Shown one piece after another: positions 1 to 64,000 of a DNA stretch of 64,000 bases. This DNA comes from a virus. Under the pieces are notes generated by a model. The model saw only the letters and a list, made by a program, of their open reading frames with translations, was not told where the DNA came from and ran no database searches. The stretch's first letter is position 1; every line of letters starts with the position of its first letter. Both the position numbers and the translations under genes were made by a program. Location of the stretch: positions 17,906 through 81,905 of the IMG/VR virus record IMGVR_UViG_3300047445_000153; one strand, written 5' to 3'.

Positions 1-103
1 CGGCGTTCTTCGTGCGCCGGTTGATCTTGGCCCGCACCACAACCTGTTCGTGAACCTCGCGCGGCAGGCGCAACGTCGAAGCCACCATATCGTCCATTTC
101 CAT
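1..103 (-). CDS. Arc/Mnt-like ribbon-helix-helix DNA-binding protein (partial, runs off window start)
   Basis: Manual translation MEMDDMVASTLRLPREVHEQVVVRAKINRRTKNA matches the Arc pattern (LRLP.E....V...A..N.R..NA); AGGAG upstream; divergent from the tail tube gene. Confidence 0.7.
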   Translation of the reverse strand, partial: MEMDDMVASTLRLPREVHEQVVVRAKINRRTKNA

Positions 104-127
104 AACTTGGTTCTCCTATCAACCAAT

Positions 128-164
128 AAAAACCTTTGATTCTCAAAGGTAGCACACGTAGCAT
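128..164 (+). promoter_or_regulatory. Putative sigma70-like promoter of tail tube gene
   Basis: TTGATT(136-141)-N17-TAGCAT(159-164); same layout as 1018, 14128 and 18243. Confidence 0.45.
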
Positions 165-199
165 CCGTGCTACCAGATTTTTCAACCGGAGAACTCACG

Positions 200-991
200 A
201 TGGCTGGTGAAGCAAAGTCAAATAAGTTCATGCTGGGCACGGCCACCGTGATGATTGGCCCCCAGTCGGAACTGTTCAACCTGAACCCGCTCGAACACTC
301 GATCGGCCTCGTCAAGAACTTCACCATCAGCGGCGAACCGGCATACACCGAACTGACGCAGGGCGTGAAGAACTCGGTGGTGTACTCGGTGATGACCGGC
401 AACCCGGTCACGGCGACGATGGAAGTGTACGAACACACGTCGAAGAACTTGGCCTATGGCCTGGGGCTCGACGGCTCGACGTTCGACCCGACCACGGTCA
501 GCACCACGACCAACGCCGACATTCCGGCCAACCCGGCGGGTACGTCGCTGATCCCGGCGACGCTCGTCACGGGCTTCACGGAGGGCGACTGGCTTCAGGT
601 GCTGACCCCCGGCATCGCCGACAAGGTGCTCGTCGCCAAGATCAAGACGATCGACGCGACGGCGAAGACCTTCACGGTCGAGGATGAGCAGTCGTTCGAC
701 TACGCCATCCCGTCTGGCGCGGTCATCAAGAAGGTGAACGTGGTTGGTATCGGCTCGCGCTCGGACCAGCCGTTCCTGTCGGCAAAGGTCGTCGGCCAGC
801 TCGCGGACACCACGCCGGTCGCGCTGCTGATCCCGAAGATCCGTATCACGGGCGGCTTCACGCTGGCGTTCAAGTCGGACTCGTTCGGCAACCTGCCGTA
901 CAAGTTCCAGCCGTACGACCTGACGCTGGACGACCCGTTCTACGACACCTTCCTGCCGTTCGGTCAGGCGATGCTCGCAGCGGCAAACTAA
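200..991 (+). CDS. Major tail (tube) protein
   Basis: ATG at 200 after GGAG; beta-rich 263 aa directly upstream of chaperones and tape measure. Confidence 0.75.
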   Translation: MAGEAKSNKFMLGTATVMIGPQSELFNLNPLEHSIGLVKNFTISGEPAYTELTQGVKNSVVYSVMTGNPVTATMEVYEHTSKNLAYGLGLDGSTFDPTTVSTTTNADIPANPAGTSLIPATLVTGFTEGDWLQVLTPGIADKVLVAKIKTIDATAKTFTVEDEQSFDYAIPSGAVIKKVNVVGIGSRSDQPFLSAKVVGQLADTTPVALLIPKIRITGGFTLAFKSDSFGNLPYKFQPYDLTLDDPFYDTFLPFGQAMLAAAN

Positions 992-1007
992 GGTTCTTCG
1001 CGGTACT

Positions 1008-1046
1008 AAAAAGATCCTTGATGCACCAAGCCACACGGTCTAAGAT
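1008..1046 (+). promoter_or_regulatory. Putative promoter upstream of tail chaperone
   Basis: TTGATG(1018-1023)-N17-TAAGAT(1041-1046). Confidence 0.45.
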
Positions 1047-1076
1047 CCGTGTGGCTTTCTCATTTCCGGATCAAAC

Positions 1077-1505
1077 ATGTCCACCACCACGAAGAAACCC
1101 ACAGCTCCCGTGCCGCGTCTGAAGGTCACCGTCAACGGCGAGCCGCGCGAGCTGTTCATGTCGTTCGGCTTGCTCAACGAGCTTTGCCGAGGCGTCGGCA
1201 ACGTCCAAGCCGCGATCCAGATCCCGGCCGACTCTGAGCTGCGCGACTACACCCTGATGGCCATCCTGTCGCCGCGCGATGCCCACGGCGAGGTCCAAGA
1301 CCCGATCAATCTACGCTTGCTGGACATGTCGCTCGACGACGCCGAAGCCGTGCTGACCTGGGCCTCGGAGCACTGTTGCGATTTTTTTCTGCGGACGATG
1401 GAGAGAATCGTCAAGACGCAGGAGAAAAATCTGGAGCGATACACGAAACTCGCACCAAAAAGCCAGGAAAGCTCACCGCCTTCACCGACTGGTTCCGCGA
1501 CCTGA
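1077..1505 (+). CDS. Tail assembly chaperone (lambda gpG-like)
   Basis: Between tube and tape measure; contains slippery heptamer T TTT TTT at 1382-1388. Confidence 0.75.
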   Translation: MSTTTKKPTAPVPRLKVTVNGEPRELFMSFGLLNELCRGVGNVQAAIQIPADSELRDYTLMAILSPRDAHGEVQDPINLRLLDMSLDDAEAVLTWASEHCCDFFLRTMERIVKTQEKNLERYTKLAPKSQESSPPSPTGSAT

Positions 1506-1792
1506 GCTTCACGGAAGGGGTCTGCTGGGCGTTTGATGTAGTGCCCTCCCAGCTCTCCCGAATTATCTGGTCCTACACCCGCGAGGACATTAAAATTCGC
1601 ACACGCTTGAAGCTTGGCGAGGGTCAAGCGCATCATGTGCAGCAATTCCAGACGATCGCCACCCTTCTCTCCGGATTCTTAGGCTCTGATTCTGCCGACT
1701 CAAGTGGCTCAGATAGTGAGTCATCCTCATCGGTGCCGAAGAACTTCGAGGATGCGCAACGTCAACTAGCAGCAGTCTTCGGGAAATCGTAG
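1376..1792 (+). CDS. Tail assembly chaperone -1 frameshift extension (gpGT-like)
   Basis: Open -1 frame begins at the T7 run and ends 1 nt before the tape measure ATG; no convincing independent start. Confidence 0.7.
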   Translation: MRFFSADDGENRQDAGEKSGAIHETRTKKPGKLTAFTDWFRDLSFTEGVCWAFDVVPSQLSRIIWSYTREDIKIRTRLKLGEGQAHHVQQFQTIATLLSGFLGSDSADSSGSDSESSSSVPKNFEDAQRQLAAVFGKS

Positions 1793-1793
1793 G

Positions 1794-4700
1794 ATGGCAG
1801 ATAAACAGCAGATCAAGGACTTCAAGATCGGTCTCGGCCCTGCCGAGGACACGTTCAAGAAGTACGACCAGCTCTCTGACGTTCTGAAGCAGGTCTACAA
1901 CGACCTTCTGAAGATCAAGGAAGTCGGTGCGAAGATCACCATCGGTGCGGTGGATCAAGCTTTCACCAGGGAGCTTGGTGGTCTGCAACGTGAGATGCGT
2001 ACGCTTCTCAACGCCCTCCGCTCCGGGAGCCCGAACGCACAGTTCAACTCCGCGACCCTCTCGGGCGCGAATCAGTCGCGTACCTTTCAGGACAAGAACG
2101 TCCCCCTGCTGGCGAACAAGCAGCTCAACGCCTACTACGAGCGGCGTGCGCTGCTCGACAAGAACCTCTCCGTCACGGCTGAGGCGAATCGCAAGTACGC
2201 CAAAGACCAGATCAGCCTCAACGGTGAGATCGAGAAGACGCTCAAGCGTGTCACCGCCGCGCAAGAGCAGTACAAGCAGGCGTTGATCGACGGCGACCGG
2301 GTGGTCTCGGATAGCGCCAAGCGTGAACTGCGCCAAGGCCGCGATCGCCTGGAACAACTTCAGAAAGAGCTAGAGCTGCGCCAGCTCGGCTCGAAGGTGC
2401 GCCTCGGGCGTGCACTCGATCAGGGGCAGCCGAAGGTCACGCAGGTTGCGCGTGATCAGCTTGAACAGCTCGACGCTGACAAGCAGACGCTCGCCCTGGC
2501 TCGTCGTGCGGCAGCGGCAGCGCAGCGCCAAGCCGAGTCTCAATCCAGGCAGGAGCTGGATCGCCTTGGCAGGCAGATGCAGAGCGCGCAGGTCGAGGAC
2601 AACCGGAGGACGGTCTCTGACTCCGTGAAGCTCGAAACGAACATCCGCCGCGCCGAGTTGTGGAAGCGGATGGACGACGCAAGGAAAGAAGCGGCGCTCG
2701 AAAAGGCAATGCGTCAGGCCTTCGCTGAAGACGCGCGTCGTGACCGCGCGCAAGAGGCACGACTCGATAGCCAGATCCGTCAAGCCGAACTCTGGAAGCG
2801 GATGGATGACGCGCAGAAGGAAGCCGCGCTAGAAAAGATGATGCGGCAGGCCGCTGCCGAGGACAAGCGCCGCACGCTCGCCCAAGCGAACGCGCTCGAA
2901 GCGAACGTGCGCCGCGCCGAGCTGTGGAAGCGGATGGACGATGCGAAGAAGGAAGCTGCGCTCGAAAAGGCAATGCAGCAGGCCTTCGCTGAAGACGCAC
3001 GCCGCACCCGGCAGCAGGACGCTCAGCTCGACGCGAATATTCGCCGCGCGCAAGTCTGGAAGCGGATGGATGACGCGAAGAAGGATGCTGCGCTTGAGAA
3101 GGCTCTGCGGCAGGCCTACGCCGAGGACGCACGTCGCGAGGCCGCGAAGCAGAATGCCACCCCCGCTGCGCAATCCGCACGCGACGCGCAGACGCGCCAG
3201 CGCCGTTACCGGCAGGCCTTCGGCGACGGTGGTGCTGCCATCGCGCTGACGCAGACTGCACTGCTCGCCAACTACACGATCACTCAGGGCTTCATCAATG
3301 CGTTTGCGAACGCGATCCGCTTCACCGTCGAGTACGAGGAAGCGCTGGCCCACCTGAAGACGATCGCTGGTGCCACGCAAGGCCAGATGACAGAGCTGTC
3401 GGCGACGATCGAGGGTGTCTCGAACGCGACCCGCTACAGCGCGGTGGACCTGACGAAAGCTGCTGCCGCCCTGTCGGAGACGGGTGTCACCGTGGGCCAG
3501 ATGGGCGTCGCGCTCAAGGGCGTGGCAGACCTCGCGACGGCAACAGGTGAGGACTTCAACCAGACTGTCGAGACCGTTACCGGCGCGCTCGGCGCGTTCA
3601 AGCTGTCAGCGACCGACACTGTCCAGATCACGAACCAGATCGCGCAGGCAGTCAACTCGTCGCGCCTGACAATGGACAAGCTGCGCACGTCGATCGAAAC
3701 GGCGGGCGAGACCGCGAGCGAAGCCGGTGTCTCGTTCAAGGACATGCTGGCTGCAACCGTGGCCATCACTGACAACGGCACCGCCTCGGGCGCAACGCTC
3801 GGCGGTGGTCTGCGCCAGTTGCTGATCGACCTTGAGAAGCCCAGCAAGGCGCTGAAGGCGATCCTCGACCAGCTCGGCCTCACGCAAGAGGACATCAGCG
3901 TCAAGACGCATGGCTTGGCGGGCGCGCTGCAAAACCTGAAGGACGCGGGCTTCACGTCGGCCGACGCGTTGCAGGCGTTCGAAGCACGTAGCGCCTCGGC
4001 GTTCACCGCGCTGTCGAACAACCTGCCCCGCATGGCTGAGTTCCAGCAGTCGCTGAACAACACCGACGCGGCGGCACGTGCCAACGCCGAGCAGTTCAAC
4101 ACGCTCGGCGCGCAGTTCGATCGCTTCAAGAATCAGGCAAGCGCGCTGGCGGGTGACGCGTTCAAGCCCCTGCTCGATGGCTTCAAGAATTTGCTGAAGG
4201 TGACCTCTGACGCGTCGGCCTTCTTGCGTGAGTTCGAGACAACTGTCGAGGTCGTCGGCATCGCGGTCGGAACCGGCACGCTCGCGGTGGGGATGGCCTA
4301 TTTGGGCAAATTGATCGGAGGCCTCTCGGGGCTCCTGTTCGTGAGCGCGGAGGCCTCGGTCGGGATGGCCGCGATGGGTGCTGCCATCGGCCCAGTCGTC
4401 GCCCTGATCGCGGGGCTCGGGGCGGGCATCGCCTACTTCGTGTCGAAGGCCAAGGAGGCTGAGGACACGTTCGACAAGCAGCGCACCGCCGTCAACGGCG
4501 CGAAGGACGCGATGCAGGAGTCGAAGCAGGCCTACGACAGCGTCGGCAAGCAGATCGACACGCTGCGCAGCAAGACGCAGGCCCTGAACAACGACAAGGG
4601 CGCGCTGAAGAGCGCAACTGATGACGCGGCGCAGCAGTTCGAGAAGTACGGCGTTCAGCTCGACAAAAGCGGGATCGAGAAGACGCAAGACCTGATCGAC

Positions 4701-7700
4701 AAGCTGGAGGACCTTCGCCACCAGCTGGCCAAGCGCTACGAGATGAACACCGACGTGCTCAGCTCGCAGCTGGGCGTCATGATCGACAAGGCGCGGGAAG
4801 CGGCGGGTGAGCGCGCGAGGGATCTTCAAGGGCGTGCGACCGCAGGCCCGAGCGACAAGATCCGAGCGGCGCTGGCAGGAGATGCCCCGAACGTCGACGT
4901 CGGCGAGGGCTTCCTCTCACAAAATGAGAAGAACCAGAGCCGCTTCGGGTTGCTGCCCGGTCGCAAGCAATCGCAGGGGTTCCTCCCGCTGGACACGGGC
5001 TTGACTGCCGAGACCATTCCGGCTGTCCTCCAGTACCTGAAGGATCTGGGTGTGGACGTGACGGAGCAGGTCAAGGCGGGCTTCGAGGACGTCGCGGGTA
5101 TCCACGGCCAGCCTAACAACCTCGTGGCCCAAGCAGCGGCTCGTACGGCCATCAGCGACGCCGTACAGAAGGCTGGCCAGCGCGGACGCGCGGCTGACGT
5201 CACCGTAGACGACAAGAAGATCGCAGCGGGGACCGTCCAGGCACTGACGAACCTGCTGGACAACGTTACGAAGGTGTCGCAGAGCGTCCAGGCCGCAGAG
5301 GGCTTCGAGCGCGACAAGAAGAACGCTGACAAGTCATCGGCAAACCAGAAGTTCGCGAACGGCAACCCCGACGCGCAGGCGCTCGCCGCTACCGTTAAGG
5401 CCGCAACGCAAGCCACGGAGAACGTACTCGGTGCCGCCTCTGGGCCGGTCGAGCGCGTCTGGTCTGCGCTCAAGCTTCAGGAGACGGGCAACCGCCAGTT
5501 CGACAAGTTCGGCAACCCGCAGAGGTCGATGCCGGGGGACCCTGACAGCCCGGTCGGCATCGCGCAGATCCGCCCGAGCACGGCCCGCGAGGTCGCCGCG
5601 AAGAACGGTATCCCGTTCGACCTGAACGCGCTCAACACGGACTCGGCCTACAACGAAAAGCTTGGCAAGCTCTACCTCGGGCAGCAGATTCAGCGGTACG
5701 GCGGCGACGTCAACCTCGGCCTTGCAGCCTACAACTGGGGGCCGGGGAAGTTCGACAACTTCCTCGGCCAGAAGACAAAGGACGGACGGTCTTATGACTA
5801 CCGCGACCCGACCGGTGTCACGAAGGACGAGTTCCTTCAGCTGCTCTCGCAGGCCAGCCCCGAGACTGGCCGGTACGTGTCGACGGTTGGACGTGGCATC
5901 GGCGCGCTTGGCCGTCTGAACAACCTTGAAGGCAACTCGGGCCTCATGAAGCAGAGCGAGGACAACAGCGCGCTGCTGCGTCAACTCGAAGCCAAACTGG
6001 CTGAGGCGACGACCGAGCCTGAAAAGGAGTTTCTGAAGGGGCAGATCGATGACCTGCAAACTGCACAGACCTCGATTCGTTCGAGGCTGGAGTCAGCTCG
6101 TGCTGAAGCCGCTACGGCACTGAAGAAGACCGATCAGGCCGCAGCCCGCGCGCTCAAGGCGCAGCTCGCCAAGACCGATCAGGAGATGCAGGGGACGCTG
6201 GATCCGGATAAGGCCGAGGCCCTTGGCGTGAAGGCCGTTACGCTCATCACGGACGAGTACAAAGGCCACATCGAAACGCTTGAACGGTCGAGCGCGAAGA
6301 TGGGCAAGACCGGTGAGTACTCGGATGAGGTCAAGGAACAACTTGAGTCGCTGCGCACCGAGATGGACGCAGCCGTCAAGACGCAGATCGAGAAGAACGC
6401 GCAGCACGTCGGAGCGCTGAAAGAGCGGATCCGACAGGAAGAGTTCAAGTCGGAGATGCGTGCGAGCGACCGGGCCTTCGCCTCCTTCATGAACAAGCTG
6501 AAGCAGGACGAGCAGACCCGTGCCGTGCAAATGGCCATTGACCTGAAGCAGAACGCTCGCCCGGTGACGGAGGACCAAGCGCAAGCTCAGTTCATGGGCG
6601 ACCCGCGCTTCGCCGGACGCTTCAGCGGCGTTCAACGCCAGAGCCTGTCCATGAAGGCTGCTGCGGATCAGGACGCCACCGACGCGAAGGACTTGGTCAC
6701 CTACTCAGCGAACCTACGCGCGCTTCAAGAGTTGCGAGCCAGGGCAGAGCGGGAACTCGCCAAGACGGCGGGACTGGGTGATGAAGGTGATGGGACGAAG
6801 GGCTCCGCGACGGGGCTGTTCGCGAAACGCGACGCGCTGGCACCAAGCCTGCGGCCGGAAGATCAGGCCGAGTTCAAGCGCACCGAGGATGAGATCACCC
6901 GCCTTTCGGCTAAACGCCAGCAGTCGCAGGCCGAGATCACTGACCTGAAGAACAAGGAAGTCTCGCTCACGGAGAAGCAAGCGCAGCTCGAAGCGAAGAT
7001 GGCCGCGAAGAACGAGGCAACTCCGTTTGGGCTGATGGAGGGGATCAACGCAGCGAACCAGAACTTCCTCACGACGCACGACCAGATGGCGCTGGCCCTC
7101 GACGACTACAACCAGCTGCTCAACCAGTCGACCAACGCCTTCGCCAAGTTCTTCGACGACATCCTCACGGGGTCGAAGAGCGCGGGCGAAGCGATCAAGG
7201 ATTTCGCGCGCTCGTTCCTGCAAGCGATGTTGCAGATCCTCGAACAGCAGGCCGCGCTGGCTGTCGTGAAGTCGATCATCGGAGCGTTCGGGGGTGGTGG
7301 GAGTGGTGTGGGCGGTGGCGCTGGGATGACGGGTGGCTTCGACTCAGCCGGTACGGCCTTCGCAATCCAAGGTGGTGTCGTGAGCGCAGGCGGCACCATT
7401 ACGCGCGGTGGTTCGATGCGCCGTTACATCGGCGGCGGCAAGGTGCAAGGTCCGATAAACACGCGCGACTCGGTCCACGCCCTGCTCCAACCGGGCGAAG
7501 TGGTGATGAACACGAGCGCGGTGGACTCGGTCGGGGAGGACTTCTTGAACGGCCTGAACGCGCAAGGCAACCGGGTGGTCTCGAAGAGCACACCGGCCCC
7601 GCAAGCGAAGCGCGAGAAGCAGCCTGACCACGTCAACGTCTGGGTAGTGGCGCCTGACCAGAAGCCGCAGCTCGGCCCGCGCGATGTCCTGGCCACGATC

Positions 7701-7769
7701 TCCGATGACATCATCCGCGGTGGCTCGACGAAACAGCTGATCAAGCAGGTAGCAATGGGACAAGTCTAA
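1794..7769 (+). CDS. Tail tape measure protein with internal lytic transglycosylase (SLT-like) domain
   Basis: 1991 aa, Ala/Gln-rich helical, TP901-type core; motifs LQETG, GIAQIRPSTA, YGGDVNLGLAAYNWGPG at about 5450-5890. Confidence 0.92.
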   Translation: MADKQQIKDFKIGLGPAEDTFKKYDQLSDVLKQVYNDLLKIKEVGAKITIGAVDQAFTRELGGLQREMRTLLNALRSGSPNAQFNSATLSGANQSRTFQDKNVPLLANKQLNAYYERRALLDKNLSVTAEANRKYAKDQISLNGEIEKTLKRVTAAQEQYKQALIDGDRVVSDSAKRELRQGRDRLEQLQKELELRQLGSKVRLGRALDQGQPKVTQVARDQLEQLDADKQTLALARRAAAAAQRQAESQSRQELDRLGRQMQSAQVEDNRRTVSDSVKLETNIRRAELWKRMDDARKEAALEKAMRQAFAEDARRDRAQEARLDSQIRQAELWKRMDDAQKEAALEKMMRQAAAEDKRRTLAQANALEANVRRAELWKRMDDAKKEAALEKAMQQAFAEDARRTRQQDAQLDANIRRAQVWKRMDDAKKDAALEKALRQAYAEDARREAAKQNATPAAQSARDAQTRQRRYRQAFGDGGAAIALTQTALLANYTITQGFINAFANAIRFTVEYEEALAHLKTIAGATQGQMTELSATIEGVSNATRYSAVDLTKAAAALSETGVTVGQMGVALKGVADLATATGEDFNQTVETVTGALGAFKLSATDTVQITNQIAQAVNSSRLTMDKLRTSIETAGETASEAGVSFKDMLAATVAITDNGTASGATLGGGLRQLLIDLEKPSKALKAILDQLGLTQEDISVKTHGLAGALQNLKDAGFTSADALQAFEARSASAFTALSNNLPRMAEFQQSLNNTDAAARANAEQFNTLGAQFDRFKNQASALAGDAFKPLLDGFKNLLKVTSDASAFLREFETTVEVVGIAVGTGTLAVGMAYLGKLIGGLSGLLFVSAEASVGMAAMGAAIGPVVALIAGLGAGIAYFVSKAKEAEDTFDKQRTAVNGAKDAMQESKQAYDSVGKQIDTLRSKTQALNNDKGALKSATDDAAQQFEKYGVQLDKSGIEKTQDLIDKLEDLRHQLAKRYEMNTDVLSSQLGVMIDKAREAAGERARDLQGRATAGPSDKIRAALAGDAPNVDVGEGFLSQNEKNQSRFGLLPGRKQSQGFLPLDTGLTAETIPAVLQYLKDLGVDVTEQVKAGFEDVAGIHGQPNNLVAQAAARTAISDAVQKAGQRGRAADVTVDDKKIAAGTVQALTNLLDNVTKVSQSVQAAEGFERDKKNADKSSANQKFANGNPDAQALAATVKAATQATENVLGAASGPVERVWSALKLQETGNRQFDKFGNPQRSMPGDPDSPVGIAQIRPSTAREVAAKNGIPFDLNALNTDSAYNEKLGKLYLGQQIQRYGGDVNLGLAAYNWGPGKFDNFLGQKTKDGRSYDYRDPTGVTKDEFLQLLSQASPETGRYVSTVGRGIGALGRLNNLEGNSGLMKQSEDNSALLRQLEAKLAEATTEPEKEFLKGQIDDLQTAQTSIRSRLESARAEAATALKKTDQAAARALKAQLAKTDQEMQGTLDPDKAEALGVKAVTLITDEYKGHIETLERSSAKMGKTGEYSDEVKEQLESLRTEMDAAVKTQIEKNAQHVGALKERIRQEEFKSEMRASDRAFASFMNKLKQDEQTRAVQMAIDLKQNARPVTEDQAQAQFMGDPRFAGRFSGVQRQSLSMKAAADQDATDAKDLVTYSANLRALQELRARAERELAKTAGLGDEGDGTKGSATGLFAKRDALAPSLRPEDQAEFKRTEDEITRLSAKRQQSQAEITDLKNKEVSLTEKQAQLEAKMAAKNEATPFGLMEGINAANQNFLTTHDQMALALDDYNQLLNQSTNAFAKFFDDILTGSKSAGEAIKDFARSFLQAMLQILEQQAALAVVKSIIGAFGGGGSGVGGGAGMTGGFDSAGTAFAIQGGVVSAGGTITRGGSMRRYIGGGKVQGPINTRDSVHALLQPGEVVMNTSAVDSVGEDFLNGLNAQGNRVVSKSTPAPQAKREKQPDHVNVWVVAPDQKPQLGPRDVLATISDDIIRGGSTKQLIKQVAMGQV
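2630..3140 (+). repeat. Four tandem 132-bp (44-aa) repeats in tape measure
   Basis: TGGAAGCGGATGGA (WKRMD) at 2661, 2793, 2925, 3057. Confidence 0.9.
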
Positions 7770-8161
7770 TGGCCATCTCGCCGACATTTGATTTTTCAAA
7801 CCACATGGTTGAGGAGAAGTACCCGGATCCGGGTACTACGGTCGTGCTCGGCAACTCATATCGGTTTGCTACGCCCCCAACGTCGCCCGATCAACGCATC
7901 TTCGTTCTCTCCTTTGAGTCGATGTGGCGCGGCATCACGGCCAACGGCGCGATGGACTCGACCACGAACTACAAGAACAACGCGGGGGCTCTGCTCCTGT
8001 TCTACGAGAACTACAAGCTTCACAAGACCTTCCAGTACCCCCACCCGTGGCTAGGCCTCCTGAACGTTCGCTTCAGCAAGCCGCTAGAACTTCCGAAGGG
8101 TGTGAAGGGTGGAGACGGCTGGACGGAAGGCTTCAGCCTTGAATTCGTGGAGATGCCATGA
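7769..8161 (+). CDS. Distal/minor tail protein (gpM-like)
   Basis: Follows tape measure; 130 aa ending FVEMP. Confidence 0.65.
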   Translation: MAISPTFDFSNHMVEEKYPDPGTTVVLGNSYRFATPPTSPDQRIFVLSFESMWRGITANGAMDSTTNYKNNAGALLLFYENYKLHKTFQYPHPWLGLLNVRFSKPLELPKGVKGGDGWTEGFSLEFVEMP

Positions 8162-8655
8162 CGATCGACACAATTCCGCAGACCCACATCGACGATGCGT
8201 ACAAGCTTGATGCAGACGCGAAGATCGACTTGTTCAAGATCGTCCTCAACCAGATCGGTGGGAGCACCACTGTCTGCGTGACCGCGAGGAAGGATGTGGT
8301 GTGGCAGGGCCTGACGTTCGAGTCTATCCCGGTCAGCTTGACGCAGGAAGGTGCAAATGCAACCGGTGAGTGGAAGCGTCCGAAGTTCACGCTCGCAAAC
8401 CCTGACGGTGTCTGGTCAGCGTTCATCGCGCAGGGCAAGCTTGATGGTGCGCAGATCACACGCTACCGCGTGCTGCTCTCACACCTGATCGCAAACGCGG
8501 GCATCTTCCAGATGAACACGTGGCGTATCTCGAAACCTCTTCAGCTGAATAAGACCCTCGCGACATTCGAGCTGCGCTCGCCTCTCGACGGACAGCAGTT
8601 CCTGCTGCCGGGTCGAGCCTTCTATCCACCTGAATACCCGCATGTCTCTCTTTGA
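8158..8655 (+). CDS. Minor tail protein (gpL-like, no Cys-rich C-terminal domain)
   Basis: WQGLTFESIP, RPKFTLAN, GAQITRYR, FELRSPLD, LPGR motifs; gene order. Confidence 0.75.
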   Translation: MTIDTIPQTHIDDAYKLDADAKIDLFKIVLNQIGGSTTVCVTARKDVVWQGLTFESIPVSLTQEGANATGEWKRPKFTLANPDGVWSAFIAQGKLDGAQITRYRVLLSHLIANAGIFQMNTWRISKPLQLNKTLATFELRSPLDGQQFLLPGRAFYPPEYPHVSL

Positions 8656-9160
8656 AAAGTACACCGAGGGCTACGAAGGCATCCCGTATGTAGTCGGACG
8701 AGACGACTGCTACGGTCTCGTGCGCCGCTGGATGGCCGACAAGTACGGCATGAAGCTGACCAACTACGCTCGACCGTTCGGATTCGACGATTCTGGCCTG
8801 AACCTCCTCACGGACTACTTCAACCGTGAGGGGTTTCAGATTGTGTGCGTGCCGTTCAATCGACTGGAGATCGGTGACCTGTTGATGATGCGGCTCGCGA
8901 ACCGGAGTGGCCACGCGAATCACATCGGGGTCTATGTCGGCAACGGCTACATGCTGCACCACTTGTTCAACCAGAAGTCGGTCGCGGACCCTCTCACTGA
9001 CAGATGGACGGGTCGCGTGCTGGACGTCATCCGCCATCCCGACATCACTGCGAAGAACCTGGAGCTGGTAGAGAAGGTCGACATCATGAACTTCCTACCT
9101 CCGCACTTGAGGGCAAGATATGAACGAATTACTGCTGGCTCTGTGGAACCCGCAGGTTGA
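8642..9160 (+). CDS. NlpC/P60 tail tip protein (gpK C-terminal part)
   Basis: GRDDCYGLVR catalytic Cys; NHIGVYVGNGYMLHH. Confidence 0.88.
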   Translation: MSLFEKYTEGYEGIPYVVGRDDCYGLVRRWMADKYGMKLTNYARPFGFDDSGLNLLTDYFNREGFQIVCVPFNRLEIGDLLMMRLANRSGHANHIGVYVGNGYMLHHLFNQKSVADPLTDRWTGRVLDVIRHPDITAKNLELVEKVDIMNFLPPHLRARYERITAGSVEPAG

Positions 9161-9485
9161 GCGCTGCGGCTTTGTGCTTGATGACGGGTCGATCGTCGAG
9201 TGTCCTAACGTTGATCCGAACCCCGAGAAATCCTTTGAAATCAGTCCGGACTCCATCGGACAATACGAGGGCCGCGTGTCGGCCACTTGGCACACGCACC
9301 CCCGAACTGGGCCGAACCTTTCGGTCGAGGACTATCGGGCCTTCCAAAGCTACCCCGACTGGTTCCACTACATCGTCAGCGAAAGCGAGGTCTGGTGCTA
9401 CTACGTACGGAACAAGGCGGTGATACTCCATGAAGACGATCTATCTGCATGGCTCCCTGAAGGAGCTGCATCCAGAACCGATTAA
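9120..9485 (+). CDS. JAB/MPN domain tail protein (gpK N-terminal part)
   Basis: ERCGFV and WHTHP.....LS..D JAMM motif. Confidence 0.85.
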   Translation: MNELLLALWNPQVERCGFVLDDGSIVECPNVDPNPEKSFEISPDSIGQYEGRVSATWHTHPRTGPNLSVEDYRAFQSYPDWFHYIVSESEVWCYYVRNKAVILHEDDLSAWLPEGAASRTD

Positions 9486-10062
9486 GGTCCACGCCGACAC
9501 GGTGGCCGAAGCCCTGTCGATCTTGAGGCAGTACCCCGGCTTTGACGTGGAGAATCCCACCCCGGTACGCGTGAAGGGCGTAGAGTGCCGCGACGCCGTC
9601 TATGCGCCGACCGAGCTGGAAGAGCTGCACATCTACCCCGCTCTCGCTGGCTCGGGTGGCAACGGCGGTCTGTTTCAGATCATCATTGGCGTGGTGATGG
9701 TTATCGTCGGCATCGTGCTTAGCGTCTTCGGGTACGGCGCTGGCACACCGCTGATTACGAGCGGTGCGATGATGATCCTGGGGGGCATCCTCCAGATGCT
9801 CGCGCCAACCCCGAAGTCGAACACTGGCAGCTCAGACCAGTCGCTCTATGTCCCCTCGAACCAGAACACCGTGAAGATCGGCACGCGCATCCCGCTGATC
9901 TATGGCCGCGTGCGTCACTTCGGGCACTACCTGTCGTTCAACGTCGACTCGAAGCGCCTGGACGACAGCACCATGAACCTTGCTGGCTACTGTAGCGGTC
10001 GCACCGACGCCAACGGGAACCGATACTCCTACGGCCAGGATGGCCACTGCCTGCTCGCATAA
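9430..10062 (+). CDS. Tail assembly protein (gpI-like)
   Basis: Ubiquitin-like N-terminus, hydrophobic Gly-rich segment, NTVKIGTRIPLIYG. Confidence 0.85.
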   Translation: MKTIYLHGSLKELHPEPIKVHADTVAEALSILRQYPGFDVENPTPVRVKGVECRDAVYAPTELEELHIYPALAGSGGNGGLFQIIIGVVMVIVGIVLSVFGYGAGTPLITSGAMMILGGILQMLAPTPKSNTGSSDQSLYVPSNQNTVKIGTRIPLIYGRVRHFGHYLSFNVDSKRLDDSTMNLAGYCSGRTDANGNRYSYGQDGHCLLA

Positions 10063-10063
10063 T

Positions 10064-13000
10064 ATGACCGACGCCGTAATCAACTACCCGAAACTCAGCG
10101 GAGCCGGTGGGGGCCAGAAGCAGCCCAGCCGCACCGACGACAACCTTTTCTCGCGCGACGTGGTAGAGATGGTCTTCGCCCTCGGTGAAGGCCCGATTCG
10201 TGGCCCGGTCGATGGCATGAAGACGATCTACGTCGGCGGGACCCCGCTGATGTCTCAGGACGGGAGTGTCAACTTCGACAGCTTCAACGTCGGGATCATG
10301 CGGGGCCACGCGGGCGATCCCCCGGTCAACTACCGCCTCGGCGGTGAGACGTCGAATACCGCGGTGGGCGTGCGGCTCTTCCAAGGGACTTGGGTCAGCC
10401 GAGCCACCAATGATTCGTTGAAGGGCAAGGTTGACCAGCTGCAAGCGCGGATGCTCTTCAACACGTTGTACAAGTCGAATGACGATGGCACGTTCAATCA
10501 CACCGCGTCATTCGAGATCCAGTACCGCCAATCCACCAGCCCGAACTGGACGGCGGTCAACGGTGGAACGATCAACGTCACGGGCAAGACGACGGCGGGG
10601 TATGTCGTCGACTACGTGTGGGACGTGCCGCGTGTGAACGACACGTGGGTCATCCGGGTGAAGAAGAACAACCCTGATTCAAGCACCACAGATTTCGCCG
10701 ACTTCAGCTGGGAGTCCTTTCAAGAGGTCACGAAGGGCAACCGCACGTACGATCGCGTGGCGCTCATGCACGTCGTCGCGCTCGCGACTAGCCAGTTCGG
10801 CTCGGTTCCGGAAATCGGCCTCGATATTGACGGTCTTGAGATCTTGGTCCCGACGAACTACAACCCGGATCTGCGTACCTACTCTGGTGCCTGGGATGGG
10901 TCGTTCAAGCAGGCGTGGACGAACAACCCTGCGTGGGTTCTCTATGACCTGATCATGAACCCCAACTACGGGCTGCGAAAGTACTACCCGTGGTTGACCT
11001 GCAATCGCTTTGACTTCTACGACGCTGCGGTGTTTTGCGATACGCCAGTGGCGAACGGACGGGGTGGGGCGCAGCCGCGCTACACGTTCAACATGTCGAT
11101 CAAGGACCAGCAGTCTGGGCTGGACATGTTGCAATACGTGGCGGGCTCGTTCGGTGCGATCATCTTTGATGACGCGACTGGAATGGTCCATCTGCGCGTC
11201 GACAAGTGGGAAGAACCCACCCTGCTCTTCACTCCCGAGAACGTGACGCCCGAGGGCTTCACCTACACGTTCACGGACATGACGACTCGATACAACGATC
11301 TCACCGTCAAGTTCGTGAACCCAGATCTTGACTGGCAAGAGGACATTCGTCCCGCTCGCAGCCCGGACCACATCGCTCTGAACGGAAGCATTCCGCTCAC
11401 CTTCGATGCTGTTGGCTGTACCGACGAGCATGAAGCGCTGCGTCGTGCCCACTACCGCCTCATCACGGCGACGACGGAATGCGCCACGGTGACGTTCACG
11501 ACCGCGCGGCTCGGTGTCCTTCTCGACCCGTACAAGACGATCTACGTCGCCGACCCAGTGACGGGCTGGGCTACGAGCGGCCGGATCAAGTCGATCGCTA
11601 ACGGCAAGATCAACCTTCGTGACCCGATCTACTTCACGCAGAACCAGAACTTCGGCCTTCGCTTGCAAACGACCACCGGGCTCGTGAACCTCGTGGTCAA
11701 CCCAGGCAAGGTCGGCGCGGTGTACGAGCTGTTGATCGTGAGCGGCGTGCTGCCGCCTAACATCCCTGACCGCACCGTGTTCTCGATCGAGGACAACGGC
11801 GGCTTCGGCTTGGCCAAGCCGTTCCGCGTCATGTCGATTGAACCGGTCGACAACAACCCGAACCAGTTCACTATCACTGCTGTTGAGATGAACGTCAACA
11901 AGCAGTGGGCGGCAGACAACTGCATCCCAATTGGTTCGGTTCCCTACTCGTTCAAGAACCCGTTGATCCCGCCCCCGCCAACCAACCTCGTTGCCGAGTC
12001 CGGTACCGACATGCTGCTGCTCGGCCAGGATGGTTCGATCATGGCGCGGATCTTCGCGCACTGGGACCCACCGGGCAACGCGCTGGTCGAGAAGTACATC
12101 ATCCGCTGGCGCGAAAGCCTCCAGTCGACGTGGTTCGAGACGAACAGCACGGGTGAAGGCGTGATCCTTGCACCTTGCAAGACCGGTACCCTGTACGACA
12201 TCGTGGTGGAGGCGGTGAGCGCGTTCGGCTACCGCAGCGCGCAGCTCGCGATGTGGAACTACAAGTGTGTCGGCAAGGACCAGCCCCCGAGCAACGTGAA
12301 GAACTTCCGCTTCGAGCGGCGCGCACTCGACATCCTGCTGAGCTGGGACGCGATCCCTGACCTCGACCGCTTCGGCTACGAGATCCGGCTGGGAGACACG
12401 TGGGATACCGCGAAGGTTCTGATCACTGACTATGCGGCGACGAAGTATGCGTGGACGACGGATACGGGAGGCTCGTACAGCTTCCTGATCCGAGCGAAGG
12501 ATACGTCGGGTAACTACTCGCCGCAGGCCACGCTGTGCTTGGCGCTCCTCGCTGGACCGTCGCCGGTCAGCGGTGTGATCGCGGTTCAGTCGGGCAACTT
12601 CGTCGACATCCGCTGGGACCCGAATCCCGAGGACAACATTCTCGACTACGAGATCCGTGAAGGAGCTACCTGGGCCACCGCGATCTTTCTCGCGAAGGTC
12701 AAGTCTACGAGCTACCACGTGACGGCGGGCGCCGCGGGCACGCGCCTATTCTGGCTCAAGGCCATCGCTTCACCGGGGATCTACTCCGACAAGGCGACGT
12801 TCGTCACGACCGACATCGCGAAGTCCGACAACACCAACCTGCTGTACACGACCGACGAAGTGGTGAACAACTTCCAAGGTGCGAAGTACAACATGGTCAC
12901 GTACGGCCCGAACCAGCTGCGTATGGACGACGGCCAAACCAAGTCGGAGTACATGTTCTCGGTCGCGCTGCCCGATGTGTTCAAGGCGCAGAACAGCTTG

Positions 13001-13657
13001 TTCATCGGGCTGAACGCCATCGTCGACGACAAGACGACGTGGGCTCAATCCACGTTCCCCTGGAATGACCCGATCGCAAACAAGACATGGACGACGCCGG
13101 GTGACGTCGCCTCGATCGTGTATAGCATCCAGATCGCAATGTCGGTAGGACTCCCGGCTAATGTCCTGTACCAGTGGCGGCTCGACAACGTGCTCACCTA
13201 CGCGGGCACCGGCGAGGATGGTGCGGTGGTCGAGAACCAGACCGTCACCTACAAGCCGAGCAAGTTCGGGGCGGGCCTCTGGTGTCAGGTCGCGCCGCTT
13301 CAACCGCTGCCGACTAAGGTGAAGTACAGCACCAACGTGCCGAACGCTTTCTCGATGAGCTTCTGGATCCTTCCTGATGACCTGACCGACAAGGTCTTCG
13401 CCACCGTGGTTGGCCGGGATGGCAAGTTCATCCGCATCGGCTACACCGCAGCTACGCAGTCACTGTATGCGATCGACAACGATGGTACGAAGGTATCGAT
13501 GCCGGTTGGTCTGCTTGTCGGCCAGCGCTACCTCGTCGGCTTGTCGCAGGACTTGAACGATCGCCGGATCTACTTCGGCAAAGAGAATGGCGCGTGGTAT
13601 CGCGCGTCGATCGCGAAGGCTGGCATTGGTGCCGGAATCTACGTCCAACTGTATTGA
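10064..13657 (+). CDS. Central tail tip / host specificity protein (gpJ-like)
   Basis: LGEGPIRG, WDGSFKQAWTNNPAWVLYDL, QPRYTFN, FN3-like repeats, C-terminal LamG-like region; ATG at 10064 preferred. Confidence 0.92.
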   Translation: MTDAVINYPKLSGAGGGQKQPSRTDDNLFSRDVVEMVFALGEGPIRGPVDGMKTIYVGGTPLMSQDGSVNFDSFNVGIMRGHAGDPPVNYRLGGETSNTAVGVRLFQGTWVSRATNDSLKGKVDQLQARMLFNTLYKSNDDGTFNHTASFEIQYRQSTSPNWTAVNGGTINVTGKTTAGYVVDYVWDVPRVNDTWVIRVKKNNPDSSTTDFADFSWESFQEVTKGNRTYDRVALMHVVALATSQFGSVPEIGLDIDGLEILVPTNYNPDLRTYSGAWDGSFKQAWTNNPAWVLYDLIMNPNYGLRKYYPWLTCNRFDFYDAAVFCDTPVANGRGGAQPRYTFNMSIKDQQSGLDMLQYVAGSFGAIIFDDATGMVHLRVDKWEEPTLLFTPENVTPEGFTYTFTDMTTRYNDLTVKFVNPDLDWQEDIRPARSPDHIALNGSIPLTFDAVGCTDEHEALRRAHYRLITATTECATVTFTTARLGVLLDPYKTIYVADPVTGWATSGRIKSIANGKINLRDPIYFTQNQNFGLRLQTTTGLVNLVVNPGKVGAVYELLIVSGVLPPNIPDRTVFSIEDNGGFGLAKPFRVMSIEPVDNNPNQFTITAVEMNVNKQWAADNCIPIGSVPYSFKNPLIPPPPTNLVAESGTDMLLLGQDGSIMARIFAHWDPPGNALVEKYIIRWRESLQSTWFETNSTGEGVILAPCKTGTLYDIVVEAVSAFGYRSAQLAMWNYKCVGKDQPPSNVKNFRFERRALDILLSWDAIPDLDRFGYEIRLGDTWDTAKVLITDYAATKYAWTTDTGGSYSFLIRAKDTSGNYSPQATLCLALLAGPSPVSGVIAVQSGNFVDIRWDPNPEDNILDYEIREGATWATAIFLAKVKSTSYHVTAGAAGTRLFWLKAIASPGIYSDKATFVTTDIAKSDNTNLLYTTDEVVNNFQGAKYNMVTYGPNQLRMDDGQTKSEYMFSVALPDVFKAQNSLFIGLNAIVDDKTTWAQSTFPWNDPIANKTWTTPGDVASIVYSIQIAMSVGLPANVLYQWRLDNVLTYAGTGEDGAVVENQTVTYKPSKFGAGLWCQVAPLQPLPTKVKYSTNVPNAFSMSFWILPDDLTDKVFATVVGRDGKFIRIGYTAATQSLYAIDNDGTKVSMPVGLLVGQRYLVGLSQDLNDRRIYFGKENGAWYRASIAKAGIGAGIYVQLY

Positions 13658-13659
13658 TC

Positions 13660-14121
13660 ATGCCGCACACAATCTCTGACGTTACGATCAAGTCAACCCT
13701 GCTCGACGACGACAGCTTCCCGGCGTTGCTCTACGGCGACGCCCCAGCTGGCTTCTCGAAGTTCCAAAACTTCTTCGCGGGTGACTACACCTACAAGAAC
13801 GCGATCTTCCGCCTCGGGATGGAGTCGGAGAACGGGGACCGGGGCATCATCGAAAAGCTCCAGCTGGTCGTCGATGTCCCCGACATCTTCGACCGGGGCT
13901 CGAAGATCATCAACGTGGCGAACAGCGTGCACGTCAACTTCAACCGCACGTTCCACATTCCACCCACGATGGTCGTGGCCGTGGAGAGCGCGAGTGATGC
14001 GTGCGTGGCGCGCGTGGTGGACGGCTCGGTGACGAAGACGGGCTTCGACTGCTACCTCGAACGTACGGTGGACAAGGCGAAGATCACAGGCGCGCTGACC
14101 TGGGCTGCGCACGCGTACTAA
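13660..14121 (+). CDS. Tail tip-associated protein (H-type lectin-like C-terminus)
   Basis: VNFNRTFHIPP..VTKTGFDC..WAAHAY pattern; follows gpJ. Confidence 0.5.
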   Translation: MPHTISDVTIKSTLLDDDSFPALLYGDAPAGFSKFQNFFAGDYTYKNAIFRLGMESENGDRGIIEKLQLVVDVPDIFDRGSKIINVANSVHVNFNRTFHIPPTMVVAVESASDACVARVVDGSVTKTGFDCYLERTVDKAKITGALTWAAHAY

Positions 14122-14156
14122 AACTCCTTGGGCGCGCTGGCCCGCGCCCGTAAAAT
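14120..14156 (+). promoter_or_regulatory. Promoter of fibre/radical SAM operon
   Basis: TTGGGC(14128-14133)-N17-TAAAAT(14151-14156). Confidence 0.5.
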
Positions 14157-14180
14157 TCGGGAACCAGAGGACACCACCAC

Positions 14181-15662
14181 ATGCAGCAATACACTCAGAT
14201 TCCAGACAGTGCGCGAGTCTCCGACTCGCTGCTGCCGCTCCTGAATAACGACCAGACCGCGATCTCGCGCAACTCCGGCCCGAACTTCCCGACCGTGGGG
14301 CTGGTCGTTGGCATGCCCTACTACAGCACGAGCCAGAACAAGCTCTATCGGCTGTCGAGCGTGTCACCGCTCACGTGGGTGGTCGAGCTGGATTACACGC
14401 GTCCCTTCGCCTATCAGGACAGCGTGGACGCGGCTAACGCGAACGCGAACGCGCGGGTGTCGCGAGCTGGCGACACCATGACCGGTTACCTGACGCTGGT
14501 CAACGACCCGGTCTCCGCGCTGCACGCCGCGTCGAAACGGTACGTCGATGCACAGGCAACGAATGCAATCAACAGCGCGAACTCGCGGGTCTCGCGTGGC
14601 GGCGACAGCATGTCGGGGTTCCTGACGCTGTACACCGATCCACAGCAGCCCTACCACGCCGCGACGAAGAACTACGTCGACTACCTCTACAACGTGGTGC
14701 AGGGCGCGAAGCTGAACCGTAACGGTGACACGCTCGGAGAGGTCTTCAACAACGGCTGGTACCGCTCGAACGGCGTGACGGGCTGGTACAGCCAGACCTT
14801 CGGCGGCGGGATCTTCATGCAGGATACGTCCAACGTGCGTATCTACGGCGGCAAGGGCTTCAGCACCGACTGGCACTCGCTCGAACAGGGCACGGGGATG
14901 ATTTGGACGAGTGGCTACGGCTGGCTTCACGAGCGCTTCGCGTCCAAGAGCGCCGAGGGCGCCCTGACTTCGGTCGGTACGCTGAACAGCCAGCCGAGTG
15001 GCGTCGTGCTGCCGCAGGCTTTCTACCTCCAGAAGAGCGGCAGTCAGGTGCAGCTGGTGCGTACGCTCGGCAACTGCAACTGCAACTGCGCCTGCACGTG
15101 CTTCCCGGCTGGGACGCGGATCCTGATGGGCGACCGCAAGACGTGGCGCACCGTTGAGTCGCTGATGGTTGGCGAGATCGTCATGACCCCCACCGGCCCC
15201 GAGCCGATCATCGAGATCGAGACGCCGTTCCTCGGCGAGCGCTCGATGTGCATGTTCGCCGACGGCTCGCTCAAGTGGACCGATGACCATGCGTTCTGGA
15301 CGCGCCGCGACGGCGTGGAAGGCTTCGCGGTGGTCGACAAGGCCTCGTTCATGAACGGGGTCCATGCGGGCGTCGTGAAGGGCCTGAATGACCATGACGA
15401 CCTACTGGAGCTGAACGACAAGCTCGACGAGTTCGCGCATCTCGATGGCTGGAAGAAGAAACGCGTGTTCCGCTACCCCGCCCCCGCCGAGACCAAGGTC
15501 TACCTGCCGATCGTCGGTGGCTCCCACATGATCATCGCGGAAGGCTTCGTCGTCAGCGCTGGCATGGACGAAGCCACCTTCGACTACGACAGCTTCGAGT
15601 GGAAGGGCATGGCCCTCGCCCACGTGCCGCTCAACAAGGAGCTGTTCAATGCTCGTCCATAA
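14181..15662 (+). CDS. Tail fibre with CxCxCxCxC motif and C-terminal Hint domain
   Basis: GDTMTG and DP...HAA.K.YVD fibre repeats; GWYSQTFGGGIFMQD module; GNCNCNCACT then CFPAGTRILM (Hint block A), TDDH (block B), VYLPIVGGSHMIIAEGFVVSA (block F/G without His-Asn). Confidence 0.85.
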   Translation: MQQYTQIPDSARVSDSLLPLLNNDQTAISRNSGPNFPTVGLVVGMPYYSTSQNKLYRLSSVSPLTWVVELDYTRPFAYQDSVDAANANANARVSRAGDTMTGYLTLVNDPVSALHAASKRYVDAQATNAINSANSRVSRGGDSMSGFLTLYTDPQQPYHAATKNYVDYLYNVVQGAKLNRNGDTLGEVFNNGWYRSNGVTGWYSQTFGGGIFMQDTSNVRIYGGKGFSTDWHSLEQGTGMIWTSGYGWLHERFASKSAEGALTSVGTLNSQPSGVVLPQAFYLQKSGSQVQLVRTLGNCNCNCACTCFPAGTRILMGDRKTWRTVESLMVGEIVMTPTGPEPIIEIETPFLGERSMCMFADGSLKWTDDHAFWTRRDGVEGFAVVDKASFMNGVHAGVVKGLNDHDDLLELNDKLDEFAHLDGWKKKRVFRYPAPAETKVYLPIVGGSHMIIAEGFVVSAGMDEATFDYDSFEWKGMALAHVPLNKELFNARP

Positions 15663-16350
15663 AAGCCTGATCCCCACGGATCTCTCAGAAGAAGACGCCG
15701 CTCGAATCACCGACATCGTCACCGTGCTGCCTACGGAGACGGGCTTCGTCTTGCAGTGCGCATCGCTCAGCCTCTACTGGCAGTTCAACATGAACCTCGT
15801 CCAGTATGGTAACGACATCATGTACTTGACCCGCACGCGCGGAGGTACGTGGGCCGTGATGTGGGCGACGGATCTGCACGAGTCGCGTGACAGCTGGTCT
15901 GAGGCGATGCTGCGCAAGAACGTCGATGAGTTCCGCCCGGTGGTGATGATCGGCATCAACCCCGAGAAGACCGACTACACGGCGATCCTCTTCTGCAACA
16001 CACGCGAACCGAACAACCCGAACCCCACGGTCGACAACTCGACGGACAGCGGCGACATGGCCATGAAGCGGTTGATGCCGAGCATCGAACCGCTGCTGCA
16101 ACGGCACTGGGCCAAGCACAAGCTACTCAAGCACACGAAGACGAACGACTCGCTCGCGGCGCTTGAGGCCCAGGTCGATCTGCTGACGAGCTGGTTGATC
16201 GAGCTGCTGCCTGCTGAGAAGGTGCAGCGACTCATCGATGCGGGCGTGCTGACGCTGAAGGATGAAGCCGCTACCCTCGACGACGTGGTGGCCTTCAAGA
16301 CAGCCTTGCGAGAACGCCAGCAGGTCTACCTCACCACCATCGGCAAATGA
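15649..16350 (+). CDS. Hypothetical protein overlapping both the fibre and radical SAM genes (possible chaperone/adaptor)
   Basis: 14-nt overlap with fibre, ATGA overlap with radical SAM; C-terminal coiled-coil-like SLAALEAQVDLL. Confidence 0.7.
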   Translation: MLVHKSLIPTDLSEEDAARITDIVTVLPTETGFVLQCASLSLYWQFNMNLVQYGNDIMYLTRTRGGTWAVMWATDLHESRDSWSEAMLRKNVDEFRPVVMIGINPEKTDYTAILFCNTREPNNPNPTVDNSTDSGDMAMKRLMPSIEPLLQRHWAKHKLLKHTKTNDSLAALEAQVDLLTSWLIELLPAEKVQRLIDAGVLTLKDEAATLDDVVAFKTALRERQQVYLTTIGK

Positions 16351-17693
16351 CAACCTTCGTCCTCAAAACGGCCGAGGGCCGCGACTTCTTCTACAACAAC
16401 ATGCGCAGCACGCTGGTCGACGCCTGCACGGGTCGCCCCGTGCTCGCTCCGCGAGAGGTTGACACCCCTCGAAGCCCTGCCCCGCAAGACTTCCGCAAGT
16501 CGGAAACGATCCGGACGCTGAAGATCCAGATGGGTCTGTCGTGCAACTACAGCTGCGAGTATTGCTCGCAGCGGTTCGTGCCGCACGCGGAGCCCACCGG
16601 CCCCTACTCGGTCGATCACTTCATCTCGCGCCTGAGCTGGAACGCCTCGCTCGCGGACGACGCCACGGTGGAGTTCTGGGGTGGCGAGCCACTGGTCTAC
16701 TGGAAGACGCTGGTCCCGCTCGTCGAGCAGCTGCGCATTCGCTACCCGGCGCTGACCTTCAAGATGATCACGAACGGGTCGCTGCTCGATCCGATGAAGG
16801 CGAGCTGGCTGATCGCGAATGGCTTCCACATCGGCATCTCGCACGACGGTCCTGGCCAAGCCGCACGCGGGCCGGACCCGCTCGATGATCCCGAGAAGCG
16901 CGAGGCGATCCTGATGCTGTACCGGCGCCTGCGACCGCTCGGGCGTATCAGTTTTAATGCAATGCTGCACTCGCAAAATACATCGCGTGCGGCGATACAA
17001 CAGTTCTTCGTCCGGCTGACGAACGACGCGGAAGTGCCCATCGGCGAGGGCATGTTTGTGGATGCCTACGACGAGGGCGGCAGGGGTATGTCTTTCCTTG
17101 ACGCTCAGGATCACGTCGACTATCGTCGCAAGGCGTTCGACGAGCTGAAGGCGGGGATGGCTCTCAATTTCAGCTCGGTGACCGAGAAGATCTACGACTT
17201 CGCAGACTCCTTGCAAACGGGTCGCTTGGCGTCCACCGTTGGCCAGAAGTGCGGTTCCGATCGCTCCGACAGCCTCACGGTGACGCTCGACGGCGATGTC
17301 CTCACGTGCCAGAACGTATCGGCTGTCTCCGTCGCCCCGAACGGAAAGAGCCACCGGGCTGGCTCGATCGAAGACATGGCTGCGGTGCGCGTGCAGTCCT
17401 CGCGCCACTGGTCGACCCGCGAGCACTGTTCCAGCTGCCCTGTCGTGCAGCTATGCAAAGGCTCTTGCATGTTCCTCGAAGGCGATCTCTGGGATGTCAC
17501 GTGCGATACCGCCTACAGCGATAACGTCGTGTTCCTGGCGACTGCCCTCTTGGAGCTGACAGGCTGTACGTTGCAACGCATCGAGCCGATGACTGGTTCG
17601 CTGCCCGAAACCCGCCAGAGTGTCTTCGGACCTCTGGCGCATAAGCGGACCACCACCCGCAAAATCATACGGATCGAAACGGAAAAATCATGA
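16347..17693 (+). CDS. Radical SAM/SPASM-domain enzyme (peptide/protein maturase type)
   Basis: CNYSCEYC (CxxxCxxC), FWGGEPL, ITNGSLL, ISHDG; SPASM-type C-terminus KCG...DGDVLTC...CSSCPVVQLCKGSC...C. Confidence 0.93.
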   Translation: MTTFVLKTAEGRDFFYNNMRSTLVDACTGRPVLAPREVDTPRSPAPQDFRKSETIRTLKIQMGLSCNYSCEYCSQRFVPHAEPTGPYSVDHFISRLSWNASLADDATVEFWGGEPLVYWKTLVPLVEQLRIRYPALTFKMITNGSLLDPMKASWLIANGFHIGISHDGPGQAARGPDPLDDPEKREAILMLYRRLRPLGRISFNAMLHSQNTSRAAIQQFFVRLTNDAEVPIGEGMFVDAYDEGGRGMSFLDAQDHVDYRRKAFDELKAGMALNFSSVTEKIYDFADSLQTGRLASTVGQKCGSDRSDSLTVTLDGDVLTCQNVSAVSVAPNGKSHRAGSIEDMAAVRVQSSRHWSTREHCSSCPVVQLCKGSCMFLEGDLWDVTCDTAYSDNVVFLATALLELTGCTLQRIEPMTGSLPETRQSVFGPLAHKRTTTRKIIRIETEKS

Positions 17694-18079
17694 GCACACC
17701 GCAAGCACCACAGCCACAGCAAGACCCGATGCCCCTCATCCGCACGTTGCAGGCGCAGCGCAACATGGCGCTCGACCAGCTGGCCGACACCAGCGCCGCG
17801 CTCGAACACGTGCAAGCCGTACTGCGTGGCACGCAGGAACTGGCCGCGAAGCAGCAGTCGGAGATCGACGATCTGAACATGCGGATGGGCAAGACGCTCG
17901 CCGCGCTGGCGAGCATGCAAGACTGCAACGCGAAGCTCACCGAGCAGAACCTCGATCTGCAAATCGATCTGGACGAGGCCCGTCGAGTTCCGGACGCGGA
18001 GATCGCGGTGGCCGTAGAGTCACCGGCAGGCGTGCTGACGCTGCCGGTGGCTTATCCGTCTGCTTCGGACGAGCTGTAA
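17690..18079 (+). CDS. Coiled-coil hypothetical protein
   Basis: ATGA overlap with radical SAM; heptad-rich. Confidence 0.65.
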   Translation: MSTPQAPQPQQDPMPLIRTLQAQRNMALDQLADTSAALEHVQAVLRGTQELAAKQQSEIDDLNMRMGKTLAALASMQDCNAKLTEQNLDLQIDLDEARRVPDAEIAVAVESPAGVLTLPVAYPSASDEL

Positions 18080-18081
18080 TC

Positions 18082-18168
18082 ATGCCCGTCTTCTTGGTCA
18101 TGTGGCTGTTCTGGTCGGTGATCCTGTCGCCGACCCGGCCTTCGGGATACGACCTGCCGAAGCCCTGA
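18082..18168 (+). CDS. Putative 28-aa hydrophobic peptide
   Basis: MPVFLVMWLFWSVILSPTRPSGYDLPKP, 2 nt after upstream stop and before terminator. Confidence 0.3.
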   Translation: MPVFLVMWLFWSVILSPTRPSGYDLPKP

Positions 18169-18193
18169 TACCACGCTGGTTCAAGCTGGTTCC

Positions 18194-18219
18194 AAAGGAC
18201 ACCGAACGGTGTCCTTTTT
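18194..18219 (+). terminator. Intrinsic terminator closing fibre/radical SAM operon
   Basis: AAAGGACACC-GAAC-GGTGTCCTTT plus T run. Confidence 0.75.
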
Positions 18220-18242
18220 CGTTTGTGGTGCAAAGAAACTCT

Positions 18243-18299
18243 TTGGACCAACGTAAACGCTCCCCTTAAAATTTCGGCACTCACCACCACCACGAGTGC
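18243..18299 (+). promoter_or_regulatory. Lysis promoter and leader hairpin
   Basis: TTGGAC-N18-TAAAAT then GCACTC-ACCACCACCAC-GAGTGC ending 3 nt before endolysin ATG. Confidence 0.55.
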
Positions 18300-18302
18300 T
18301 CG

Positions 18303-18836
18303 ATGTCCATCACCGCCGCCCAGCTCCAGAGGGTTTGGAAGCGCGCGCCGGCCGCGCGCTGTGCCCTGTTCGCCCCACTTCTCTCCGACGCGATGGCTCG
18401 CTTCGGTATCGACACGCTCGAAGAGACGGCCGAGTTCATCGCGCAGGTCTCGCACGAGTCTGGAGAAGGCCAGTGGCTTGAAGAGATTGCGAGCGGCAAG
18501 GCCTATGAAGGCCGCTTGGATCTCGGCAATACCGAGCCGGGGGACGGGGAAAAGTTTAAGGGTCACGGGATGATCCAGTGTACTGGCCGCAAGAACCATC
18601 TCTTGATGGGAATGCTGCTTGGCCTGGACCTCATCGCCAACCCTCGCCTGCTGTGTGAACCGAAGAACGCGTGTGACAGCGCTGCGGCTTTCTGGTGGAA
18701 CCACAAGCTCGACGACCTCGCGGCCAAGAAGGACTTCGTCAAGGTGACGAAGGTGGTCAACGGCGGTACGAACGGTCTAGCGGAACGGCAAGCCTACCTT
18801 GCACTCGCCCGCGCAGCGCTCACGGAGATTGCATAA
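18303..18836 (+). CDS. Endolysin, glycoside hydrolase family 19
   Basis: FIAQVSHESG, YEGRLDLGNTEPGDGEKFKGHGMIQCTGRKN, VNGGTNGLAER. Confidence 0.92.
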   Translation: MSITAAQLQRVWKRAPAARCALFAPLLSDAMARFGIDTLEETAEFIAQVSHESGEGQWLEEIASGKAYEGRLDLGNTEPGDGEKFKGHGMIQCTGRKNHLLMGMLLGLDLIANPRLLCEPKNACDSAAAFWWNHKLDDLAAKKDFVKVTKVVNGGTNGLAERQAYLALARAALTEIA

Positions 18837-19223
18837 ATGAACCGGAAAGACTTCTTCTTCAGAGCAGCTTTCACGACATGGGCGTTGATCGTAGCTGGAA
18901 TCGCCGTGGTGAATTCGATGGATGTCGGTGGTTGGACCTTCACCGGAATCATGGTGGCAGTAAGCGTCCTGCTGGTTGCTGACCTGCTGGTCAATGACCT
19001 TCTACCAGAGCGTTTTGTTTTCAAGCGGGCTATGGAGTGGCGGCAATGGGCCTACACGCTCGCGGCATTTTCCTACGCGTCACACCTGTTCGTTGCTGAG
19101 CAGTCAACTAGAAGCGTGCGTATAGACATGCTCGTTATTTACAGCTCGATGTCGATATTCGCTTTGATGTTGAGCTTCCGAAATCTTTTTCACGTACGGG
19201 GTCGAGCGTGCAGAGAACAATAA
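18837..19223 (+). CDS. Multi-pass membrane protein in lysis cassette (holin/antiholin-like)
   Basis: Three to four hydrophobic segments; position. Confidence 0.6.
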   Translation: MNRKDFFFRAAFTTWALIVAGIAVVNSMDVGGWTFTGIMVAVSVLLVADLLVNDLLPERFVFKRAMEWRQWAYTLAAFSYASHLFVAEQSTRSVRIDMLVIYSSMSIFALMLSFRNLFHVRGRACREQ

Positions 19224-19609
19224 AGCAGTGGGCCGTACTTCTTAGCCTCATGTGGTCGGTGACTGCGTATGCAGCCACTCACTCGGATGTCGCGTTCGGG
19301 GCTGACTTGGCCAGCATCCCGGTGATCGCCTACATGATCACCGTGATCCTGAGTGGCATCGGTGGTGCGGCCTTCACGCTTCAGCGCTTGTCAGCCGCCC
19401 CCGATCTATCGCGGTGGAAGCTTGAAGTCTCGAAGGATCTCGTGTGCGGGGTCGCCGCGGGTCTTGTCACGTTCTTCTTCTGCGAAGCAATGCACTGGTC
19501 TTCGACGAGTGAGGCTGGTGCGATCACGGTCGCTGGTTACGGCAGCTCGAAGGTACTTGACCTGTTCCTCAACCGCTTCACTCAGCAAGCCGGGGATGCC
19601 AAGCCGTGA
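19208..19609 (+). CDS. Holin-like protein
   Basis: Hydrophobic segments with GIGG, CGVAAGLVTF, AGYGSSKVLD pattern. Confidence 0.7.
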   Translation: MQRTIKQWAVLLSLMWSVTAYAATHSDVAFGADLASIPVIAYMITVILSGIGGAAFTLQRLSAAPDLSRWKLEVSKDLVCGVAAGLVTFFFCEAMHWSSTSEAGAITVAGYGSSKVLDLFLNRFTQQAGDAKP

Positions 19610-20103
19610 AAATCACCTTGATCGTTTCAGCCATAGTCGGATTGCTTGGGACTGCTATGGGATGGGGACTCACGCACGGTTATTACCGCAGCGTGCTGGC
19701 TGAGAACGCATTGGCCCTCTCTCAAGCGCAGCAACGCGCGGATTCACTCGCGCTCTTCGCACAAACCCAGTCGACGCTGGTCATCAACCAGATCGACGCG
19801 ACCTATCAGGAAAAGCTCCATGAACAAGATGCTCTCCACGCTCGCGATCTCGCTGATGTTCGTTCCGGTGCTCTGCGGTTGCGGGACTCCGGCGCCAAGT
19901 GCCCCGCCCAAGTTTCAGCTGCCCCCGGCGCCAGCGTCGGTGACGGTCAAGCAGGAGCCGAACTTTCGGCTGCGGCTACTGAATTTCTTCTCAGTGAAGC
20001 CGAACGAGCTGACCGCGTCGCCATTCAGCTTGGCGCCTGCCAACAAGTAATCGAGTCCGACCGCAAGACCCTTGACCAACTCTTCAACAGGATTTCTGAA
20101 TGA
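19606..20103 (+). CDS. i-spanin (Rz-like)
   Basis: N-terminal TM; DVRSGALRL and EAERADRVAIQLGACQ. Confidence 0.85.
   Translation: MKITLIVSAIVGLLGTAMGWGLTHGYYRSVLAENALALSQAQQRADSLALFAQTQSTLVINQIDATYQEKLHEQDALHARDLADVRSGALRLRDSGAKCPAQVSAAPGASVGDGQAGAELSAAATEFLLSEAERADRVAIQLGACQQVIESDRKTLDQLFNRISE
19820..20050 (+). CDS. o-spanin lipoprotein (Rz1-like), embedded in the +1 frame
   Basis: MNKMLSTLAISLMFVPVLCG-C lipobox and Pro-rich mature part, fully nested in Rz. Confidence 0.8.
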   Translation: MNKMLSTLAISLMFVPVLCGCGTPAPSAPPKFQLPPAPASVTVKQEPNFRLRLLNFFSVKPNELTASPFSLAPANK

Positions 20104-23100
20104 CAACGAATACCGGCGTTCCAACAAACCCGGATGGCCAGACACTGGCGCTCGTCGTGGCGCCAGTCCTCTCCACCACGCCGCACGCTGCGAGCAAGAT
20201 CCTGTACGGGTCTGGCGCACCTTCGGCTTCCATCGGCGTTGACGGTGACTTCTACCGCAACCTCGACAACGACGACATGTATGGCCCGAAACTGGCTGGG
20301 GCATGGCCGGATGGGTACTCCATCCGCGGCTTCCAGGGGGACCCCGGTCCGGCTGGACCTGCTGGTCTTCTGGACCCCGAACAACTGGACGACATCGAGA
20401 CGTCGGCCGAGGCAGCGGCAGCGAGCGCAGCGGCATCGGCGCAAAGCGCCGTAGCAGCTGCGGCAAGCGCGACGGCGGCGAACACGTCGAAGGTCGCAGC
20501 GGGCACGAGCGCAACAAACGCCGCAGCCTCCGAGACGGCCTCGAACGCGAGCAAGGTCGCGGCAGCAGCGAGCGCAACCGCAGCATCTGGATTCGCCACG
20601 CAGGCTGCATCTAGCAACACTGGTGCGACCACTGCTGCGACAGACTCGGCCGCAAGCGCAACCGCCGCGAACGCCTCGAAGATCGCAGCAGGGATCTCGG
20701 AAACGAACGCAGCCGCCTCAGCCGTGGCAGCGAACACGTCGAAGGTCGCAGCGGGCGTCTCGGAAGGCAACGCGGCAGCAGCTGCTGTCGCAGCGGGCAT
20801 CGCTCGGGATGAAGCACAGACGGCAGCGCAGCAGGCCCTGCAAGGCGCCGCGCCGATCGTGTCCCCTGCTTTCACCGGCAACCCGACCGCACCGACACCG
20901 GCGACTTCCGACAACGATACTTCGGTCGCGACCACCGCGTTCGTGAAGGCAGCAATCGCAGCAGCGGGTGGTGGCGGCGGCGGCGCAGTGTCGACCGTCG
21001 CGGGCCGCACGGGCGACATCCTGCTCACAATCGCAGACGTGACGGGCGGCGCACCGCTGGCCTCCCCCACCTTCACGGGAGATCCGAAGGCACCGACCCC
21101 GGCAACCAGCGACAACGACACGTCGATCGCGACCACCGCGTTCGTGAAAGCGCAGGCCTACGCCCCGCTCTTGTCGCCTGCCCTGACGGGTACGCCGACT
21201 GCACCGACTGCGGCGGCTGGGACCAGCACAACCCAGCTGGCCACCACCGCGTTCGTCACCGCAGCAATGGCAGCGGGCGCAGGCAGCGGCGATGCGGGTG
21301 TGCGCTTCGTCGAGTCGTTCCCCTCGGGCGGCACCGACGACACGACCCAGCTGACCAACGCGCTCGCGTGGCTTCAGGCTGCTCCGCGTCGCACGCTGGC
21401 GATGCAGCACAACAAGGCCTACACGCTCGGCCACCAGATCACGGTGCAAGGCGCGTCGTGGTTCCGCATCGAAGTCAACGGCGCGACCATCAAGGCAGCG
21501 AATGGCATGCCCTGCCAGTTCGGTGACTGGATGCTGAACTTCGTGAGCTGTACGGATGGTGTGATCGTCGACCTGAACTTGGACGGCAACCGCGCGAACC
21601 GCCCGGTGGTCGTTGGTCTGCAAGAGGCACACAACATCCGCGTGTGGAACAACTGCAAGCGCATCACGTTCGTGCGTACCCAGTCCGACAATGGGTGCTG
21701 TGACGGCTTCTACATCGGTGCGGACGACGTGACGAACCTGTCCACGTTCCCGACCGACATCCGGCAGATCGATTGCGGCGCAAACAACTCGTTCCGCAAC
21801 GGGCTGTCGCTGATCAACTCGGTCAACTTCGAGGACTACAGAGGCGCCTACAACAACTCGGTCGGCACGGCGCCTGAAGATGGTGTGGATTGCGAACCGA
21901 ACGGTGACGTGGCTTCTGGTGACCTGGGCAACATCAACCCGCGCTTCTACCACACGACGGCCAACGGCAACAGCGGTCTCGGGTTCCAGATCTTCCTCGA
22001 CTCCAACCACGGTGTGAAGCTGTACGACGTCACGGCCAGCGGCAACATCTCGGGTGCAGTCAGCGCATTCCGCGGTGGTGTCGAGATCTACGGCATCACG
22101 CTGGAAGGTAGGCCGGGGATGGATACCGACCGGGGGGTGATCGACTTGGCGGGTGCTGGCGCGGGCTTGAGCGTCATCAAGGACGTCGTGGCGCGTGACT
22201 ACATCACGAACGACAACGACCTCCGTCCGATTGTCTTCGTCGACGTCGACGTGGCGGGACCTGTCACGGTCGATAACGTGAAGACGTTCGACTGTGACTG
22301 CCCGATCCTGATTGCCAACTCCCCGGTTGAGCTGGCGCAGAACCTCGAAGCGCATGGCCAGATGGGTGGCTACACCGTCAAGCTGATGGCGGGGGCTGAC
22401 CAGTCTACGCTCAAGGGCATCACGGCCCACGACGGCCAGCTGGGCGTGTACGTCAACGCACCGGATGTCTCGGTGAACGACGTGAAGCTCCACAATCTGG
22501 AAGTCACCGCCCCGTTGATCGTGTTCGACACGGGCGCGCTGCGGCCCTCGCTCGACGGTGTCGAGCTGTTCCAAGACGCGGGCGTGCCGTCCGGCCAGAT
22601 CGGGGTGTCCTTCGCACAGGCTCCGGTACGCGCGACCAACATCGTCGGTCACGTGCGGACTGGCACGGCCTGGACGCCGACGACGCTCATCTCGTTCGCA
22701 GGCGGCACCACGGGCTCGCTGATCGCCAACAACTCGCCGTCGACGGTCAGCTCGGGTGTGGCTCCGCTCGCCTCCCCGGCTTTCACTGGCAACCCCACCG
22801 CGCCCACCCCGGCGACGTCCGACAACGATACATCGGTCGCGACGACCGCTTTCGTGAAGGCGGCAATCGCCGCAGCTGGCACGGGTAGTGGCGCACCGCT
22901 CGACTCCCCGGTCTTCACCGGCAACCCGACCGCACCGACACCGGCCACGTCGGACAACGACACGAGCCTCGCGACGACGGCGTTCGTGAAAGCGCAGGCG
23001 TACGCACCGCTCGCCTCCCCCGCCTTCACCGGCAACCCGACCGCGCCCACTCCGAGCGCTGGTGACAACGACACGTCGGTCGCGACGACGGCCTTTGTCA

Positions 23101-24317
23101 CGGCTGCGATCGCAGCTGCGGGCACGGGTGGTGGCGGCACGACCACGGTGCGGCAGACGGCGCTGCGCAACTGGAAGAAGTCGAACACCAGCAAGATCGC
23201 GGCGCTCATGGGCCGTGGCCAGTCTGGTTTCGGCCGTGGCCGGATCCTCGGCATCGGCGACTCGTTCACGGCGGGGTTCGCGGGAGCAGGCACGTCCTTC
23301 ACGAACGGACGCTCGCAGTCGTTCCTCACGCATCTCGCCCGAGCGATGGCCGCACGGGGCATGAAGGCGACGGCGGATTGGGCGGTGGGTGACGGCAACT
23401 CGGGCGACGTGCCGCTGGTCTACGATCCGCGACTGGTGCTCAGCGGGGGTGCGAGCCTGCTGGATACCTCTTTCAAGTGCCTCGGTGGCAGCGGCTGGAC
23501 GATGGATGGTACCGGCAACCGGATCACCTTCACGCCGGTGGACGCGGCAGGCGTGGCGATTGCGTTCGACACGGTCGAAGTGCTGGTGATGTGTAACAAC
23601 AACACCGGGGTGTCGGGCAACTTCGACGTGTTCTACAACGGCAATTTCACCACGCCTGCGCAGACGGTCACCAGCAACGACATCATGGGCGTGAAGAAGG
23701 TCACGCTCACGGTGCCCGGTGCGGCTGGCACGACGGCGAACTCGGTGACGTTCCAGCGCAAGACCAATACGACGTTCATCGCGGCGGTCGGCACGCGGGT
23801 TGCATCCAAACCCGGCATCGAGATCATCAACGCGGGTAGCACGGGCACGCCGCTGGCGACGTATGCAGCAGCCCCCGGCTCTACCAGCGGCTCGGGTGAC
23901 TCGAACACGTGGAACACGCGTGCAGCGGCGAACGTGCTGATGGACACGAACGCGGTCAACGTGACGTTTATCAACGGCTGGTACAACGACAAGGATGCAG
24001 CCTCGACGATCGCCGCCACGCAGACGCAGCTCGCCAACCTGATCACCGCCGCGAAGGCTTGGGGTGATGTGGTCTTCATCGGCTACGCGCCGCTCGACCC
24101 GAGCGACACCACGCTGACCCTCTACAACCAGTGGCAGGATGCGATGTATGCGACGTGTATCGCCGCTGACATCCCGATCATCGATCCGCCCGCACTGCTG
24201 CCGGTGTATGCAACCGGCGTGTCGTACGGGCTGTACGGTGACTCGCTGCACTTGAACGGTTCCGGCCATGCGCTCATCGCGCGATCCATCCTCGAAGCTA
24301 TGAGTGACATCGCGTAA
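20100..24317 (+). CDS. Large fibre/tailspike: Ala-rich stalk, fibre repeats, parallel beta-helix and C-terminal SGNH esterase
   Basis: Collagen-like GDPGPAGPAG; six SPAFTGNPTAPT..DNDT..ATTAFV-type repeats; GGTDDT..L..AL beta-helix start; SGNH blocks GDSF, INAG..G, WYND, DSLH. Confidence 0.82.
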   Translation: MTTNTGVPTNPDGQTLALVVAPVLSTTPHAASKILYGSGAPSASIGVDGDFYRNLDNDDMYGPKLAGAWPDGYSIRGFQGDPGPAGPAGLLDPEQLDDIETSAEAAAASAAASAQSAVAAAASATAANTSKVAAGTSATNAAASETASNASKVAAAASATAASGFATQAASSNTGATTAATDSAASATAANASKIAAGISETNAAASAVAANTSKVAAGVSEGNAAAAAVAAGIARDEAQTAAQQALQGAAPIVSPAFTGNPTAPTPATSDNDTSVATTAFVKAAIAAAGGGGGGAVSTVAGRTGDILLTIADVTGGAPLASPTFTGDPKAPTPATSDNDTSIATTAFVKAQAYAPLLSPALTGTPTAPTAAAGTSTTQLATTAFVTAAMAAGAGSGDAGVRFVESFPSGGTDDTTQLTNALAWLQAAPRRTLAMQHNKAYTLGHQITVQGASWFRIEVNGATIKAANGMPCQFGDWMLNFVSCTDGVIVDLNLDGNRANRPVVVGLQEAHNIRVWNNCKRITFVRTQSDNGCCDGFYIGADDVTNLSTFPTDIRQIDCGANNSFRNGLSLINSVNFEDYRGAYNNSVGTAPEDGVDCEPNGDVASGDLGNINPRFYHTTANGNSGLGFQIFLDSNHGVKLYDVTASGNISGAVSAFRGGVEIYGITLEGRPGMDTDRGVIDLAGAGAGLSVIKDVVARDYITNDNDLRPIVFVDVDVAGPVTVDNVKTFDCDCPILIANSPVELAQNLEAHGQMGGYTVKLMAGADQSTLKGITAHDGQLGVYVNAPDVSVNDVKLHNLEVTAPLIVFDTGALRPSLDGVELFQDAGVPSGQIGVSFAQAPVRATNIVGHVRTGTAWTPTTLISFAGGTTGSLIANNSPSTVSSGVAPLASPAFTGNPTAPTPATSDNDTSVATTAFVKAAIAAAGTGSGAPLDSPVFTGNPTAPTPATSDNDTSLATTAFVKAQAYAPLASPAFTGNPTAPTPSAGDNDTSVATTAFVTAAIAAAGTGGGGTTTVRQTALRNWKKSNTSKIAALMGRGQSGFGRGRILGIGDSFTAGFAGAGTSFTNGRSQSFLTHLARAMAARGMKATADWAVGDGNSGDVPLVYDPRLVLSGGASLLDTSFKCLGGSGWTMDGTGNRITFTPVDAAGVAIAFDTVEVLVMCNNNTGVSGNFDVFYNGNFTTPAQTVTSNDIMGVKKVTLTVPGAAGTTANSVTFQRKTNTTFIAAVGTRVASKPGIEIINAGSTGTPLATYAAAPGSTSGSGDSNTWNTRAAANVLMDTNAVNVTFINGWYNDKDAASTIAATQTQLANLITAAKAWGDVVFIGYAPLDPSDTTLTLYNQWQDAMYATCIAADIPIIDPPALLPVYATGVSYGLYGDSLHLNGSGHALIARSILEAMSDIA

Positions 24318-24347
24318 CAACCCTGTTGTTTCCGTAGTCGTCCGTTT

Positions 24348-24373
24348 GGGAGCCTTCGTGGCTCCCTTTTTTT
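24348..24373 (+). terminator. Intrinsic terminator
   Basis: GGGAGCC-TTCGT-GGCTCCC plus T7. Confidence 0.9.
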
Positions 24374-24385
24374 ATGTATGATGAA

Positions 24386-24413
24386 CTAGTCGACGGCCTA
24401 GCTAGCTAGCTAG
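24386..24413. repeat. CTAG array upstream of parA (candidate centromere/operator)
   Basis: CTAG at 24386 and (CTAG)4 at 24398-24413. Confidence 0.55.
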
Positions 24414-24522
24414 TTTGTTGTCAAGCGTGCGTCTAATCGGGTCAACCTCCATCCACGGAGTTGAACTCCACCGCTCGATAGTCTATCCTCCTGCAACAAT
24501 CCATCATAACTAGGAGCGCAGG

Positions 24523-25191
24523 ATGACTGTCGTTGCGTTAGCCGTAGAGAAGGGTGGTGTGGGGAAAAGCAACCTGACGGAATCGTTAGCCGCGCTGCGC
24601 GCTGGGTTGAAGTACCGCGTGGCGATCTTGGACCTAGACCGTCAGGCGTCCACCAGCAAGTGGGGCTTGCGAAGAAAGGACACAGGAGGTCTTCCTCACG
24701 TCCACATAGAGAGGGGGGCGGGTGTCGACGAGGTCGTCGTGCTGGAGGACTTTAGGCGTCGGTTGTCGGACCTGAAGCAAGCGTATCAGGACGTGTTCAT
24801 TGATGTCGGGGGGCAGGACAACGGGCTGTTCCGCGAAACGCTTTTGTTGGCGGATAAGGTCGTGGCCCCGTTGGTGCCTGGACCCGCAGAAGCCGACACA
24901 GTCATCGACCTTGCGAACACGCTGCGCGGCATGAGGCAACGCCCGGACGTCCGCGTGGTGCTGAACATGGTCAGCGGGATGCCGAACCTGTTACGCGTCA
25001 TGCAAAGCACACTGGACGACCACAAGGATGTCTTGCCGACCGTTGGCTTCACGATCGGTCGGCGCGTCGCGTTCCCGTACGCGAGCGCGGCAGGGAAGGG
25101 CGTGAGCGAGCTGGCCACCCGCAAGGAAGGGTTTGATCCTGCTGCTGCAAATGATCTGCGCAGCCTTTACTTGGAGATTTTCGGAAAATGA
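24523..25191 (+). CDS. parA: ParA partition ATPase (type Ib)
   Basis: KGGVGKS deviant Walker A, DLDRQAS, FIDVGG; no N-terminal HTH. Confidence 0.92.
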   Translation: MTVVALAVEKGGVGKSNLTESLAALRAGLKYRVAILDLDRQASTSKWGLRRKDTGGLPHVHIERGAGVDEVVVLEDFRRRLSDLKQAYQDVFIDVGGQDNGLFRETLLLADKVVAPLVPGPAEADTVIDLANTLRGMRQRPDVRVVLNMVSGMPNLLRVMQSTLDDHKDVLPTVGFTIGRRVAFPYASAAGKGVSELATRKEGFDPAAANDLRSLYLEIFGK

Positions 25192-25586
25192 GCACAGCCC
25201 GATTCAACGCGAAGAGCAAGAAGGAGTTTTCCGATCTCGCGCCCGCAGAGGAGGGCGCACAGGCGGCTCCGGAGACCCCACCCGCTACTCAGCCCTCAGC
25301 AGAGCCTCAGCAGCCCGCTGTGGCCCCTCCTGTGCAGCAGCTGGTGGCAAACCACCCTCCTGCGAAACCGCCTTTGACTGCTCCAGCGTTGCCGCAGGGC
25401 TACGTCAAGAAGCGCGGTGTTCGAGACCGTGGCCAGCCGCTGAACGTGTTGATCCCGTCGCCACTGTTCGACAAGCTCCAGCAGACGGCGCGCGACCTGG
25501 GCGTCACGCAGAAGGACATCGTGGCCAAGGCGATCGAGAAGGAGCTGAAGCTGATCGAGTTCGAACTGGGGCAACCGGGCGGGTGA
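25188..25586 (+). CDS. ParG-like ribbon-helix-helix partition protein
   Basis: ATGA overlap with parA; disordered N-terminus; LNVLIPSPLFDKLQ..A..LGVTQKDIVAKAIE. Confidence 0.75.
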   Translation: MSTARFNAKSKKEFSDLAPAEEGAQAAPETPPATQPSAEPQQPAVAPPVQQLVANHPPAKPPLTAPALPQGYVKKRGVRDRGQPLNVLIPSPLFDKLQQTARDLGVTQKDIVAKAIEKELKLIEFELGQPGG

Positions 25587-25603
25587 CCGTGGATTTGCCC
25601 TAT

Positions 25604-25935
25604 TGGGAGGATTTCCGGGTTGCGTTAGTTCGGAGGAAATGGTTATCCACAAACGCTCGCGCGGGGTTTGTAGACGTTTGTATACGTTTGTAGGAGGCTG
25701 AGACCCTTCACCAGTAAGGCTTTGCTGGGAGCTATTGGGAGGATTTCCAGACGCATTGGGAGAATTTCCAGACGAACTGGGAGGATTTCCGGGTTGGTGA
25801 TTGGGAGGATTTCCAGACGAATGCCTGTTATCCACAGGTTTTGCCCGGAAATCCTCCCAGTGACAACGGATCGGGAGGGATGATAATCTAAACCCTCCCA
25901 GTCATCCGGCCTGCGACAACCCGGAAATCCTCCCA
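25604..25935. repeat. Iteron-type plasmid replication origin
   Basis: TGGGAG(G/A)ATTTCC at 25604, 25736, 25757, 25778, 25802, inverted at 25847 and 25923; DnaA boxes TTATCCACA at 25643 and 25828; three GTTTGTA 10-bp repeats at 25666-25695. Confidence 0.92.
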
Positions 25936-26691
25936 ATGAAACTCAAGCACGCGAAGGCTGCGATCGATTTAGTCGATCGGCATGTGACCCTGCATAACGA
26001 CCTTGTCGTTGCCTCGCATGGGCTGAAGACCCTGGCTGAACAGCGCATCGTGAAGTCGTGCGCGGCCAAGATCGACTCCGTGCGGCTTGAGAACAATCGA
26101 TACAAGATCAAGCTAAACGCGAGAGAGTATGCAGAGACCTTCGGGCTGGATATGGCCACCGCCTACGAGCAGCTGAAGAGCGGGTGCACAGAGCTGACTG
26201 AGCGGTGGATCGAGTGGTCGGAGACGGTGGTGAAGGAGAGGGGAGTCATCGCGCGGCATAAGGACCGCTGGGTGAGCGGTGCGACGTACGTCGACAAGGC
26301 GGGTTGGATCGAGCTGCGGTTCACGCCGGAAGCGACGCCGTTCCTGAACGTGCTCCGTGGCAACCACACGACCTACTTGCTGCGGCAGGCTGCGTCGTTG
26401 CGGTCGATCTACTCATGGCGGCTGCTGGAGCTGCTGATGCAGTTCAAGGACACTGGCTGGCGGCAGATGCCGATCAAGGACTTCCTCCGCGCGATGGACG
26501 CGAAGCCGAGCCATATGCAGAACTTCAAAGATGCTCGGAGGCAGATCATCGAAGTCGCGGTGAAGGAGTTGCAAGAGAAGGACGGGTGGATGATCGATTG
26601 GGATACCGTCCGGGAGGGGCGGAAGGTTGTAGGTATCAAGTTCAACTTCAAACGTGATCCTCAAGGAAAACTGGCCTTCACAGAGGCCTGA
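25936..26691 (+). CDS. Replication initiator, Rep_3 (RepB/RepE) family
   Basis: HNDLVVASH.L...EQRI, RWVS.A.Y, LRSIYSWRLLELL, IIEVAVKEL, GRKVVGIKF; adjacent to iterons. Confidence 0.92.
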   Translation: MKLKHAKAAIDLVDRHVTLHNDLVVASHGLKTLAEQRIVKSCAAKIDSVRLENNRYKIKLNAREYAETFGLDMATAYEQLKSGCTELTERWIEWSETVVKERGVIARHKDRWVSGATYVDKAGWIELRFTPEATPFLNVLRGNHTTYLLRQAASLRSIYSWRLLELLMQFKDTGWRQMPIKDFLRAMDAKPSHMQNFKDARRQIIEVAVKELQEKDGWMIDWDTVREGRKVVGIKFNFKRDPQGKLAFTEA

Positions 26692-26694
26692 CTT

Positions 26695-26910
26695 ATGCCA
26701 AAGCTTGCCCAGCTCGCTGGCCAACGATTCGGCCGACTGGTCGCGGTCGAGCGTGTACAACCCGAAATCCCGAGGGCTCAATGGCTCTGCGTGTGTGACT
26801 GCGGCGCCACAACTGTCACGTACGCGGAGAACCTTAAACGTGGCCGGACCAAATCCTGCGGGTGCCTCCCTCGGGAACGCGTGCGGATTTTTAAACTTCA
26901 AAAGACATGA
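26695..26910 (+). CDS. Small Cys-rich domain protein (type found N-terminal in phage HNH/AP2 proteins)
   Basis: LAGQRFGRL..WLCVCDCG..L.RG.TKSCGC. Confidence 0.7.
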   Translation: MPKLAQLAGQRFGRLVAVERVQPEIPRAQWLCVCDCGATTVTYAENLKRGRTKSCGCLPRERVRIFKLQKT

Positions 26911-27260
26911 CCCAGACGTTGCAGGAGATGGAGGCTGAGCTGGCCGCGCTGTACGCGAAGGTACAGGCAGAGAAGACGCGCGTACGTACGACCGCGCTCG
27001 AAGGCATTAAAGCCATGCTGGAGTCGGGCACGCTGACGGCTGACGATCTGCGGGAGCTGCTACCCCCACCCCCGCCTCCTGAGCGTCCCAGGCGGGACTA
27101 CAGGAGGCCTCCGAAGTATCGCGACCCTGAGAGCGGCGGCACGTGGACGGGGCAGGGGGCCGAGCCGAACTGGATCAAGGGCAAGAACCGAGACCAGTTC
27201 TTGATCGATCAGCGCTCCTCGATCTCGACCAGCTCGGGCTCGAACGTGAAGGGCTCGTAG
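26907..27260 (+). CDS. H-NS family protein
   Basis: N-terminal coiled coil; PPKYRDPESGGTWTGQGAEPNWI. Confidence 0.88.
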   Translation: MTQTLQEMEAELAALYAKVQAEKTRVRTTALEGIKAMLESGTLTADDLRELLPPPPPPERPRRDYRRPPKYRDPESGGTWTGQGAEPNWIKGKNRDQFLIDQRSSISTSSGSNVKGS

Positions 27261-27550
27261 GTCACCAGTGTGATGCCCCATGAGCCATTGAGTGGTGGCC
27301 ACCCTTCGACCTCGCCGCTGTTGAAGCGCTGCTCGGGGTCGAAGTGTTCAGCGCTCTCGGCCATGAACGTTGCGCAGAACATCTTCAGCACAGCGTCGAG
27401 GGGCGTGTCGTGCCTCAGCCGGTACTCGTGACCACCCCAGAAACTATTGATTTCGAGCAGCTTGTCTTCGGTCAAGATCTCGTGGTCGATCTCGACGGTC
27501 ATCTGGTAGCCGTCAGCGTAGATCAGGTTGTAGCGCTTTTTATTAGTCAT
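27209..27550 (-). CDS. DUF2528-like phage protein
   Basis: VEIDH..LT..KL.EIN.FW and EGWPPLNGS.GI. Confidence 0.65.
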   Translation of the reverse strand: MTNKKRYNLIYADGYQMTVEIDHEILTEDKLLEINSFWGGHEYRLRHDTPLDAVLKMFCATFMAESAEHFDPEQRFNSGEVEGWPPLNGSWGITLVTYEPFTFEPELVEIEER

Positions 27551-27791
27551 GAAACATCTCCTTGAACGCTTGGCGCTTCGCACGAACCGTCTCTAGCAAC
27601 TCGCGCTCTTTCTGTTTGTCCCGCTTGAGCATCGGCGCCCATGCGAGGTAGTGCTCACCGACTTCGCCGATCCACGTGCCGGTGACGAGGATGCCGCCGA
27701 CCGTCAGCAGCATGCACTTGGCGAGGCCGTGCTTGGGCTTCTCGTAGGTCCAGGCCACGGTCTGCGCGGCCACGTATTCTTGTGCTGTCAT
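27543..27791 (-). CDS. Hypothetical protein
   Basis: Overlaps both neighbours in operon. Confidence 0.6.
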   Translation of the reverse strand: MTAQEYVAAQTVAWTYEKPKHGLAKCMLLTVGGILVTGTWIGEVGEHYLAWAPMLKRDKQKERELLETVRAKRQAFKEMFHD

Positions 27792-28069
27792 GCCACATAC
27801 TCCTCGAATGAGAGTGCGACGTGCCCGTCCTTGAGGCCGTAGCCCGACTGCACGTGCGTAATGAGAAGGGTCTGGATCCAGCCGGTGTAGATGAGGGGAG
27901 CACCAGCTTGCATCTCCTCGAAGCTGTGCTGCGTCTGGTACAGCTCCAGAACGTCCCCCACCCGATAGCCCCGGTCGTTGAAGCGGATCTCGGCCCGCTT
28001 CAACCCATTGGCGACGTCGTCGAAGGTTTGAGGATCAGCCTTCAACAGATGAATTCTGCGTGTGGTCAT
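27788..28069 (-). CDS. DUF3850/ASCH-like protein
   Basis: HLLK..P..F..V..G.KRAEIR.NDRGY.VGD.L.L. Confidence 0.8.
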   Translation of the reverse strand: MTTRRIHLLKADPQTFDDVANGLKRAEIRFNDRGYRVGDVLELYQTQHSFEEMQAGAPLIYTGWIQTLLITHVQSGYGLKDGHVALSFEEYVA

Positions 28070-28276
28070 CTAATCTTCCTCCCTGAACGCTGTGCGCCGC
28101 GCGTGATGGCTCACTTCGAACCAGCCGCCGCAGCGGTGTTTGAACTGCTCGCCTTTGAAGTCACCCGCTTCCAGCTCACCGAGCTGGTTGCAGTGCGGGC
28201 AGTACACGTAGATGTCATTGCTGTTGCTCTCACGGTGATACTCCTTCACCGTGAGGATTTCGTCGGTTACGCTCAT
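28070..28276 (-). CDS. Small zinc-ribbon-like protein
   Basis: CPHC and downstream HRC; abuts neighbours. Confidence 0.5.
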   Translation of the reverse strand: MSVTDEILTVKEYHRESNSNDIYVYCPHCNQLGELEAGDFKGEQFKHRCGGWFEVSHHARRTAFREED

Positions 28277-28587
28277 TTGTTCTCCGTCACGATGGTTTCG
28301 GTCTCGTCGCGGCGACAGTTCTTGCCGCAGTTGACCGTGTAGTTGCGATCAGTCGTGACCTTGGCGTTCGGGCAGCTGGTGAAGAAGTGATCCGTTCTAT
28401 CAACCCGGAAGGCGTAAACCTTGCAGCCGTCCGCTTCACGGATCACGTGCGGCGTAGCCTCGCGCTTTTCGTCAGCTCTGCGCTGGCGTTCGCTCTCCTG
28501 ATGCCACTCGGACTGGTCGCAGCGGTACAGGCCGAAGCCAACAAGACCGATCACCCCGATGGTGATAGTGAAGTCTTTCCAGCTCAT
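28273..28587 (-). CDS. Membrane-anchored hypothetical protein
   Basis: N-terminal hydrophobic segment; EADGCKVYAF. Confidence 0.6.
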   Translation of the reverse strand: MSWKDFTITIGVIGLVGFGLYRCDQSEWHQESERQRRADEKREATPHVIREADGCKVYAFRVDRTDHFFTSCPNAKVTTDRNYTVNCGKNCRRDETETIVTENK

Positions 28588-29156
28588 GCTGCCTCCGTGA
28601 CGTGTGGTTTGCGCTTACGCACCGTGCCAGACGGCGACATGTAAAGCTCGTCTTGCGCGGCGCGCAGCAGGTTGAACTTGCGGTGTGCGTGGTGCTCGAC
28701 ATCGACGCCCGCGACGTACTCCAGATCGCGCAGGCACAGCAGCACGTCGGCCGCTTCACCACCGACTTCCTTCGCGTCGTACTCCTCGGATACCTCGCTC
28801 GGGAACACGGTCTTGCCCGTCACGCGCGAAGCCTTCAACGCCTGATTGGCCAGCGAGTCGCCGACAACCAGATGGATTGCGCCGGGGTGCGCGCCCGTGG
28901 CCAGACACAGCTCGACACACTCTTCGAGCGCACGCATTGCGATGGCCTGGGGCGTGCGCCTCGGGACGTCGAACCGCGTGCCGATGAAGTCGACGAAGAG
29001 ACCGATGTCGTCCGGCCGCACTTGATACTTCTGGAGGAACGACTGGAGTTTGACGCGCGTCTCGCGAACGGCCTTGCACATCTCTCCGGTCTTGTTGGCC
29101 TTATCGGCGATGTGGTCGACCATCTCAAGGACTCGACCGATGGCTGCGGGTGTCAT
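28584..29156 (-). CDS. MazG-like nucleotide pyrophosphohydrolase
   Basis: RALEECVEL and EAADVLLCL acidic helices. Confidence 0.55.
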   Translation of the reverse strand: MTPAAIGRVLEMVDHIADKANKTGEMCKAVRETRVKLQSFLQKYQVRPDDIGLFVDFIGTRFDVPRRTPQAIAMRALEECVELCLATGAHPGAIHLVVGDSLANQALKASRVTGKTVFPSEVSEEYDAKEVGGEAADVLLCLRDLEYVAGVDVEHHAHRKFNLLRAAQDELYMSPSGTVRKRKPHVTEAA

Positions 29157-29263
29157 GCTTTCCTCACGAAATGTTTTTCAGACGGCAGACAACACTTCTG
29201 TCCGGCTTCGAGTTCCCGCGTGCACCACCAGCAACGGTGGTCGTAGCGACAGAGCTTCATGGT

Positions 29264-29455
29264 TCACTCCGGTCGGGTGAACTCGCGCTTGGGCCAGACA
29301 CGGATCACCGGCATGTGATTGCCGGTGGCGAGCGGTTCCAGTGGCTCGCGGGTGACTTCGAAGTTCACGCCATGCTTGTCTGCGTAGTCGACCAGATCAG
29401 CAATTGTCGAGATGATCACGCGCTCGACTGCCGGGTCAATAAGGACGTTCTTCAT
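29264..29455 (-). CDS. Hypothetical protein
   Basis: 63 aa ORF on operon strand. Confidence 0.55.
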   Translation of the reverse strand: MKNVLIDPAVERVIISTIADLVDYADKHGVNFEVTREPLEPLATGNHMPVIRVWPKREFTRPE

Positions 29456-29500
29456 AGGATGCCTAATGAAAAGTTGATCATCGGTATTATGTCTAGTCGC

Positions 29501-29791
29501 CTAGACCCCACCGAAGGACTCGTACGGGCTGACGGCCTCGCGTTGCAGGATCGGCCCGATGCGGTCTACTTCCAGCTGGCGAGCCCCACCGTACGGGAAG
29601 CACATCGCATCCCAGGCCTCCGGCAGCTGGGTGTAGTGCCGGACCTGCTCGGGCGCGCTGTACTTGATCCCGTCGCCGTAGGCGTCGTTGAAGATCTCGC
29701 GCTTCTCGCGCTCGGCGACCCGACGTGCATGCGCCTCGTTGTCGGCCTCTACCACGACTGGGATCGTGATGTTGAGTTTGAAGATCGGCAT
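29501..29791 (-). CDS. Hypothetical protein
   Basis: Start overlaps kinase stop. Confidence 0.6.
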   Translation of the reverse strand: MPIFKLNITIPVVVEADNEAHARRVAEREKREIFNDAYGDGIKYSAPEQVRHYTQLPEAWDAMCFPYGGARQLEVDRIGPILQREAVSPYESFGGV

Positions 29792-30390
29792 CAGTCGGCC
29801 TCCAACTCAAGCACCCGCTCCAAGAGGCAGTCAGCCTGATGGTGCAGACCCGCCAACTCGTTCTCACGATTGGTGATGATGAAGTCGTAGAGCCAGTCGT
29901 CGAGACCACCTTCGCTGCTGTGGTCGCGCACAGCAGGCGGCACCCCCGGTCGATTCACGCGCACGAAGGTGACATCCACGTCGCCCGCGAGCATCCGGCC
30001 ACCTTCACCTTCCGGGTAGCGCCAGTCGTCGATGACGTACACGCGCGAGGGGTCCGCCCGGTGGTCGATGCGGATGCGGGTCATGGTGATACTGGCCCAG
30101 AACTCCGGGTGGATCTCGCGGCCGATGTCCCCGATCGAGCGCATGAGCTGGCGCGGCGTGATGCCGTACAGCTCGCTGATCGGCAGGTTCTTCATCTCCG
30201 GATCTTCCACGATGATCGCGGCATGCTCCGGTCGTACACCGGCTTCGATCAGCAGCTGTACGACGAGCGCCTTGATCGGGCCAGCGAAGCGGTGACGCCG
30301 CACACCGTGCGTGCGCTCCAGATACTTCGCGACGGTCGTCTTGCCGTGGTGCATGTCGCCTGCGAGGGCGATGATTCGTGGCTTGCTCAT
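29791..30390 (-). CDS. Deoxynucleoside monophosphate kinase
   Basis: IIALAG...GKTT, FAGPIK, TPRQLM..IG, DDWRY, HSSE. Confidence 0.85.
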   Translation of the reverse strand: MSKPRIIALAGDMHHGKTTVAKYLERTHGVRRHRFAGPIKALVVQLLIEAGVRPEHAAIIVEDPEMKNLPISELYGITPRQLMRSIGDIGREIHPEFWASITMTRIRIDHRADPSRVYVIDDWRYPEGEGGRMLAGDVDVTFVRVNRPGVPPAVRDHSSEGGLDDWLYDFIITNRENELAGLHHQADCLLERVLELEAD

Positions 30391-31370
30391 CGCAGGTCCT
30401 CCACGAACACGCGCTCGAACGGGCGCTCCAGATGGGCGTGGTCCATCATCACGCGCAGGCCGTTCAGCTGTGCCCCGGTCAACGGCGTGTTGGCCATCTT
30501 GTCGGTCTCGGCCAGCGTCATCGAACGACGCAGGCGCGGCGGTGTCGGCAGGCCCTTGAGGGAGATCTCGACGTCCTTGCGGTGCTGGTGCCAGCCGCGC
30601 AGATTGCCGGACGTCGCGGTCGACGTCAGCATCGGCGTGGCCTGATGTTCAGTGGGTGATGCATGGATGGGATGTGATCCGACGAGCTTGCTGTAGCGAT
30701 CCCGCTCCTTTTCCTGCGAGGGGTTGCCGTCGAATGGTTCATAGCTGATACGCGCGCAGCGTGCAGCCGAAAACTGGAGCTGGTCGTTGAGCGACAGCTT
30801 GCGGCGCTCTTCGGTGAGAACATACGGGAGATGCCACTCGTTGTAGCGGAGCAGCTTCGGCACGCTGGTCTCGATCGCGGTCATGATCTCGATCGCGAGG
30901 TCGCGCATCGTCGGATCCGCGTCGGGATGGCAGCGCAGCATGTCGAAGTTGTCCCAGTCCGTCGCCGTGATCAACACGTCGAGGTACTGGTACGGCTCGG
31001 TCACGCGGTTGGCGATTTGCTTGTGTGCGCCGAGCATCATCAGCCCCCAGCTGTGCAGAGCCGCAAACAGCGACGCTGACTTCCAGATGGCCTTGGCCCC
31101 CTTCAACCGCCAGCCGGTGAGCTGTGCGCCCGCCTGCATACCTGGCTTGTTGGTGCCCCACTCCGTGGGACAGGCAGGGTCGAAGATGACTTGATCAAGC
31201 ATCTTGCTGATCGGCTTGGCACGCGAGGAGCCCGAGTTCTGAGAGAACGCTCGATGTCGGAGCAGTTCCGCCGCGACGATGCGCGGGAAGCGGACTTTCA
31301 CAGTGGTGATACGGACGCCATGCTGTGCGATGGAGTCCTCGATTACTTCGGCCAGAATTGTTGGTTTCAT
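30387..31370 (-). CDS. thyX: Flavin-dependent thymidylate synthase
   Basis: AELLRHRAFSQNSGSSRA ThyX motif, HKQIANR, HASPTEHQATP. Confidence 0.88.
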   Translation of the reverse strand: MKPTILAEVIEDSIAQHGVRITTVKVRFPRIVAAELLRHRAFSQNSGSSRAKPISKMLDQVIFDPACPTEWGTNKPGMQAGAQLTGWRLKGAKAIWKSASLFAALHSWGLMMLGAHKQIANRVTEPYQYLDVLITATDWDNFDMLRCHPDADPTMRDLAIEIMTAIETSVPKLLRYNEWHLPYVLTEERRKLSLNDQLQFSAARCARISYEPFDGNPSQEKERDRYSKLVGSHPIHASPTEHQATPMLTSTATSGNLRGWHQHRKDVEISLKGLPTPPRLRRSMTLAETDKMANTPLTGAQLNGLRVMMDHAHLERPFERVFVEDLR

Positions 31371-31424
31371 TGTTCGATTCAGGAGCGGTGGTGGACGCCC
31401 CTTTGCCTGTTAAAAGTTTTGTTT

Positions 31425-32003
31425 TTAGGAGTTACGTGCGTCGAGCCCGCCCTTGTCTGCCCGTGCTTCAGCAGCGACATTCGAATACTTGTCGGGGAAA
31501 CGCTCTTGAAGCTTCGCGATGTTCTCCGCCATGAGATCTTCGATCGTGAAAGCTTGCAAGGCATCGCAGGCATGAGTCACTGCGGCAACGATGTTGATCA
31601 GGCTGCGCATGACGAACTCCCGGCTGGCAGGGCTGTCAAGCAGAGGAGCCTGGAAGGCAATGAAGCCGATTTCCATCGCGATGCGGCACGCGATCATGTT
31701 CAACTGCGTGGCCGTGCCGAAGCGCGAGAAGTCTTCGAACAGGCCCTGACCTGTCGGGACGTCGCAGTCGATCGCGTCAGCTGCGATGGCCACGTACCAG
31801 AGGAGATCTCCAAGCTCCTCGCGCATGTGACCGATGAACTCAACCGACAACGGCTTTTCATAGATCGCGATGCGTTTGACTACGGTTGTGAATTCGCCGT
31901 TCTCGGTGGCCAGACCAAGGATGGCGTGATTGAGACGCAGGTGAGTCGTAGCTAACGGCTTCTCGGTGCGTAGTGCCAAAGGCTTGTATTGCTGAAAGTT
32001 CAT
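31425..32003 (-). CDS. MazG-like NTP pyrophosphohydrolase
   Basis: LGLATENGE, EELGDLLWYVA, NIAKLQERFP. Confidence 0.82.
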   Translation of the reverse strand: MNFQQYKPLALRTEKPLATTHLRLNHAILGLATENGEFTTVVKRIAIYEKPLSVEFIGHMREELGDLLWYVAIAADAIDCDVPTGQGLFEDFSRFGTATQLNMIACRIAMEIGFIAFQAPLLDSPASREFVMRSLINIVAAVTHACDALQAFTIEDLMAENIAKLQERFPDKYSNVAAEARADKGGLDARNS

Positions 32004-32024
32004 AGTCGTTGTGGTGGTGATCGG

Positions 32025-32375
32025 TTAATAAGTTTCAGGCGGTGCTGTGAACCACAGACGGCGCCTTTCTGTTGCTACCGCAGGCAGTGCGTACTGAATC
32101 AGGAACCCCTCCTGATCCTTCTTCTGCATCAGCGTTACCAACCCCTCGTCATGTTTGATGCGAGCAACAAACAAGGTATGGAGATCCCGCTGATTCCATC
32201 TGTACTCACCCGGTTGCCTACGGGCGATGATGAATCGATACAGCTGCGGGTCTCCCCAGTTGGAGAGATCAAGCTCCTTCATCTCTTCAACTACGCGCTC
32301 CACGGTGGTGGCGAGGAGCGCAGCGATATACGGGGGCGTACAGTTTTGATCCAACAGCGTCTTGATGTTTTCCAT
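32025..32375 (-). CDS. Hypothetical protein
   Basis: AAGGGG RBS; 116 aa. Confidence 0.6.
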   Translation of the reverse strand: MENIKTLLDQNCTPPYIAALLATTVERVVEEMKELDLSNWGDPQLYRFIIARRQPGEYRWNQRDLHTLFVARIKHDEGLVTLMQKKDQEGFLIQYALPAVATERRRLWFTAPPETY

Positions 32376-32387
32376 GATCCCCTTATT

Positions 32388-34415
32388 TCATGCGGCTTCC
32401 TTGAGAGGTAGCGTGAAAACGTGATCAGCGATCGGGCGCTTGTGCGTCACCACGATGACCTGCTTGATCGTCTCCTTCAACCGCTGGAGACATTCCGCCG
32501 TATAACGTGCGCGTTCCTCGTCCATGCTTTCATCAAATTCATCCGCCATGAACACGGAAAACACACCATTGGTCAGCACTTGGCCCAGCCCGATTCGCAA
32601 CGCGAGATTGGCGACTGCCTTGCCCGACCCAGACAACGTTTGAACCTGCTGACCGTCGACCGTGATATTGAATTCGTCGTCGACGATGATCGAGCTGCGT
32701 GCGCCGCCCGTCATCTGGTTCAGCAGCAGGCTCGCCACCTTGTTCAACGACGGGATCAGGAACGACTTGATCACCGTCTTGGCTTCGACGATGGCCGCTT
32801 TGGCCTTCGTGTAATCCTCAGCCTGTGCGAGCAGGCCGTCCAGCTTTTCTTTATCCACCGCGTAGGTCGCAGCAGAAGCCTCGTACGCGGCTTGCGCCTG
32901 CTCGTAGGCACGCGAGGTCACGAGCTTGCCTTCCAGCCCCTTCAGCTGCCCTTCCACGGGCTCCAGCTCGGCGATGCGCGCTTCGCGCTCGGCCAGCTTG
33001 TCGAAGAACTGCTTGTACGCCAGCATCTGCGCGCCGTGGGCCAGCATCGCGCCTTCGTACTTCTGGCGTGCAGCGATCTTCGCCGACTGGTCCGGGTTCG
33101 TCTTCAGCAGCTCATCGAGCTGGACGATCTGCTTGGCGTTCGCGTCGAACTCGTCCTGCTTCGCGTCGATCTCCTTCACCTTTTCTTTGAGCTTGGCTTG
33201 CAGCTCGGTATGCTCGTCCGCGAGCCGGTGATTCAGCTGCTCAATAGACAGTTCGAGGTCCGTCTTGCGCTGGATGTTGCCTTGCAGCGAGCGCTGGGCG
33301 TTCAGGTAGCCGCCTGAGAACTCCGATGCTGGCGTCTCGACCACGTCGGCGTAGGCGTCAAGCGCGTGGCTCGCGAGCGGCCACTGGTGGGCGCACGCGG
33401 GGCACGTGTGGTTACCCTGCCCCAGCAGCTTCTGCTTCGCTGACCAGCGGTTGTGCATCTCCTGCTGCGCGAAGGCCGCGTCGATCTCCTCGGTGGTCAT
33501 CGTCGGCATCACCAGAGCAGCGAGATCCTGCTTCGCGCGCGCCAGCTCCTTCGCCGTCCGCGACTCCCCGTTCATCTCGCCGTGGATCCTCAGCAGCTCA
33601 CATTCGAGCGCCGTCCGCTGGCGCATGATCGTCGAGGCGTTGGTGTCGGCCAGCTTGCGTGCGTCCAGCAGGCCCGTACGCACGCCCTGGAGGCCTTGCA
33701 GCGTCTCGATGGTCTCTGTGACCTCGCACGTCGGCGCGACCGGCTCAGCGGGCTTGTGAGCGACCATGCCACGCAGCTGGTTCAGTTCCGTGGCGAAGGC
33801 GACGGCAAGGGCGCGGCACTGTTCCAGCGTCGTGCTGCTTTCGTAGTCGGCCGGCGCTTCAGGCTGCACCGGCTCGCGCAGCACGCTCGCGATGCCCTCC
33901 GCTTGGCGGCGGAACGTGAGCGCAGTCTCGCCCGCGTCCTTGGCCAGCTCATCGAGCACGTTCAGGCCGATCGTCTGGTCGACGATCTTCTTGCGCTCAG
34001 TCGGCTTCGCGTCCGACAGCTTCTCGATCTGGCCTTGCAGGCAGGCGTTCGCCATCGTGAACACGTCGAAGTCGTAGCCGAAGATCTCCTTCATCTTGGC
34101 GTTCACCGGCTTCGTGCCGACCGCGACGTCCTCAACGTCCTCGTCGGTCAAACGTCGGAGCTTGGCGTTCTTGATCGTGCGCGTCACGCGGTACTGCACG
34201 CCCTTGACCATGAAGTCGAGGCTCACTTCGAGCTTCTTGTAGTCCTCGGCCGCGCCACGCAGCGCGACGGTACCCCACAGCGCGAACAGGATCATCTCCA
34301 GCGTGACGCTCTTGCCGGACTCGTTCTTGCCCGTGATGGCGGTCTGCCCATTCTGAAAATGGAAGATCGAGTTCGGATGACGGTAACCGTTCGTGATTCG
34401 CAGTTGTTGGAGCAT
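32388..34415 (-). CDS. SbcC/Rad50-like SMC ATPase
   Basis: GKNESGKS, coiled coil with CPAC hook, LSGS signature, MADE Walker B, VVTH. Confidence 0.9.
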   Translation of the reverse strand: MLQQLRITNGYRHPNSIFHFQNGQTAITGKNESGKSVTLEMILFALWGTVALRGAAEDYKKLEVSLDFMVKGVQYRVTRTIKNAKLRRLTDEDVEDVAVGTKPVNAKMKEIFGYDFDVFTMANACLQGQIEKLSDAKPTERKKIVDQTIGLNVLDELAKDAGETALTFRRQAEGIASVLREPVQPEAPADYESSTTLEQCRALAVAFATELNQLRGMVAHKPAEPVAPTCEVTETIETLQGLQGVRTGLLDARKLADTNASTIMRQRTALECELLRIHGEMNGESRTAKELARAKQDLAALVMPTMTTEEIDAAFAQQEMHNRWSAKQKLLGQGNHTCPACAHQWPLASHALDAYADVVETPASEFSGGYLNAQRSLQGNIQRKTDLELSIEQLNHRLADEHTELQAKLKEKVKEIDAKQDEFDANAKQIVQLDELLKTNPDQSAKIAARQKYEGAMLAHGAQMLAYKQFFDKLAEREARIAELEPVEGQLKGLEGKLVTSRAYEQAQAAYEASAATYAVDKEKLDGLLAQAEDYTKAKAAIVEAKTVIKSFLIPSLNKVASLLLNQMTGGARSSIIVDDEFNITVDGQQVQTLSGSGKAVANLALRIGLGQVLTNGVFSVFMADEFDESMDEERARYTAECLQRLKETIKQVIVVTHKRPIADHVFTLPLKEAA

Positions 34416-34427
34416 GATGTTCCCCGG

Positions 34428-35432
34428 TTAAGCGTTACGTTTTTCGAGATACTTCGCGAGGAAGTCGCTGGATACATCAGCGCTCACCCCATGCTTCGTG
34501 AAGCAGCGGCCCAGGATGTCCTGCATGTCGAAGCTCTCGACCTGCATGGTGATGTCGACGAACTCCTCGCCGTTATCAGCGATAGGCTTCGTCGTGACCG
34601 ACCACGCATCGATCGGGAAGTCGATCTGTTCACCCGGCTTGAGCAGCACGCGCACGGCCATGTCATGGAAGAGAGTCGGGTCGGACATGAGCGCCGTCTT
34701 CACGTCTTCGAGGCTCATGGTCACGTACATCGACTCGTCGGGATCTTCACCGTGGCTATACGGTTGCATCGAGCCGGGGAACACCACGCGGATGCCGTTG
34801 ATCTCTTCGTCGAACGGACGGTGATCATGGCCGCTGACCACCAGCTTCGTGAACGGGCGCAGCTCGAACAGGGGGATCGCGTTGTGCGGCGACTCCTCGA
34901 ACGTCACGCGGTCCCAGTGGCCGACGACGAGGTCGTACTCGCGGTAGTCTGCGCCCCCGCCCAGATTGCGCGCCATCTCCTTCGAGTTGATGAAGGGATG
35001 CCACGGTACGATGCCCAGACGAAAGATGCCGTGTTCGAGGATTTCGACTTGGTCCTTCACGACGATCACGCCGCTGTCTTTCAGCAGCTCGTACAGCAGA
35101 TCGAAGGAGCTTGCTTTGTCCGCGTCGCGGGAGGCGTCATGGTTGCCGCGCAGGAGCACGAACCACGTCTTCGGGTTCTGCTTGACCGCATGCCGGTACT
35201 GGTCAGCAACACGCAGCACGTACTCGGGCGCGACCACGTACTGATCGAAGATGTCGCCCAGGCAGATATTGACATCGAGGTCGGGTGTCGCCAGCTCGCA
35301 CACGAACTGATTGAAGACTGAAGCTTCACGCTCCCCTTGCCGTTCAAGCGGGACACCCGTCTTAAACGAACGGCCAAGGTGCACGTCTCCAATAAAGCCA
35401 ACGCGGGCGTTGGCAATTTCCATGACCTTCAT
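34428..35432 (-). CDS. SbcD/Mre11-like metallophosphoesterase nuclease
   Basis: GDVHLG, GDIFD, GNHD, SGHDH, FPGS. Confidence 0.9.
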   Translation of the reverse strand: MKVMEIANARVGFIGDVHLGRSFKTGVPLERQGEREASVFNQFVCELATPDLDVNICLGDIFDQYVVAPEYVLRVADQYRHAVKQNPKTWFVLLRGNHDASRDADKASSFDLLYELLKDSGVIVVKDQVEILEHGIFRLGIVPWHPFINSKEMARNLGGGADYREYDLVVGHWDRVTFEESPHNAIPLFELRPFTKLVVSGHDHRPFDEEINGIRVVFPGSMQPYSHGEDPDESMYVTMSLEDVKTALMSDPTLFHDMAVRVLLKPGEQIDFPIDAWSVTTKPIADNGEEFVDITMQVESFDMQDILGRCFTKHGVSADVSSDFLAKYLEKRNA

Positions 35433-35442
35433 GATTTACCCC

Positions 35443-35535
35443 TTAATGGGTCAGTGTGTATCCGAAAAGGAAGACCACCCCGGTGGTGAACAGCGAGGCG
35501 GTTACTACCTGGACCAGCTTGAGGAGCTGGTCCAC
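35443..35535 (-). CDS. Putative 30-aa membrane peptide
   Basis: GTG-start MDQLLKLVQVVTASLFTTGVVFLFGYTLTH fills the intergenic gap. Confidence 0.35.
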   Translation of the reverse strand: MDQLLKLVQVVTASLFTTGVVFLFGYTLTH

Positions 35536-35545
35536 TTTGTTGATT

Positions 35546-36154
35546 TCAGCTTGGGACATCGACAACTTGACCGGCAACAGAGAGGGAGGGATGCTTCGTG
35601 GAATGCTCGCGCACCGCGTAGATCACCTTCAACTGATGGAACACGTCGAACAGCGCGCTGTGTGCATCGCCGACGAACGGGATCTCGCGCTCGAACGCGG
35701 GCGGCTCCTGCGGCCAGTAGCGGCCACGGATCCACGAGTTCATGTCGTTGGTGTAGCGAAAGTGGAACGGGTTCGCGACCTCGAACTGGCGGAAGTAGCT
35801 TTCGAGGAACGGGAACTCGAAGTGAGAGGGCTTGGCCCACAGACGCAGCGTGTCGTTGTACGGGTCGGTCCCCACCTTGCACCACGTCACGAAGTCTTCG
35901 AGCACCTTCTTCGGTTGCTCGGAACGCTGCATGATGCTGGTCAGGATGTGACGCTTGTCCTTCAGCCACCACGCGCGTGTGTCTTCGTCGAAGTAGCGCT
36001 TCGGGGGGATCATCAGGCAACGGTCGAACGTCTCGGGCATGATCTCACCCGAGGCGAAGTCGAAGCGCACTGCTGCGATTTGGATGATCGCCGACGAACC
36101 GGGTTCGGTACCCGTCGTTTCGAGGTCGACCATTACGTCAAGATACTTTGTCAT
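35546..36154 (-). CDS. DEDDh 3'-5' exonuclease
   Basis: VMVDLETTG, IIQIAAV, HSALFD. Confidence 0.85.
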   Translation of the reverse strand: MTKYLDVMVDLETTGTEPGSSAIIQIAAVRFDFASGEIMPETFDRCLMIPPKRYFDEDTRAWWLKDKRHILTSIMQRSEQPKKVLEDFVTWCKVGTDPYNDTLRLWAKPSHFEFPFLESYFRQFEVANPFHFRYTNDMNSWIRGRYWPQEPPAFEREIPFVGDAHSALFDVFHQLKVIYAVREHSTKHPSLSVAGQVVDVPS

Positions 36155-36602
36155 TACTTTGGCCAGATAGAAGAAGTGCGAATCGTGGATGATTCGAGAA
36201 TAGGTGGTGGGCTATCTCGGACCACTTCACCGACATTGCATCATGGTCGATGAGAAACGCTGCGTTGATCACATACCACTCGCCGGTTGATTCCCGACGA
36301 ATGATGAATAGGTACTGCCCGCCAGCTGTGATAGCTTTGCGCGCGGCACGCCATTGGTTTTTGGAGATCATGCTGAGGCGAAACGACGGCTCGTGAGCCG
36401 TGCTCTTCACTTCAGCGTAGAACATCATCCCGTCCCACGTCACGACGAAGTCGGCGGGCTGGGCGTCCTTGATTGATTTCTTGAGACCAGTTGCTCCGCG
36501 CACGTAGGCGGTATCGGTCAGGCGCTCGACAGCCGCGCGCTTCCCGAATGGCGCAAAGAACGAGACGAACTCATCCTCCGCGTCTTTCCAGACGTGCTTC
36601 AT
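36138..36602 (-). CDS. PD-(D/E)XK nuclease, probable Holliday junction resolvase
   Basis: PADFVV...YAEVKST. Confidence 0.7.
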   Translation of the reverse strand: MKHVWKDAEDEFVSFFAPFGKRAAVERLTDTAYVRGATGLKKSIKDAQPADFVVTWDGMMFYAEVKSTAHEPSFRLSMISKNQWRAARKAITAGGQYLFIIRRESTGEWYVINAAFLIDHDAMSVKWSEIAHHLFSNHPRFALLLSGQSNDKVS

Positions 36603-36687
36603 TTTTCTTTGACTTTTACCAGTGGTGGTGGTGTCTGAGGATTATAAACAAGATGCAAGCTTTAAGGATCAATGTTGTAAAAAAGTT

Positions 36688-38010
36688 TTACACGACCTTG
36701 TCAGTCCTGAATCTCGTATATACGGGATTGCGCAGTGCGCCACCCGAGGTTACCTCCATGTACTCACACTCCAGCACCCAGCCAAGCATCTCCTCGCGCT
36801 CGGCCCAGAACTTGGCACGCTCCTCGGGCGTGAAGCCGCCGCCGACGTTGGTTCGGAAAGGCATGCCGTCTTCGAGCTTGCCCTCGATAGTGAAGCCACC
36901 AAGCACGTGCTCGAAAGCCCCCTTCTTCTTGCCGTTGTAGTAGGCGACGATCTTGCCCTCGGCCGTGTGCAGCGGCTTGCCCTTCAACCAGAACGGGGAG
37001 CGGCCCCAGACGTACGGCGCGTCGAGCTGCTTGAGCATGAAGCCTTCGAAGCCCTGCGCGACGGCGGTGTTGAAGAAGGCGTTGACTTCCTCGCGGCTGT
37101 GGACCACTTCCTTGTAGCTCGGGTACAGCTTGCCGTGCCAATCCACACCATACTCGACCTCCGTCGAGCAGACCTTCGCCAGCGCCGCGTCGAGCTGCGC
37201 ACTGCGCTCCTGCTGCGGGCGCAGACAGACCTGCTGGTCCCACTCCGTGCGGGTGAGCCAGTCGTACGCATAGAAGCGCACAGCTGACCGATCCGCGCCC
37301 TCCTTCTTGGCCTCCATCGTCGCCGTCCACGAAGGGTGCTTCTTGCTCGGGTCGATGATGTGGATCATCGCTTCGCCGTCCAGCACCATCGGCTGGTCGC
37401 CGACCAGCTCCTGACGCAGTGCCTGCATCTCGCCGTCGAAGAGCCCACCGAGCCAGTACGTCTGGTCCAGGCCGTCGCGCGAGTAGCCGACCACCGGCCG
37501 GTCGGGGGTGATGAAGAACGTGACCCGCTGGCCATCCATCTTGAACTCGATCTGCGCCGGGAACGCCGGGTCGTGGTCGCCGTACTTCTCTGCCAGCATC
37601 ACGTCGAACACCGGGATCAGGCCGGGGAAGACCTTGTTGATCTCCTTCGCGCCGATGCCGATGCGCAAGTTCTTGCGGAGCACAGCCGCGAGGTTGTCGG
37701 CGGTCTCGACGGTGTACTGCGCCAGTGTGCAGCGGATCGCATCCTTCGCGGCATTGCCAGTCAGGCTCCGGGTCGACAGGCTAAGAAGCAGCTGGATGAA
37801 CTCCTCACCGTTGTCGACGTCTTCGACGCGGGCCGTCAGCGGCATCTCGAAGTCCTTCACGCCGTACGTCACGAACGGGCTCAACGCCGCGACCAGCATC
37901 GTCTTGGCGAACTCGTTCGGATCGGCGCCGAGCTTGGTCAAAGCTTCCGTCTTCGCGGTCTTGCTAGTGGTGGCCTTGCACTCGGCCATCAGTCGGTTGA
38001 AGCGTCTCAT
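36688..38010 (-). CDS. ATP-dependent DNA ligase
   Basis: EFKMDGQR, LDGE, EGFMLK, WLKGK, NVGGGF, LRNP. Confidence 0.92.
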   Translation of the reverse strand: MRRFNRLMAECKATTSKTAKTEALTKLGADPNEFAKTMLVAALSPFVTYGVKDFEMPLTARVEDVDNGEEFIQLLLSLSTRSLTGNAAKDAIRCTLAQYTVETADNLAAVLRKNLRIGIGAKEINKVFPGLIPVFDVMLAEKYGDHDPAFPAQIEFKMDGQRVTFFITPDRPVVGYSRDGLDQTYWLGGLFDGEMQALRQELVGDQPMVLDGEAMIHIIDPSKKHPSWTATMEAKKEGADRSAVRFYAYDWLTRTEWDQQVCLRPQQERSAQLDAALAKVCSTEVEYGVDWHGKLYPSYKEVVHSREEVNAFFNTAVAQGFEGFMLKQLDAPYVWGRSPFWLKGKPLHTAEGKIVAYYNGKKKGAFEHVLGGFTIEGKLEDGMPFRTNVGGGFTPEERAKFWAEREEMLGWVLECEYMEVTSGGALRNPVYTRFRTDKVV

Positions 38011-38288
38011 GCTTTGTGTTCCTTGTAGGCGCGCTGTTGCCAATCGATCACATCGTCGTTGCGCGTTTTCCATTCGGCGGGCGGGTTGATGATCGTGCCG
38101 GTCTTGGGACGAACCAGCACCACGTTGAGAAATTCCAGCTTGCTCATCGCCTCCCGCAAAACCGTGCGGCTCACGCCGAGCTGTTTCGCCAGTTGGTCTT
38201 GGGCGGGGAGCTGTTCCCCATGCCCGGTTTCGATGATCAGGTCCACCAGCTGGTCGAGCGCTCTGCCGACCATAGACTGCGTACTCAT
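38007..38288 (-). CDS. Stand-alone GntR/FadR-type winged HTH
   Basis: LPAQDQLAKQLGVSRTVLREAM..LE...V..RPKTGT. Confidence 0.85.
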   Translation of the reverse strand: MSTQSMVGRALDQLVDLIIETGHGEQLPAQDQLAKQLGVSRTVLREAMSKLEFLNVVLVRPKTGTIINPPAEWKTRNDDVIDWQQRAYKEHKA

Positions 38289-38515
38289 GACACTTTCTCC
38301 TTCAAGTATTCTTCGACTGCGGCCTTAGCTTCGGCGACGAGACGAACTGCCTCGTCGCCTTCGCCGTTGATCGTCAACACCCGCGCGATCTCGCGCAGCG
38401 CGCCCTTGAGGGGCAGCGTTGCGTCATCGCTGCTGTTGCTCCATGTTTCCTCCGACACGTAGCCGGTGTCGGTGTCGAACGCAACCTGCACACGGCTTTT
38501 CACGATGGTGCTCAT
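38285..38515 (-). CDS. Hypothetical protein
   Basis: ATGA overlaps on both sides. Confidence 0.6.
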   Translation of the reverse strand: MSTIVKSRVQVAFDTDTGYVSEETWSNSSDDATLPLKGALREIARVLTINGEGDEAVRLVAEAKAAVEEYLKEKVS

Positions 38516-38769
38516 GCTGCTTGCCCCTGTGGAATGCTGAAGGTGTACGTCGCGACCGGGTACTGGATCGTCAACATATGCTTCACATAGAACTTCCCAG
38601 CATCCGTGATGACTAGCCCTGTCAGGCTGTTCATCTCAGCTACGCCCGCATCGACGAGGCGACGGGCGGCTTCACCGTGGGTCACGGAGCGCGTGTAATT
38701 AACGGGCTCCCCGGAGTAATACAGCTGGAGCAACATCTCCAGCTCGGCAACGTTGCGCGGCCTGCTCAT
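38512..38769 (-). CDS. Hypothetical protein
   Basis: ATGA overlap with polymerase stop. Confidence 0.6.
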   Translation of the reverse strand: MSRPRNVAELEMLLQLYYSGEPVNYTRSVTHGEAARRLVDAGVAEMNSLTGLVITDAGKFYVKHMLTIQYPVATYTFSIPQGQAA

Positions 38770-41471
38770 GCGGTGCACTCCTCTTCTTGTTCGACGGGCA
38801 TGCCGTCGAGGATGTAATCCAAAATCGCCTTGCGCTCTTCCCGCGTGGCATGCTTGCCCCAGCGGTCTTCAGAGACACACGGCAACCCCTTTTGCATTTC
38901 CATCAGTTCGACCTGACCGCTGGTCGACGTCTTCGGGTTCCACGCCTGCAACGTCTTGCCGATCGCAAGCGATGAGTCCAGCATCAAGTTCTTGATCAGG
39001 CCGCTGTCCTTGATCATCTCCTCATACAGCACGTCGAGGAAGTCGAGCACTTGCGAGCGCGGCACGCTGTAAACCAGCTCATCGTGGATCAGCAGGTAGA
39101 AGCGCGCACGGAAGGCCTCAGCCTTGATGCGATCGTTCATGCGCGCCATCGTCCGCTTAGCAAGCGCAGCACACAGCCCCTGCACCTTCGCGTTCACACA
39201 CTGGTTGCCAGCACGGCGATTGATCTTCTTGATGACCAGTTCACCGAACGCCGCGATGGCCGGGTCACCATAGGACTGGAACTTCATCCGCATGATGTTG
39301 ACCCACTCGTCGGTCGACTCGAAGCGGTCCCGCCGATGATGGTCCGGCAGCTCGACGTAGCCCAGCTCGCGCGCCTCGTTGATGGTGCCGATGCGCCACT
39401 CCTCGGCCACGGGGAACGTCGCACGGTACTTGTCCGTCATCTCCCACATGGTCTCGCTCGACCACCCCAGGACCTCGGCCGTCGTGCCGAGCGCACCTGA
39501 GTACCAGTACCCGAAGTTCGCTGGCTTGCCCACGTCGGTGCGCAGCTGCTTCTTGTTCGGGTTGTTCTCGTACTCTTCGTCGGTCAGCCCCATCAGACCG
39601 GTGACGGCCTCCTTGTGCAGATCGTCGTGCGGACGCTGGCCATAAGCCTTGCGGAACTTCGGATCGTTCGAGTAATCCCCGATGATCACCAGCTCCACTG
39701 CCGACCAGTCGGCCGATACCAGCACGTGCTCCTCGCCCTCTGCGTCGTCGTCATCGGCCTCGAAGAAGCCCCGGACATACGCCGCCTCACCGAACTTGCT
39801 GAGCTGCTGGCCGTTCGGGTTCTGGCACGAGCTGCGGCGGGTCGCCAGCAGCGACGACAGCTGCGGATACACGCGACCGGTGTCCGGGTCCACCAGCAGC
39901 AGGTACGGGGTCAGGTACAGCTTCACGCGCTGCGCGAGGCTCGCCATCGCCTTGTACGTGCGGAAGACCGTGAGGCCTGCCTCGTAGCGCTCGATTACCG
40001 AGATCTTGTTGAGCGTCAGGCCTAGCTTCAGCTTCAGCGCCGGGGCCACTTCGCCCTTGTCGTCGATCTCCAGGCCTGCGTCGCGGTGCTGCTTGATCCA
40101 GCGGCGCTCCAGCTCATCACGGCAGTCGCCATCGCTCTGCGTCTTGCCATCAGCCTGCATGTACGAGCCGCGCAGCAGGTCATAGATGACCGTGCGCATC
40201 GGCATGTAGTGGACCAGATTCACGCCGCTCGATTCCTTCATGCCGCGCTCGGTCGCCCACGCGGCCGACACCGGGCTGCGGACCTGATAGCACTGCTCGA
40301 AGTCGTCGTCGCTATCCGGTGACAGCGCCCACTTCTCGATCTGCTGGCGGTACTTCTTGTAGCCCGTCGAGCCCTTGACCGGGTCGACATACCACTTGTC
40401 GTACTTGGCCAGCTTCTCGTGTGGCTCGTCATCGAACGGCAGCAGCGCCTTGATCGCGGCCTTCATGGTGCGAAGGTGACGTGCCTCGTTCGAGCGCTCG
40501 ATGTCGCGGCGTTCGAGCACCGCCTTGCCGTTGAGCTTGATGCCATGCTGCCACGCCTCGGAGGCCGAGCGAACGAACGGCATCTCCTGCTGCATGAACG
40601 TGTTGAAGACCGGTGGGTTGGTCTGCATGATGTACTGCATGAGGCGGTGGAACAGCTGCACACACCAGTACGCATCGTCCACGCCGTACTCGTAGACCTG
40701 CTCGCCGGTCAGCATGCCCATGTGGACTTCGTCGCCCAGCGTCTCGTCGAAGGTCGCCATCTTGTAGCCGAACCAGCTCAGCACCGCGCGCTTCAGGTCG
40801 TAGCCGATCTTGATCGACGCGACGTAGCCGTTGTAGCTGTGCGCTGAAGTCGACTCCTTGGCCGTGACCTTGAAGACCAGATCTTCTTGGTCCGCGTTCA
40901 GCGTCATGCCCTGCTCGTAGCCCGCGAACTTGCGCGAGACGATCGGCAGCAGCTTCTCGATGCCCCCGAGTCCAGGCTCGCGGAACGTGTCCTTGAAGTA
41001 GGTGTCGGGCGAGTACGCGGACACGGCCATCTGCAACGTGCAGATGACCTTGGTGCCCAGGTCGTAGCCGAGGGACTTCATCATCATCGTCCACTCGAAG
41101 CCCGCGTTGTGGATCAGCCAGTAGGCGTCCGGCGCCTTCGCATCGAGCAGGCGCTTGGCTTGGCTCCAAGGCACACGGTTCTCAACGTCCGCGTGCTTCA
41201 GGTTGATGTAGTAGCCCAGCTCGTTGCCGTCCGGGTAGATCGAGAAGCCCGTGACGTTGGTCCGGTTCGTGTCGAAGACGAGGCGCGTGGACGAGGACTT
41301 CTTGCCTTCGTCGTTGACCTTCATGAAGAGGTTCAAGCCTTCATGACGTTCGCTGTCCTCGGTCTCGATGTCGAAGCCGACAAAGCCGACCGACGCAATC
41401 TCCGAGATGAGCGCTTCCGCGTAGTCATCCCAGTTGCGCGCGTCGATCAGAATTTTCCGATCGCGATCCAT
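38766..41471 (-). CDS. DNA polymerase, family A (3'-5' exonuclease + polymerase)
   Basis: GFDIET, IHNAGFE, YGVDD; TRRSSCQNPNGQQL, ADWSAVEL, KPANFG..Y, IHDELV. Confidence 0.93.
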   Translation of the reverse strand: MDRDRKILIDARNWDDYAEALISEIASVGFVGFDIETEDSERHEGLNLFMKVNDEGKKSSSTRLVFDTNRTNVTGFSIYPDGNELGYYINLKHADVENRVPWSQAKRLLDAKAPDAYWLIHNAGFEWTMMMKSLGYDLGTKVICTLQMAVSAYSPDTYFKDTFREPGLGGIEKLLPIVSRKFAGYEQGMTLNADQEDLVFKVTAKESTSAHSYNGYVASIKIGYDLKRAVLSWFGYKMATFDETLGDEVHMGMLTGEQVYEYGVDDAYWCVQLFHRLMQYIMQTNPPVFNTFMQQEMPFVRSASEAWQHGIKLNGKAVLERRDIERSNEARHLRTMKAAIKALLPFDDEPHEKLAKYDKWYVDPVKGSTGYKKYRQQIEKWALSPDSDDDFEQCYQVRSPVSAAWATERGMKESSGVNLVHYMPMRTVIYDLLRGSYMQADGKTQSDGDCRDELERRWIKQHRDAGLEIDDKGEVAPALKLKLGLTLNKISVIERYEAGLTVFRTYKAMASLAQRVKLYLTPYLLLVDPDTGRVYPQLSSLLATRRSSCQNPNGQQLSKFGEAAYVRGFFEADDDDAEGEEHVLVSADWSAVELVIIGDYSNDPKFRKAYGQRPHDDLHKEAVTGLMGLTDEEYENNPNKKQLRTDVGKPANFGYWYSGALGTTAEVLGWSSETMWEMTDKYRATFPVAEEWRIGTINEARELGYVELPDHHRRDRFESTDEWVNIMRMKFQSYGDPAIAAFGELVIKKINRRAGNQCVNAKVQGLCAALAKRTMARMNDRIKAEAFRARFYLLIHDELVYSVPRSQVLDFLDVLYEEMIKDSGLIKNLMLDSSLAIGKTLQAWNPKTSTSGQVELMEMQKGLPCVSEDRWGKHATREERKAILDYILDGMPVEQEEECTA

Positions 41472-41473
41472 GC

Positions 41474-41659
41474 TTACTCCATCGTGCTTGCGGCGACTTC
41501 CGAGCCGACCAGCGCGACGGCGAACATGCCGATGCCGTCATCGCGCTTGATGATGGAGCGGATCTCATCTGCTGCTGCCTGGATCTTCGCCTGCGTGTCT
41601 GCATCTTGCTTGCCGATCTCGTCCTTGACGATGAGCAGCTGAATGTATTCCGGTGCCAT
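41474..41659 (-). CDS. Hypothetical protein
   Basis: AGGA RBS; stop 2 nt before polymerase start. Confidence 0.55.
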   Translation of the reverse strand: MAPEYIQLLIVKDEIGKQDADTQAKIQAAADEIRSIIKRDDGIGMFAVALVGSEVAASTME

Positions 41660-41687
41660 TGTTTCGATCCTGTTGTGGTGGTGGTGG

Positions 41688-42470
41688 TTACAGCATGAAA
41701 TCTTTCAGCACATCGTTGAGCACGCGATCATCGCGCTGGCCGACAACGAGGTTGTCGAAGATGTCTTGGAGCGGCACGTCGTAGAAGCCCGTGATCTCCC
41801 ACATAGCCTTGAGCGTCGCTTCGTTGGCCTTGACCCATTCGATGGTCTTCTTGCCGAGATTGAAGCTGCCAGCTTCGCTGTCCCAGCACGGCGTATAGTC
41901 TTCCGTGAAGTACTGAAGCCAGCGCTCGCGGTCGCAGTGCTCCCACGCCTTCGGGCCGAAGCCAGGGATGCCGGGGATCTTGTCCGAGCTGTCACCGACC
42001 AGCGTCTTCATCAACCGGACTTCGGTGAAGTCGGTGTGGGCGTAGCCGTTCTTCTTCGAGCCGATCATCGTCGTGTGCTGGCCGTCACACACGGCGAAGT
42101 AGTCGCCGTCAGTAGAGTGAATCCTGATGGCGTCCGTGCTCGGCTTGTAGTGGTTGGCAAGCTTGACGATCACGTCATCTGCTTCCCACCCCTTCAGCTC
42201 CAGCGACATGCAGCGCGTGAAGCGCAGCACCTGCTTGAACAGATCCGCTGTCTTGTAGAACTGGTCAGGCGCCGGTTGGCGTCCGACCTTGTAGCCGGGG
42301 AAGACCTTGCGACGACGCTCTTTAGCGCCGTGGCCATCCCAGCACCAGATGATCGTATCGAACATGGGGAGCATGTTCATCTCATACAACACGTCGCGGA
42401 TCGTGCCGTTCGCTTCGAACTTGATTCGAAACTGGTTGTTGCCATCTATCAGATGGAGAGTGCGTTGCAT
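41688..42470 (-). CDS. 5'-3' exonuclease / flap endonuclease
   Basis: LIDGNN, RRKVFPGYK, EADDVI, STDGD, LVGDSSDKIPGIPGFG.K. Confidence 0.92.
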   Translation of the reverse strand: MQRTLHLIDGNNQFRIKFEANGTIRDVLYEMNMLPMFDTIIWCWDGHGAKERRRKVFPGYKVGRQPAPDQFYKTADLFKQVLRFTRCMSLELKGWEADDVIVKLANHYKPSTDAIRIHSTDGDYFAVCDGQHTTMIGSKKNGYAHTDFTEVRLMKTLVGDSSDKIPGIPGFGPKAWEHCDRERWLQYFTEDYTPCWDSEAGSFNLGKKTIEWVKANEATLKAMWEITGFYDVPLQDIFDNLVVGQRDDRVLNDVLKDFML

Positions 42471-42492
42471 GGTTGACCTCGCAGGGGCGTAG

Positions 42493-42525
42493 AAAAAGCC
42501 GCGAACTTTCCCAAGTTCGCGGCTT
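42493..42525 (-). terminator. Intrinsic terminator
   Basis: AAGCCGCGAACTT-GGGA-AAGTTCGCGGCTT plus T run on minus strand. Confidence 0.88.
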
Positions 42526-42542
42526 CCGATGACGCTAGGCGG

Positions 42543-43280
42543 TTAGGCCGTCGCGCCTTCTTCCTGCTCTACTTCTGCGTACTCGCCCAGCGACTCCCAG
42601 CACATCACGCCCCAGGCGTTGCCCGCCTTGTTCGTCATCCGCTTCGAGGTCACCTTGACCGCCACTTGCGCGCCGATCAGGCCTTCCTGCATGACCCGCT
42701 GGTAGAAGTCCTGCCATTCCCGCCAGTTGGTCGTCGACGTGGCGTAGCCCACGCGGGTACCCGCCTTGGCCAGCAGCACGCCCTTCGGCGACACGACGTC
42801 TTTCGTCAGGACCATCGGGACGTCGACCGAACGATACGGCTTCTGCTTGTTGTCGATGGTGGTCGCTTTCGTGATCGCCTCGACCCAGCTGATGCCCTTG
42901 TCGCTCTGCACGCCGTCGTACGTCGACCAGTACTGCGCGGGGTTCCCCGCCTTGATCGACATCTTCGGCGCGAAGCCGATGCCTTCGGTCATGTCGATGT
43001 AGGCGTCGAACTCTTGAATGAGTTCTTCGCCGCCGACGAGCATGCCGTATTCCTTGACCTTCGCCCAGATGTCGACGTTCATCGCGCCGGTCATCAGCTG
43101 GTCCATCGAGAGCTTCTGACCCGGCGTACCCGGCATGGCTACTGCACCGGGTTGAGCGACTGCCACGGCCCCGCCTGCTGCTGCGGTTGCTGCCGCGTTC
43201 GATGCTGCTGCGCCTGCTGCTGCGGCGATTTGGCCTGCTGCTGCTTGGGCCTTTTCGATTGCTTGTTGGATCGGATCCAT
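42543..43280 (-). CDS. Replication-module protein, possible ssDNA-binding protein
   Basis: Own promoter and terminator, acidic tail, between helicase and exonuclease; function inferred from context. Confidence 0.45.
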   Translation of the reverse strand: MDPIQQAIEKAQAAAGQIAAAAGAAASNAAATAAAGGAVAVAQPGAVAMPGTPGQKLSMDQLMTGAMNVDIWAKVKEYGMLVGGEELIQEFDAYIDMTEGIGFAPKMSIKAGNPAQYWSTYDGVQSDKGISWVEAITKATTIDNKQKPYRSVDVPMVLTKDVVSPKGVLLAKAGTRVGYATSTTNWREWQDFYQRVMQEGLIGAQVAVKVTSKRMTNKAGNAWGVMCWESLGEYAEVEQEEGATA

Positions 43281-43368
43281 AATGCCTTTTCCTTTGAAAT
43301 GTGAAAGCGCCAGTTTCGGGTTCGTAAAACCTCGCGACTGAGTGGTGGGATCAGCAGCGAGTTCGAAG

Positions 43369-43418
43369 ATCATAGCTTCGATCTTCTAACCATTCAATCG
43401 GAACTAGACGATAGTTCC
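43369..43418 (-). promoter_or_regulatory. Promoter with upstream palindromic box
   Basis: Minus strand TTGAAT-N17-TATGAT; GGAACTA-N5-TAGTTCC at 43400-43418. Confidence 0.6.
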
Positions 43419-43430
43419 AAAAGAATTTTC

Positions 43431-44873
43431 TTACATAAAGTCAGCCATCGCGATCTTGCGTGCGGTGGCCTTGCTCTTGTCAAACAGCTCCACCTCCTCC
43501 TGCCGTCGTTGCTCTGACAGCTTGAAGATCTCTTTGGTCGGATCGACCTTGTGTGCTTCTCTCGACTTCTGCTCGATGATCTGCATGATGCGTTGATCGA
43601 TCGAGTCACGGTATTCGAGTACGTAGATCAGCAGCGCGCTGGTACGAGCGCCACGGATGCCACGTCGATACGCCTGGACGAAGCTATCGTCCATGTAGTT
43701 GAGCGACGTGAAGACCATCACCGACAGGTGGTGCCAGTTAAAGCCCACGCCTGCTGTATCCGGTGAGGCCACCACGCAATCGAGCTGGCCCGCACGGAAG
43801 GCCTGATCGATCGCAGCGCGGCGCGACGACGATACGTTGCCGTTGATCAGCGCCGTGCGCAAGCCCATCGACTTGGCGAGCGCAACGATGCGCTCCATCT
43901 CCGGGATCAGCGCGGCGAAGATCGCGATCGGCTCGCCCGACTGAACCGCGTCGGCCAAGTGGATGATCAGACGTTCGTCCTTGCCGGTCTTCTCACCCTT
44001 CGCGATCCCGAACGTCTCGGGGTGCGACATGATCTGACGGCAGCGCATCGCGTTGACGGCGGGTGTCGCTCCCTCAAGGAACTCATCGGTCAGCTCGACG
44101 AGTGCTTCATCCTCCATCTCTTCATAAGCTTTGCGCTGCTTGGGCGACATGTCACACAACTCGGTCACGATCACCTTCGCTTCTTCCCCGTGGACCTCGG
44201 TGAAGGTGTGGCGCACCGCGACGCGGGCCAGGATCTGAGCCAGCTTGTCGTGGTTGGTCCAGCCGATGGTCGTGCCGTACTCGTCTTGCAGCCGGTGATA
44301 CCCGAGGAAGCCGCCGAACGTGCCGTAGAAGCGCGGCTCGATGACCTCAATCGTGGGGTACGCACTGCCGATGTTCCCCTTGATGATGGTCCCCGTCATG
44401 CCGAGGTTGTACGTGATCTGGCGCATCGCGAGGATCCAGTTCGTCGTGCGCTTCGCGTTGTACCCGGCATAGCCGAGATGCAGTTCGTCTACCACGCACG
44501 CATCCAGCTCGGAGTGCAGGCCCTTCATCTTCTGCCACTCATCCGAGAAGCGCTGGAAGCCCATCAGGAACACCTTGGCATTCGGGTTGCGCATCTGGTT
44601 GTCACGCCGCTTCGTGTCGCCGTCGATGATCTGGATCTCCTCGGGCTTGAAGTTCGTGAACTCAAGGAGTTCGTCCTTGTTCTTTCGCAACAAACTCATC
44701 GGCATCACGAACGCGGTCTTGACCTTCAGCACGCTCCACAGGTACCAAATGTACATGCAGGCTGATCCCGTCTTCTGGCAGGCCGGGTCGCTCAGGTTCA
44801 GACACCGCTTGGTCGCGATGTAGAACGCGAGATCTGCGATCTGGTGGTCGCGGGGGACCTTCTTCTCGATCAT
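43431..44873 (-). CDS. SF2 (SNF2-like) helicase
   Basis: PRDHQ, DPACQKT (Walker A position), VVDELH, MTGT, AGVGFN, QAYRRGIR. Confidence 0.82.
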   Translation of the reverse strand: MIEKKVPRDHQIADLAFYIATKRCLNLSDPACQKTGSACMYIWYLWSVLKVKTAFVMPMSLLRKNKDELLEFTNFKPEEIQIIDGDTKRRDNQMRNPNAKVFLMGFQRFSDEWQKMKGLHSELDACVVDELHLGYAGYNAKRTTNWILAMRQITYNLGMTGTIIKGNIGSAYPTIEVIEPRFYGTFGGFLGYHRLQDEYGTTIGWTNHDKLAQILARVAVRHTFTEVHGEEAKVIVTELCDMSPKQRKAYEEMEDEALVELTDEFLEGATPAVNAMRCRQIMSHPETFGIAKGEKTGKDERLIIHLADAVQSGEPIAIFAALIPEMERIVALAKSMGLRTALINGNVSSSRRAAIDQAFRAGQLDCVVASPDTAGVGFNWHHLSVMVFTSLNYMDDSFVQAYRRGIRGARTSALLIYVLEYRDSIDQRIMQIIEQKSREAHKVDPTKEIFKLSEQRRQEEVELFDKSKATARKIAMADFM

Positions 44874-45136
44874 TGAACCCCCCGGAATGCAGGCACTGTC
44901 TTGACCCTCACGAACTCTCGCGGCTGGACGTTGTAGAGCGCGATGTACATGCCGCTTTCGAGCCAAGCCACTGGCTCGCGGGTGGTATCTCCGAACTTCG
45001 CATCGTCCGGGTCCAGGTAGTCCCTTTGCACACGGAGCACCAGTCGGGGCACGCCGTGGAGGCTGTCCATCCAGTGGACGTTGCTGTTACGTCGCAGCGT
45101 CATCTTGGCCAGCTGGTCGATCTGGTCGTCAGTCAC
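44870..45136 (-). CDS. Hypothetical protein
   Basis: GGAGG RBS; overlaps neighbours. Confidence 0.6.
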   Translation of the reverse strand: MTDDQIDQLAKMTLRRNSNVHWMDSLHGVPRLVLRVQRDYLDPDDAKFGDTTREPVAWLESGMYIALYNVQPREFVRVKTVPAFRGVQ

Positions 45137-46338
45137 GAGCGCGCCTCCTTCACTTCGAGTGTGACCCTGTCGATTAGAGCCTCCCTGTCGGCTGCGGCGA
45201 GTAGGTCTTCAATCTTGCTCGCCCATCCGTTGTGAATGTGCACGCCTTTGTACTCGTCGGCGGCCGGGTTGTACGTGCGCAACTCGTGCGCGATTCGCAT
45301 CAGCGCCGCATCCTTTTCGGCGTCCGCACGCTCAAACAGCCACGTCATCGCGTCTTGGACAGATTGAATCGTGCGCGGCGCTTCGCTCATTTCTGTCTCA
45401 ATATTGGCACCCCAAATGCGCAGAACGAAGTCCGGGTAAATCGTCACTTTCCGCTCGCCGTGCCAAACCTCAACCGGCTTATCTTCGGCGTCCGCACGCT
45501 CATTACTCGCGCCTGCTGTGGCTAGGGCGTCGCGGATCATCAAAATCACTTCGCCGATCTTGTCTGCGGTGTTCGATGCTCGATCAGCGCGCAAGTCGCC
45601 ATATGACTGAATCGCCTCTATTATTTCCTTGCTCACCGGAAACGCCCCCGCTGTGTCGGCGTCAGCACGCGGGGCAGGTACGGGCGAAAAATCCTCGATC
45701 GCGTCGATCATTCCGGAGCCGTAAGACTTCGAACGCGGGGCGATAGGTGCGGTGACAAGGACCACATCATGTGGTGCGGGCTTGTATCCGTCGAATGCCC
45801 ACAGCAAGCACGGCTCTTTGCTACGCCCGTCGTAAAATGCCACCGCCTCACGCGGGGCAGGCACCGGAGCGAAATCCTCAATCGCGTCGATCATTCCGGA
45901 GCCGTAAGACTTCGAATGTGGGGCGATAGGGGCGGCGTAAAGCTTCGTCCCGATTGGCAACGTCTTAAGCACTTCCTCTTGAATCACCAGATCACGCTCT
46001 GCGAACGCGTCAGGGTCGCCATACTTATTGACCACTTCCGCCACCGCCTCACTCTTGCCGCCCTCGGCGCAGCCTGCCGACCTCCATTCGCCGGTAACGG
46101 GATCTGCCGTGACGTGTGCGTCGTCCCCGCCTGCATGCGTATCGCCCTTGTCTATAGCAGCGCGGGCTTGCCATGCGGTCCACCATGCGGTGACGTTCAG
46201 GTCGATATACCAGCCGTGCGGAACCTCGCGTTCCAAAAGATGCGCTCGACCGGAAGCGGAAACCCACGCCTTGAAGCGCTCCCGCTCTCCCGCGCCTGCT
46301 GATCCGTCACCGCCTGCGCAGCGTTTGTCGTTGTTCAT
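45133..46338 (-). CDS. Mosaic hypothetical phage protein with internal duplication
   Basis: APIAP.SKSYGSGMIDAIEDF.PVPAPR twice; RADA(D/E) linkers; WTAWQARA motif. Confidence 0.65.
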   Translation of the reverse strand: MNNDKRCAGGDGSAGAGERERFKAWVSASGRAHLLEREVPHGWYIDLNVTAWWTAWQARAAIDKGDTHAGGDDAHVTADPVTGEWRSAGCAEGGKSEAVAEVVNKYGDPDAFAERDLVIQEEVLKTLPIGTKLYAAPIAPHSKSYGSGMIDAIEDFAPVPAPREAVAFYDGRSKEPCLLWAFDGYKPAPHDVVLVTAPIAPRSKSYGSGMIDAIEDFSPVPAPRADADTAGAFPVSKEIIEAIQSYGDLRADRASNTADKIGEVILMIRDALATAGASNERADAEDKPVEVWHGERKVTIYPDFVLRIWGANIETEMSEAPRTIQSVQDAMTWLFERADAEKDAALMRIAHELRTYNPAADEYKGVHIHNGWASKIEDLLAAADREALIDRVTLEVKEARS

Positions 46339-46601
46339 GTCTTAAGAGCCTCGTCGATACGCTCGAAAAGCTCGCGAGGCATATTGAGCGTGATGTGGTT
46401 TCTCGGCCCATGCGGACGAGCTGCATGGTCATAGCGCTTCAACGCGGCGACCTCGGTGAGCAGCGACCGCAGCGGGGCTGTGCAATGAGCATGCACCGTG
46501 CGCCCCCACCGGCCGGGTTGCAACTCGAAGTACCCCGCGCCCTTCAGCACGAGTTGCTTGCAGCGGTCGCACGTGCCGGGGAATCGGTTTCGGTTTCTCA
46601 T
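46335..46601 (-). CDS. Small zinc-binding hypothetical protein
   Basis: NRFPGTCDRC..V..G.G and HAHC. Confidence 0.6.
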   Translation of the reverse strand: MRNRNRFPGTCDRCKQLVLKGAGYFELQPGRWGRTVHAHCTAPLRSLLTEVAALKRYDHAARPHGPRNHITLNMPRELFERIDEALKT

Positions 46602-46612
46602 GGCCTTCCTAA

Positions 46613-46816
46613 TTACGACGTTGTGACAGTCGGGTGGCAACCAATGATCCAGTGGCATGTCGGATGCTGAACGGTCGCGAGATGCCACACTTGCAGTGCC
46701 TGCTTCAAGCTCTCGCAGTCCTGGCCGAACTGTTCGTAATCCATGCCGCCCTCATTGGCCATGTACTCCTCGACCCTGAAGACGACGCTGAACTCGGTTT
46801 TAACTTCTAGCTTCAT
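46613..46816 (-). CDS. Hypothetical protein
   Basis: GGGAG RBS. Confidence 0.5.
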   Translation of the reverse strand: MKLEVKTEFSVVFRVEEYMANEGGMDYEQFGQDCESLKQALQVWHLATVQHPTCHWIIGCHPTVTTS

Positions 46817-46832
46817 GCTTTTGCTCCCTTTG

Positions 46833-47048
46833 TCAGTTATCCATGTCATATGCAAGGTTGAGCAGCGCAGTCGTCGCTTCCTCGAAGCGACGTTCTGCCT
46901 TGCGCAGCTTGCGGTAGGCCTCGACCCAATCCGGATGCTCGCGTTCGAGCGCGGGCAGCAGGCTCTCGAAGTCGACCATGCTCTCGGGCCGCTTCTCCTT
47001 GGCGAAGTAGCAGAGGCTGAGGAGGTCGCTGGATTTCAGTATGCTCAT
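46833..47048 (-). CDS. Hypothetical protein
   Basis: GGAG RBS; ATGA overlap. Confidence 0.55.
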   Translation of the reverse strand: MSILKSSDLLSLCYFAKEKRPESMVDFESLLPALEREHPDWVEAYRKLRKAERRFEEATTALLNLAYDMDN

Positions 47049-47770
47049 GCTCCCCTCCCCTTCGGCGCCGGGAGGTCGGAGAGCGGATCTTCGCGCCGCG
47101 CGTGCCGCTTCAGCACCGTCATACCCAGCGCTTCGAGCGGCAGCGACACGATGTGCTGCTCTTCCCCGGCCAGCAGCGCGGTACGCAGCCGCATGGCGGG
47201 CTTGCTGACGATCAGGTCGGCCGTACCCGTCACGATCACGCGGCGGGCGCTGTAACGCGCCTGCTCGATGATTCCGTTGAGCAGCTTCTGGTGCTTCGGG
47301 TTCGCGCCCGTGAGCACCAGCGGCTGGACGTTCGTGCGGTCCATCTCGACGTTCAGCTCGCTCGGCGAGTAATGCCAGATCGGCCGCACGATCGGAGCCA
47401 GCGGGCTGCTCATGCGCGACAGGACGAGCAGCGTGAGCGTCATCTCGTCGTTCGTGTCTTCCATCACGTACACGCCCGCCTCGTTGTCCAACTTCGGCAG
47501 CGGCAGCATGGCCTGCACGAGCGGGTCGCGGGCCAGCGCCTGGAACTGGCCCCAGTGCATCGGGTCGGGCACGGCGGCGCCGGTCGGGAACAGGTGGTTG
47601 CACATCATCCGCTTCGCGGGGATAACCACGAACGGAGACACGGCCTTGAGCGACAGGAAGTTCAGCGACGAGCGGCCTTGATGCAGGTACGCGATCCCGT
47701 CTTCGGTCCAGTGCAGCCCGTATGTGCCGAGCGTGATCTTGTGTTCAGGTTCAGGTTTCGTAGTGGTCAT
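47045..47770 (-). CDS. Hypothetical protein
   Basis: GAGGAG RBS; 241 aa. Confidence 0.6.
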   Translation of the reverse strand: MTTTKPEPEHKITLGTYGLHWTEDGIAYLHQGRSSLNFLSLKAVSPFVVIPAKRMMCNHLFPTGAAVPDPMHWGQFQALARDPLVQAMLPLPKLDNEAGVYVMEDTNDEMTLTLLVLSRMSSPLAPIVRPIWHYSPSELNVEMDRTNVQPLVLTGANPKHQKLLNGIIEQARYSARRVIVTGTADLIVSKPAMRLRTALLAGEEQHIVSLPLEALGMTVLKRHARREDPLSDLPAPKGRGA

Positions 47771-48165
47771 GGTTTGATCAACTCCTCAATCGGCCGCTTC
47801 AAGTAGCCGACCAGATCCAACAGATCCGACAGGGTGGGGTCGAAGTGACCACCCTCGATGGATGCAACCTTGTGCGGTGTCCAGCCCAGGCAATCCGCGG
47901 CTTCGCGGCGCGACTGCTTGAGTTCGAGCATACGGAACGAGGACACTATTTCACCGAGCCGTTCGTGTGTACGGCTCAGGGCACGGCGCAATTTTTTCGT
48001 TTTCACAGTCGCGTTCTCTTCGCTTTGCATCCGCTTCACGCCCGCCGCACGGATAATCGCCCTGATGGCCGGAACCGACAGGGAGAAATCCCGTGAGAGG
48101 GAGGGGGCGGAATGCCCAGACGTGTAGAGAGACGCGATCTGTTGATCGCGTTCTGTCTTACACAT
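47767..48165 (-). CDS. XRE-family transcriptional regulator with an extra N-terminal HTH-like region
   Basis: SRREAADCLGWT..KVASIEGG..DPTLSDL. Confidence 0.75.
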   Translation of the reverse strand: MCKTERDQQIASLYTSGHSAPSLSRDFSLSVPAIRAIIRAAGVKRMQSEENATVKTKKLRRALSRTHERLGEIVSSFRMLELKQSRREAADCLGWTPHKVASIEGGHFDPTLSDLLDLVGYLKRPIEELIKP

Positions 48166-48175
48166 GTCGTGGGCC

Positions 48176-48403
48176 TTAAACCTTCTGGTACGGGAACGCG
48201 GTCGGGTTCTTTTTGATCAGGGAGCTGAACGTGCTGCCGAAGGATGCCGCCGTGGTCAGCGCGTCGACCGTTGCTTGATCAACGTTGCTGTACTGATACT
48301 CGTCGCCGTTCTTCACGAAGACGATGTTCAGCTTCTTCGAGGCGGGTTCGTAGGCATATGCGGAGATCTGTGACGACGTCACAGGTGTGTAGCCAGGTTT
48401 CAT
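48176..48403 (-). CDS. KTSC domain protein
   Basis: VTSSQISA.AYE....L.IVF..G..YQY.NV......L..A.SFGS.F...IK. Confidence 0.85.
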   Translation of the reverse strand: MKPGYTPVTSSQISAYAYEPASKKLNIVFVKNGDEYQYSNVDQATVDALTTAASFGSTFSSLIKKNPTAFPYQKV

Positions 48404-48478
48404 GATTCGATCCGTTTGATTGAAATTGTTATTCAGCGTCTCAGGTGGTGGTGTCACCAGTCGATACTGTTTTGCAGC

Positions 48479-48760
48479 TTAGAACACGTGGGTGATGTGC
48501 TCCTTAGTCACGGTGTGGCTCAGGTGAACGGATACGACGGGGTGCGAGCTGCCATAGATCGTCAGGCAGATCGGGTCCCCCGCGTTGAGTCGTGCCAGCT
48601 CTTCCTCGGTCGGCAACCAGAAGGACGAGATCGTCGAGTAACCGCCTTCCTCTTTTTCACGCACGACCGGAAGCGTCAAGCACTGCCCATCTCGCTCGTG
48701 GTTCCAGTCCGCTGGCGCACCGAGTCGATCGGTGGTCAGGATCGTATCTGCAATGTTCAT
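48479..48760 (-). CDS. Hypothetical phage protein
   Basis: LGAPADW..C..LPV..S.W.PT.EELA.LNAG. Confidence 0.65.
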   Translation of the reverse strand: MNIADTILTTDRLGAPADWNHERDGQCLTLPVVREKEEGGYSTISSFWLPTEEELARLNAGDPICLTIYGSSHPVVSVHLSHTVTKEHITHVF

Positions 48761-49053
48761 GTGCTCCTCTTGAAAATTCCGATCACTTGGGGGTCCTCGT
48801 CATCACGCCCGAAGACGAACTCCTCCCCAATCTTCTCGTTGATGATCACTTCAATATCCGCCCACATCTTCAGACCTTCGTTGTGCCAGAACAGATGGTC
48901 CTTGCGCCTGATCGCTTTCTTCAGGCCCAGCGGGAGGTACTTGTCCTTCAGGTCGACGAACGCGTTGATGTCAACCTGCAACAAGACTTGGAGGCCGACA
49001 TCTACGACATCACGTGGATGGGTGCTGTCGGCCCGGTACGCAACGACGTCCAT
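48757..49053 (-). CDS. Hypothetical protein
   Basis: Abuts neighbours in operon. Confidence 0.55.
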   Translation of the reverse strand: MDVVAYRADSTHPRDVVDVGLQVLLQVDINAFVDLKDKYLPLGLKKAIRRKDHLFWHNEGLKMWADIEVIINEKIGEEFVFGRDDEDPQVIGIFKRST

Positions 49054-49054
49054 G

Positions 49055-49267
49055 TCAGCTCGTTACCACCGCGTTCTCGGGAAAGTACGCGACTGGGATC
49101 AGGTCGTACTTCTCGATCACACCAAGCGACTTCAGCGTGCTCATCGTCGCGACCCACGAGGCAACAACTGCTGCGTCCTCGAAGTAGCGAGCGACGACCG
49201 GGCCGTCGACGTAGGTGCTGAGCATCACAAGCTTTTTACTGGCAGAGATGGTCCTTTCCGATGCCAC
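49055..49267 (-). CDS. Hypothetical protein
   Basis: AGGAGG RBS before GTG. Confidence 0.55.
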   Translation of the reverse strand: MASERTISASKKLVMLSTYVDGPVVARYFEDAAVVASWVATMSTLKSLGVIEKYDLIPVAYFPENAVVTS

Positions 49268-49784
49268 GTAATACCTCCTTGATGACTGCGGGTTGAAAAT
49301 CCATCATATACGGATGATTCTGGATGTCATCAAAACAACGCGGCTGGGTGACAGCCAGCAGCGCTTCCAGCAACTCCTCACAGTCCCGCCTGAGCATCAG
49401 CTCGGGATCGACCGGGGCAGCAGCCGACGCGGCTTTGGCCGCTTCTTCTGCTTCTCGATCTCGCATGAGCCAGTGCTCTGGGTTACAGCATAGCGTGTCG
49501 CGGCACTGGTTATAAAGCCGGTATGTCGGGGACTTCTCGATTTGCGGGGTCGACCACTCATAGACGACCTTGTGAACTGGCCAGCGTTTGCCCTCTATTC
49601 TCACGAGGCCAAAGGGGCGGACATTTACGGGCTGGTAATACGGAATTCGAGCGCTGTCGTACATCTTCTGCACACGCGGCCCAGAAACAGTATGCGCACC
49701 CGTCCAAAGCCAGCACTCTCCAGGTGTCAGAAAATTGGTGATACGCCCCTTGATGCGTTCAATGACGGCATCGAGGTCTACCAT
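49236..49784 (-). CDS. HNH/His-Cys-box endonuclease-like protein, degenerate
   Basis: ECWLWTGA, HKVVYE, QCRDTLCCNPEH. Confidence 0.65.
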   Translation of the reverse strand: MVDLDAVIERIKGRITNFLTPGECWLWTGAHTVSGPRVQKMYDSARIPYYQPVNVRPFGLVRIEGKRWPVHKVVYEWSTPQIEKSPTYRLYNQCRDTLCCNPEHWLMRDREAEEAAKAASAAAPVDPELMLRRDCEELLEALLAVTQPRCFDDIQNHPYMMDFQPAVIKEVLRGIGKDHLCQ

Positions 49785-49811
49785 GTTGACTGTCCTTGTC
49801 AGTGGCAAGTG

Positions 49812-49838
49812 AAAAGCCGCGCTTCAAAAGCGCGGCTT
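49812..49838 (-). terminator. Intrinsic terminator
   Basis: AAGCCGCGCTT-TTG-AAGCGCGGCTTTT on minus strand. Confidence 0.8.
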
Positions 49839-49854
49839 CACTTCTACACGGGGC

Positions 49855-50265
49855 TTAATGCGCCGACTTGATGAGCGTCGGGATCAGCTTGAAGTGCTTC
49901 GACAGATACGTGAGGACGTGATCGCCGTTGTCCGCGAGGTTCGCGAGCAGCTGCGCTTCCGTGATCGACGCGTCGAGCACGCGGCTCTCGGCGATGATGT
50001 TGCCGTGCTCGTCCTTGATCCCGTCGACCGTGTGGACTTCGTTGCCCTTGAACAGCAGCTTCGTGATTTGCTTCAGCGACTCCGTGCGTTCGGTAATGAA
50101 CGCAAGGCGTGCCTTTTCCATCTCGGCGAATGCCTTTTCCTGCGCCGCAGTCCAGTTCGTTGCGGCCTTCGGTGCCCCGCGCAATGCACGGGGCGATTTA
50201 CCGTCATTACCACCCTTATTCTGCTTCTTCGGGGCGGCTGCGGTTTTCGTGTTGTTGGTTTCCAT
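49855..50265 (-). CDS. Hypothetical protein with basic, disordered N-terminus
   Basis: Followed by terminator; structured leader. Confidence 0.65.
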   Translation of the reverse strand: METNNTKTAAAPKKQNKGGNDGKSPRALRGAPKAATNWTAAQEKAFAEMEKARLAFITERTESLKQITKLLFKGNEVHTVDGIKDEHGNIIAESRVLDASITEAQLLANLADNGDHVLTYLSKHFKLIPTLIKSAH

Positions 50266-50381
50266 AATCGTTTCTCGAAGCTGGTTTATTAAAAATGAGC
50301 ACGGCGCATCCGCCGTGCCGAAAACCCCGGTGATTAACCGGGTGGTGGTGAGTGAAGCACTAAACGCGAATTACAGCCGGA

Positions 50382-50615
50382 TTACAGCGAACGACTTGCC
50401 AGCACCGCATTGAATGCGCGGCCACGCGCGGTATTGCCGCGCAGCGCGTACTCAACGTCGGGATCTTGAAACTGCTGGGCGATGAAGGCCTGGAGTTCGA
50501 CACCGTCCCACTCCGGGGGCATCGTCTCGACCGCCTGGATGACCTTGTCGGTCACCGCTTTCATCTGATCTTTCACGTACTTCTTCTTCTGGGCCAGTGT
50601 CAACAGGGAAGACAT
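50382..50615 (-). CDS. Hypothetical protein
   Basis: AAGGA RBS; MPPEWDGVEL. Confidence 0.55.
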   Translation of the reverse strand: MSSLLTLAQKKKYVKDQMKAVTDKVIQAVETMPPEWDGVELQAFIAQQFQDPDVEYALRGNTARGRAFNAVLASRSL

Positions 50616-50795
50616 ACTTACATCCTTCAATGATCAAATCTTACAATGCCGCGCGAAATCTGTGGTGGGAGATTGCGCGGGAAGATGTGTGGTAAATACG
50701 ACATCCGGGAAAACCTGACCGCTTGAACAGGTTGACACCGGATTTCGTCCGGTTTCAGCGTCTGTATAAAGCGCTACCAGACACAGAAGGATCAG

Positions 50796-50845
50796 ATTGT
50801 AAGTTAGAACCTTGAAGGACGCACCTACAACTAGACGATAGTTCC
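50796..50845 (-). promoter_or_regulatory. Promoter with second copy of the palindromic box
   Basis: AACTAGACGATAGTTCC at 50829-50845; minus-strand TACAAT 27 nt downstream, same gap as the 43402 copy. Confidence 0.55.
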
Positions 50846-50855
50846 GAAAAATATT

Positions 50856-51596
50856 TCAAAGTGTTTCAACGTCGCGCTCGGCCCAGTAAATTCTCTCGAT
50901 TTCCTCACGAGCCGCCGCCGCCTGCTTCTCGTGGTAAACACGGACGATATTACCGGCGTTCTCGTACGCAACCTCCATGTGGTAGTCGTCGAAGGTCTCG
51001 ACTCCCCACAGCGAGTCCTCCAGCTCGGGGTCATCCGACTCGACCAGCTCGCCATCTTCGTCCTCGACCATCAGCGTCACAGTCACGCCGACGTAGCTCC
51101 ACTGGTCGTTGCACCAGCCGCGCAGGAACTCGTAATCCTTGCGCACGGCCTCGGCGGTAATCTCGCCCTTCGTGAGCGGCTTGCTCGGGTCGCGGCCGGT
51201 GATCGTGACTACCTCAGTTGTGACCGTGCGCTGCTGCAACAGCCCACCGAAACGTTGCTCGACCTCCCCGACCCGCTTCTTTCGGCGCACAGTGGTCTTC
51301 TGTGCGAGCCGCAAGATCAGCGCGGCCTTGTCCTCGTCGGTCAGACCCCAGCCCTCTTGTTTCGCGCGCTTCATGGTCTCCTGCCAGTCGTAGTAGCGCT
51401 TGCTGCCACGGTCGCTGCACAGCGTGCGCTCACCGGGGCGCTTGTCGCGGCTCGTCCAGTCCGACACGATGCCGTAGCCGTCGCCTTGCTCCCACGGCGG
51501 GCCGGAGTCAATGTCCGTCTCATATTTGACTTTGAACGTCAGACCTTCGACCTCGAAGGTGTCCCCGTCATACAGATACAGTTGTTTGCGGTCCAT
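50856..51596 (-). CDS. Hypothetical phage protein
   Basis: GGGAAG RBS; acidic W.YVGV.V..DSLWGVE C-terminus. Confidence 0.65.
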   Translation of the reverse strand: MDRKQLYLYDGDTFEVEGLTFKVKYETDIDSGPPWEQGDGYGIVSDWTSRDKRPGERTLCSDRGSKRYYDWQETMKRAKQEGWGLTDEDKAALILRLAQKTTVRRKKRVGEVEQRFGGLLQQRTVTTEVVTITGRDPSKPLTKGEITAEAVRKDYEFLRGWCNDQWSYVGVTVTLMVEDEDGELVESDDPELEDSLWGVETFDDYHMEVAYENAGNIVRVYHEKQAAAAREEIERIYWAERDVETL

Positions 51597-51608
51597 GATC
51601 TTCCCCTA

Positions 51609-52250
51609 TTAGTCGTTGTAGAAGATGTGACCCTGTTCTTCGTAGAAGCTGTGGCTGAGATCCGCGTTCCAGTAGTGCTCCCAGTTGATGTAGCTGAACA
51701 TCGGGTGGTCTTCCGCGATCATCCCTGTCTCGACCGCCCAGTCCTCGGCGAAGTCCTTCGGGTTGTCCCAGTGGCCTTGATACGCGTTGCGGAACTTGCT
51801 GACCGTCACGTCCTTGATGTCGCCGCCCTGGCAGTCGTTGACGTAGATCATGAAGGCCTCGATCTCGTCGTCGCCGCTCAGCTCGCTCAGCTTCTCTTCG
51901 AGATCCGCGATCTCCGACATCGACGTGTACTCGCCAATCAGGCCGCGCGGGAAGCCTTCGTGGTCGTGGATCGCGTACTCCTCGGAGGCCGGCAGCTTTC
52001 CGGCACCGTGGCAGCGCTTGCACTCGATATGCTCGCCGGTATTGATGTCAACGTCGTAGCCATCTCCCTCGCAATCGGGGCAGTTGATCTCGACGTTCGG
52101 AAAGCGGCTTGTAAGGAAAACCTTGTCGCGGATCTCGTTCGAGAGATCATCGGCGTCCATGCCCTCGGTGTCGATCCACGTCCCGTGGAGGACACCATTG
52201 TTGTAAGAGGCCAGACAGGCGACGTAGATACGGCGTGTGGTGGTGGTCAT
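51609..52250 (-). CDS. ardA: Antirestriction protein ArdA with CxxCxGxG insertion
   Basis: RIYVACLASYNNGVLHGTWID, EEYAIHDHEGF, GEY, YQG.W....DFA, YINWE. Confidence 0.9.
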   Translation of the reverse strand: MTTTTRRIYVACLASYNNGVLHGTWIDTEGMDADDLSNEIRDKVFLTSRFPNVEINCPDCEGDGYDVDINTGEHIECKRCHGAGKLPASEEYAIHDHEGFPRGLIGEYTSMSEIADLEEKLSELSGDDEIEAFMIYVNDCQGGDIKDVTVSKFRNAYQGHWDNPKDFAEDWAVETGMIAEDHPMFSYINWEHYWNADLSHSFYEEQGHIFYND

Positions 52251-52338
52251 GATGCCTTCCTTGGCAGTAATGGAAATGAAAACAGCGCCCGAGTGGGCGC
52301 TGTCTCTAGCTTGCAGCTTGCTTGTGGTGGTGAGCTTT

Positions 52339-52563
52339 TTAATACGTCGCCATGTTCTCACGGATGGCGGCTTCGGTCCCGCGAGCGTCGGCGTCAACCT
52401 GGGCTTGCAGGCGGCGCTCACGCGTCTTGAGCGCCGTCACCCGGCCTTCCCAGTGCTCCTTCGCCGCGTTGGCTTCCAGCAGTTCCAACTTGGTCACGCG
52501 GAGTTGATCCATCGCTTCCTTCGCGGGGCTCTTGACGAGCGCCTTGGCCAGAAAATTCAGCAT
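52339..52563 (-). CDS. Hypothetical protein
   Basis: AAGGA RBS; helical 74 aa. Confidence 0.6.
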   Translation of the reverse strand: MLNFLAKALVKSPAKEAMDQLRVTKLELLEANAAKEHWEGRVTALKTRERRLQAQVDADARGTEAAIRENMATY

Positions 52564-52602
52564 CTTCGATCCTTCAATGTGGTGGTGGTCGGGGATATTA
52601 CA

Positions 52603-52956
52603 TCATGCAGCCTTCTTCTTCGACTTCTCGTGATCGATCAGATAATCGTCCCGATTGCCTTCGATCCAGTGCGGCTGATGCCCCCGCCCGCTCCACGTTT
52701 TCCCAGAAGCTGGGTCGCGGTATTTCGGAGGGGCAGCAGGACTCGGAACTTTCACGGAGAAGGTTTTAGCCTTCGGGTCCTTCTTCGCTTTAACGTGCTG
52801 AGTCTTAATGAACCCGAGGTCGTGCGCAGTCAACTCGTATTCATTAATGATAGCCATCGCCTTCTTAATGCCCTCGGCGCGCTCTTCCGCCAAAGCCATG
52901 TCGGCTTGCCGCATCAGTTCTTCGGCCTGAAGTCTCAACTCTTTGTAACTTGCCAT
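52603..52956 (-). CDS. H-NS family protein (Bv3F-like)
   Basis: MASYKEL..Q...L, I.EYELT..DL, PPKYRDPASGKTWSGRGHQPHWI. Confidence 0.92.
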   Translation of the reverse strand: MASYKELRLQAEELMRQADMALAEERAEGIKKAMAIINEYELTAHDLGFIKTQHVKAKKDPKAKTFSVKVPSPAAPPKYRDPASGKTWSGRGHQPHWIEGNRDDYLIDHEKSKKKAA

Positions 52957-53028
52957 GTTCAACCCCTCATGATTCCGGTTACGCACCGGGAAAGCGATAG
53001 GGCAGAACATTACAACTCCAAGGATGTT

Positions 53029-53247
53029 TCAGCAAGCGTCTGCGGTAAGCGTTTGTGTAATTTCGTAGCCGCACTCACGCATCCATTCCAAAACGATGTT
53101 AGCCCAGCGATCGTCCCCCATTTCCCAGGCGAAAAGCAATTCGAGTTTTTCGATCGGAGACATCGCAAGTATCTCCGTGTCTTTACTCGGGTCGGTCGCG
53201 TCAAGCTCTTTCATTTGACGCAGGTTTTGAAGTAGGTCGATTCTCAT
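53029..53247 (-). CDS. Hypothetical protein
   Basis: GGAG RBS. Confidence 0.5.
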   Translation of the reverse strand: MRIDLLQNLRQMKELDATDPSKDTEILAMSPIEKLELLFAWEMGDDRWANIVLEWMRECGYEITQTLTADAC

Positions 53248-53498
53248 TATGATTGCGTCTCCAGTTTTTCCAGTCGGAGGCCTTGATTGTTCAGGCGGTC
53301 GACGATCTTGTCCAGCAGGGCCTTGTGCTCGTCCAGAACCTCCCACTGATGCGCGCCTGCTTCGGCCTGCACGCCCATCTGTTTGGCGAACACGACGACG
53401 GCCTTTTCAACGGCCGTCATCCGCTTCTTCAGCTCTTCTTGCCCGCTCAACACGCGGTCGAGCCGCGTGAGGATCAGGCTGCTCATCTCATCTGTCAT
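53247..53498 (-). CDS. Coiled-coil hypothetical protein
   Basis: GGAGG RBS; heptads. Confidence 0.6.
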   Translation of the reverse strand: MTDEMSSLILTRLDRVLSGQEELKKRMTAVEKAVVVFAKQMGVQAEAGAHQWEVLDEHKALLDKIVDRLNNQGLRLEKLETQS

Positions 53499-53674
53499 GA
53501 TCCCTCCGAGAGTTCGAGACGGCGCTCGATGCGCTCGATGCGCTGAGCGAGCTGAGAAAGGCGACCCTCGACGTTGCGGAACCCTTCGCGCATCTCTTCT
53601 CGCATCGAGCGCACTTCGTTCCGAAAACCGATGATCAGTTCTTTCAGCATCTCGTTCGACACGTTCTCAGACAT
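53495..53674 (-). CDS. 59-aa coiled-coil protein (not in ORF track)
   Basis: MSENVSNEMLKELIIGFRNEVRSMREEMREGFRNVEGRLSQLAQRIERIERRLELSEGS; ATGA overlap. Confidence 0.6.
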   Translation of the reverse strand: MSENVSNEMLKELIIGFRNEVRSMREEMREGFRNVEGRLSQLAQRIERIERRLELSEGS

Positions 53675-53681
53675 GGCGACG

Positions 53682-53885
53682 TCATCCTTTCAAGAACAGG
53701 GCTACAGCCCCACCGACAAGCGCGGTCACATACGCTGCTGTGACCAGAACCGGGTACCAGCGCCATTCGCGCCCCATCTTCTGGCGCTCGATGATCAGCT
53801 TCTCGGTCTCGGCCATCAGCTTCGAGATGTTCGCCCGAATCAGCTGTATTTCCAGCTGCTCGCGGGTGCTTTCATCTGTGGACAT
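53682..53885 (-). CDS. Small protein with C-terminal membrane anchor
   Basis: AGGAG RBS; ISKLMAET.KL..E..K..RE..WYP followed by TM. Confidence 0.65.
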   Translation of the reverse strand: MSTDESTREQLEIQLIRANISKLMAETEKLIIERQKMGREWRWYPVLVTAAYVTALVGGAVALFLKG

Positions 53886-53923
53886 GGCATCTTCTCCTTT
53901 CCCAGCTTGATTATGCGCCGGTT

Positions 53924-54610
53924 TCAGGCCGTGCTGCCTTGGCGCACCAGATCGTCGGTGCCGAGGTACAGCTCGACGCTGCCATCGTTGTGCGCGGCCT
54001 CGGTCAGCTTGTCGCCAAGCTCACCCAGGCCACGATCCCAGAACCCGGCGCCGTGATGGTTGCGTGTAAGCCAGTAGTCATGGCCCGCACGTTCGGCGGT
54101 GTAGCCGTTGCGCTTGAGCGCTTTGAGCAGCAGCGGCTCGGCATAATCGACGAACTGTCTGCAATCTTCGCGCATCTCGGCCTTCGTGTCCGGATGCAGC
54201 TCGTATTCGTCGAGTTCGACATTCTTCTCGCCCCCCGTCTCCTTGTCGAAGACCGTGTCGGTGCTCGACCAGAGCGCGGCGACCTCGTACGCCGTCACGA
54301 AGTCCTCGAACCAAGCCTCGCGCGGGGTGTCCACAATATGGACATTCGGATACTCGGCGCGGACGGCCTCCAGCGCCTCCCAGCGGTCCTTGGCGCGGAG
54401 GAAGAACTCCACGGGGCCGTCCAGCTCGACAGCCCGCCACAGGGGCTCTCCAGCGCCCCAGTAGGCCCCTCCCGAGTCGTAGTCACCGTCCTCGAACGGG
54501 AGATGGTGGACGATCAGCTGGATCGGCTCGTCGGGGTCGCCGTGAACGTCCTGGCGCCCCATTGGAGCGCCGCGAGCGTTGCTGACGTCGGAAAGCGGTC
54601 GAAAGGTCAT
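53924..54610 (-). CDS. Hypothetical phage protein (apparent two-domain fusion)
   Basis: GAPMGR..DGDYDSGGAYWG and AGHDYWLTRNHHGAGFWDR modules. Confidence 0.65.
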   Translation of the reverse strand: MTFRPLSDVSNARGAPMGRQDVHGDPDEPIQLIVHHLPFEDGDYDSGGAYWGAGEPLWRAVELDGPVEFFLRAKDRWEALEAVRAEYPNVHIVDTPREAWFEDFVTAYEVAALWSSTDTVFDKETGGEKNVELDEYELHPDTKAEMREDCRQFVDYAEPLLLKALKRNGYTAERAGHDYWLTRNHHGAGFWDRGLGELGDKLTEAAHNDGSVELYLGTDDLVRQGSTA

Positions 54611-54786
54611 TTGCAGTTCTCCAAGTGCTTGCGCAGCGCGTCGGTCGCTTTGGCGACGCGCAGCTCAGCTTGTGCGAGGGCTACCTTGTTCTCAGGTAGG
54701 CTCTTCTTGATTCCGAGGCGGTAGCAGCGCGCCGTGGCCATGAGGCTTGCGAGGCGCATTGCTTCGTCGATCTGCTCAGTGGTCAT
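54607..54786 (-). CDS. 59-aa hypothetical protein (not in ORF track)
   Basis: MTTEQIDEAMRLAS...LENCK; ATGA overlaps on both sides. Confidence 0.55.
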   Translation of the reverse strand: MTTEQIDEAMRLASLMATARCYRLGIKKSLPENKVALAQAELRVAKATDALRKHLENCK

Positions 54787-55277
54787 GTTGGCACCCCAAG
54801 CTCGTCGGGCACTTCGACTTCAGCACCCAGTTTAGATGCGACATAACAGCGCATGGCGGCGATGAGTGGCGTCGGGCCGTAAATCACCTCGCTCGTGTAG
54901 ATCTGGTACATCGGTTCGTGCTGCTGGTGCTCTGTGGACACGTCCCACGAGTGCTGCCCGGTCGTGGCGCACCACACCGGGATACGGACGTTGTTGCAGA
55001 AGCCCTTGTCATCGACGCCCCAGTCATCGTCGCAGCGAATGATGCTGACCCCTTCGCTCTCGATGATCTCCACACCCTGCTCGCGGTCGGTCGAGGGGCC
55101 GAAGCGGTGGTAGTGCGGTGCGCTTCCCGGCGCGTTCTCACGCTCGATCCATGCAGGGGCCGTCTCTTCGCGGCGGCACACCTTGATGACGCGGTCTTCC
55201 TTCCACTGCTTGTTGAGCGCGGCGGCGACAGCCCAGTCGAGCGCCGCGCCGATCAGCTCATGTGTCTTGATCTTCAT
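54783..55277 (-). CDS. NinX/DUF2591 family protein
   Basis: ELIGAALDWAVA, PSTD..QG..IIE, GPTPLIAAMRCYVASKLG.EVEVP.EL. Confidence 0.8.
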   Translation of the reverse strand: MKIKTHELIGAALDWAVAAALNKQWKEDRVIKVCRREETAPAWIERENAPGSAPHYHRFGPSTDREQGVEIIESEGVSIIRCDDDWGVDDKGFCNNVRIPVWCATTGQHSWDVSTEHQQHEPMYQIYTSEVIYGPTPLIAAMRCYVASKLGAEVEVPDELGVPT

Positions 55278-55285
55278 GACGATCC

Positions 55286-55687
55286 CTATGCGAACTTGAT
55301 GTCGTTGTACAACCCGGCCTGCACGATCGAGTCGAGCAGTTCGTCGTCGATGTCGCCCATGTCGTCGTGAATGACGGCATACAGCAAGTCACCGAGATGC
55401 CGTGCATTGCAGTCAACGTCACCGTTGAGGAGCCGTGCGATGCCGTCGTGCAGGACCATACCCGTGATCGTCTGCTGCTTGTCGAATCCCGGCACGGGCT
55501 CCTCATCGACGAGGATGCGGATCTCCATCAGGTACACGCCGTCGTACGTCTTGAACTCGTCCTGGCTGTCGAAGTCTGGATTCGCCCAGCCCCCAATGCC
55601 CGGCGAGTCCGCCACTTGGTTCATCAGCGCGTTGATGAAGTCGTTGTCGACCTCACGGTTGAATTGAAACTGGATTGGCATAACCAT
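55286..55687 (-). CDS. Acidic hypothetical protein
   Basis: GDID...DSIVQAGLY.DI.F C-terminus. Confidence 0.6.
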   Translation of the reverse strand: MVMPIQFQFNREVDNDFINALMNQVADSPGIGGWANPDFDSQDEFKTYDGVYLMEIRILVDEEPVPGFDKQQTITGMVLHDGIARLLNGDVDCNARHLGDLLYAVIHDDMGDIDDELLDSIVQAGLYNDIKFA

Positions 55688-55691
55688 GTCG

Positions 55692-56012
55692 TTACCCCTT
55701 GATGATGCCTGCGGCCCGCAACGCCTTCGGCCACCAGCGGCGGGCGCGGTCGTTGGCGGGGTGCAGGGAGATGTTGCGGTAGTCACCAGTCTTGAAGTCG
55801 GCGTCGCCGTAGCTGGTGATCCACTCGGGAACTCCGCGGCTGCTGCTCGGCTCCGCGCCGCAATACGTACGTTCGAGCATGTGGACCAGCTCGCGGAACT
55901 CGTACGGCATGTCTTCCCAGTCGAAGCCGCGCTCTTCGGCGTCGCCGTGCTCGGCGCTCTCTTCCGTGATGACCTCGTAGGTCTGGTGGAACTTCATCGG
56001 TTCGAGTGCCAT
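55692..56012 (-). CDS. Hypothetical protein
   Basis: GAGGAG RBS; TYEVIT.ESAEHGDA.ERG. Confidence 0.6.
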   Translation of the reverse strand: MALEPMKFHQTYEVITEESAEHGDAEERGFDWEDMPYEFRELVHMLERTYCGAEPSSSRGVPEWITSYGDADFKTGDYRNISLHPANDRARRWWPKALRAAGIIKG

Positions 56013-56257
56013 CACTGTTTCTCCTCGATCTTGATGATCGGGTAGTTGAGCGTGGTGATGCGCGCGGGGAACGAGGGCGTGATGATCGCAACGCGCATCC
56101 CGACCTTGACCTCGGGGAAGTCGACGACCCACGTGCCGTTCCACACATCACCCTGAAACGGGCGGCAGTCGACGACGATGCCCTTGTCGTCGATATCCCA
56201 TTCGAGGAAGTCCTGGCCACGGTCCTCGAACTCGATGGTGGTGGTCTTAGCGCTCAT
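56012..56257 (-). CDS. Hypothetical protein
   Basis: IEFEDRGQDFLEWDI..G.VV.C.PFQ..VW.G. Confidence 0.6.
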   Translation of the reverse strand: MSAKTTTIEFEDRGQDFLEWDIDDKGIVVDCRPFQGDVWNGTWVVDFPEVKVGMRVAIITPSFPARITTLNYPIIKIEEKQ

Positions 56258-56558
56258 CATCTTCCTCGTCGTCATCTTCATCTGTGACGGGGACCATGCG
56301 CGTGCCAGCGAAGTGCTCGTCCAGCGTCTGCTGCACTTCCCGCGCTGCGTCGCGCCATGCCAGCGGGTGGATGAAGCCAAGATTGCTGAACTTCGCCTCG
56401 GCTTCCTCATCGGTGAGCGCGGCGACGGTGGTTGCGAACTTGCGCAGCGAGTCCATGACGAAGAGCTGAACGATCGGGCCGCTCTTGGCCCAGTTCATCA
56501 GGTGCTCGACCGTCTCAGCGTTGGTCGCGTGGCGCATCCGTTTCTGTTTCGTGTTCAT
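56247..56558 (-). CDS. Hypothetical protein
   Basis: Start follows repeated leader element. Confidence 0.6.
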   Translation of the reverse strand: MNTKQKRMRHATNAETVEHLMNWAKSGPIVQLFVMDSLRKFATTVAALTDEEAEAKFSNLGFIHPLAWRDAAREVQQTLDEHFAGTRMVPVTDEDDDEEDDER

Positions 56559-56566
56559 GATTCCAA

Positions 56567-56605
56567 TCCCTGTGGTGGAAGGGTGAAAGTGCGACGGTCG
56601 AACTT
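56567..56605. repeat. 39-bp leader repeat, copy 1
   Basis: TCCCTGTGGTGGAAGGGTGAAAGTGCGACGGTCGAACTT, identical to 56949-56987. Confidence 0.95.
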
Positions 56606-56939
56606 AGCTGTAGTACTTCACGGAGTCGATGATGCGCTCTTTGAAGGCGTCTTCGACATCGAGCTTTTCCACAAACGCTGTCAGCTGCGTTCGCGCGGCC
56701 TCGATCTTCGCCCTGCGCGCCGTTTCAGCTGCCCCGTTCTTGCAGTCGATCGTAGTCTCGATGCTGCTGAAGTTCGGGATGTAGCGGTCGCGTCGGCCGC
56801 AGGCGAAGTGGATATGCTCCCAGCGGCCACCGTGGGCGTGCTCGCGGATTTTACCGTTGCGGTCGGCTTCGACCCCGACAGTAACAGCGGGGGCACCGCA
56901 TTCGGGGCACGTCGTGTACTTGATGTACTGGAGTTGCAT
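56604..56939 (-). CDS. Hypothetical protein (CPEC motif) flanked by 39-bp direct repeats
   Basis: CPECGA..H.HG.RWE...F.CG. Confidence 0.6.
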   Translation of the reverse strand: MQLQYIKYTTCPECGAPAVTVGVEADRNGKIREHAHGGRWEHIHFACGRRDRYIPNFSSIETTIDCKNGAAETARRAKIEAARTQLTAFVEKLDVEDAFKERIIDSVKYYS

Positions 56940-56948
56940 GATTTCAAG

Positions 56949-56987
56949 TCCCTGTGGTGGAAGGGTGAAAGTGCGACGGTCGAACTT
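56949..56987. repeat. 39-bp leader repeat, copy 2
   Basis: Identical to 56567-56605. Confidence 0.95.
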
Positions 56988-57613
56988 TAGAACAGCTGGA
57001 TGTCAGCGCCGCACAGATTGTGAATCCGGCACTGTTCGATGGTCCACTGCTCGACCTCTTCCAGCGTCTCGATCGAGCGAATGCGCGTCTCACGGCAGTA
57101 GTCGCGAATGATGCCGTCAGCGTTGCGGATCTTGAAGACGACCTGCCAGTTGGCGTCCTTCTTCCATTCGGACTTCAGATCTTGGTCCGTGAAGCGGTAC
57201 GTGATCTCGGGCACCGTGAGGCCTTGCGGGAACTGGATCATGACGTTGCCCTGGTAGTGCTCGTCCATCCGCTCGCGGATCTCGTCCCAGTCCTCATCGT
57301 CCGGATGCTCCTCCTCGCCGCGATCGTAGAAGTGACCGGCCGGGAGGTTGTCGATCGTGTGGCAGTGGATGTAGATCGGTTCACCGGTCTCTTCCTGCCG
57401 GATCAGCGCGTCGACGTTCCCCTCCTCGTCGTCCTTCCACGGCGTCGTGTAGAGCGGGAACATCTCATACGACGGCGTCAGCTCACAAGCGTGGACCTGA
57501 CGCAGTGAGTCGAACAGATACGCCCGATAGATCGCATGTCCGGCCTTGCGAACGATGGCTGGGTTCCAGTAGCGCGTCTCGTTGCGCACGAAGATCTTGA
57601 AGTGGGTCTTCAT
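56987..57613 (-). CDS. Hypothetical protein
   Basis: GAGGA RBS before MKTHFK. Confidence 0.6.
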   Translation of the reverse strand: MKTHFKIFVRNETRYWNPAIVRKAGHAIYRAYLFDSLRQVHACELTPSYEMFPLYTTPWKDDEEGNVDALIRQEETGEPIYIHCHTIDNLPAGHFYDRGEEEHPDDEDWDEIRERMDEHYQGNVMIQFPQGLTVPEITYRFTDQDLKSEWKKDANWQVVFKIRNADGIIRDYCRETRIRSIETLEEVEQWTIEQCRIHNLCGADIQLF

Positions 57614-57693
57614 TACATCCTCACGAAGTAGGTGGCGCTGTTGAAGTGAACTTGGCTGTAGTCCTGCGTGAGCGCGCTGGCCGCTGGTGATGC

Positions 57694-58188
57694 TCATGAC
57701 CGTTCTCCGTTCGCTAGAGCCTTCGCCTTGTTGTAATGGGCGCGCTCGGGCGCGTCCTCTTCGTAGCAGTCTTCGAAGCGCGGCTTCAGCTCGTCGACCG
57801 CCCAGCGCAACTCACGCTCCAGTTGCCAGATGCGGTAGCGCAGCTGCTCCTTCTTAGCCTCTTCGCGTTCCAGCGTGTGCCGCATGAACTCCGCTTCTTT
57901 GATGTCCAGAAACTCGTCGGAGTACACACCACCACCGCGATGGCGGCTGACGCGGTATCGCGGGCACGATCCCTCGCGCTGCAACGTCTCGACGACGAAC
58001 GGGAGCGCGTTGTACGCTGGGGGCTTGAGCCCCCGCTTGAACCCCAGCTCGCGGTTGTGCAGCTTGACGATGTACTTCACGTCTTCGAAGTTCATCCCGC
58101 TCGCGATCCGCACGTCCGTCTCTTGCGTGTGGAGGCTGCTGTTGTCGCCGCGCTCGATCCACGACCACAGTTGGTCTTGGCGGCTCAT
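57694..58188 (-). CDS. Hypothetical protein
   Basis: GGAGG RBS; ATGA overlap. Confidence 0.6.
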   Translation of the reverse strand: MSRQDQLWSWIERGDNSSLHTQETDVRIASGMNFEDVKYIVKLHNRELGFKRGLKPPAYNALPFVVETLQREGSCPRYRVSRHRGGGVYSDEFLDIKEAEFMRHTLEREEAKKEQLRYRIWQLERELRWAVDELKPRFEDCYEEDAPERAHYNKAKALANGERS

Positions 58189-58682
58189 GAGACCTCCTTC
58201 ACCAACGCGTTGAACTTCTCGACGGCGAAGTTGGACACTTCGCTGATGTAGTTATCGCGGCGCTCGTCGTCCTCGGGCAGCGCTTCCCAGAACACGTCGA
58301 ACTCTTTCGCCCAGTCGACGACCAGCTCCATCAGGCCACGCGAGCCCTCGTGCTTGTCCATGATGGCTTGACACAGCTCGATGTCCAGCGGGCGCCAGAT
58401 GTGGCCGACTTCGAAGCCGATGTCGGCGATGATCTCCTGCTGACGCTTGAGCGCCTTCTCCCGGTCGAAAACGTCGCCGAGGGCGATGGTCGTCATGCAG
58501 AGTTCGCTGCACAACTCAGCGTGCTTGTTGACGGCCTGCGCGACGAAGTCGGCGTGCTCGCGCATCTGCGGCGTCTGGTCGAACTCGCAGATGACTTGAC
58601 CGGGGACTTCCTTCATCAGCAGGCCGACGCCTTCGTTGCTCGACTCTTGAATGACGACGGGGGTTTTGAATGGGGACTTCAT
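58185..58682 (-). CDS. Hypothetical protein
   Basis: ATGA overlap. Confidence 0.6.
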   Translation of the reverse strand: MKSPFKTPVVIQESSNEGVGLLMKEVPGQVICEFDQTPQMREHADFVAQAVNKHAELCSELCMTTIALGDVFDREKALKRQQEIIADIGFEVGHIWRPLDIELCQAIMDKHEGSRGLMELVVDWAKEFDVFWEALPEDDERRDNYISEVSNFAVEKFNALVKEVS

Positions 58683-59116
58683 GGCTTATATTCCTTCATC
58701 TTTTGTGCAAACCACGGTTGATAGGGTTCACCGACTTCGCTGAAGTTGTCGAACACACAGCCGAAGTCTTCGGTGTCGTAGTGAAAGCGCAGCGTTGCAG
58801 GGAACGCCCACTGGTACGTGAGCACGTACGAGACGCCATCGATCACTTCGTCAGCGATGAGCTTGTAGCGCTTTCCCTTCTTCTTGTAGAACCGGTTCAC
58901 TTCCCCGAGATGGGTGTCGTGCAGCTCCCAATCCTTGTTGACGTTCTCGTCCTTGAGCCACACCCAGGCCTGGACGAAGCAGCCGTCATCACCACGCGAG
59001 ACCAGCGCGTTGTCGTCGATCTCGATGTTGTCATCGGAACCGAACGCGTACAGCTCACGAGCGCGCTGGATCTCTTCGGGTGTGGCCTGTTCGGTGTATA
59101 TGGTTTCGTGGCTCAT
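58679..59116 (-). CDS. Hypothetical protein
   Basis: IEIDDNALVSRGDDGCFVQAWVW phage-type module. Confidence 0.6.
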   Translation of the reverse strand: MSHETIYTEQATPEEIQRARELYAFGSDDNIEIDDNALVSRGDDGCFVQAWVWLKDENVNKDWELHDTHLGEVNRFYKKKGKRYKLIADEVIDGVSYVLTYQWAFPATLRFHYDTEDFGCVFDNFSEVGEPYQPWFAQKMKEYKP

Positions 59117-59121
59117 GACAG

Positions 59122-59367
59122 TCATTCCAACCAGTTGATGCGGCACCAGAGGATGTAGGAGGTGGTGAAGAACTCCAGTCGATCGGTCTCCTCATCGTTT
59201 TCCCAGATGACGATCGCGATACCGCCGTCCTGCTCGACATCTTCGGCCTTGCTCGCTACCGCGCCAATGACCTTGCGGCCATAGCGCATGGTCAGCTCGA
59301 TCAGGTACGCTCGATCGGAGTTTTCATGCTGATTGGCGTGTCGGAGTGCTGCGAGGACTGCACTCAT
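59122..59367 (-). CDS. Hypothetical protein
   Basis: GGAGG RBS. Confidence 0.5.
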   Translation of the reverse strand: MSAVLAALRHANQHENSDRAYLIELTMRYGRKVIGAVASKAEDVEQDGGIAIVIWENDEETDRLEFFTTSYILWCRINWLE

Positions 59368-59609
59368 GCGGCCTCCGCAATAAGTGCGACGTCGCACTTC
59401 TTGACGGCTTGGTCGCTGTGCCACACGGCTTCGGTGCGCGCCCCGCCCATGAAGCCGGGTGCATACGACTGGCGCTCGATGTAGCCGGTTGCGCCTTCGT
59501 TGACCATCTGGGTCGCCCACTTGATGGCGTTGACTTGGGAGGCGAACTCACGGACTCGATAGTCACCCTTCTTGGTCGTGAGGCGGGCACGATAGATCGG
59601 TTTGCTCAT
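59364..59609 (-). CDS. Hypothetical protein
   Basis: ATGA overlap; 3' end carries palindromic operator. Confidence 0.55.
   Translation of the reverse strand: MSKPIYRARLTTKKGDYRVREFASQVNAIKWATQMVNEGATGYIERQSYAPGFMGGARTEAVWHSDQAVKKCDVALIAEAA
59382..59399. promoter_or_regulatory. Palindromic operator-like site AAGTGCGAC-GTCGCACTT
   Basis: Perfect 18-bp palindrome; relatives at 56587, 56969, 62224, 62915. Confidence 0.6.
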
Positions 59610-59635
59610 GGTTGGTTCTCTGGTGGTGGTGAGGT

Positions 59636-59857
59636 TTAAGGACGGTTTAGCTCTTTCCATGCTGCGCTCTGCGCTTGGCGGCTCGACATACCTTGAGCCT
59701 GAAACTTCGCCTTCAGGTGGCGCAGATCCCGACGTGCCGCAACTTCCGGGATCGTGTAGAGATAGTGCTCCAGATCACGAATGCGGAGCAGCGCTTGATT
59801 GAGATGCGCTTCGAGCTTGGCGATGCGATCAAGCGGATCAAGATGCTCGTTGCTCAT
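59636..59857 (-). CDS. Hypothetical protein
   Basis: Helical 73 aa. Confidence 0.55.
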   Translation of the reverse strand: MSNEHLDPLDRIAKLEAHLNQALLRIRDLEHYLYTIPEVAARRDLRHLKAKFQAQGMSSRQAQSAAWKELNRP

Positions 59858-59862
59858 GGCTG

Positions 59863-60198
59863 TTATCCCGCCTGTGCGTTGTCGATCGATTCGAGCGCTT
59901 CGTCCAGGTCGATGTCGCTGAAGTCGATGTCTCCGATCGCAGACAGGGCTTCGAGCGCGGTGTCCATCGCGCTGACAGCTTCTTCAGCCGTCGTGCCCTT
60001 CTCCCCGTTCTGGAACGACTCGGGCATGTTGTCGTAATACTCCTGCTCTTCGTCGCGCAGTGACTCCAGTTCACCGTGGAGTTCATCGGCCTCTGCCTTC
60101 AGGCCGTCGAGTTGTTCGGTCCATTCAGCCCAGCGAGTCTGGAACGCGCTGACACGTTCGTGGAGCGCACTCAGCTGCTTGCGTCGATCGTTGTTCAT
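59863..60198 (-). CDS. Very acidic helical phage protein
   Basis: MN..RRK.L..DEEQEYYDNMPESFQ.GEKG..AEEA. Confidence 0.7.
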   Translation of the reverse strand: MNNDRRKQLSALHERVSAFQTRWAEWTEQLDGLKAEADELHGELESLRDEEQEYYDNMPESFQNGEKGTTAEEAVSAMDTALEALSAIGDIDFSDIDLDEALESIDNAQAG

Positions 60199-60317
60199 CG
60201 GTCAGCCCTCGTGAAGTAGGCCCACGACTGGCCGATCTCCTTGCGGACCAGTCGTGGGTTGGAGAAGCCACCGAGGCGGTAGAACTCGGCCTTGGTGATG
60301 CGGGTGTAGCCGATCAC
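60195..60317 (-). CDS. 40-aa hypothetical protein (not in ORF track)
   Basis: MIGYTRITKAEFYRLGGFSNPRLVRKEIGQSWAYFTRADR; overlaps both neighbours by 4 nt. Confidence 0.5.
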   Translation of the reverse strand: MIGYTRITKAEFYRLGGFSNPRLVRKEIGQSWAYFTRADR

Positions 60318-60664
60318 AGTGAAGCCTCGATCTCATCGGCCAGCTCGGTGGCGGGCTTGACCAGCTCGTTGGTGACCGGGTTGTCGCTGTGGTCGCAGAT
60401 CACGTCGTAGCCGTCGTTGCCATAGACGAGATAGACGACGCCCATGCAGCGGCGCTTGCCCTCGACCTTCTCGGCCGAATAGAAGGACAAGCTTTCCTCA
60501 TCGGTCGCGAACATCTCCTTCATGATCGCGTCCTTGTTCGAGCAGAAGCGAATCGCCCACTCCTCGCCGTCGAAGACGCTGACGAGGTAGCCCGCAGCGA
60601 GCGCGGTGTCGATGAGCTGAGCGATGATGCGGCGCTCGATGGCTTGACGTTCTTGAACGTTCAT
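60314..60664 (-). CDS. Hypothetical phage protein
   Basis: GY.VSVFDGEEW..LVYGNDGYDVICDHS. Confidence 0.65.
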   Translation of the reverse strand: MNVQERQAIERRIIAQLIDTALAAGYLVSVFDGEEWAIRFCSNKDAIMKEMFATDEESLSFYSAEKVEGKRRCMGVVYLVYGNDGYDVICDHSDNPVTNELVKPATELADEIEASL

Positions 60665-60972
60665 TTCAGATCTCCAGTTTTGACCTCGTTGTCCATCTGT
60701 TGCGCGAGACGCACGGCGCGAAGGTGGTCGTTGATGTGCTCGTAGTATGTATCGGCGATACGCTGGCCGAAGTCATCCCCGAACGGCATCGTGACCATGA
60801 ATGTGTACAGCTCTGCTCCCTCGGGGGCGTTGAGCTGTTCACGCGTGATCGTGTTAGCAGATGCATAATCGAAGACGTATTGGAAGTCGCCCCCCTCCTC
60901 GTCGATCCATGCCACGACAAACACGGTCTGAGTGTCGGAGCTGGTCAAGTCCAGCTCGTGGAGTTCAATCAT
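60661..60972 (-). CDS. Hypothetical protein
   Basis: Ends VKTGDLK; ATGA overlap. Confidence 0.6.
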   Translation of the reverse strand: MIELHELDLTSSDTQTVFVVAWIDEEGGDFQYVFDYASANTITREQLNAPEGAELYTFMVTMPFGDDFGQRIADTYYEHINDHLRAVRLAQQMDNEVKTGDLK

Positions 60973-61211
60973 TTCAGATCTCCGGTCTTGACAGCCAGGA
61001 CCAGCTCGCAGTCCTTAGCATATCCGTGGGGGAACGTGTACACAGCGAGATGCGTGTACCGCTTCGTGAGCCACTGCTCGTTGTGTGCGCGCTGCATGAA
61101 CTTCAGCGCGTTGTGCGGGCTCACGTACACGCCGATGCCAAGGATGTCGTTCATGCCGACAGGCTTGACCTTGGGCGGCTTACCGCTGCAACCTTCGAGG
61201 ATGTAGCGCAT
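60969..61211 (-). CDS. Hypothetical protein
   Basis: Ends VKTGDLK; GAGGAG RBS. Confidence 0.55.
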   Translation of the reverse strand: MRYILEGCSGKPPKVKPVGMNDILGIGVYVSPHNALKFMQRAHNEQWLTKRYTHLAVYTFPHGYAKDCELVLAVKTGDLK

Positions 61212-61212
61212 G

Positions 61213-61599
61213 TCACCAGATCTCCTCAAGTTGGTTGCGGTAAATCTCAACGATAGCGGCGTGGTTCTTCACGTCGCCGTGCTTGTACATGTAGCGCAGC
61301 AGCGCCTTGACCATGACGCCCTGATGCAGCAGCGAGCTGTAATAGTCGGGGCCGTCATCGCTCCAGCGGGCGCCCGTGCAGACGTCCGTGAAGTCGGGGT
61401 TGCCGAAGTCGGGGCGCAGCACGTAGCACTCGACTTCCTCCCCACCGAAGTATGAGTCTCGATCCGACGGGCCGACGATCAGGCGGTCGGCCAGGATGAA
61501 GCGCTCCATGATCTCGGTCGGTACCTTGATCATGCGGTCGGTGTTGTGGTGCGGCGTGAACTTCCACTCGCGGCCGAACTTGTCGATGTGCTTAGTCAT
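61213..61599 (-). CDS. Hypothetical protein
   Basis: GGAG RBS before MTKHID. Confidence 0.55.
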   Translation of the reverse strand: MTKHIDKFGREWKFTPHHNTDRMIKVPTEIMERFILADRLIVGPSDRDSYFGGEEVECYVLRPDFGNPDFTDVCTGARWSDDGPDYYSSLLHQGVMVKALLRYMYKHGDVKNHAAIVEIYRNQLEEIW

Positions 61600-61876
61600 C
61601 GCTGTCTCCGTACGCAGACTCGATCTTGTTGTTGGTGTGGGAGCAGTACAGCTCGGTGTCTTCCCAGTTGATGTCGAGCGCGACGACGTGCCAGCCGCTC
61701 TTATCGTTCGCGATGATCGCGTCACGGATGAGGCCAGCGTTCTCGACAGCTGCATCCCACGACAGAGCTTCGCCGTCGTGGCAGATGAAGTAGCAGGGAT
61801 AGCCACCGGGCCATGCGTACTTGCGGGACGGATCATTGATGATCGCGTTGAATTCCCAGAGGGTGTTGATGTACAC
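61592..61876 (-). CDS. Hypothetical phage protein
   Basis: YAWPGGYP.YF...DGEAL..INWED..LYC. Confidence 0.65.
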   Translation of the reverse strand: MYINTLWEFNAIINDPSRKYAWPGGYPCYFICHDGEALSWDAAVENAGLIRDAIIANDKSGWHVVALDINWEDTELYCSHTNNKIESAYGDSDD

Positions 61877-61931
61877 GATGCAGTCCTTTGGCCCGCCGAA
61901 GCGGGCAAATGGGTAACAGGTTGTGGTTGGT

Positions 61932-62204
61932 TCAGTAGTGCGCGTAGACGACCTTGCCTTCGTGCTGCACGTCGATGCTGATGTTGCCGTCGTAGTCGCG
62001 GCGAAGGGTCCAGATGCTCGCGCCGGTCTCGCGCTCGAAGTCGCGCAGCATAGCTTCCATCTTCAAGGCCGTGAGCTTGCTGAGCGTCTTCAGCTCGCGC
62101 TCGTGGTACGGAAGCTTTTCGGGCTTGATGACGACTTCAGCAGGCAGAGCTGCCAGCTCGGTGGATTCGAGGGCTTCGGTTTCGGTGGTGTTGAGCATGT
62201 TCAT
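61932..62204 (-). CDS. Hypothetical protein
   Basis: AAGGA RBS. Confidence 0.55.
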   Translation of the reverse strand: MNMLNTTETEALESTELAALPAEVVIKPEKLPYHERELKTLSKLTALKMEAMLRDFERETGASIWTLRRDYDGNISIDVQHEGKVVYAHY

Positions 62205-62223
62205 GGCGTTTCGATCCTTTCAA

Positions 62224-62242
62224 AAGTGCGACAGTCGCACGT
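62224..62242. promoter_or_regulatory. Palindromic operator-like site
   Basis: AAGTGCGAC-A-GTCGCACGT. Confidence 0.6.
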
Positions 62243-62266
62243 TGTGGTGGTGTACTGCGGTGACGC

Positions 62267-62605
62267 TTACTTGCGCAGCTTCGCTGCCTTACGAGCGCGC
62301 TTCGCCTCAGCTGCTGCGATGCGCTCGATGTCTTGTTGCGAGGGCGCCTTGTTGACCAGCTCCCGCGCACCAAACGTCTGCACGGGGTGGTTGTGCTCGC
62401 GAGCCGGGAGCGTGGCCCTCGCTCCCATCAACGCAGCGGTGCGCAGACCACGCGGCACCACGTCGTATTGAGGCCGGACGATCACGACCTCGACGATGCG
62501 GCCATAGGTGGTGGCATCCTCTGACTTGACGCCGTCAACCTCGATGTCGGTCACAGTGCCGAGACGGTCGCCATAGACATCGAACAGTTCGCCGGTGACC
62601 TTCAT
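62267..62605 (-). CDS. Hypothetical protein
   Basis: RIAAAEAKRARK basic tail; ATGA overlap. Confidence 0.6.
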   Translation of the reverse strand: MKVTGELFDVYGDRLGTVTDIEVDGVKSEDATTYGRIVEVVIVRPQYDVVPRGLRTAALMGARATLPAREHNHPVQTFGARELVNKAPSQQDIERIAAAEAKRARKAAKLRK

Positions 62606-62889
62606 AGTTCCGCCTGTTCGAAGGGCTCGCCGAACAGTTCAGCCTCGGTGAGCTTGTACGTGTATTGGGGACGGCCGTGGTAGTACTGCGTGGCGATCAC
62701 CAGACCACATTGCTTGGCCAGCCGGTCGATGATCTCCTCCGCGTCGTGCCGACCGTGGTAGTCCATGTGCAGATAGATCTGCTCTTCGAGCGCGGCATGG
62801 AATGCTGCCTCGACGTAGGGTGCCCGTTGTATCGCGTCGATCATTGCGCTTTGGAACGTCGCGAACGGGCCGTATGTGGTGGTGGTCAC
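62602..62889 (-). CDS. Hypothetical protein
   Basis: GTG start after AGGATCGAAGCC. Confidence 0.55.
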   Translation of the reverse strand: MTTTTYGPFATFQSAMIDAIQRAPYVEAAFHAALEEQIYLHMDYHGRHDAEEIIDRLAKQCGLVIATQYYHGRPQYTYKLTEAELFGEPFEQAEL

Positions 62890-62899
62890 GGCTTCGATC

Positions 62900-63283
62900 C
62901 TAGTTGGTTGTGGGAAGTGCGACGGTCGCACTTTGCTTTTTCTTGCGTGCTGCAATTGCCTTCGCCTCAACCTCACCAAGCGGCGTGAGGGTGTAGACGT
63001 AGTACCACGTGGGTTCACCCTCACGGCGCAGCGTGGTGTTCATCTGCGAGCGCAGCACTTGCCCGCGTTCTGCGAGTTCGTTCAGGTCCTCGTAGATCGC
63101 GAAGCAGCGTGCGCCGTGCCTTGTCTTAACCATCCCGGTCAGGGTCGCGACCATGTAGGCTTCGACAAGCTTTGTGTTGCGTGTGCTTGCAAACGGGCCG
63201 AAGTGGCCCGAGTTGATCGCGATGAGCAACCACTCAAGCCGCTCGCGAAGCGGTAGCTTGGTGCGTCCGTGAAGGGCGTTCAT
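62900..63283 (-). CDS. Hypothetical protein
   Basis: AGGAG RBS. Confidence 0.55.
   Translation of the reverse strand: MNALHGRTKLPLRERLEWLLIAINSGHFGPFASTRNTKLVEAYMVATLTGMVKTRHGARCFAIYEDLNELAERGQVLRSQMNTTLRREGEPTWYYVYTLTPLGEVEAKAIAARKKKQSATVALPTTN
62915..62933. promoter_or_regulatory. Palindromic operator-like site
   Basis: AAGTGCGAC-G-GTCGCACTT. Confidence 0.6.
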
Positions 63284-63375
63284 TTCTTCTTGTCTCCTTT
63301 GAGGAACTTGCAGAGGTTTACGATCTCCTGCCAGCAGCGGTTGAGGCCCAAAACGAAGGTGAACGCGATCATGGG

Positions 63376-63747
63376 CTAGGGCGTGTCTTCCTTCGCCCGG
63401 TCAAGGATCAGCTGTGCCAGCTCAACCGTGCTCAGCCCGTGATCGTCGAGCGACACGTAGGGTATGAGCTTGATCAAGAGCGCTGAGGGTTTCACGATGG
63501 GCTCGGGCTCGGGGATGAGGGGCGGGAGCGTCGCAGCATCCACGATGTCGTACTCGATGTCGAAGCCGTCGACTGAGCCGGTGATCGTGGGGTCCGGGTC
63601 ACAGAGGCTTGAGCCCTCGTCGGTGTCGAGGTAGCGCTGGACCCACTCGTCGTAGTCCTCGGGTGCGATGTCATCCGGGACCGTGATCATCAGGGTCTCT
63701 TGCTCCCACACCGCTTGCGTGCGGTGTACAGTCAGAAGCTTAGGCAT
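63376..63747 (-). CDS. Hypothetical protein
   Basis: Acidic 123 aa; overlaps upstream gene. Confidence 0.55.
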   Translation of the reverse strand: MPKLLTVHRTQAVWEQETLMITVPDDIAPEDYDEWVQRYLDTDEGSSLCDPDPTITGSVDGFDIEYDIVDAATLPPLIPEPEPIVKPSALLIKLIPYVSLDDHGLSTVELAQLILDRAKEDTP

Positions 63748-63925
63748 GGTCAGCCACCTGCACGGCCTTGATGTAATTCAGCGCGGTATCGCAGCCGTCG
63801 CAGTGACCGTTGTCGTAGCTACACGTGATTTCCCAGTCCTGCATCTCGACGGACCAGCGCGTGGTCGCGTCCCTGCTCACGTCATCGCTGCCACAGTACG
63901 GGCAGACCATCTTGATCTTAGGCAT
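63740..63925 (-). CDS. Small zinc-finger hypothetical protein
   Basis: CPYCGS..DA...W....Q.W...CDGC. Confidence 0.6.
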   Translation of the reverse strand: MPKIKMVCPYCGSDDVSRDATTRWSVEMQDWEITCSYDNGHCDGCDTALNYIKAVQVADHA

Positions 63926-64000
63926 TGATCGGCTCCAGTGGCAGATGAAGGGACGCCGTCGAGAACTCATCGAGGGTGTCGCGGATGATGCGGGCGTTGC

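Follow-up and report, generated by a model that had tools for sequence, protein, structure and literature searches.

Phage proteins that end in a ladder of alternating asparagine and cysteine residues and a radical SAM/SPASM enzyme encoded close to them are near-obligate partners, and phages probably modify such fibre tips chemically. The locus described here lies within the window, a 64,000-nucleotide stretch (positions 17,906 to 81,905 of the IMG/VR record IMGVR_UViG_3300047445_000153) of a phage genome of ~82 kb. It is likely that the ladder is the substrate of the enzyme at all. That the locus is a virion-protein maturation module, in which the enzyme modifies the ladder covalently and thioether formation is the foremost candidate chemistry, is the reading that we favour with some reserve, and that the modification is specifically a thioether we hold to be slightly short of an even call.

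The locus consists of four genes, all on the + strand, which overlap successively by 14, 4 and 4 nt: a 493-aa tail-fibre precursor made of the fibre body, the ladder and a C-terminal Hint domain (14181-15662), a 233-aa accessory protein (15649-16350), the 448-aa radical SAM/SPASM enzyme, which is the candidate ladder maturase (16347-17693), and a 129-aa predicted helical or coiled-coil protein (17690-18079). This overlapping four-gene unit had been noticed in a sequence-only reading of the window and is borne out by the list of open reading frames. The same reading had the unit run from a promoter to a terminator, of which the downstream half stands: an intrinsic-terminator-like hairpin with a 10-bp stem and a 4-nt loop (18194-18217, +) is followed by a T-rich tail at the end of the unit, and the equivalent place in phage JWF carries an annotated terminator. 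The upstream half was dropped, as the promoter-like site (14128-14156, +; TTGGGC-17 nt-TAAAAT, with 3/6 and 5/6 matches counted by eye) fell below the threshold of a sigma-70 scan and is unconfirmed. Note that this site overlaps a GC-rich inverted repeat (GGGCGCG...CGCGCCC). A gpJ-like gene (9980-13657) is found two genes before the fibre gene, and the four genes may be a plain continuation of the late tail operon.

The PHROG tail-fibre matches of the 493-aa protein are weak (best E 4e-6), and its N-terminal part is common to many proteins with the fibre domains PF07484, PF13884, PF03406 and PF03906; its homology and its position in the tail module point to a phage tail fibre. The fibre sequence reads ...TLGNCNCNCACTCFPAGTRILMGD: the body ends NCNCNCACT and is followed by the Cys that opens the Hint domain, the ladder itself spanning N298-C307 (NCNCNCACTC; 15072-15101, +). 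Counting from 14181, G297-C307 corresponds to nt 15069-15101 and the cysteines fall on residues 299, 301, 303, 305 and 307, exactly where they had first been read. In the 64-kb window, the DNA word for NCNCNC has a single occurrence (15072-15089), and 0/100 shuffles contain it. In an alignment of 26 homologues, each of C299, N300, C301, C303, C305 and C307 is kept in at least 90%. Over 77 distinct tails, the residue preceding a ladder Cys is N (72%), A (12%), D (8%), T (2%) or Q (2%), with N at the first three ladder positions in 72, 74 and 67 of these tails, respectively. The ladder of the window contains the NxxC units N298-C-N-C301, N300-C-N-C303 and N302-C-A-C305. In the ladder tails, cysteines at alternate positions follow a strand-like Y/F/V pattern. 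The predicted monomer of the fibre is unreliable over the ladder region (pLDDT <50).

Residues 307-493 (15099-15662, +) are predicted to form a Hint (hedgehog/intein-type) autoprocessing domain. The Pfam match is weak by itself (Hom_end_hint, E 0.12); its alignment sets Cys307 against the first profile position, so that the last ladder Cys is also Hint residue 1, as proposed at first sight of the sequence. The Hint fold is confirmed by structure prediction: the pLDDT of the AlphaFold2 model is ~85-93 across the greater part of residues 311-470 and drops to near 70 in two blocks, and Foldseek returned 37 PDB matches at E ≤ 0.001, those listed being all BIL, intein or hedgehog Hint domains (best match BIL2 6y75, E 5.7e-7, TM 0.78 on the target; hedgehog 1at0 is also among the top). 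In the homologue alignment, block A reads CFPAGT, block B reads WTDDH with the variants SEEH, SDEH and TGDH, and C307 is conserved in at least 90%. The predicted fold, the Cys at position 1 and the TxxH block are thus those of hedgehog and BIL domains; unlike these, the phage Hint is fused to the end of a fibre after the ladder, whose last Cys would double as the nucleophile.

Inteins end in HN, and splicing requires the C-terminal Asn and a following nucleophile; when this Asn is missing, only N-terminal cleavage is predicted. The phage domain ends ...VVSAG, then a variable tail, without a C-terminal Asn and with no extein after it, and for this reason it is probably of the cleavage-only type, performing N-terminal cleavage. 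The last ladder Cys is followed by 0-7 residues in 64/77 tails, by 10-11 residues in 3 and by a Hint domain in 10. Since the Hint-less orthologues of the same fibre stop right after the ladder (...NCNCNCNCSNN, ...NCNCACCGG and ...NCNCACDCC), Hint cleavage should yield the same end, which supports the initial proposal that it exposes the ladder tail. On the enzyme tree, the Hint state has at least two origins; it is also seen in L092 and in P0039-type proteins, a relative of which (L150) is followed directly by the enzyme gene. Phage fibres and spikes may also carry Peptidase_S74, a self-cleaving C-terminal chaperone domain that is removed after aiding maturation; it resembles the Hint domain in being a removable C-terminal domain and differs from it in fold and chemistry, which are unrelated. 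In three loci (L013, L016 and L018), the fibre ORF that precedes a small ladder protein has a helical tail, which we take to be a putative self-cleaving chaperone domain.

The product of 16347-17693 is a radical SAM/SPASM enzyme, in agreement with its first assignment. Its CxxxCxxC motif is CNYSCEYC, with C66, C70 and C73 invariant in 35 sequences; it matches phrog_1802 with E 1.9e-60, and its PDB profile matches are all radical SAM enzymes. PF04055 scores 28.7 bits versus a Pfam gathering cut-off of 29.5, and the SPASM family TIGR04085 scores 34.7 bits versus a cut-off of 27 over residues 302-376. SPASM domains display a seven-Cys pattern, C..G-x4-C..CxxCx5Cx3C..C, and here C302, G316, C321, C361, C364, C370 and C374 are invariant in the 35 sequences, with C386 conserved in at least 90% of them. 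The best solved sequence relatives, which share the radical SAM core and the SPASM domain, are 8vpo (profile E 2.3e-21), two anSME sequences (2.8e-17 and 3.5e-17; structures 4k36-4k39) and CteB (5wgg; 3.8e-16). Among the best 25 of 42 NCBIfam families, all equivalog scores are far under their cut-offs. The PapB-type ranthipeptide maturase was rejected (NF047865, 57.7 bits versus 340, with only the N-terminal core aligned), and so was the anSME equivalog (TIGR03942, 46.6 bits versus 349.45): profile alignments display a single Cys in the enzyme family, as in CteB, where anSME reads SCGMNGTCTC, and the extra Cys of anSME fully ligates the first auxiliary cluster. The GenBank label of the JWF homologue, 'anaerobic sulfatase-maturating enzyme', is unsupported. 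Only ~50 residues precede the radical SAM core, and no RiPP recognition element (PqqD-like) was found among the Pfam and NCBIfam matches listed for the enzyme (for NCBIfam, the best 25 of 42 families) or for the 233-aa protein.

Enzyme homology does not fix the chemistry, and thioether formation is the most likely one. NxxcB joins Cys to the beta carbon of the Asn three residues before it in NxxC; Ala, Gln and Asp can stand in for this acceptor, and the Cys thiol is proposed to be held by an auxiliary cluster (PMC9389541). Compared by substrate motif with this streptococcal RiPP system, the ladder offers an NxxC unit at every N-C-x-C and has the same acceptor alphabet, whereas NxxcA is a short quorum-regulated peptide and the phage substrate would be a protein of 65-616 aa with overlapping C-terminal repeats. 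Whole proteins are cross-linked via thioether (ranthionine) links by the SPASM enzymes CrpC, acting on CrpA in Methanococcus voltae, and QhpD, acting on QhpC, which likewise have a protein-size, Cys-rich substrate encoded beside the enzyme; CrpA and QhpC are cellular (archaeal and an enzyme subunit, respectively), unlike a virion fibre with a Hint-capped site. QhpD engages its leader through a recognition element, and the term 'phage' is absent from the article describing these systems (PMC13692751).

In the pathway that we propose, the fibre would be made as the 493-aa precursor, and the Hint domain would undergo an N-to-S acyl shift at Thr306-Cys307 and then excise itself, leaving a 306-aa fibre with the type of end that Hint-less relatives encode directly (...NCNCNCACT). 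The radical SAM/SPASM enzyme would next act on the ladder: with a Cys thiol bound at the open iron of the first auxiliary 4Fe-4S cluster, it would take H from an Asn, Asp or Ala close by, at the beta (or alpha) carbon, to give a C-S thioether. As each N-C-x-C is an NxxC unit, repeated rounds would put bridges in place of successive reactive thiols and make the tip stable and rigid. Note that overlapping NxxC rings on one strand may be sterically awkward.

AnSME oxidises Cys to formylglycine, and an anSME-like conversion of Cys to formylglycine or dehydroalanine, C-C links, epimerisation or interchain thioethers within the trimer would each still make the ladder the target; we regard this family of outcomes as unlikely. 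The anSME profile aligns over most of the enzyme (TIGR03942 positions 7-324; 4k36), the best profile match, 8vpo, is an entry cited in a paper on cyclopropylglycine synthases (C-C bond formers), and strand alternation would put all cysteines on one face, possibly at the three-fold axis. However, the TIGR03942 score is far under its cut-off, the extra anSME Cys beside C302 is absent from the enzyme family, the ladder lacks the anSME target motif C/S-x-P/A-x-R, and the near-constant Asn beside each Cys suits a donor-acceptor pair better than Cys oxidation alone.

The partnership between ladder and enzyme was recovered from three starting points, each with a positive outcome. The check that the sequence-only reading had proposed, whether (xC)n-ended fibres are regular neighbours of the enzyme homologues irrespective of Hint, thus has an affirmative answer. 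From enzyme homology, a ladder ORF is present upstream on the same strand in 22/26 loci, the other 4 being without upstream DNA. Phage JWF carries all four genes in the order seen here, RSP15 has a fibre ending NCQCGN three genes upstream of the enzyme, and an unannotated 65-aa ORF of RP12 ends NCNCNCACTRGSL. From the motif, the first 80 loci with the DNA word for NCNCNCxC contain 33 ORFs of at least 100 aa that carry NCNCNCxC within 25 aa of the stop; the enzyme lies 22-2580 nt downstream on the same strand for 26 of them, and the flank is only 262-1946 nt for the 7 without enzyme. The word falls in short or other ORFs at 48 loci, with the enzyme in 6, all of which are explained. From homology to the fibre N-terminal part, 39 loci were obtained, 34 with complete ladder or Hint ORFs; the enzyme is found in 32 of these, the remaining 2 having flanks of 863 and 1239 nt, and 2 distant fibres without ladder are also without enzyme. 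After de-duplication, 87 of 168 locus groups have both parts and 51 have neither, many loci being from related phages so that these counts are not independent events. The apparent exceptions to the pairing are wrong-frame ORFs or short flanks. The pairing is partly inherited as a unit, since a conserved C-terminal domain of ~110 aa is common to 52/72 ladder proteins.

Other genes accompany the pair, tailoring genes among them: 52/98 enzyme loci contain a member of a 2OG-Fe(II) oxygenase family. The 233-aa family is present in 31/98, never together with an Ig-like accessory family. A search with the 233-aa protein gave 19 proteins at E ≤ 0.001, itself included, with relatives also in Hint-less loci (L018, L019 and L027); its predicted structure is confident (pLDDT 89.5) and gave no clear structural match. 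It is probably a dispensable helper, as some loci are two-gene systems without its gene. The only match of the 129-aa protein is a weak one to Myosin_tail (E 0.0013), and an ORF of 91-134 aa occupies its position in JWF and in L004-L012.

These neighbourhoods bear on two further explanations. It is rather improbable that the ladder is a metal- or iron-sulfur-binding strip, comparable to the HxH iron sites of T4 gp37 or to metallothionein CxC, and receives no covalent modification from the enzyme: CxC repeats are classic thiolate ligands, the alternation of cysteines after a strand-like pattern would fit, and the sequence-only reading had already raised this alternative, but it leaves unexplained why a SPASM enzyme accompanies the ladder wherever the flank suffices and why a 2OG oxygenase is a frequent partner, and we know of no SPASM enzyme acting as a metal chaperone. 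It is very unlikely that the pairing is inherited synteny only, with the enzyme's substrate elsewhere (a small molecule, a nucleic acid or another virion protein), for although many loci are from related phages and most ladder proteins share their C-terminal domain, the pair is kept at enzyme identities down to 25-37% in jumbo, Ackermannviridae and siphovirus records, with ladder proteins ranging from 65 to 616 aa, 0 to ~6 intervening genes and a reversed gene order in one locus, and fibre relatives without ladder are also without enzyme (n = 2).

Overall, the pairing, the seven-Cys SPASM set and the acceptor-like residues of the ladder favour covalent action of the enzyme on the ladder, and they support the initial idea that the phage treats the fibre like a RiPP precursor. 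More tentatively, tailed phages of several types may practise a RiPP-like virion chemistry, in which a SPASM enzyme, often with a 2OG-Fe(II) oxygenase, would weld the ladder of a receptor-binding fibre into a thioether stack, possibly across three chains, so that the tip is covalently locked, the Hint domain being a self-removing cap that times the appearance of the free end. The trait is widespread, as 686 enzyme clusters at 50% identity reach E ≤ 1e-30, but apparently undescribed, the literature searched containing no description of a ladder-enzyme system. It is directly testable because Achromobacter phage JWF, which has the same four genes, is isolated and sequenced and its host is recorded. 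Fibre tips decide which bacteria a phage infects. Should the more tentative reading hold, it would provide the first case of a structural protein of a virus being modified by radical SAM chemistry, and the cross-links would form a class new to virions. If phages harden or shape their tips by radical chemistry, this would be an unrecognised layer of virion assembly, stability and host recognition, RiPP-type enzymology would reach beyond short peptides to large structural proteins, and a transplanted fibre would need its own enzyme, which matters for phage engineering.

The fibre gene belongs to a unit of four + strand genes; the window spans positions 17,906-81,905 of an IMG/VR virus record of 81,905 bp rated complete by CheckV. 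The ORFs encoding the 493-aa fibre (14181-15662), a 233-aa protein with no assigned family (15649-16350), the 448-aa radical SAM enzyme (16347-17693) and a 129-aa helical protein (17690-18079) overlap successively by 14, 4 and 4 nt, and a terminator scan places a + strand hairpin terminator 3' of them at 18194-18217; both the joined genes and the terminator described in the sequence-only reading are thus borne out. The promoter that it placed at 14128-14156 is not: the TTGGGC-17-TAAAAT elements fall below the scan threshold and overlap a GC hairpin, and for these two reasons it is left uncounted. At 14130-14150, inside the 59-nt gap 5' of the fibre gene, GGGCGCG and CGCGCCC form a GC-rich inverted repeat with a 6-nt spacer. 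Upstream of the unit lie a gpJ-like tip protein gene (9980-13657) and, between it and the fibre, a 175-aa ORF (13594-14121) with a weak Pfam match to the H-type lectin (E 0.0011). This ORF ends ...LTWAAHAY, and similar ends (...TWAAHAY, ...SWVAQGY) precede fibres elsewhere that end in an Asn-Cys run, hereafter the ladder. Downstream of the terminator, profile matches identify a GH19-type endolysin gene, and we take the small ORFs alongside it for holin and spanin genes. After the lysis genes comes a 1405-aa protein (20100-24317) with alanine-rich repeats and a weak C-terminal GDSL/SGNH hydrolase match (E 3.9e-4). A nucleotide search against the phage collection returned no match.

Around the ladder the fibre reads ...GNCNCNCACTCFPAGT..., and the translated sequence has the five ladder cysteines at residues 299, 301, 303, 305 and 307, where they had been placed before. 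The NCNCNC DNA word occurs once in the 64-kb window and in none of 100 shuffles. The N-terminal part of the fibre is common to many proteins with the fibre domains PF07484, PF13884, PF03406 and PF03906, and its matches to tail-fibre PHROGs are weak. The Hint domain claimed for the C-terminal part was recovered by an AlphaFold2 model and Foldseek, which predict it over residues 307-480: built on a 26-sequence alignment, the model reaches pLDDT ~85-93 across the bulk of residues 311-470 and dips to near 70 in two blocks, and its PDB matches at E ≤ 0.001, led by 6y75 (E 5.7e-7, TM 0.78), are bacterial intein-like (BIL) domains, inteins and the autoprocessing domain of hedgehog. The alignment of homologues shows conservation of Cys307 and of the TxxH block (WTDDH), and in it the Hint domain has no C-terminal Asn; as this Asn is required for splicing, N-terminal cleavage alone is expected. 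Such cleavage would generate a free end just past the ladder, the same as that of the Hint-less orthologues of this fibre family, which end ...NCNCNCNCSNN, ...NCNCACCGG and ...NCNCACDCC. Since these orthologues stop there, the constant feature is, judging from the sequences, a free C-terminal end right after the ladder. On a quick 45-enzyme tree, the distribution of the Hint state requires two or more changes. Hint forms elsewhere are found in locus L092 and in 300-aa Cys/Asn-rich proteins of the P0039 type, a relative of which (locus L150) has the enzyme directly downstream.

The linkage of enzyme homologues to fibres ending in (xC)n, with or without Hint, which the sequence-only reading had put forward as a check, gave the same affirmative answer from three starting points. 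Starting from the enzyme (22 viral and 4 genomic loci), a same-strand upstream ORF carries an Asn-Cys run, at its very end or fused to Hint, in 22/26 loci, and the remaining four are cut, with no upstream sequence. All four genes recur in Achromobacter phage JWF, whose fibre reads ...NCNCDCNCNCSC and then FPAGT; in Ralstonia phage RSP15 (Ackermannviridae) the gene three positions upstream of the enzyme encodes a 'side tail fiber' that ends NCQCGN; and in Ralstonia jumbo phage RP12 (NC_041911) three consecutive radical SAM genes are preceded by an unannotated 65-aa ORF (L003:990-1187) ending NCNCNCACTRGSL (...YDNYGSNCNCNCACTRGSL). A 79-aa ORF in locus L058 is similar to the latter, and both look like true short precursors.

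Starting from the motif, IMG/VR was scanned for the NCNCNCxC DNA word, giving at least 120 stretches, and the counts from this starting point refer to the first 80 loci. Here, the word lies no more than 25 aa from the stop in 33 ORFs of at least 100 aa, and an enzyme homologue lies 22-2580 nt downstream on the same strand in 26 of them; the seven without it have just 262-1946 nt of downstream DNA. In 48 loci the ORF that holds the word is short, AT-rich, or small, Cys-rich and unrelated. Six of them have the enzyme, and all six are accounted for: two by small precursors and one each by the window's own clade, a truncated ORF, a reversed order and an opposite-strand duplicate. Starting from the fibre, with the Hint-less relative P0063 as query, 39 loci were obtained, 34 of which have complete ladder or Hint ORFs, 32 of these with the enzyme; the two without it have flanks of 863 and 1239 nt. 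Three further ORFs are cut at contig ends, and two distant ladder-less fibres have no enzyme in flanks of 5559 and 2934 nt. Pooling gave 189 loci, which fall into 168 groups once near-identical ones are merged: 87 have both ladder and enzyme, 51 neither, 16 a ladder with short flank, and seven the enzyme only, these being contigs that are cut, RSP15 with its two-Cys tail, and Hint forms missed by the pattern. Some contigs were reached via several routes and many of the phages are related, so these figures are counts of loci and not of independent events. Seven apparent 'ladder only' groups of the 168, from a permissive census, turned out to be either genuine ladders with a short flank or ORFs that are AT-rich or in the wrong frame.

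Ladder proteins are 65-616 aa long. Among 77 distinct tails, the run holds 3-9 Cys (commonest 5), and the residue preceding a ladder Cys is N in 72%, A in 12%, D in 8%, T in 2% and Q in 2%; 30 tails stop at the last Cys, 34 extend 1-7 residues past it and three 10-11 residues, and ten continue into a Hint domain. By their N-terminal parts, BLAST sorts 72 distinct ladder proteins into nine clusters, the largest of which (52 proteins) is united by a conserved domain of ~110 aa preceding the ladder. Between ladder and enzyme there are from zero (gaps of 19-62 nt; L088, L092, L105, L121) to about six intervening genes. Two or three tandem ladder genes occur in L143, L144, L092 and L047; those at L143:5630-6542 and L144:9632-10544, three genes of 92-109 aa whose products all terminate in an NC ladder, resemble the multiple precursors of a RiPP cluster. 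Long (C-Q-x)n repeats (CQTCQGCQSCQ...) followed by an NC ladder and then ...SDDS are found at L047:7672-8405 and L109:8635-9219, where the neighbouring enzyme has 26% identity to the window's and ladder genes flank it on both sides. At L066:10116-11009 the order is reversed, the enzyme preceding the ladder gene; the 297-aa, Cys/Asn-rich ladder protein continues after its ladder into a 169-aa non-Hint domain (SKIICTKLFSLGMM...). A family of small proteins (39-91-aa ORFs, ...KC[KE]NCNCNCHC...) accounts for loci L038, L039, L040, L041, L048, L064, L082 and L103, none of which has an enzyme homologue despite the NCNCNCxC word; it is probably an unrelated metal-binding protein.

The enzyme carries CNYSCEYC, and its assignment as a SPASM protein stands, the domain scoring above the curated cut-off. 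All 35 family members compared keep the three core Cys and six SPASM Cys, and at least 90% have a seventh, C386. The best solved relatives by profile are 8vpo (E 2.3e-21), an entry reportedly cited in a paper on cyclopropylglycine synthases, the anaerobic sulfatase-maturating enzyme anSME (2.8e-17) and CteB (3.8e-16). Every score against the NCBIfam equivalogs is far under its cut-off, and the family therefore forms its own clade; it comprises 686 clusters (50% identity) at E ≤ 1e-30, and identity to the window's copy drops to ~26% across loci. Whereas anSME has extra Cys at the first SPASM cysteine, the family is without them and there resembles CteB, whose first auxiliary cluster has an open iron site that binds the substrate Cys. 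We read the family as probably having an equivalent open site. A complex prediction of the enzyme with fibre residues 186-306, SAM and three 4Fe-4S clusters gave scores of 0.09 and 0.30 (mark 0.32), which weigh neither for nor against binding.

Accessory genes were counted in 98 enzyme loci, near-identical loci not being merged. Relatives of the 233-aa protein occur in 31 of them and an unrelated Ig-like protein in 54 (245-310 aa, ending ...ALGLEPGD..VKVG; for example L020:4420-5154, L017:4510-5364 and L022:3899-4789). The two co-occur in none of the 98, and the families may be alternative helpers; since two-gene systems exist, the core chemistry would be independent of the 233-aa protein. The latter is modelled confidently (pLDDT 89.5) and found nothing in Pfam, PHROGs or NCBIfam, no PDB match by Foldseek at E ≤ 0.001, and scores of at most 0.85 in an Atlas feature search. 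Structural kin proposed by a wide VIA-align search (best Z 5.4), helical hairpins and SPP1 gp22 (Z 5.3) among them, were not convincing. A further family of ~200 aa lies between ladder gene and enzyme in 52/98 loci (L015:5198-5821, L017:5364-5972, L027:3837-4580 and relatives). In its alignment (A4), H114, P145 and H175 are invariant and H114 lies in an H-x-E consensus; Pfam 2OG-FeII_Oxy_5 is matched by 18 of 22 scanned members (best E 2.4e-21). No member occurs in the window's genome, and the family suggests a second tailoring step, e.g. hydroxylation, in many phages. For a 287-aa 'HPYDM' accessory family, an Atlas neighbour cluster with Asp_Arg_Hydrox in 16% of members is only a lead.

Given its near-obligate pairing with the enzyme, the ladder is best explained as the candidate substrate, on which the enzyme would form radical thioethers. 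We favour this chemistry on several analogies. Each N-C-x-C of the ladder is an NxxC unit, the motif in which NxxcB bonds Cys to the beta carbon of Asn; that enzyme also accepts Ala, Gln and Asp, and an auxiliary cluster has been proposed to seat the thiol (PMC9389541). The ladder units match both its target and its acceptors. The SPASM Cys set of the family is of the CteB kind, and there is precedent for SPASM cross-linking of whole proteins in CrpA and QhpC (PMC13692751). In addition, at least five free thiols would otherwise be a liability on an extracellular particle. It is possible that the enzyme acts on the ladder by other chemistry, or that the links form between chains. A purely metal-binding ladder would leave the presence of the enzyme unexplained.

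None of the literature searched describes phage fibres, or an Asn-Cys ladder, as partners of a radical SAM enzyme. The parts had been seen but not connected, as the GenBank labels of JWF ('anaerobic sulfatase-maturating enzyme', 'Hom_end-associated Hint family protein') indicate. The observation behind the sequence-only reading is confirmed apart from the promoter, and the comparison across loci supports a RiPP-like treatment of the fibre by the SPASM enzyme, its chemistry being putative. On the reading proposed here, virion fibres with a Hint cap would be the targets of SPASM chemistry of the RiPP type.

Follow-up and report, generated by a model that had tools for sequence, protein, structure and literature searches.

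In enterobacteria, CA-rich elements and ACA motifs enhance translation without a fixed position, and protein S1 is the suspected anchor for the 30S subunit; the cases treated in PMC3879156 are the target sites of GcvB and the ACA motifs of yifK, dppA and gltI, and a report cited there found that CA repeats stimulate even downstream of the start. Single-stranded CA tails are described as ribosome standby sites in PMC5934652, where S1 is again the suspected contact and each molecule of it takes about 10 nt of single strand. The tail must stay single-stranded to raise initiation, and the same paper calls the stimulation of translation by CA-rich sequences 'puzzling'. In phages, Cluster K mycobacteriophages carry start-associated sequences (SAS) and extended SAS, whose role is thought to be translational; according to PMC3203893 there are 11-19 copies per phage, conserved across subclusters, about half of them with an added inverted repeat.

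The window analysed here, the whole 64,000-nt stretch, belongs to a phage genome of 81,905 bp, of which 8,827 bases (about 11%) are intergenic. A preliminary description of the window had proposed a phage-wide cis element, CCACCAC, in leaders of the mRNA strand. All copies listed there are present, and the claimed excess is real: CCACCAC has 45 matches on both strands of the window, compared with a mean of 8.04 and a maximum of 15 in shuffled sequences, none of 100 shuffles reaching 45. By our own gene call, the mRNA strand carries 36 of the 45 matches, or 28 of 37 merged runs. Gene starts were taken from our simple caller, which rewards Shine-Dalgarno-like words. The 28 sense runs comprise 16 intergenic runs, four right after a start codon (1081, 52237, 56236 and 62876) and eight deeper in open reading frames. 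In the intergenic DNA of the whole genome, CCACCAC is the top-ranked 7-mer, with 26 sense and no antisense copies against about 3 expected, and the element is strand-specific. No strong bias is present in coding DNA (17 sense versus 11 antisense). Copies running on into CACA, counted as CACCACA, occur 11 times in sense orientation in the same genome.

The same count gave sense/antisense numbers of 34/2, 28/2, 11/0 and 21/3 in four related IMG/VR phages and 28/1 in a Burkholderia paludis prophage; the pattern was not found in the sister Achromobacter phage 2-1. Phage genomes of the clade hold 20-35 copies each. The motif is found in all genome arms, preceding capsid, fibre and endolysin genes as well, and the orientation of its runs flips with two convergent arms. 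CCACCA was absent from positions -30 to +20 of 153 B. paludis genes (180 kb of DNA), although the host of the window phage may differ. Model R1 had no match in these 180 kb; in four further Burkholderia genomes it had none at E<=0.01 when 150 of about 1,900-3,000 candidates were scored per genome.

As described in PMC3203893, SAS resemble CCACCAC in being a short asymmetric word in one orientation, beside start codons and absent from the host. The words themselves differ. SAS are 13 bp long with an AGGAG Shine-Dalgarno core, lie 3-7 bp from the ATG and belong to the non-structural arm, whereas CCACCAC contains no G, stops 9-16 nt short of the ATG or comes after it, and is spread over all arms. 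The inverted repeats of SAS are themselves conserved; CCACCAC, in contrast, forms the loop of a hairpin and not its stem.

Position relative to start codons was analyzed for 491 genes of five genomes. CCACCAC starts accumulate at -30 to -11 (64 cases) and at 0 to +9 (21 cases), compared with 0-3 per 10-nt bin deeper in genes, and GTGGTGG is near zero at all positions around starts. Run ends cluster at -16 to -9 and, in 13 genes, at +14; a further 25 lie at -60 to -36. The word thus has flexible spacing near the ribosome-binding region of the mRNA strand and sometimes lies downstream of the start.

Individual copies in the window illustrate the linear form. On the plus strand, CCACCACCAC (1081..1090) stands right after ATG 1077 of gene 1077..1505, a homologue of the phage 2-1 tape-measure chaperone, and CACCACCAC (14172..14180) abuts ATG 14181 of gene 14181..15662. 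On the minus strand, CACCACCAC lies 7 nt before start 32003 of a MazG-like gene without a Shine-Dalgarno sequence (32011..32019); CACCACCACCAC (36622..36633) lies 19 nt before start 36602 and 7 nt past a TATAAT hexamer; (CCA)4C (41675..41687) directly follows the stop of 41688..42470, 15 nt before start 41659; and (CCA)3C (52579..52588) is likewise 15 nt from its start, 52563, both of these runs being followed by GGATCGAA. The linear CACCACCACCA (59621..59631) is found 11 nt before start 59609, again without Shine-Dalgarno sequence, and CACCACCAC at 62244..62252 lies 39 nt before start 62204 beside a palindrome (62226-62240). A further linear CACCACCAC occupies 48445..48453, and its orthologue in relative G004 is a GGCG/CGCC hairpin. 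Also on the minus strand, CCACCACCAC directly follows ATG 52250 of an ArdA-like gene (52237..52246) and the GTG start 62889 (62876..62885), and CCACCACCA, read from the sequence at 56236..56244, is located 2 nt past the stop of 56247..56558, just after the in-frame ATGs of the next gene.

Some copies are distant from starts, deep in open reading frames or ahead of terminator-like hairpins. The minus-strand CACCACCAC at 50342..50350 lies 33 nt past a stop codon and 76 nt before start 50265, and precedes two terminator-like hairpins. Another at 52324..52332, 8 nt past a stop codon, is followed by a terminator-like hairpin, and G004 shows the same order of stop, motif and hairpin.

In the looped form the word is displayed on a stem. 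Two examples are on the plus strand: a 4-bp hairpin, GCGG / ACCACCAC / CCGC (17645..17660; 23.5 bits with model R1), and a 7-bp hairpin whose 11-nt loop is (CCA)n (18276..18300), followed by ATG 18303 of an endolysin homologue without Shine-Dalgarno sequence. The remainder are on the minus strand. A 7-bp hairpin with loop UCCACCAC (31381..31402) lies 17 nt before start 31370 of a thyX-like gene, and its stem covaries in G001, G002 and G004. An 8-bp hairpin with CCACCAC in a 13-nt loop (32294..32322) lies inside ORF 32025..32375 and forms in G004, too. The hairpin at 36195..36219, with loop CCCACCAC, lies 70 nt before start 36133, and the counterpart stems differ in G001, G002 and L004. Two hairpins are interrupted: that at 43331..43361 (loop UCCCACCAC, 61 nt before start 43280) has a different stem in G001-G003, and that at 50649..50680 (loop CCCACCAC, 46 nt before start 50615) gives way in G004 to a stem that is unrelated but identically placed. 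A 4-bp hairpin CCCU / UCCACCAC / AGGG (56568..56583), 13 nt before start 56558, belongs to a repeated leader in which a palindrome is also found, and the second copy of hairpin and leader (56950..56965) lies 14 nt before start 56939. Apart from those at 17645..17660 and 32294..32322, these are the seven hairpins of the preliminary description, all of which were borne out. Two copies that it took for leaders, those at 17650 and 36204, lie in the 3' ends of ORFs 16347..17693 (the next start, 17729, is 72 nt on) and 36138..36602, respectively.

Across five genomes, a directly flanking stem of at least 4 bp was found for 24 of 126 intergenic NCCACCAC octamers, compared with 1.9 expected when 5' and 3' flanks were exchanged between different sites; for stems of at least 6 bp the numbers are 15 and 0.44. 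More than half of the octamers (73) have no flanking base pair. About a fifth thus adopt the looped form, an 8-nt loop on differing stems that covary in relatives, as the idea of different stems around one loop had implied: the 7-mer is invariant while stems change between sites and between relatives. For 13 capsid-gene leaders picked by position, RNAalifold gave two hairpins with a CCACCAC loop, in which nine of 15 pairs have changes on both sides. Intergenic copies (n = 141) are predicted to be unpaired with a median probability of 0.84, versus 0.56-0.71 for coding copies (p 5e-8). CCACCAC is a G-free, C/A-rich word that is predicted to be largely single-stranded.

Shine-Dalgarno sequences are weak or missing in motif-bearing genes. 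Pairing with the 16S tail has a median duplex energy of -2.9 kcal/mol in the 67 genes whose motif lies at -30 to 0, compared with -5.7 kcal/mol for 126 motif-free genes with spacer (Mann-Whitney p 7e-9) and -6.1 kcal/mol for 258 packed genes (p 7e-16). The effect is also seen where the motif lies outside the Shine-Dalgarno window (n = 18; median -3.1 versus -5.5, p=0.03). The orthologues in phage 2-1 have normal Shine-Dalgarno sequences: in 26 orthologue pairs, which represent about nine gene families and are not independent, the medians are -1.7 for motif genes and -5.7 in phage 2-1 (Wilcoxon p 1.5e-4), whereas duplex energies do not differ in 88 other pairs (p=0.55). CCACCAC itself lacks the complementarity to the 16S rRNA 3' tail that marks a Shine-Dalgarno sequence. 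Its complement GTGGTGG is absent from the whole 16S rRNA of Burkholderia genome L057, in which TGGTGG occurs at positions 89 and 249 only and the 3' end is ordinary (...GGATCACCTCCTTT).

In light of position, strand, structure, conservation and Shine-Dalgarno loss, we tentatively favor (CCA)2-4C as a Shine-Dalgarno-replacing enhancer or 30S standby (anchor) site in translation-initiation regions, a reading that may well prove wrong. CCACCAC, in its fuller form (CCA)2-4C, would then be a strand-specific RNA signal that is read single-stranded and stimulates initiation, used by a clade of JWF-like siphoviruses of which at least one resides in a Burkholderia genome. It would be offered either as a linear G-free run ending 9-16 nt before the AUG or directly past it, or as (U/C/A)CCACCAC in an 8-nt loop, closed by a GC-rich stem of unconstrained sequence. 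The small ribosomal subunit may contact the C/A-rich motif, and protein S1 is the prime suspect for that contact. Of the four mechanisms put forward in the preliminary description, whose interpretation is partly supported overall, the translational one alone matches the positions, with copies at -30 to +14 and the Shine-Dalgarno sequence replaced.

Like CCACCAC, the enterobacterial enhancers are C/A-rich and poor in G, and they lie within ribosome-binding sites or upstream of them with free spacing. As described in PMC3879156, however, they are loose CA-rich stretches of host genes with ordinary Shine-Dalgarno sequences and ACA as key unit, whereas CCACCAC is an exact 7-mer, present 20-35 times per genome, often looped and replacing the Shine-Dalgarno sequence; its core lacks the ACA regarded there as the active unit, and only some copies extend into CACA. 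The standby tails likewise share with CCACCAC an unpaired C/A-rich stretch near the start. Those of PMC5934652 are (CA)6-8 tails engineered ahead of a structured binding site; the phage runs are natural, sequence-exact and 7-13 nt long, and many are 8-nt loops, below the roughly 10 nt given there. A strictly kept 7-mer in a tight 8-nt loop suggests a specific partner, a counterpoint to a generic landing pad, and the sampled host genes without the motif are a counterpoint to the enhancer or standby reading. Copies distant from starts, ahead of terminator-like hairpins or deep in open reading frames also speak against that reading, as does the lack of a 7-nt complement in the Burkholderia 16S rRNA.

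The main rival, possible but doubtful, is an operator for a dedicated trans-acting factor, either an RNA-binding protein or a G/U-rich small RNA of phage or host. T4 RegA, GcvB and P1 C4 are models for such a regulon. By binding to the CCACCAC loop or run, the factor would block or license ribosome entry, creating a phage-wide post-transcriptional regulon. An invariant 7-mer on changing stems, its presentation in an 8-nt loop, copies within -30 to +14 (the span covered by an initiating ribosome), the lack of the motif in sampled host genes and copies untied to starts (those ahead of terminator-like hairpins at 50342 and 52324) all fit such an operator, and PMC3879156 offers the precedent of GcvB, a G/U-rich RNA silencing CA-rich enhancers. 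A reader was not apparent, however. Leaving aside the complements of the motif sites themselves, no GUGGUGG site is common to at least three of six genomes, and the proposed UGGUGG antisense RNA has no other conserved source there, although antisense transcription of a site itself might provide one. Ten proteins present in G001, G002 and G004 without a match in phage 2-1, five of them also in the B. paludis prophage, were scanned as candidates; none of the ten showed an RNA-binding domain, and Atlas look-ups of the two basic ones gave no lead. Genes near the right genome end, taken as early, also carry the motif and would be out of reach of an activator made by the phage, and a repressor alone does not explain the Shine-Dalgarno loss. 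We consider it improbable, though conceivable, that CCACCAC acts as an address label for a translation system private to the phage, with a dedicated reader. If it were, phage messages would start without Shine-Dalgarno sequences, or stay silent in the carrier state, apart from those of the host; the reader would either come from the phage, as a protein or RNA so far unrecognised, or be a newly used host ribosome component; and bacterial viruses would have, in a word spread across 20-35 genes, their counterpart to a sequence-specific internal ribosome entry signal.

An RNA processing or stability element is unlikely. Endonuclease cut marks or protective 5' or 3' hairpins would here shape polycistronic transcripts, as RNase III sites do in T7, and this would suit sites between cistrons, the stable GC-rich stems, two sites ahead of terminator-like hairpins and four sites just past -10-like hexamers, which could be 5'-terminal. 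More than half of the copies are stemless, however, and the post-start copies, the tight -16 to -9 spacing and the Shine-Dalgarno loss are all unexplained. A class of phage promoters with CCACCAC as initial transcribed sequence is very unlikely. A -10 box just upstream, as noted earlier, is confined to a minority: TANNNT occurs 4-10 nt upstream of 17 of 125 sites, about twice the 5.7% of control intergenic positions, with clear cases at 36641 (TATAAT) and at 18267 and 14150 (TAAAAT), but not at the other 108, and a -35/-10 pair is found in only two of 125. The A/T-rich upstream words are often stop codons and are not kept at orthologous sites; copies abutting or past the ATG would place the RNA start within the gene, and covarying stems would be unexpected.

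Lambda-type boxB/nut sites and the targets of P1 C4 and P4 CI number two or three per genome, have a known phage-encoded partner and are tied to early promoters or one operon. Like CCACCAC, they are short words or small hairpins that lie in the leaders of phages and are read as RNA; for CCACCAC, in contrast, no partner was found in the ten-protein scan or the GTGGTGG search of six genomes. A processive antitermination site for an N-like protein, one of the early proposals, is highly improbable: the leader hairpins with conserved loop and variable stems agree with it, but the window holds at least 23 start-linked copies, in all arms and within operons, many unstructured and some in open reading frames or past the ATG, their spacing follows start codons and not promoters, and no boxA-like partner word is among the enriched intergenic k-mers. 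A tRNA-3'-like signal is not supported, with no tRNA and no Rfam match. GTGGTGG is similar to the E. coli Chi octamer, and, its orientation flipping with the convergent arms, it would face nucleases that enter at either end of the genome, yet a DNA-level signal such as a Chi-like recombination hotspot is scarcely credible with enrichment limited to the intergenic 11% and start regions, no equally strong bias in coding DNA (17 versus 11), and loop display and covarying stems out of place.

How bacterial ribosomes choose start codons without Shine-Dalgarno sequences is still an open question, to which this clade brings a case from nature: a single exact word, found dozens of times per genome in linear and looped presentations, and orthologues in sister phage 2-1 that keep ordinary Shine-Dalgarno sequences. 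The carrier of the related prophage is named in the record title as Burkholderia paludis MSh1, a cultured strain, and hence reporter, toeprint and ribosome-profiling tests would be direct. Gene callers that rely on Shine-Dalgarno sequences will misplace starts in such phages.

The window contains 45 matches to CCACCAC, compared with 8.0 expected, and none of 100 shuffles reached this number; 36 of the 45 matches lie on the mRNA strand. Across the 8.8 kb of intergenic DNA of the whole genome, 26 sense and 0 antisense copies were counted (about 3 expected), and an unbiased ranking of all 7-mers of this DNA placed CCACCAC first, with its overlapping neighbours next. A preliminary description had listed dispersed leader hairpins with a CCACCAC loop and differing stems; every one of these hairpins is present in the sequence, and two extra tandem CCACCAC hairpins are located upstream of the capsid gene, outside the window (genome 11,470-11,543). 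Among 114 intergenic runs from six genomes, 83 comprise two CCA units, 29 three and 2 four, and the favoured flanks are (C/G)(A/T) on the 5' side and A or C on the 3' side.

The window covers bases 17,906-81,905 of an 81,905-bp IMG/VR virus record. Among named phages, its nearest relatives are two Achromobacter siphoviruses, 2-1 and JWF; gene order is conserved, and parts of the replication arm are about 68% identical in nucleotide sequence. Our gene call gave 109 genes, arranged in two convergent arms with a short block of leftward genes at the left end. The window DNA is present in 24 runs, all of them rhizosphere metagenomes, and 20 kb of window sequence had no megablast match in plasmid records. 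Closer relatives were taken from IMG/VR (G001-G004, n = 4) and further relatives were obtained via the capsid gene. Scanning genomes with a replication-arm protein gave no hit, while a scan with the capsid alignment led to contig 1 of Burkholderia paludis MSh1. The related genome at ~186-256 kb of this contig (L051-L054) has a G+C content of about 56-62%, compared to about 67-71% in the flanking DNA, and is circularly permuted within the host-like contig. We regard it as a putative prophage, which may reflect integration or an assembly join.

Among intergenic sense 7-mers, CCACCAC takes first or second place in G001 (34 sense/2 antisense), G002 (28/2), G003 (11/0) and G004 (21/3), and ranks first among intergenic 7-mers of the B. 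paludis prophage (28/1). The pattern is absent from phage 2-1 (3 sense/2 antisense), the enriched leader words of which are AACTTTC and CACACA. None of 153 B. paludis host genes, sampled from 180 kb adjoining the prophage, carried CCACCA at -30 to +20. When scanned with a covariance model for looped copies, the prophage yielded four new hairpins, all on the sense strand, and no hairpin was found in the 180 kb of host DNA or in phage 2-1. Over five Burkholderia genomes (E ≤ 0.01; 150 of ~1,900-3,000 candidates per genome scored), matches were confined to B. paludis, one in the prophage and one on contig 26. The CCACCAC signal is a trait of the phage clade and not of the host. In a further related phage (G006 contig 1, 69464-69511), the sense strand of the leftward arm contains a long unbroken CAC-repeat run (14 overlapping 9-mer matches) that resembles a slippage expansion of the motif.

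Copies of the motif cluster around start codons. In 491 genes of five genomes, 64 motif starts fall at -30 to -11 and 21 at 0 to +9, with a dip to 11 copies at -10 to -1; from +20 on, each 10-nt bin holds 0-3. Run ends concentrate at -16 to -9; a sharp second class ends at +14 (13 genes of the form ATG-NCC-ACC-ACC-AC), and another 25 run ends, many of them of the looped form, lie at -60 to -36. A few copies are found 3' of a stop codon and 5' of a terminator-like hairpin (window 50342 and 52324), and eight runs of the window lie deeper within ORFs. ATG is the start codon in 65 of 67 motif genes and in a slightly smaller share (364 of 407) of the others.

Genes with the motif at -30 to 0 (n = 67) showed weak pairing with the 16S rRNA tail (median -2.9 kcal/mol, 52% weaker than -3). 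Gene starts were assigned by our own caller, which favours Shine-Dalgarno words. The median was -5.7 in genes that have a spacer without the motif (n = 126; Mann-Whitney p = 7e-9) and -6.1 in tightly packed genes (n = 258; p = 7e-16). Because the motif can fill part of the scanned stretch, the test was repeated with motifs ending at -40 to -16 and a scan of -16 to -3. The difference persisted in these 18 genes (median -3.1, vs -5.5, p = 0.03, and vs -6.1, p = 2e-4). Orthologues in phage 2-1 were compared using only alignments beginning at both N-termini. The 26 motif-bearing pairs, which represent about nine gene families and are not independent, had a median of -1.7 compared with -5.7 in phage 2-1 (Wilcoxon p = 1.5e-4), and the 88 remaining pairs did not differ from phage 2-1 (p = 0.55). 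Upstream of the capsid gene, one relative (L031) has an ordinary AAGGAAAG where other relatives carry two hairpins. As judged from sequence comparison, with starts from a caller that rewards Shine-Dalgarno words and orthologue pairs that are not independent, CCACCAC appears to replace the Shine-Dalgarno sequence.

A subset of copies is displayed in hairpin loops. Directly flanking stems of at least 4 bp surround 24 of 126 intergenic NCCACCAC octamers, compared to an expectation of 1.9 from exchanging flanks among sites, and stems of at least 6 bp surround 15 (0.44 expected); for copies antisense to genes the count is 0 of 34. Among individual leaders, those of the genes starting at window 31370 and 18303 are looped, the AUG of the latter lying 3 nt beyond the stem; the leader of the gene starting at 32003 is linear and has no Shine-Dalgarno sequence. 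The stems vary between phages at orthologous positions, namely window 36204, 43342 and 50662 and the site preceding the thyX-like gene. An alignment of 36 hairpins contains both-side changes at all ten pairs but is not an independent test, as the inner four pairs were the selection criterion. We judged capsid leaders from 13 genomes, selected by position alone, to be the better covariation test. RNAalifold predicted two hairpins in these leaders, each with CCACCAC within an 8-nt loop, and pairing is maintained through both-side changes at 9 of 15 pairs. As a test of strand, G-U and A-C pairs were nearly equal under a symmetric rule (16 vs 15) and did not discriminate; at two internal pairs of the capsid-leader alignment, the rows of which are close kin, U-G was more frequent than A-C. 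By prediction, intergenic copies are less paired than coding ones.

Strand, spacing from the AUG, single-strandedness and Shine-Dalgarno loss point to translation initiation. Because of its position, the Shine-Dalgarno evidence and CA-rich precedents, we read CCACCAC as an element that would act as a Shine-Dalgarno-replacing enhancer or standby site; its stimulating effect and the identity of its reader are inferred. The closest experimental precedents come from GcvB target mRNAs, whose CA-rich and ACA enhancers function without fixed spacing (PMC3879156); CA repeats are reported there to be active even 3' of the start codon, and the role proposed for the enhancers is to anchor the 30S subunit, perhaps via S1. 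A second precedent is provided by single-stranded CA tails, described as standby sites in PMC5934652. Such tails have been blocked with an antisense oligonucleotide. Among phage elements, the closest parallel is the start-associated sequence of Cluster K mycobacteriophages, which is of unknown function (PMC3203893). Both elements have one orientation, are linked to starts and are absent from the host, in the case of CCACCAC from the host genes sampled. The Cluster K word includes a Shine-Dalgarno core 3-7 bp from the ATG, whereas CCACCAC is free of G and lies further upstream or after the ATG; unlike the Cluster K word, it occurs in all arms and forms the hairpin loop rather than its arms. No description of a CCACCAC element was found by title or abstract in openly accessible literature on the word with phage terms, JWF-type phages and non-Shine-Dalgarno phage motifs.

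A serious alternative is that a dedicated trans-acting reader, protein or RNA, recognises CCACCAC. Such a reader is consistent with the exactness of the word, its display in loops, its absence from the host genes sampled and the existence of copies remote from starts; no candidate emerged from protein domain scans, atlas look-ups or a search for complementary RNA. Ten proteins are common to G001, G002 and G004 and lack a match in phage 2-1, five of them also matching the B. paludis prophage. Pfam and PHROGs revealed no RNA-binding domain in the ten, the matches being to DUF2528, ArdA and unnamed families, and atlas look-ups of the two basic proteins among them returned only unnamed viral clusters below 0.9. 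Apart from the reverse strand of motif sites, no complementary GTGGTGG site is common to at least three of the six genomes, which bears on the antisense target proposed in the preliminary description. A processing or stability signal leaves the copies 3' of the ATG and the Shine-Dalgarno loss unaccounted for, and acting as a promoter would suit just a few of the sites. Base pairing of CCACCAC with 16S rRNA is not supported: the 16S of a Burkholderia relative, substituted because the draft B. paludis MSh1 assembly gave no 16S match, contains no 7-nt complement and two 6-nt matches, the chance level. The nut/boxB role proposed earlier is at odds with how many copies there are and where they lie. 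A Chi-like DNA role fits neither their confinement to start regions nor the weak bias in coding DNA, and no known RNA family or tRNA matched the window.

Other words accompany the starts. GGATCGAA has ten genome copies, every one of them in mRNA sense and most of them 2-5 nt 5' of a start codon (window 17671, 41663, 48406, 52565, 52660, 62210 and 62893; 562-569, 3159-3166 and 11566-11573 of the separately numbered stretch L025). GGATCAA takes its place in relatives and phage 2-1, and GGATCGAA looks like a family-wide extended ribosome-binding word. Phage 2-1 has its own start-linked words at ~23,400-33,700 (L007): in small early genes CACACA lies 2-6 nt 5' of the Shine-Dalgarno sequence, and AACTTTC(AA), which is positioned immediately upstream of AAGGA, is reminiscent of the T7 gene 10 'epsilon' enhancer. 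The ArdA-like antirestriction gene (window 51609-52250) carries the motif upstream, before a terminator-like hairpin, and again directly after the ATG; its inserted Cys-rich stretch gave weak zinc-ribbon and Anti-TRAP family matches, all below cut-offs.

Seven iteron-like copies of TTGGGAGGATTTCC (window 25603-25936) lie between an ORF with an N-terminus that is ParA-like by eye and the gene at 25936-26691. Genes 24763-26691 had no homologue in G001, G002, G004 or phage 2-1. The permutation junction of the B. paludis relative corresponds to genome ~42-45 kb (window ~24-27 kb), the site of this iteron block, which suggests that a maintenance module was swapped. A 17-nt word, GGAACTATCGTCTAGTT, occurs in three long intergenic regions (window 43402-43418 and 50829-50845; L025 6402-6418), one copy having two mismatches, and could serve the replication and early arm as a promoter or regulator site. 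The 15-bp palindrome GTGCGAC-N-GTCGCAC has seven copies with one mismatch allowed (window 56589-56603, 56971-56985, 62226-62240 and 62917-62931; L025 742-756, 2006-2020 and 2042-2056), three of them directly beside CCACCAC sites; the palindromes probably serve as operators for a dimeric DNA-binding regulator. Two near-identical leaders of ~40 nt, each combining the palindrome with a CCACCAC hairpin, precede neighbouring small genes (window 56566-56605 and 56948-56987), and their 22-nt palindrome part recurs upstream of the leftmost gene of the genome (L025 ~737-758).
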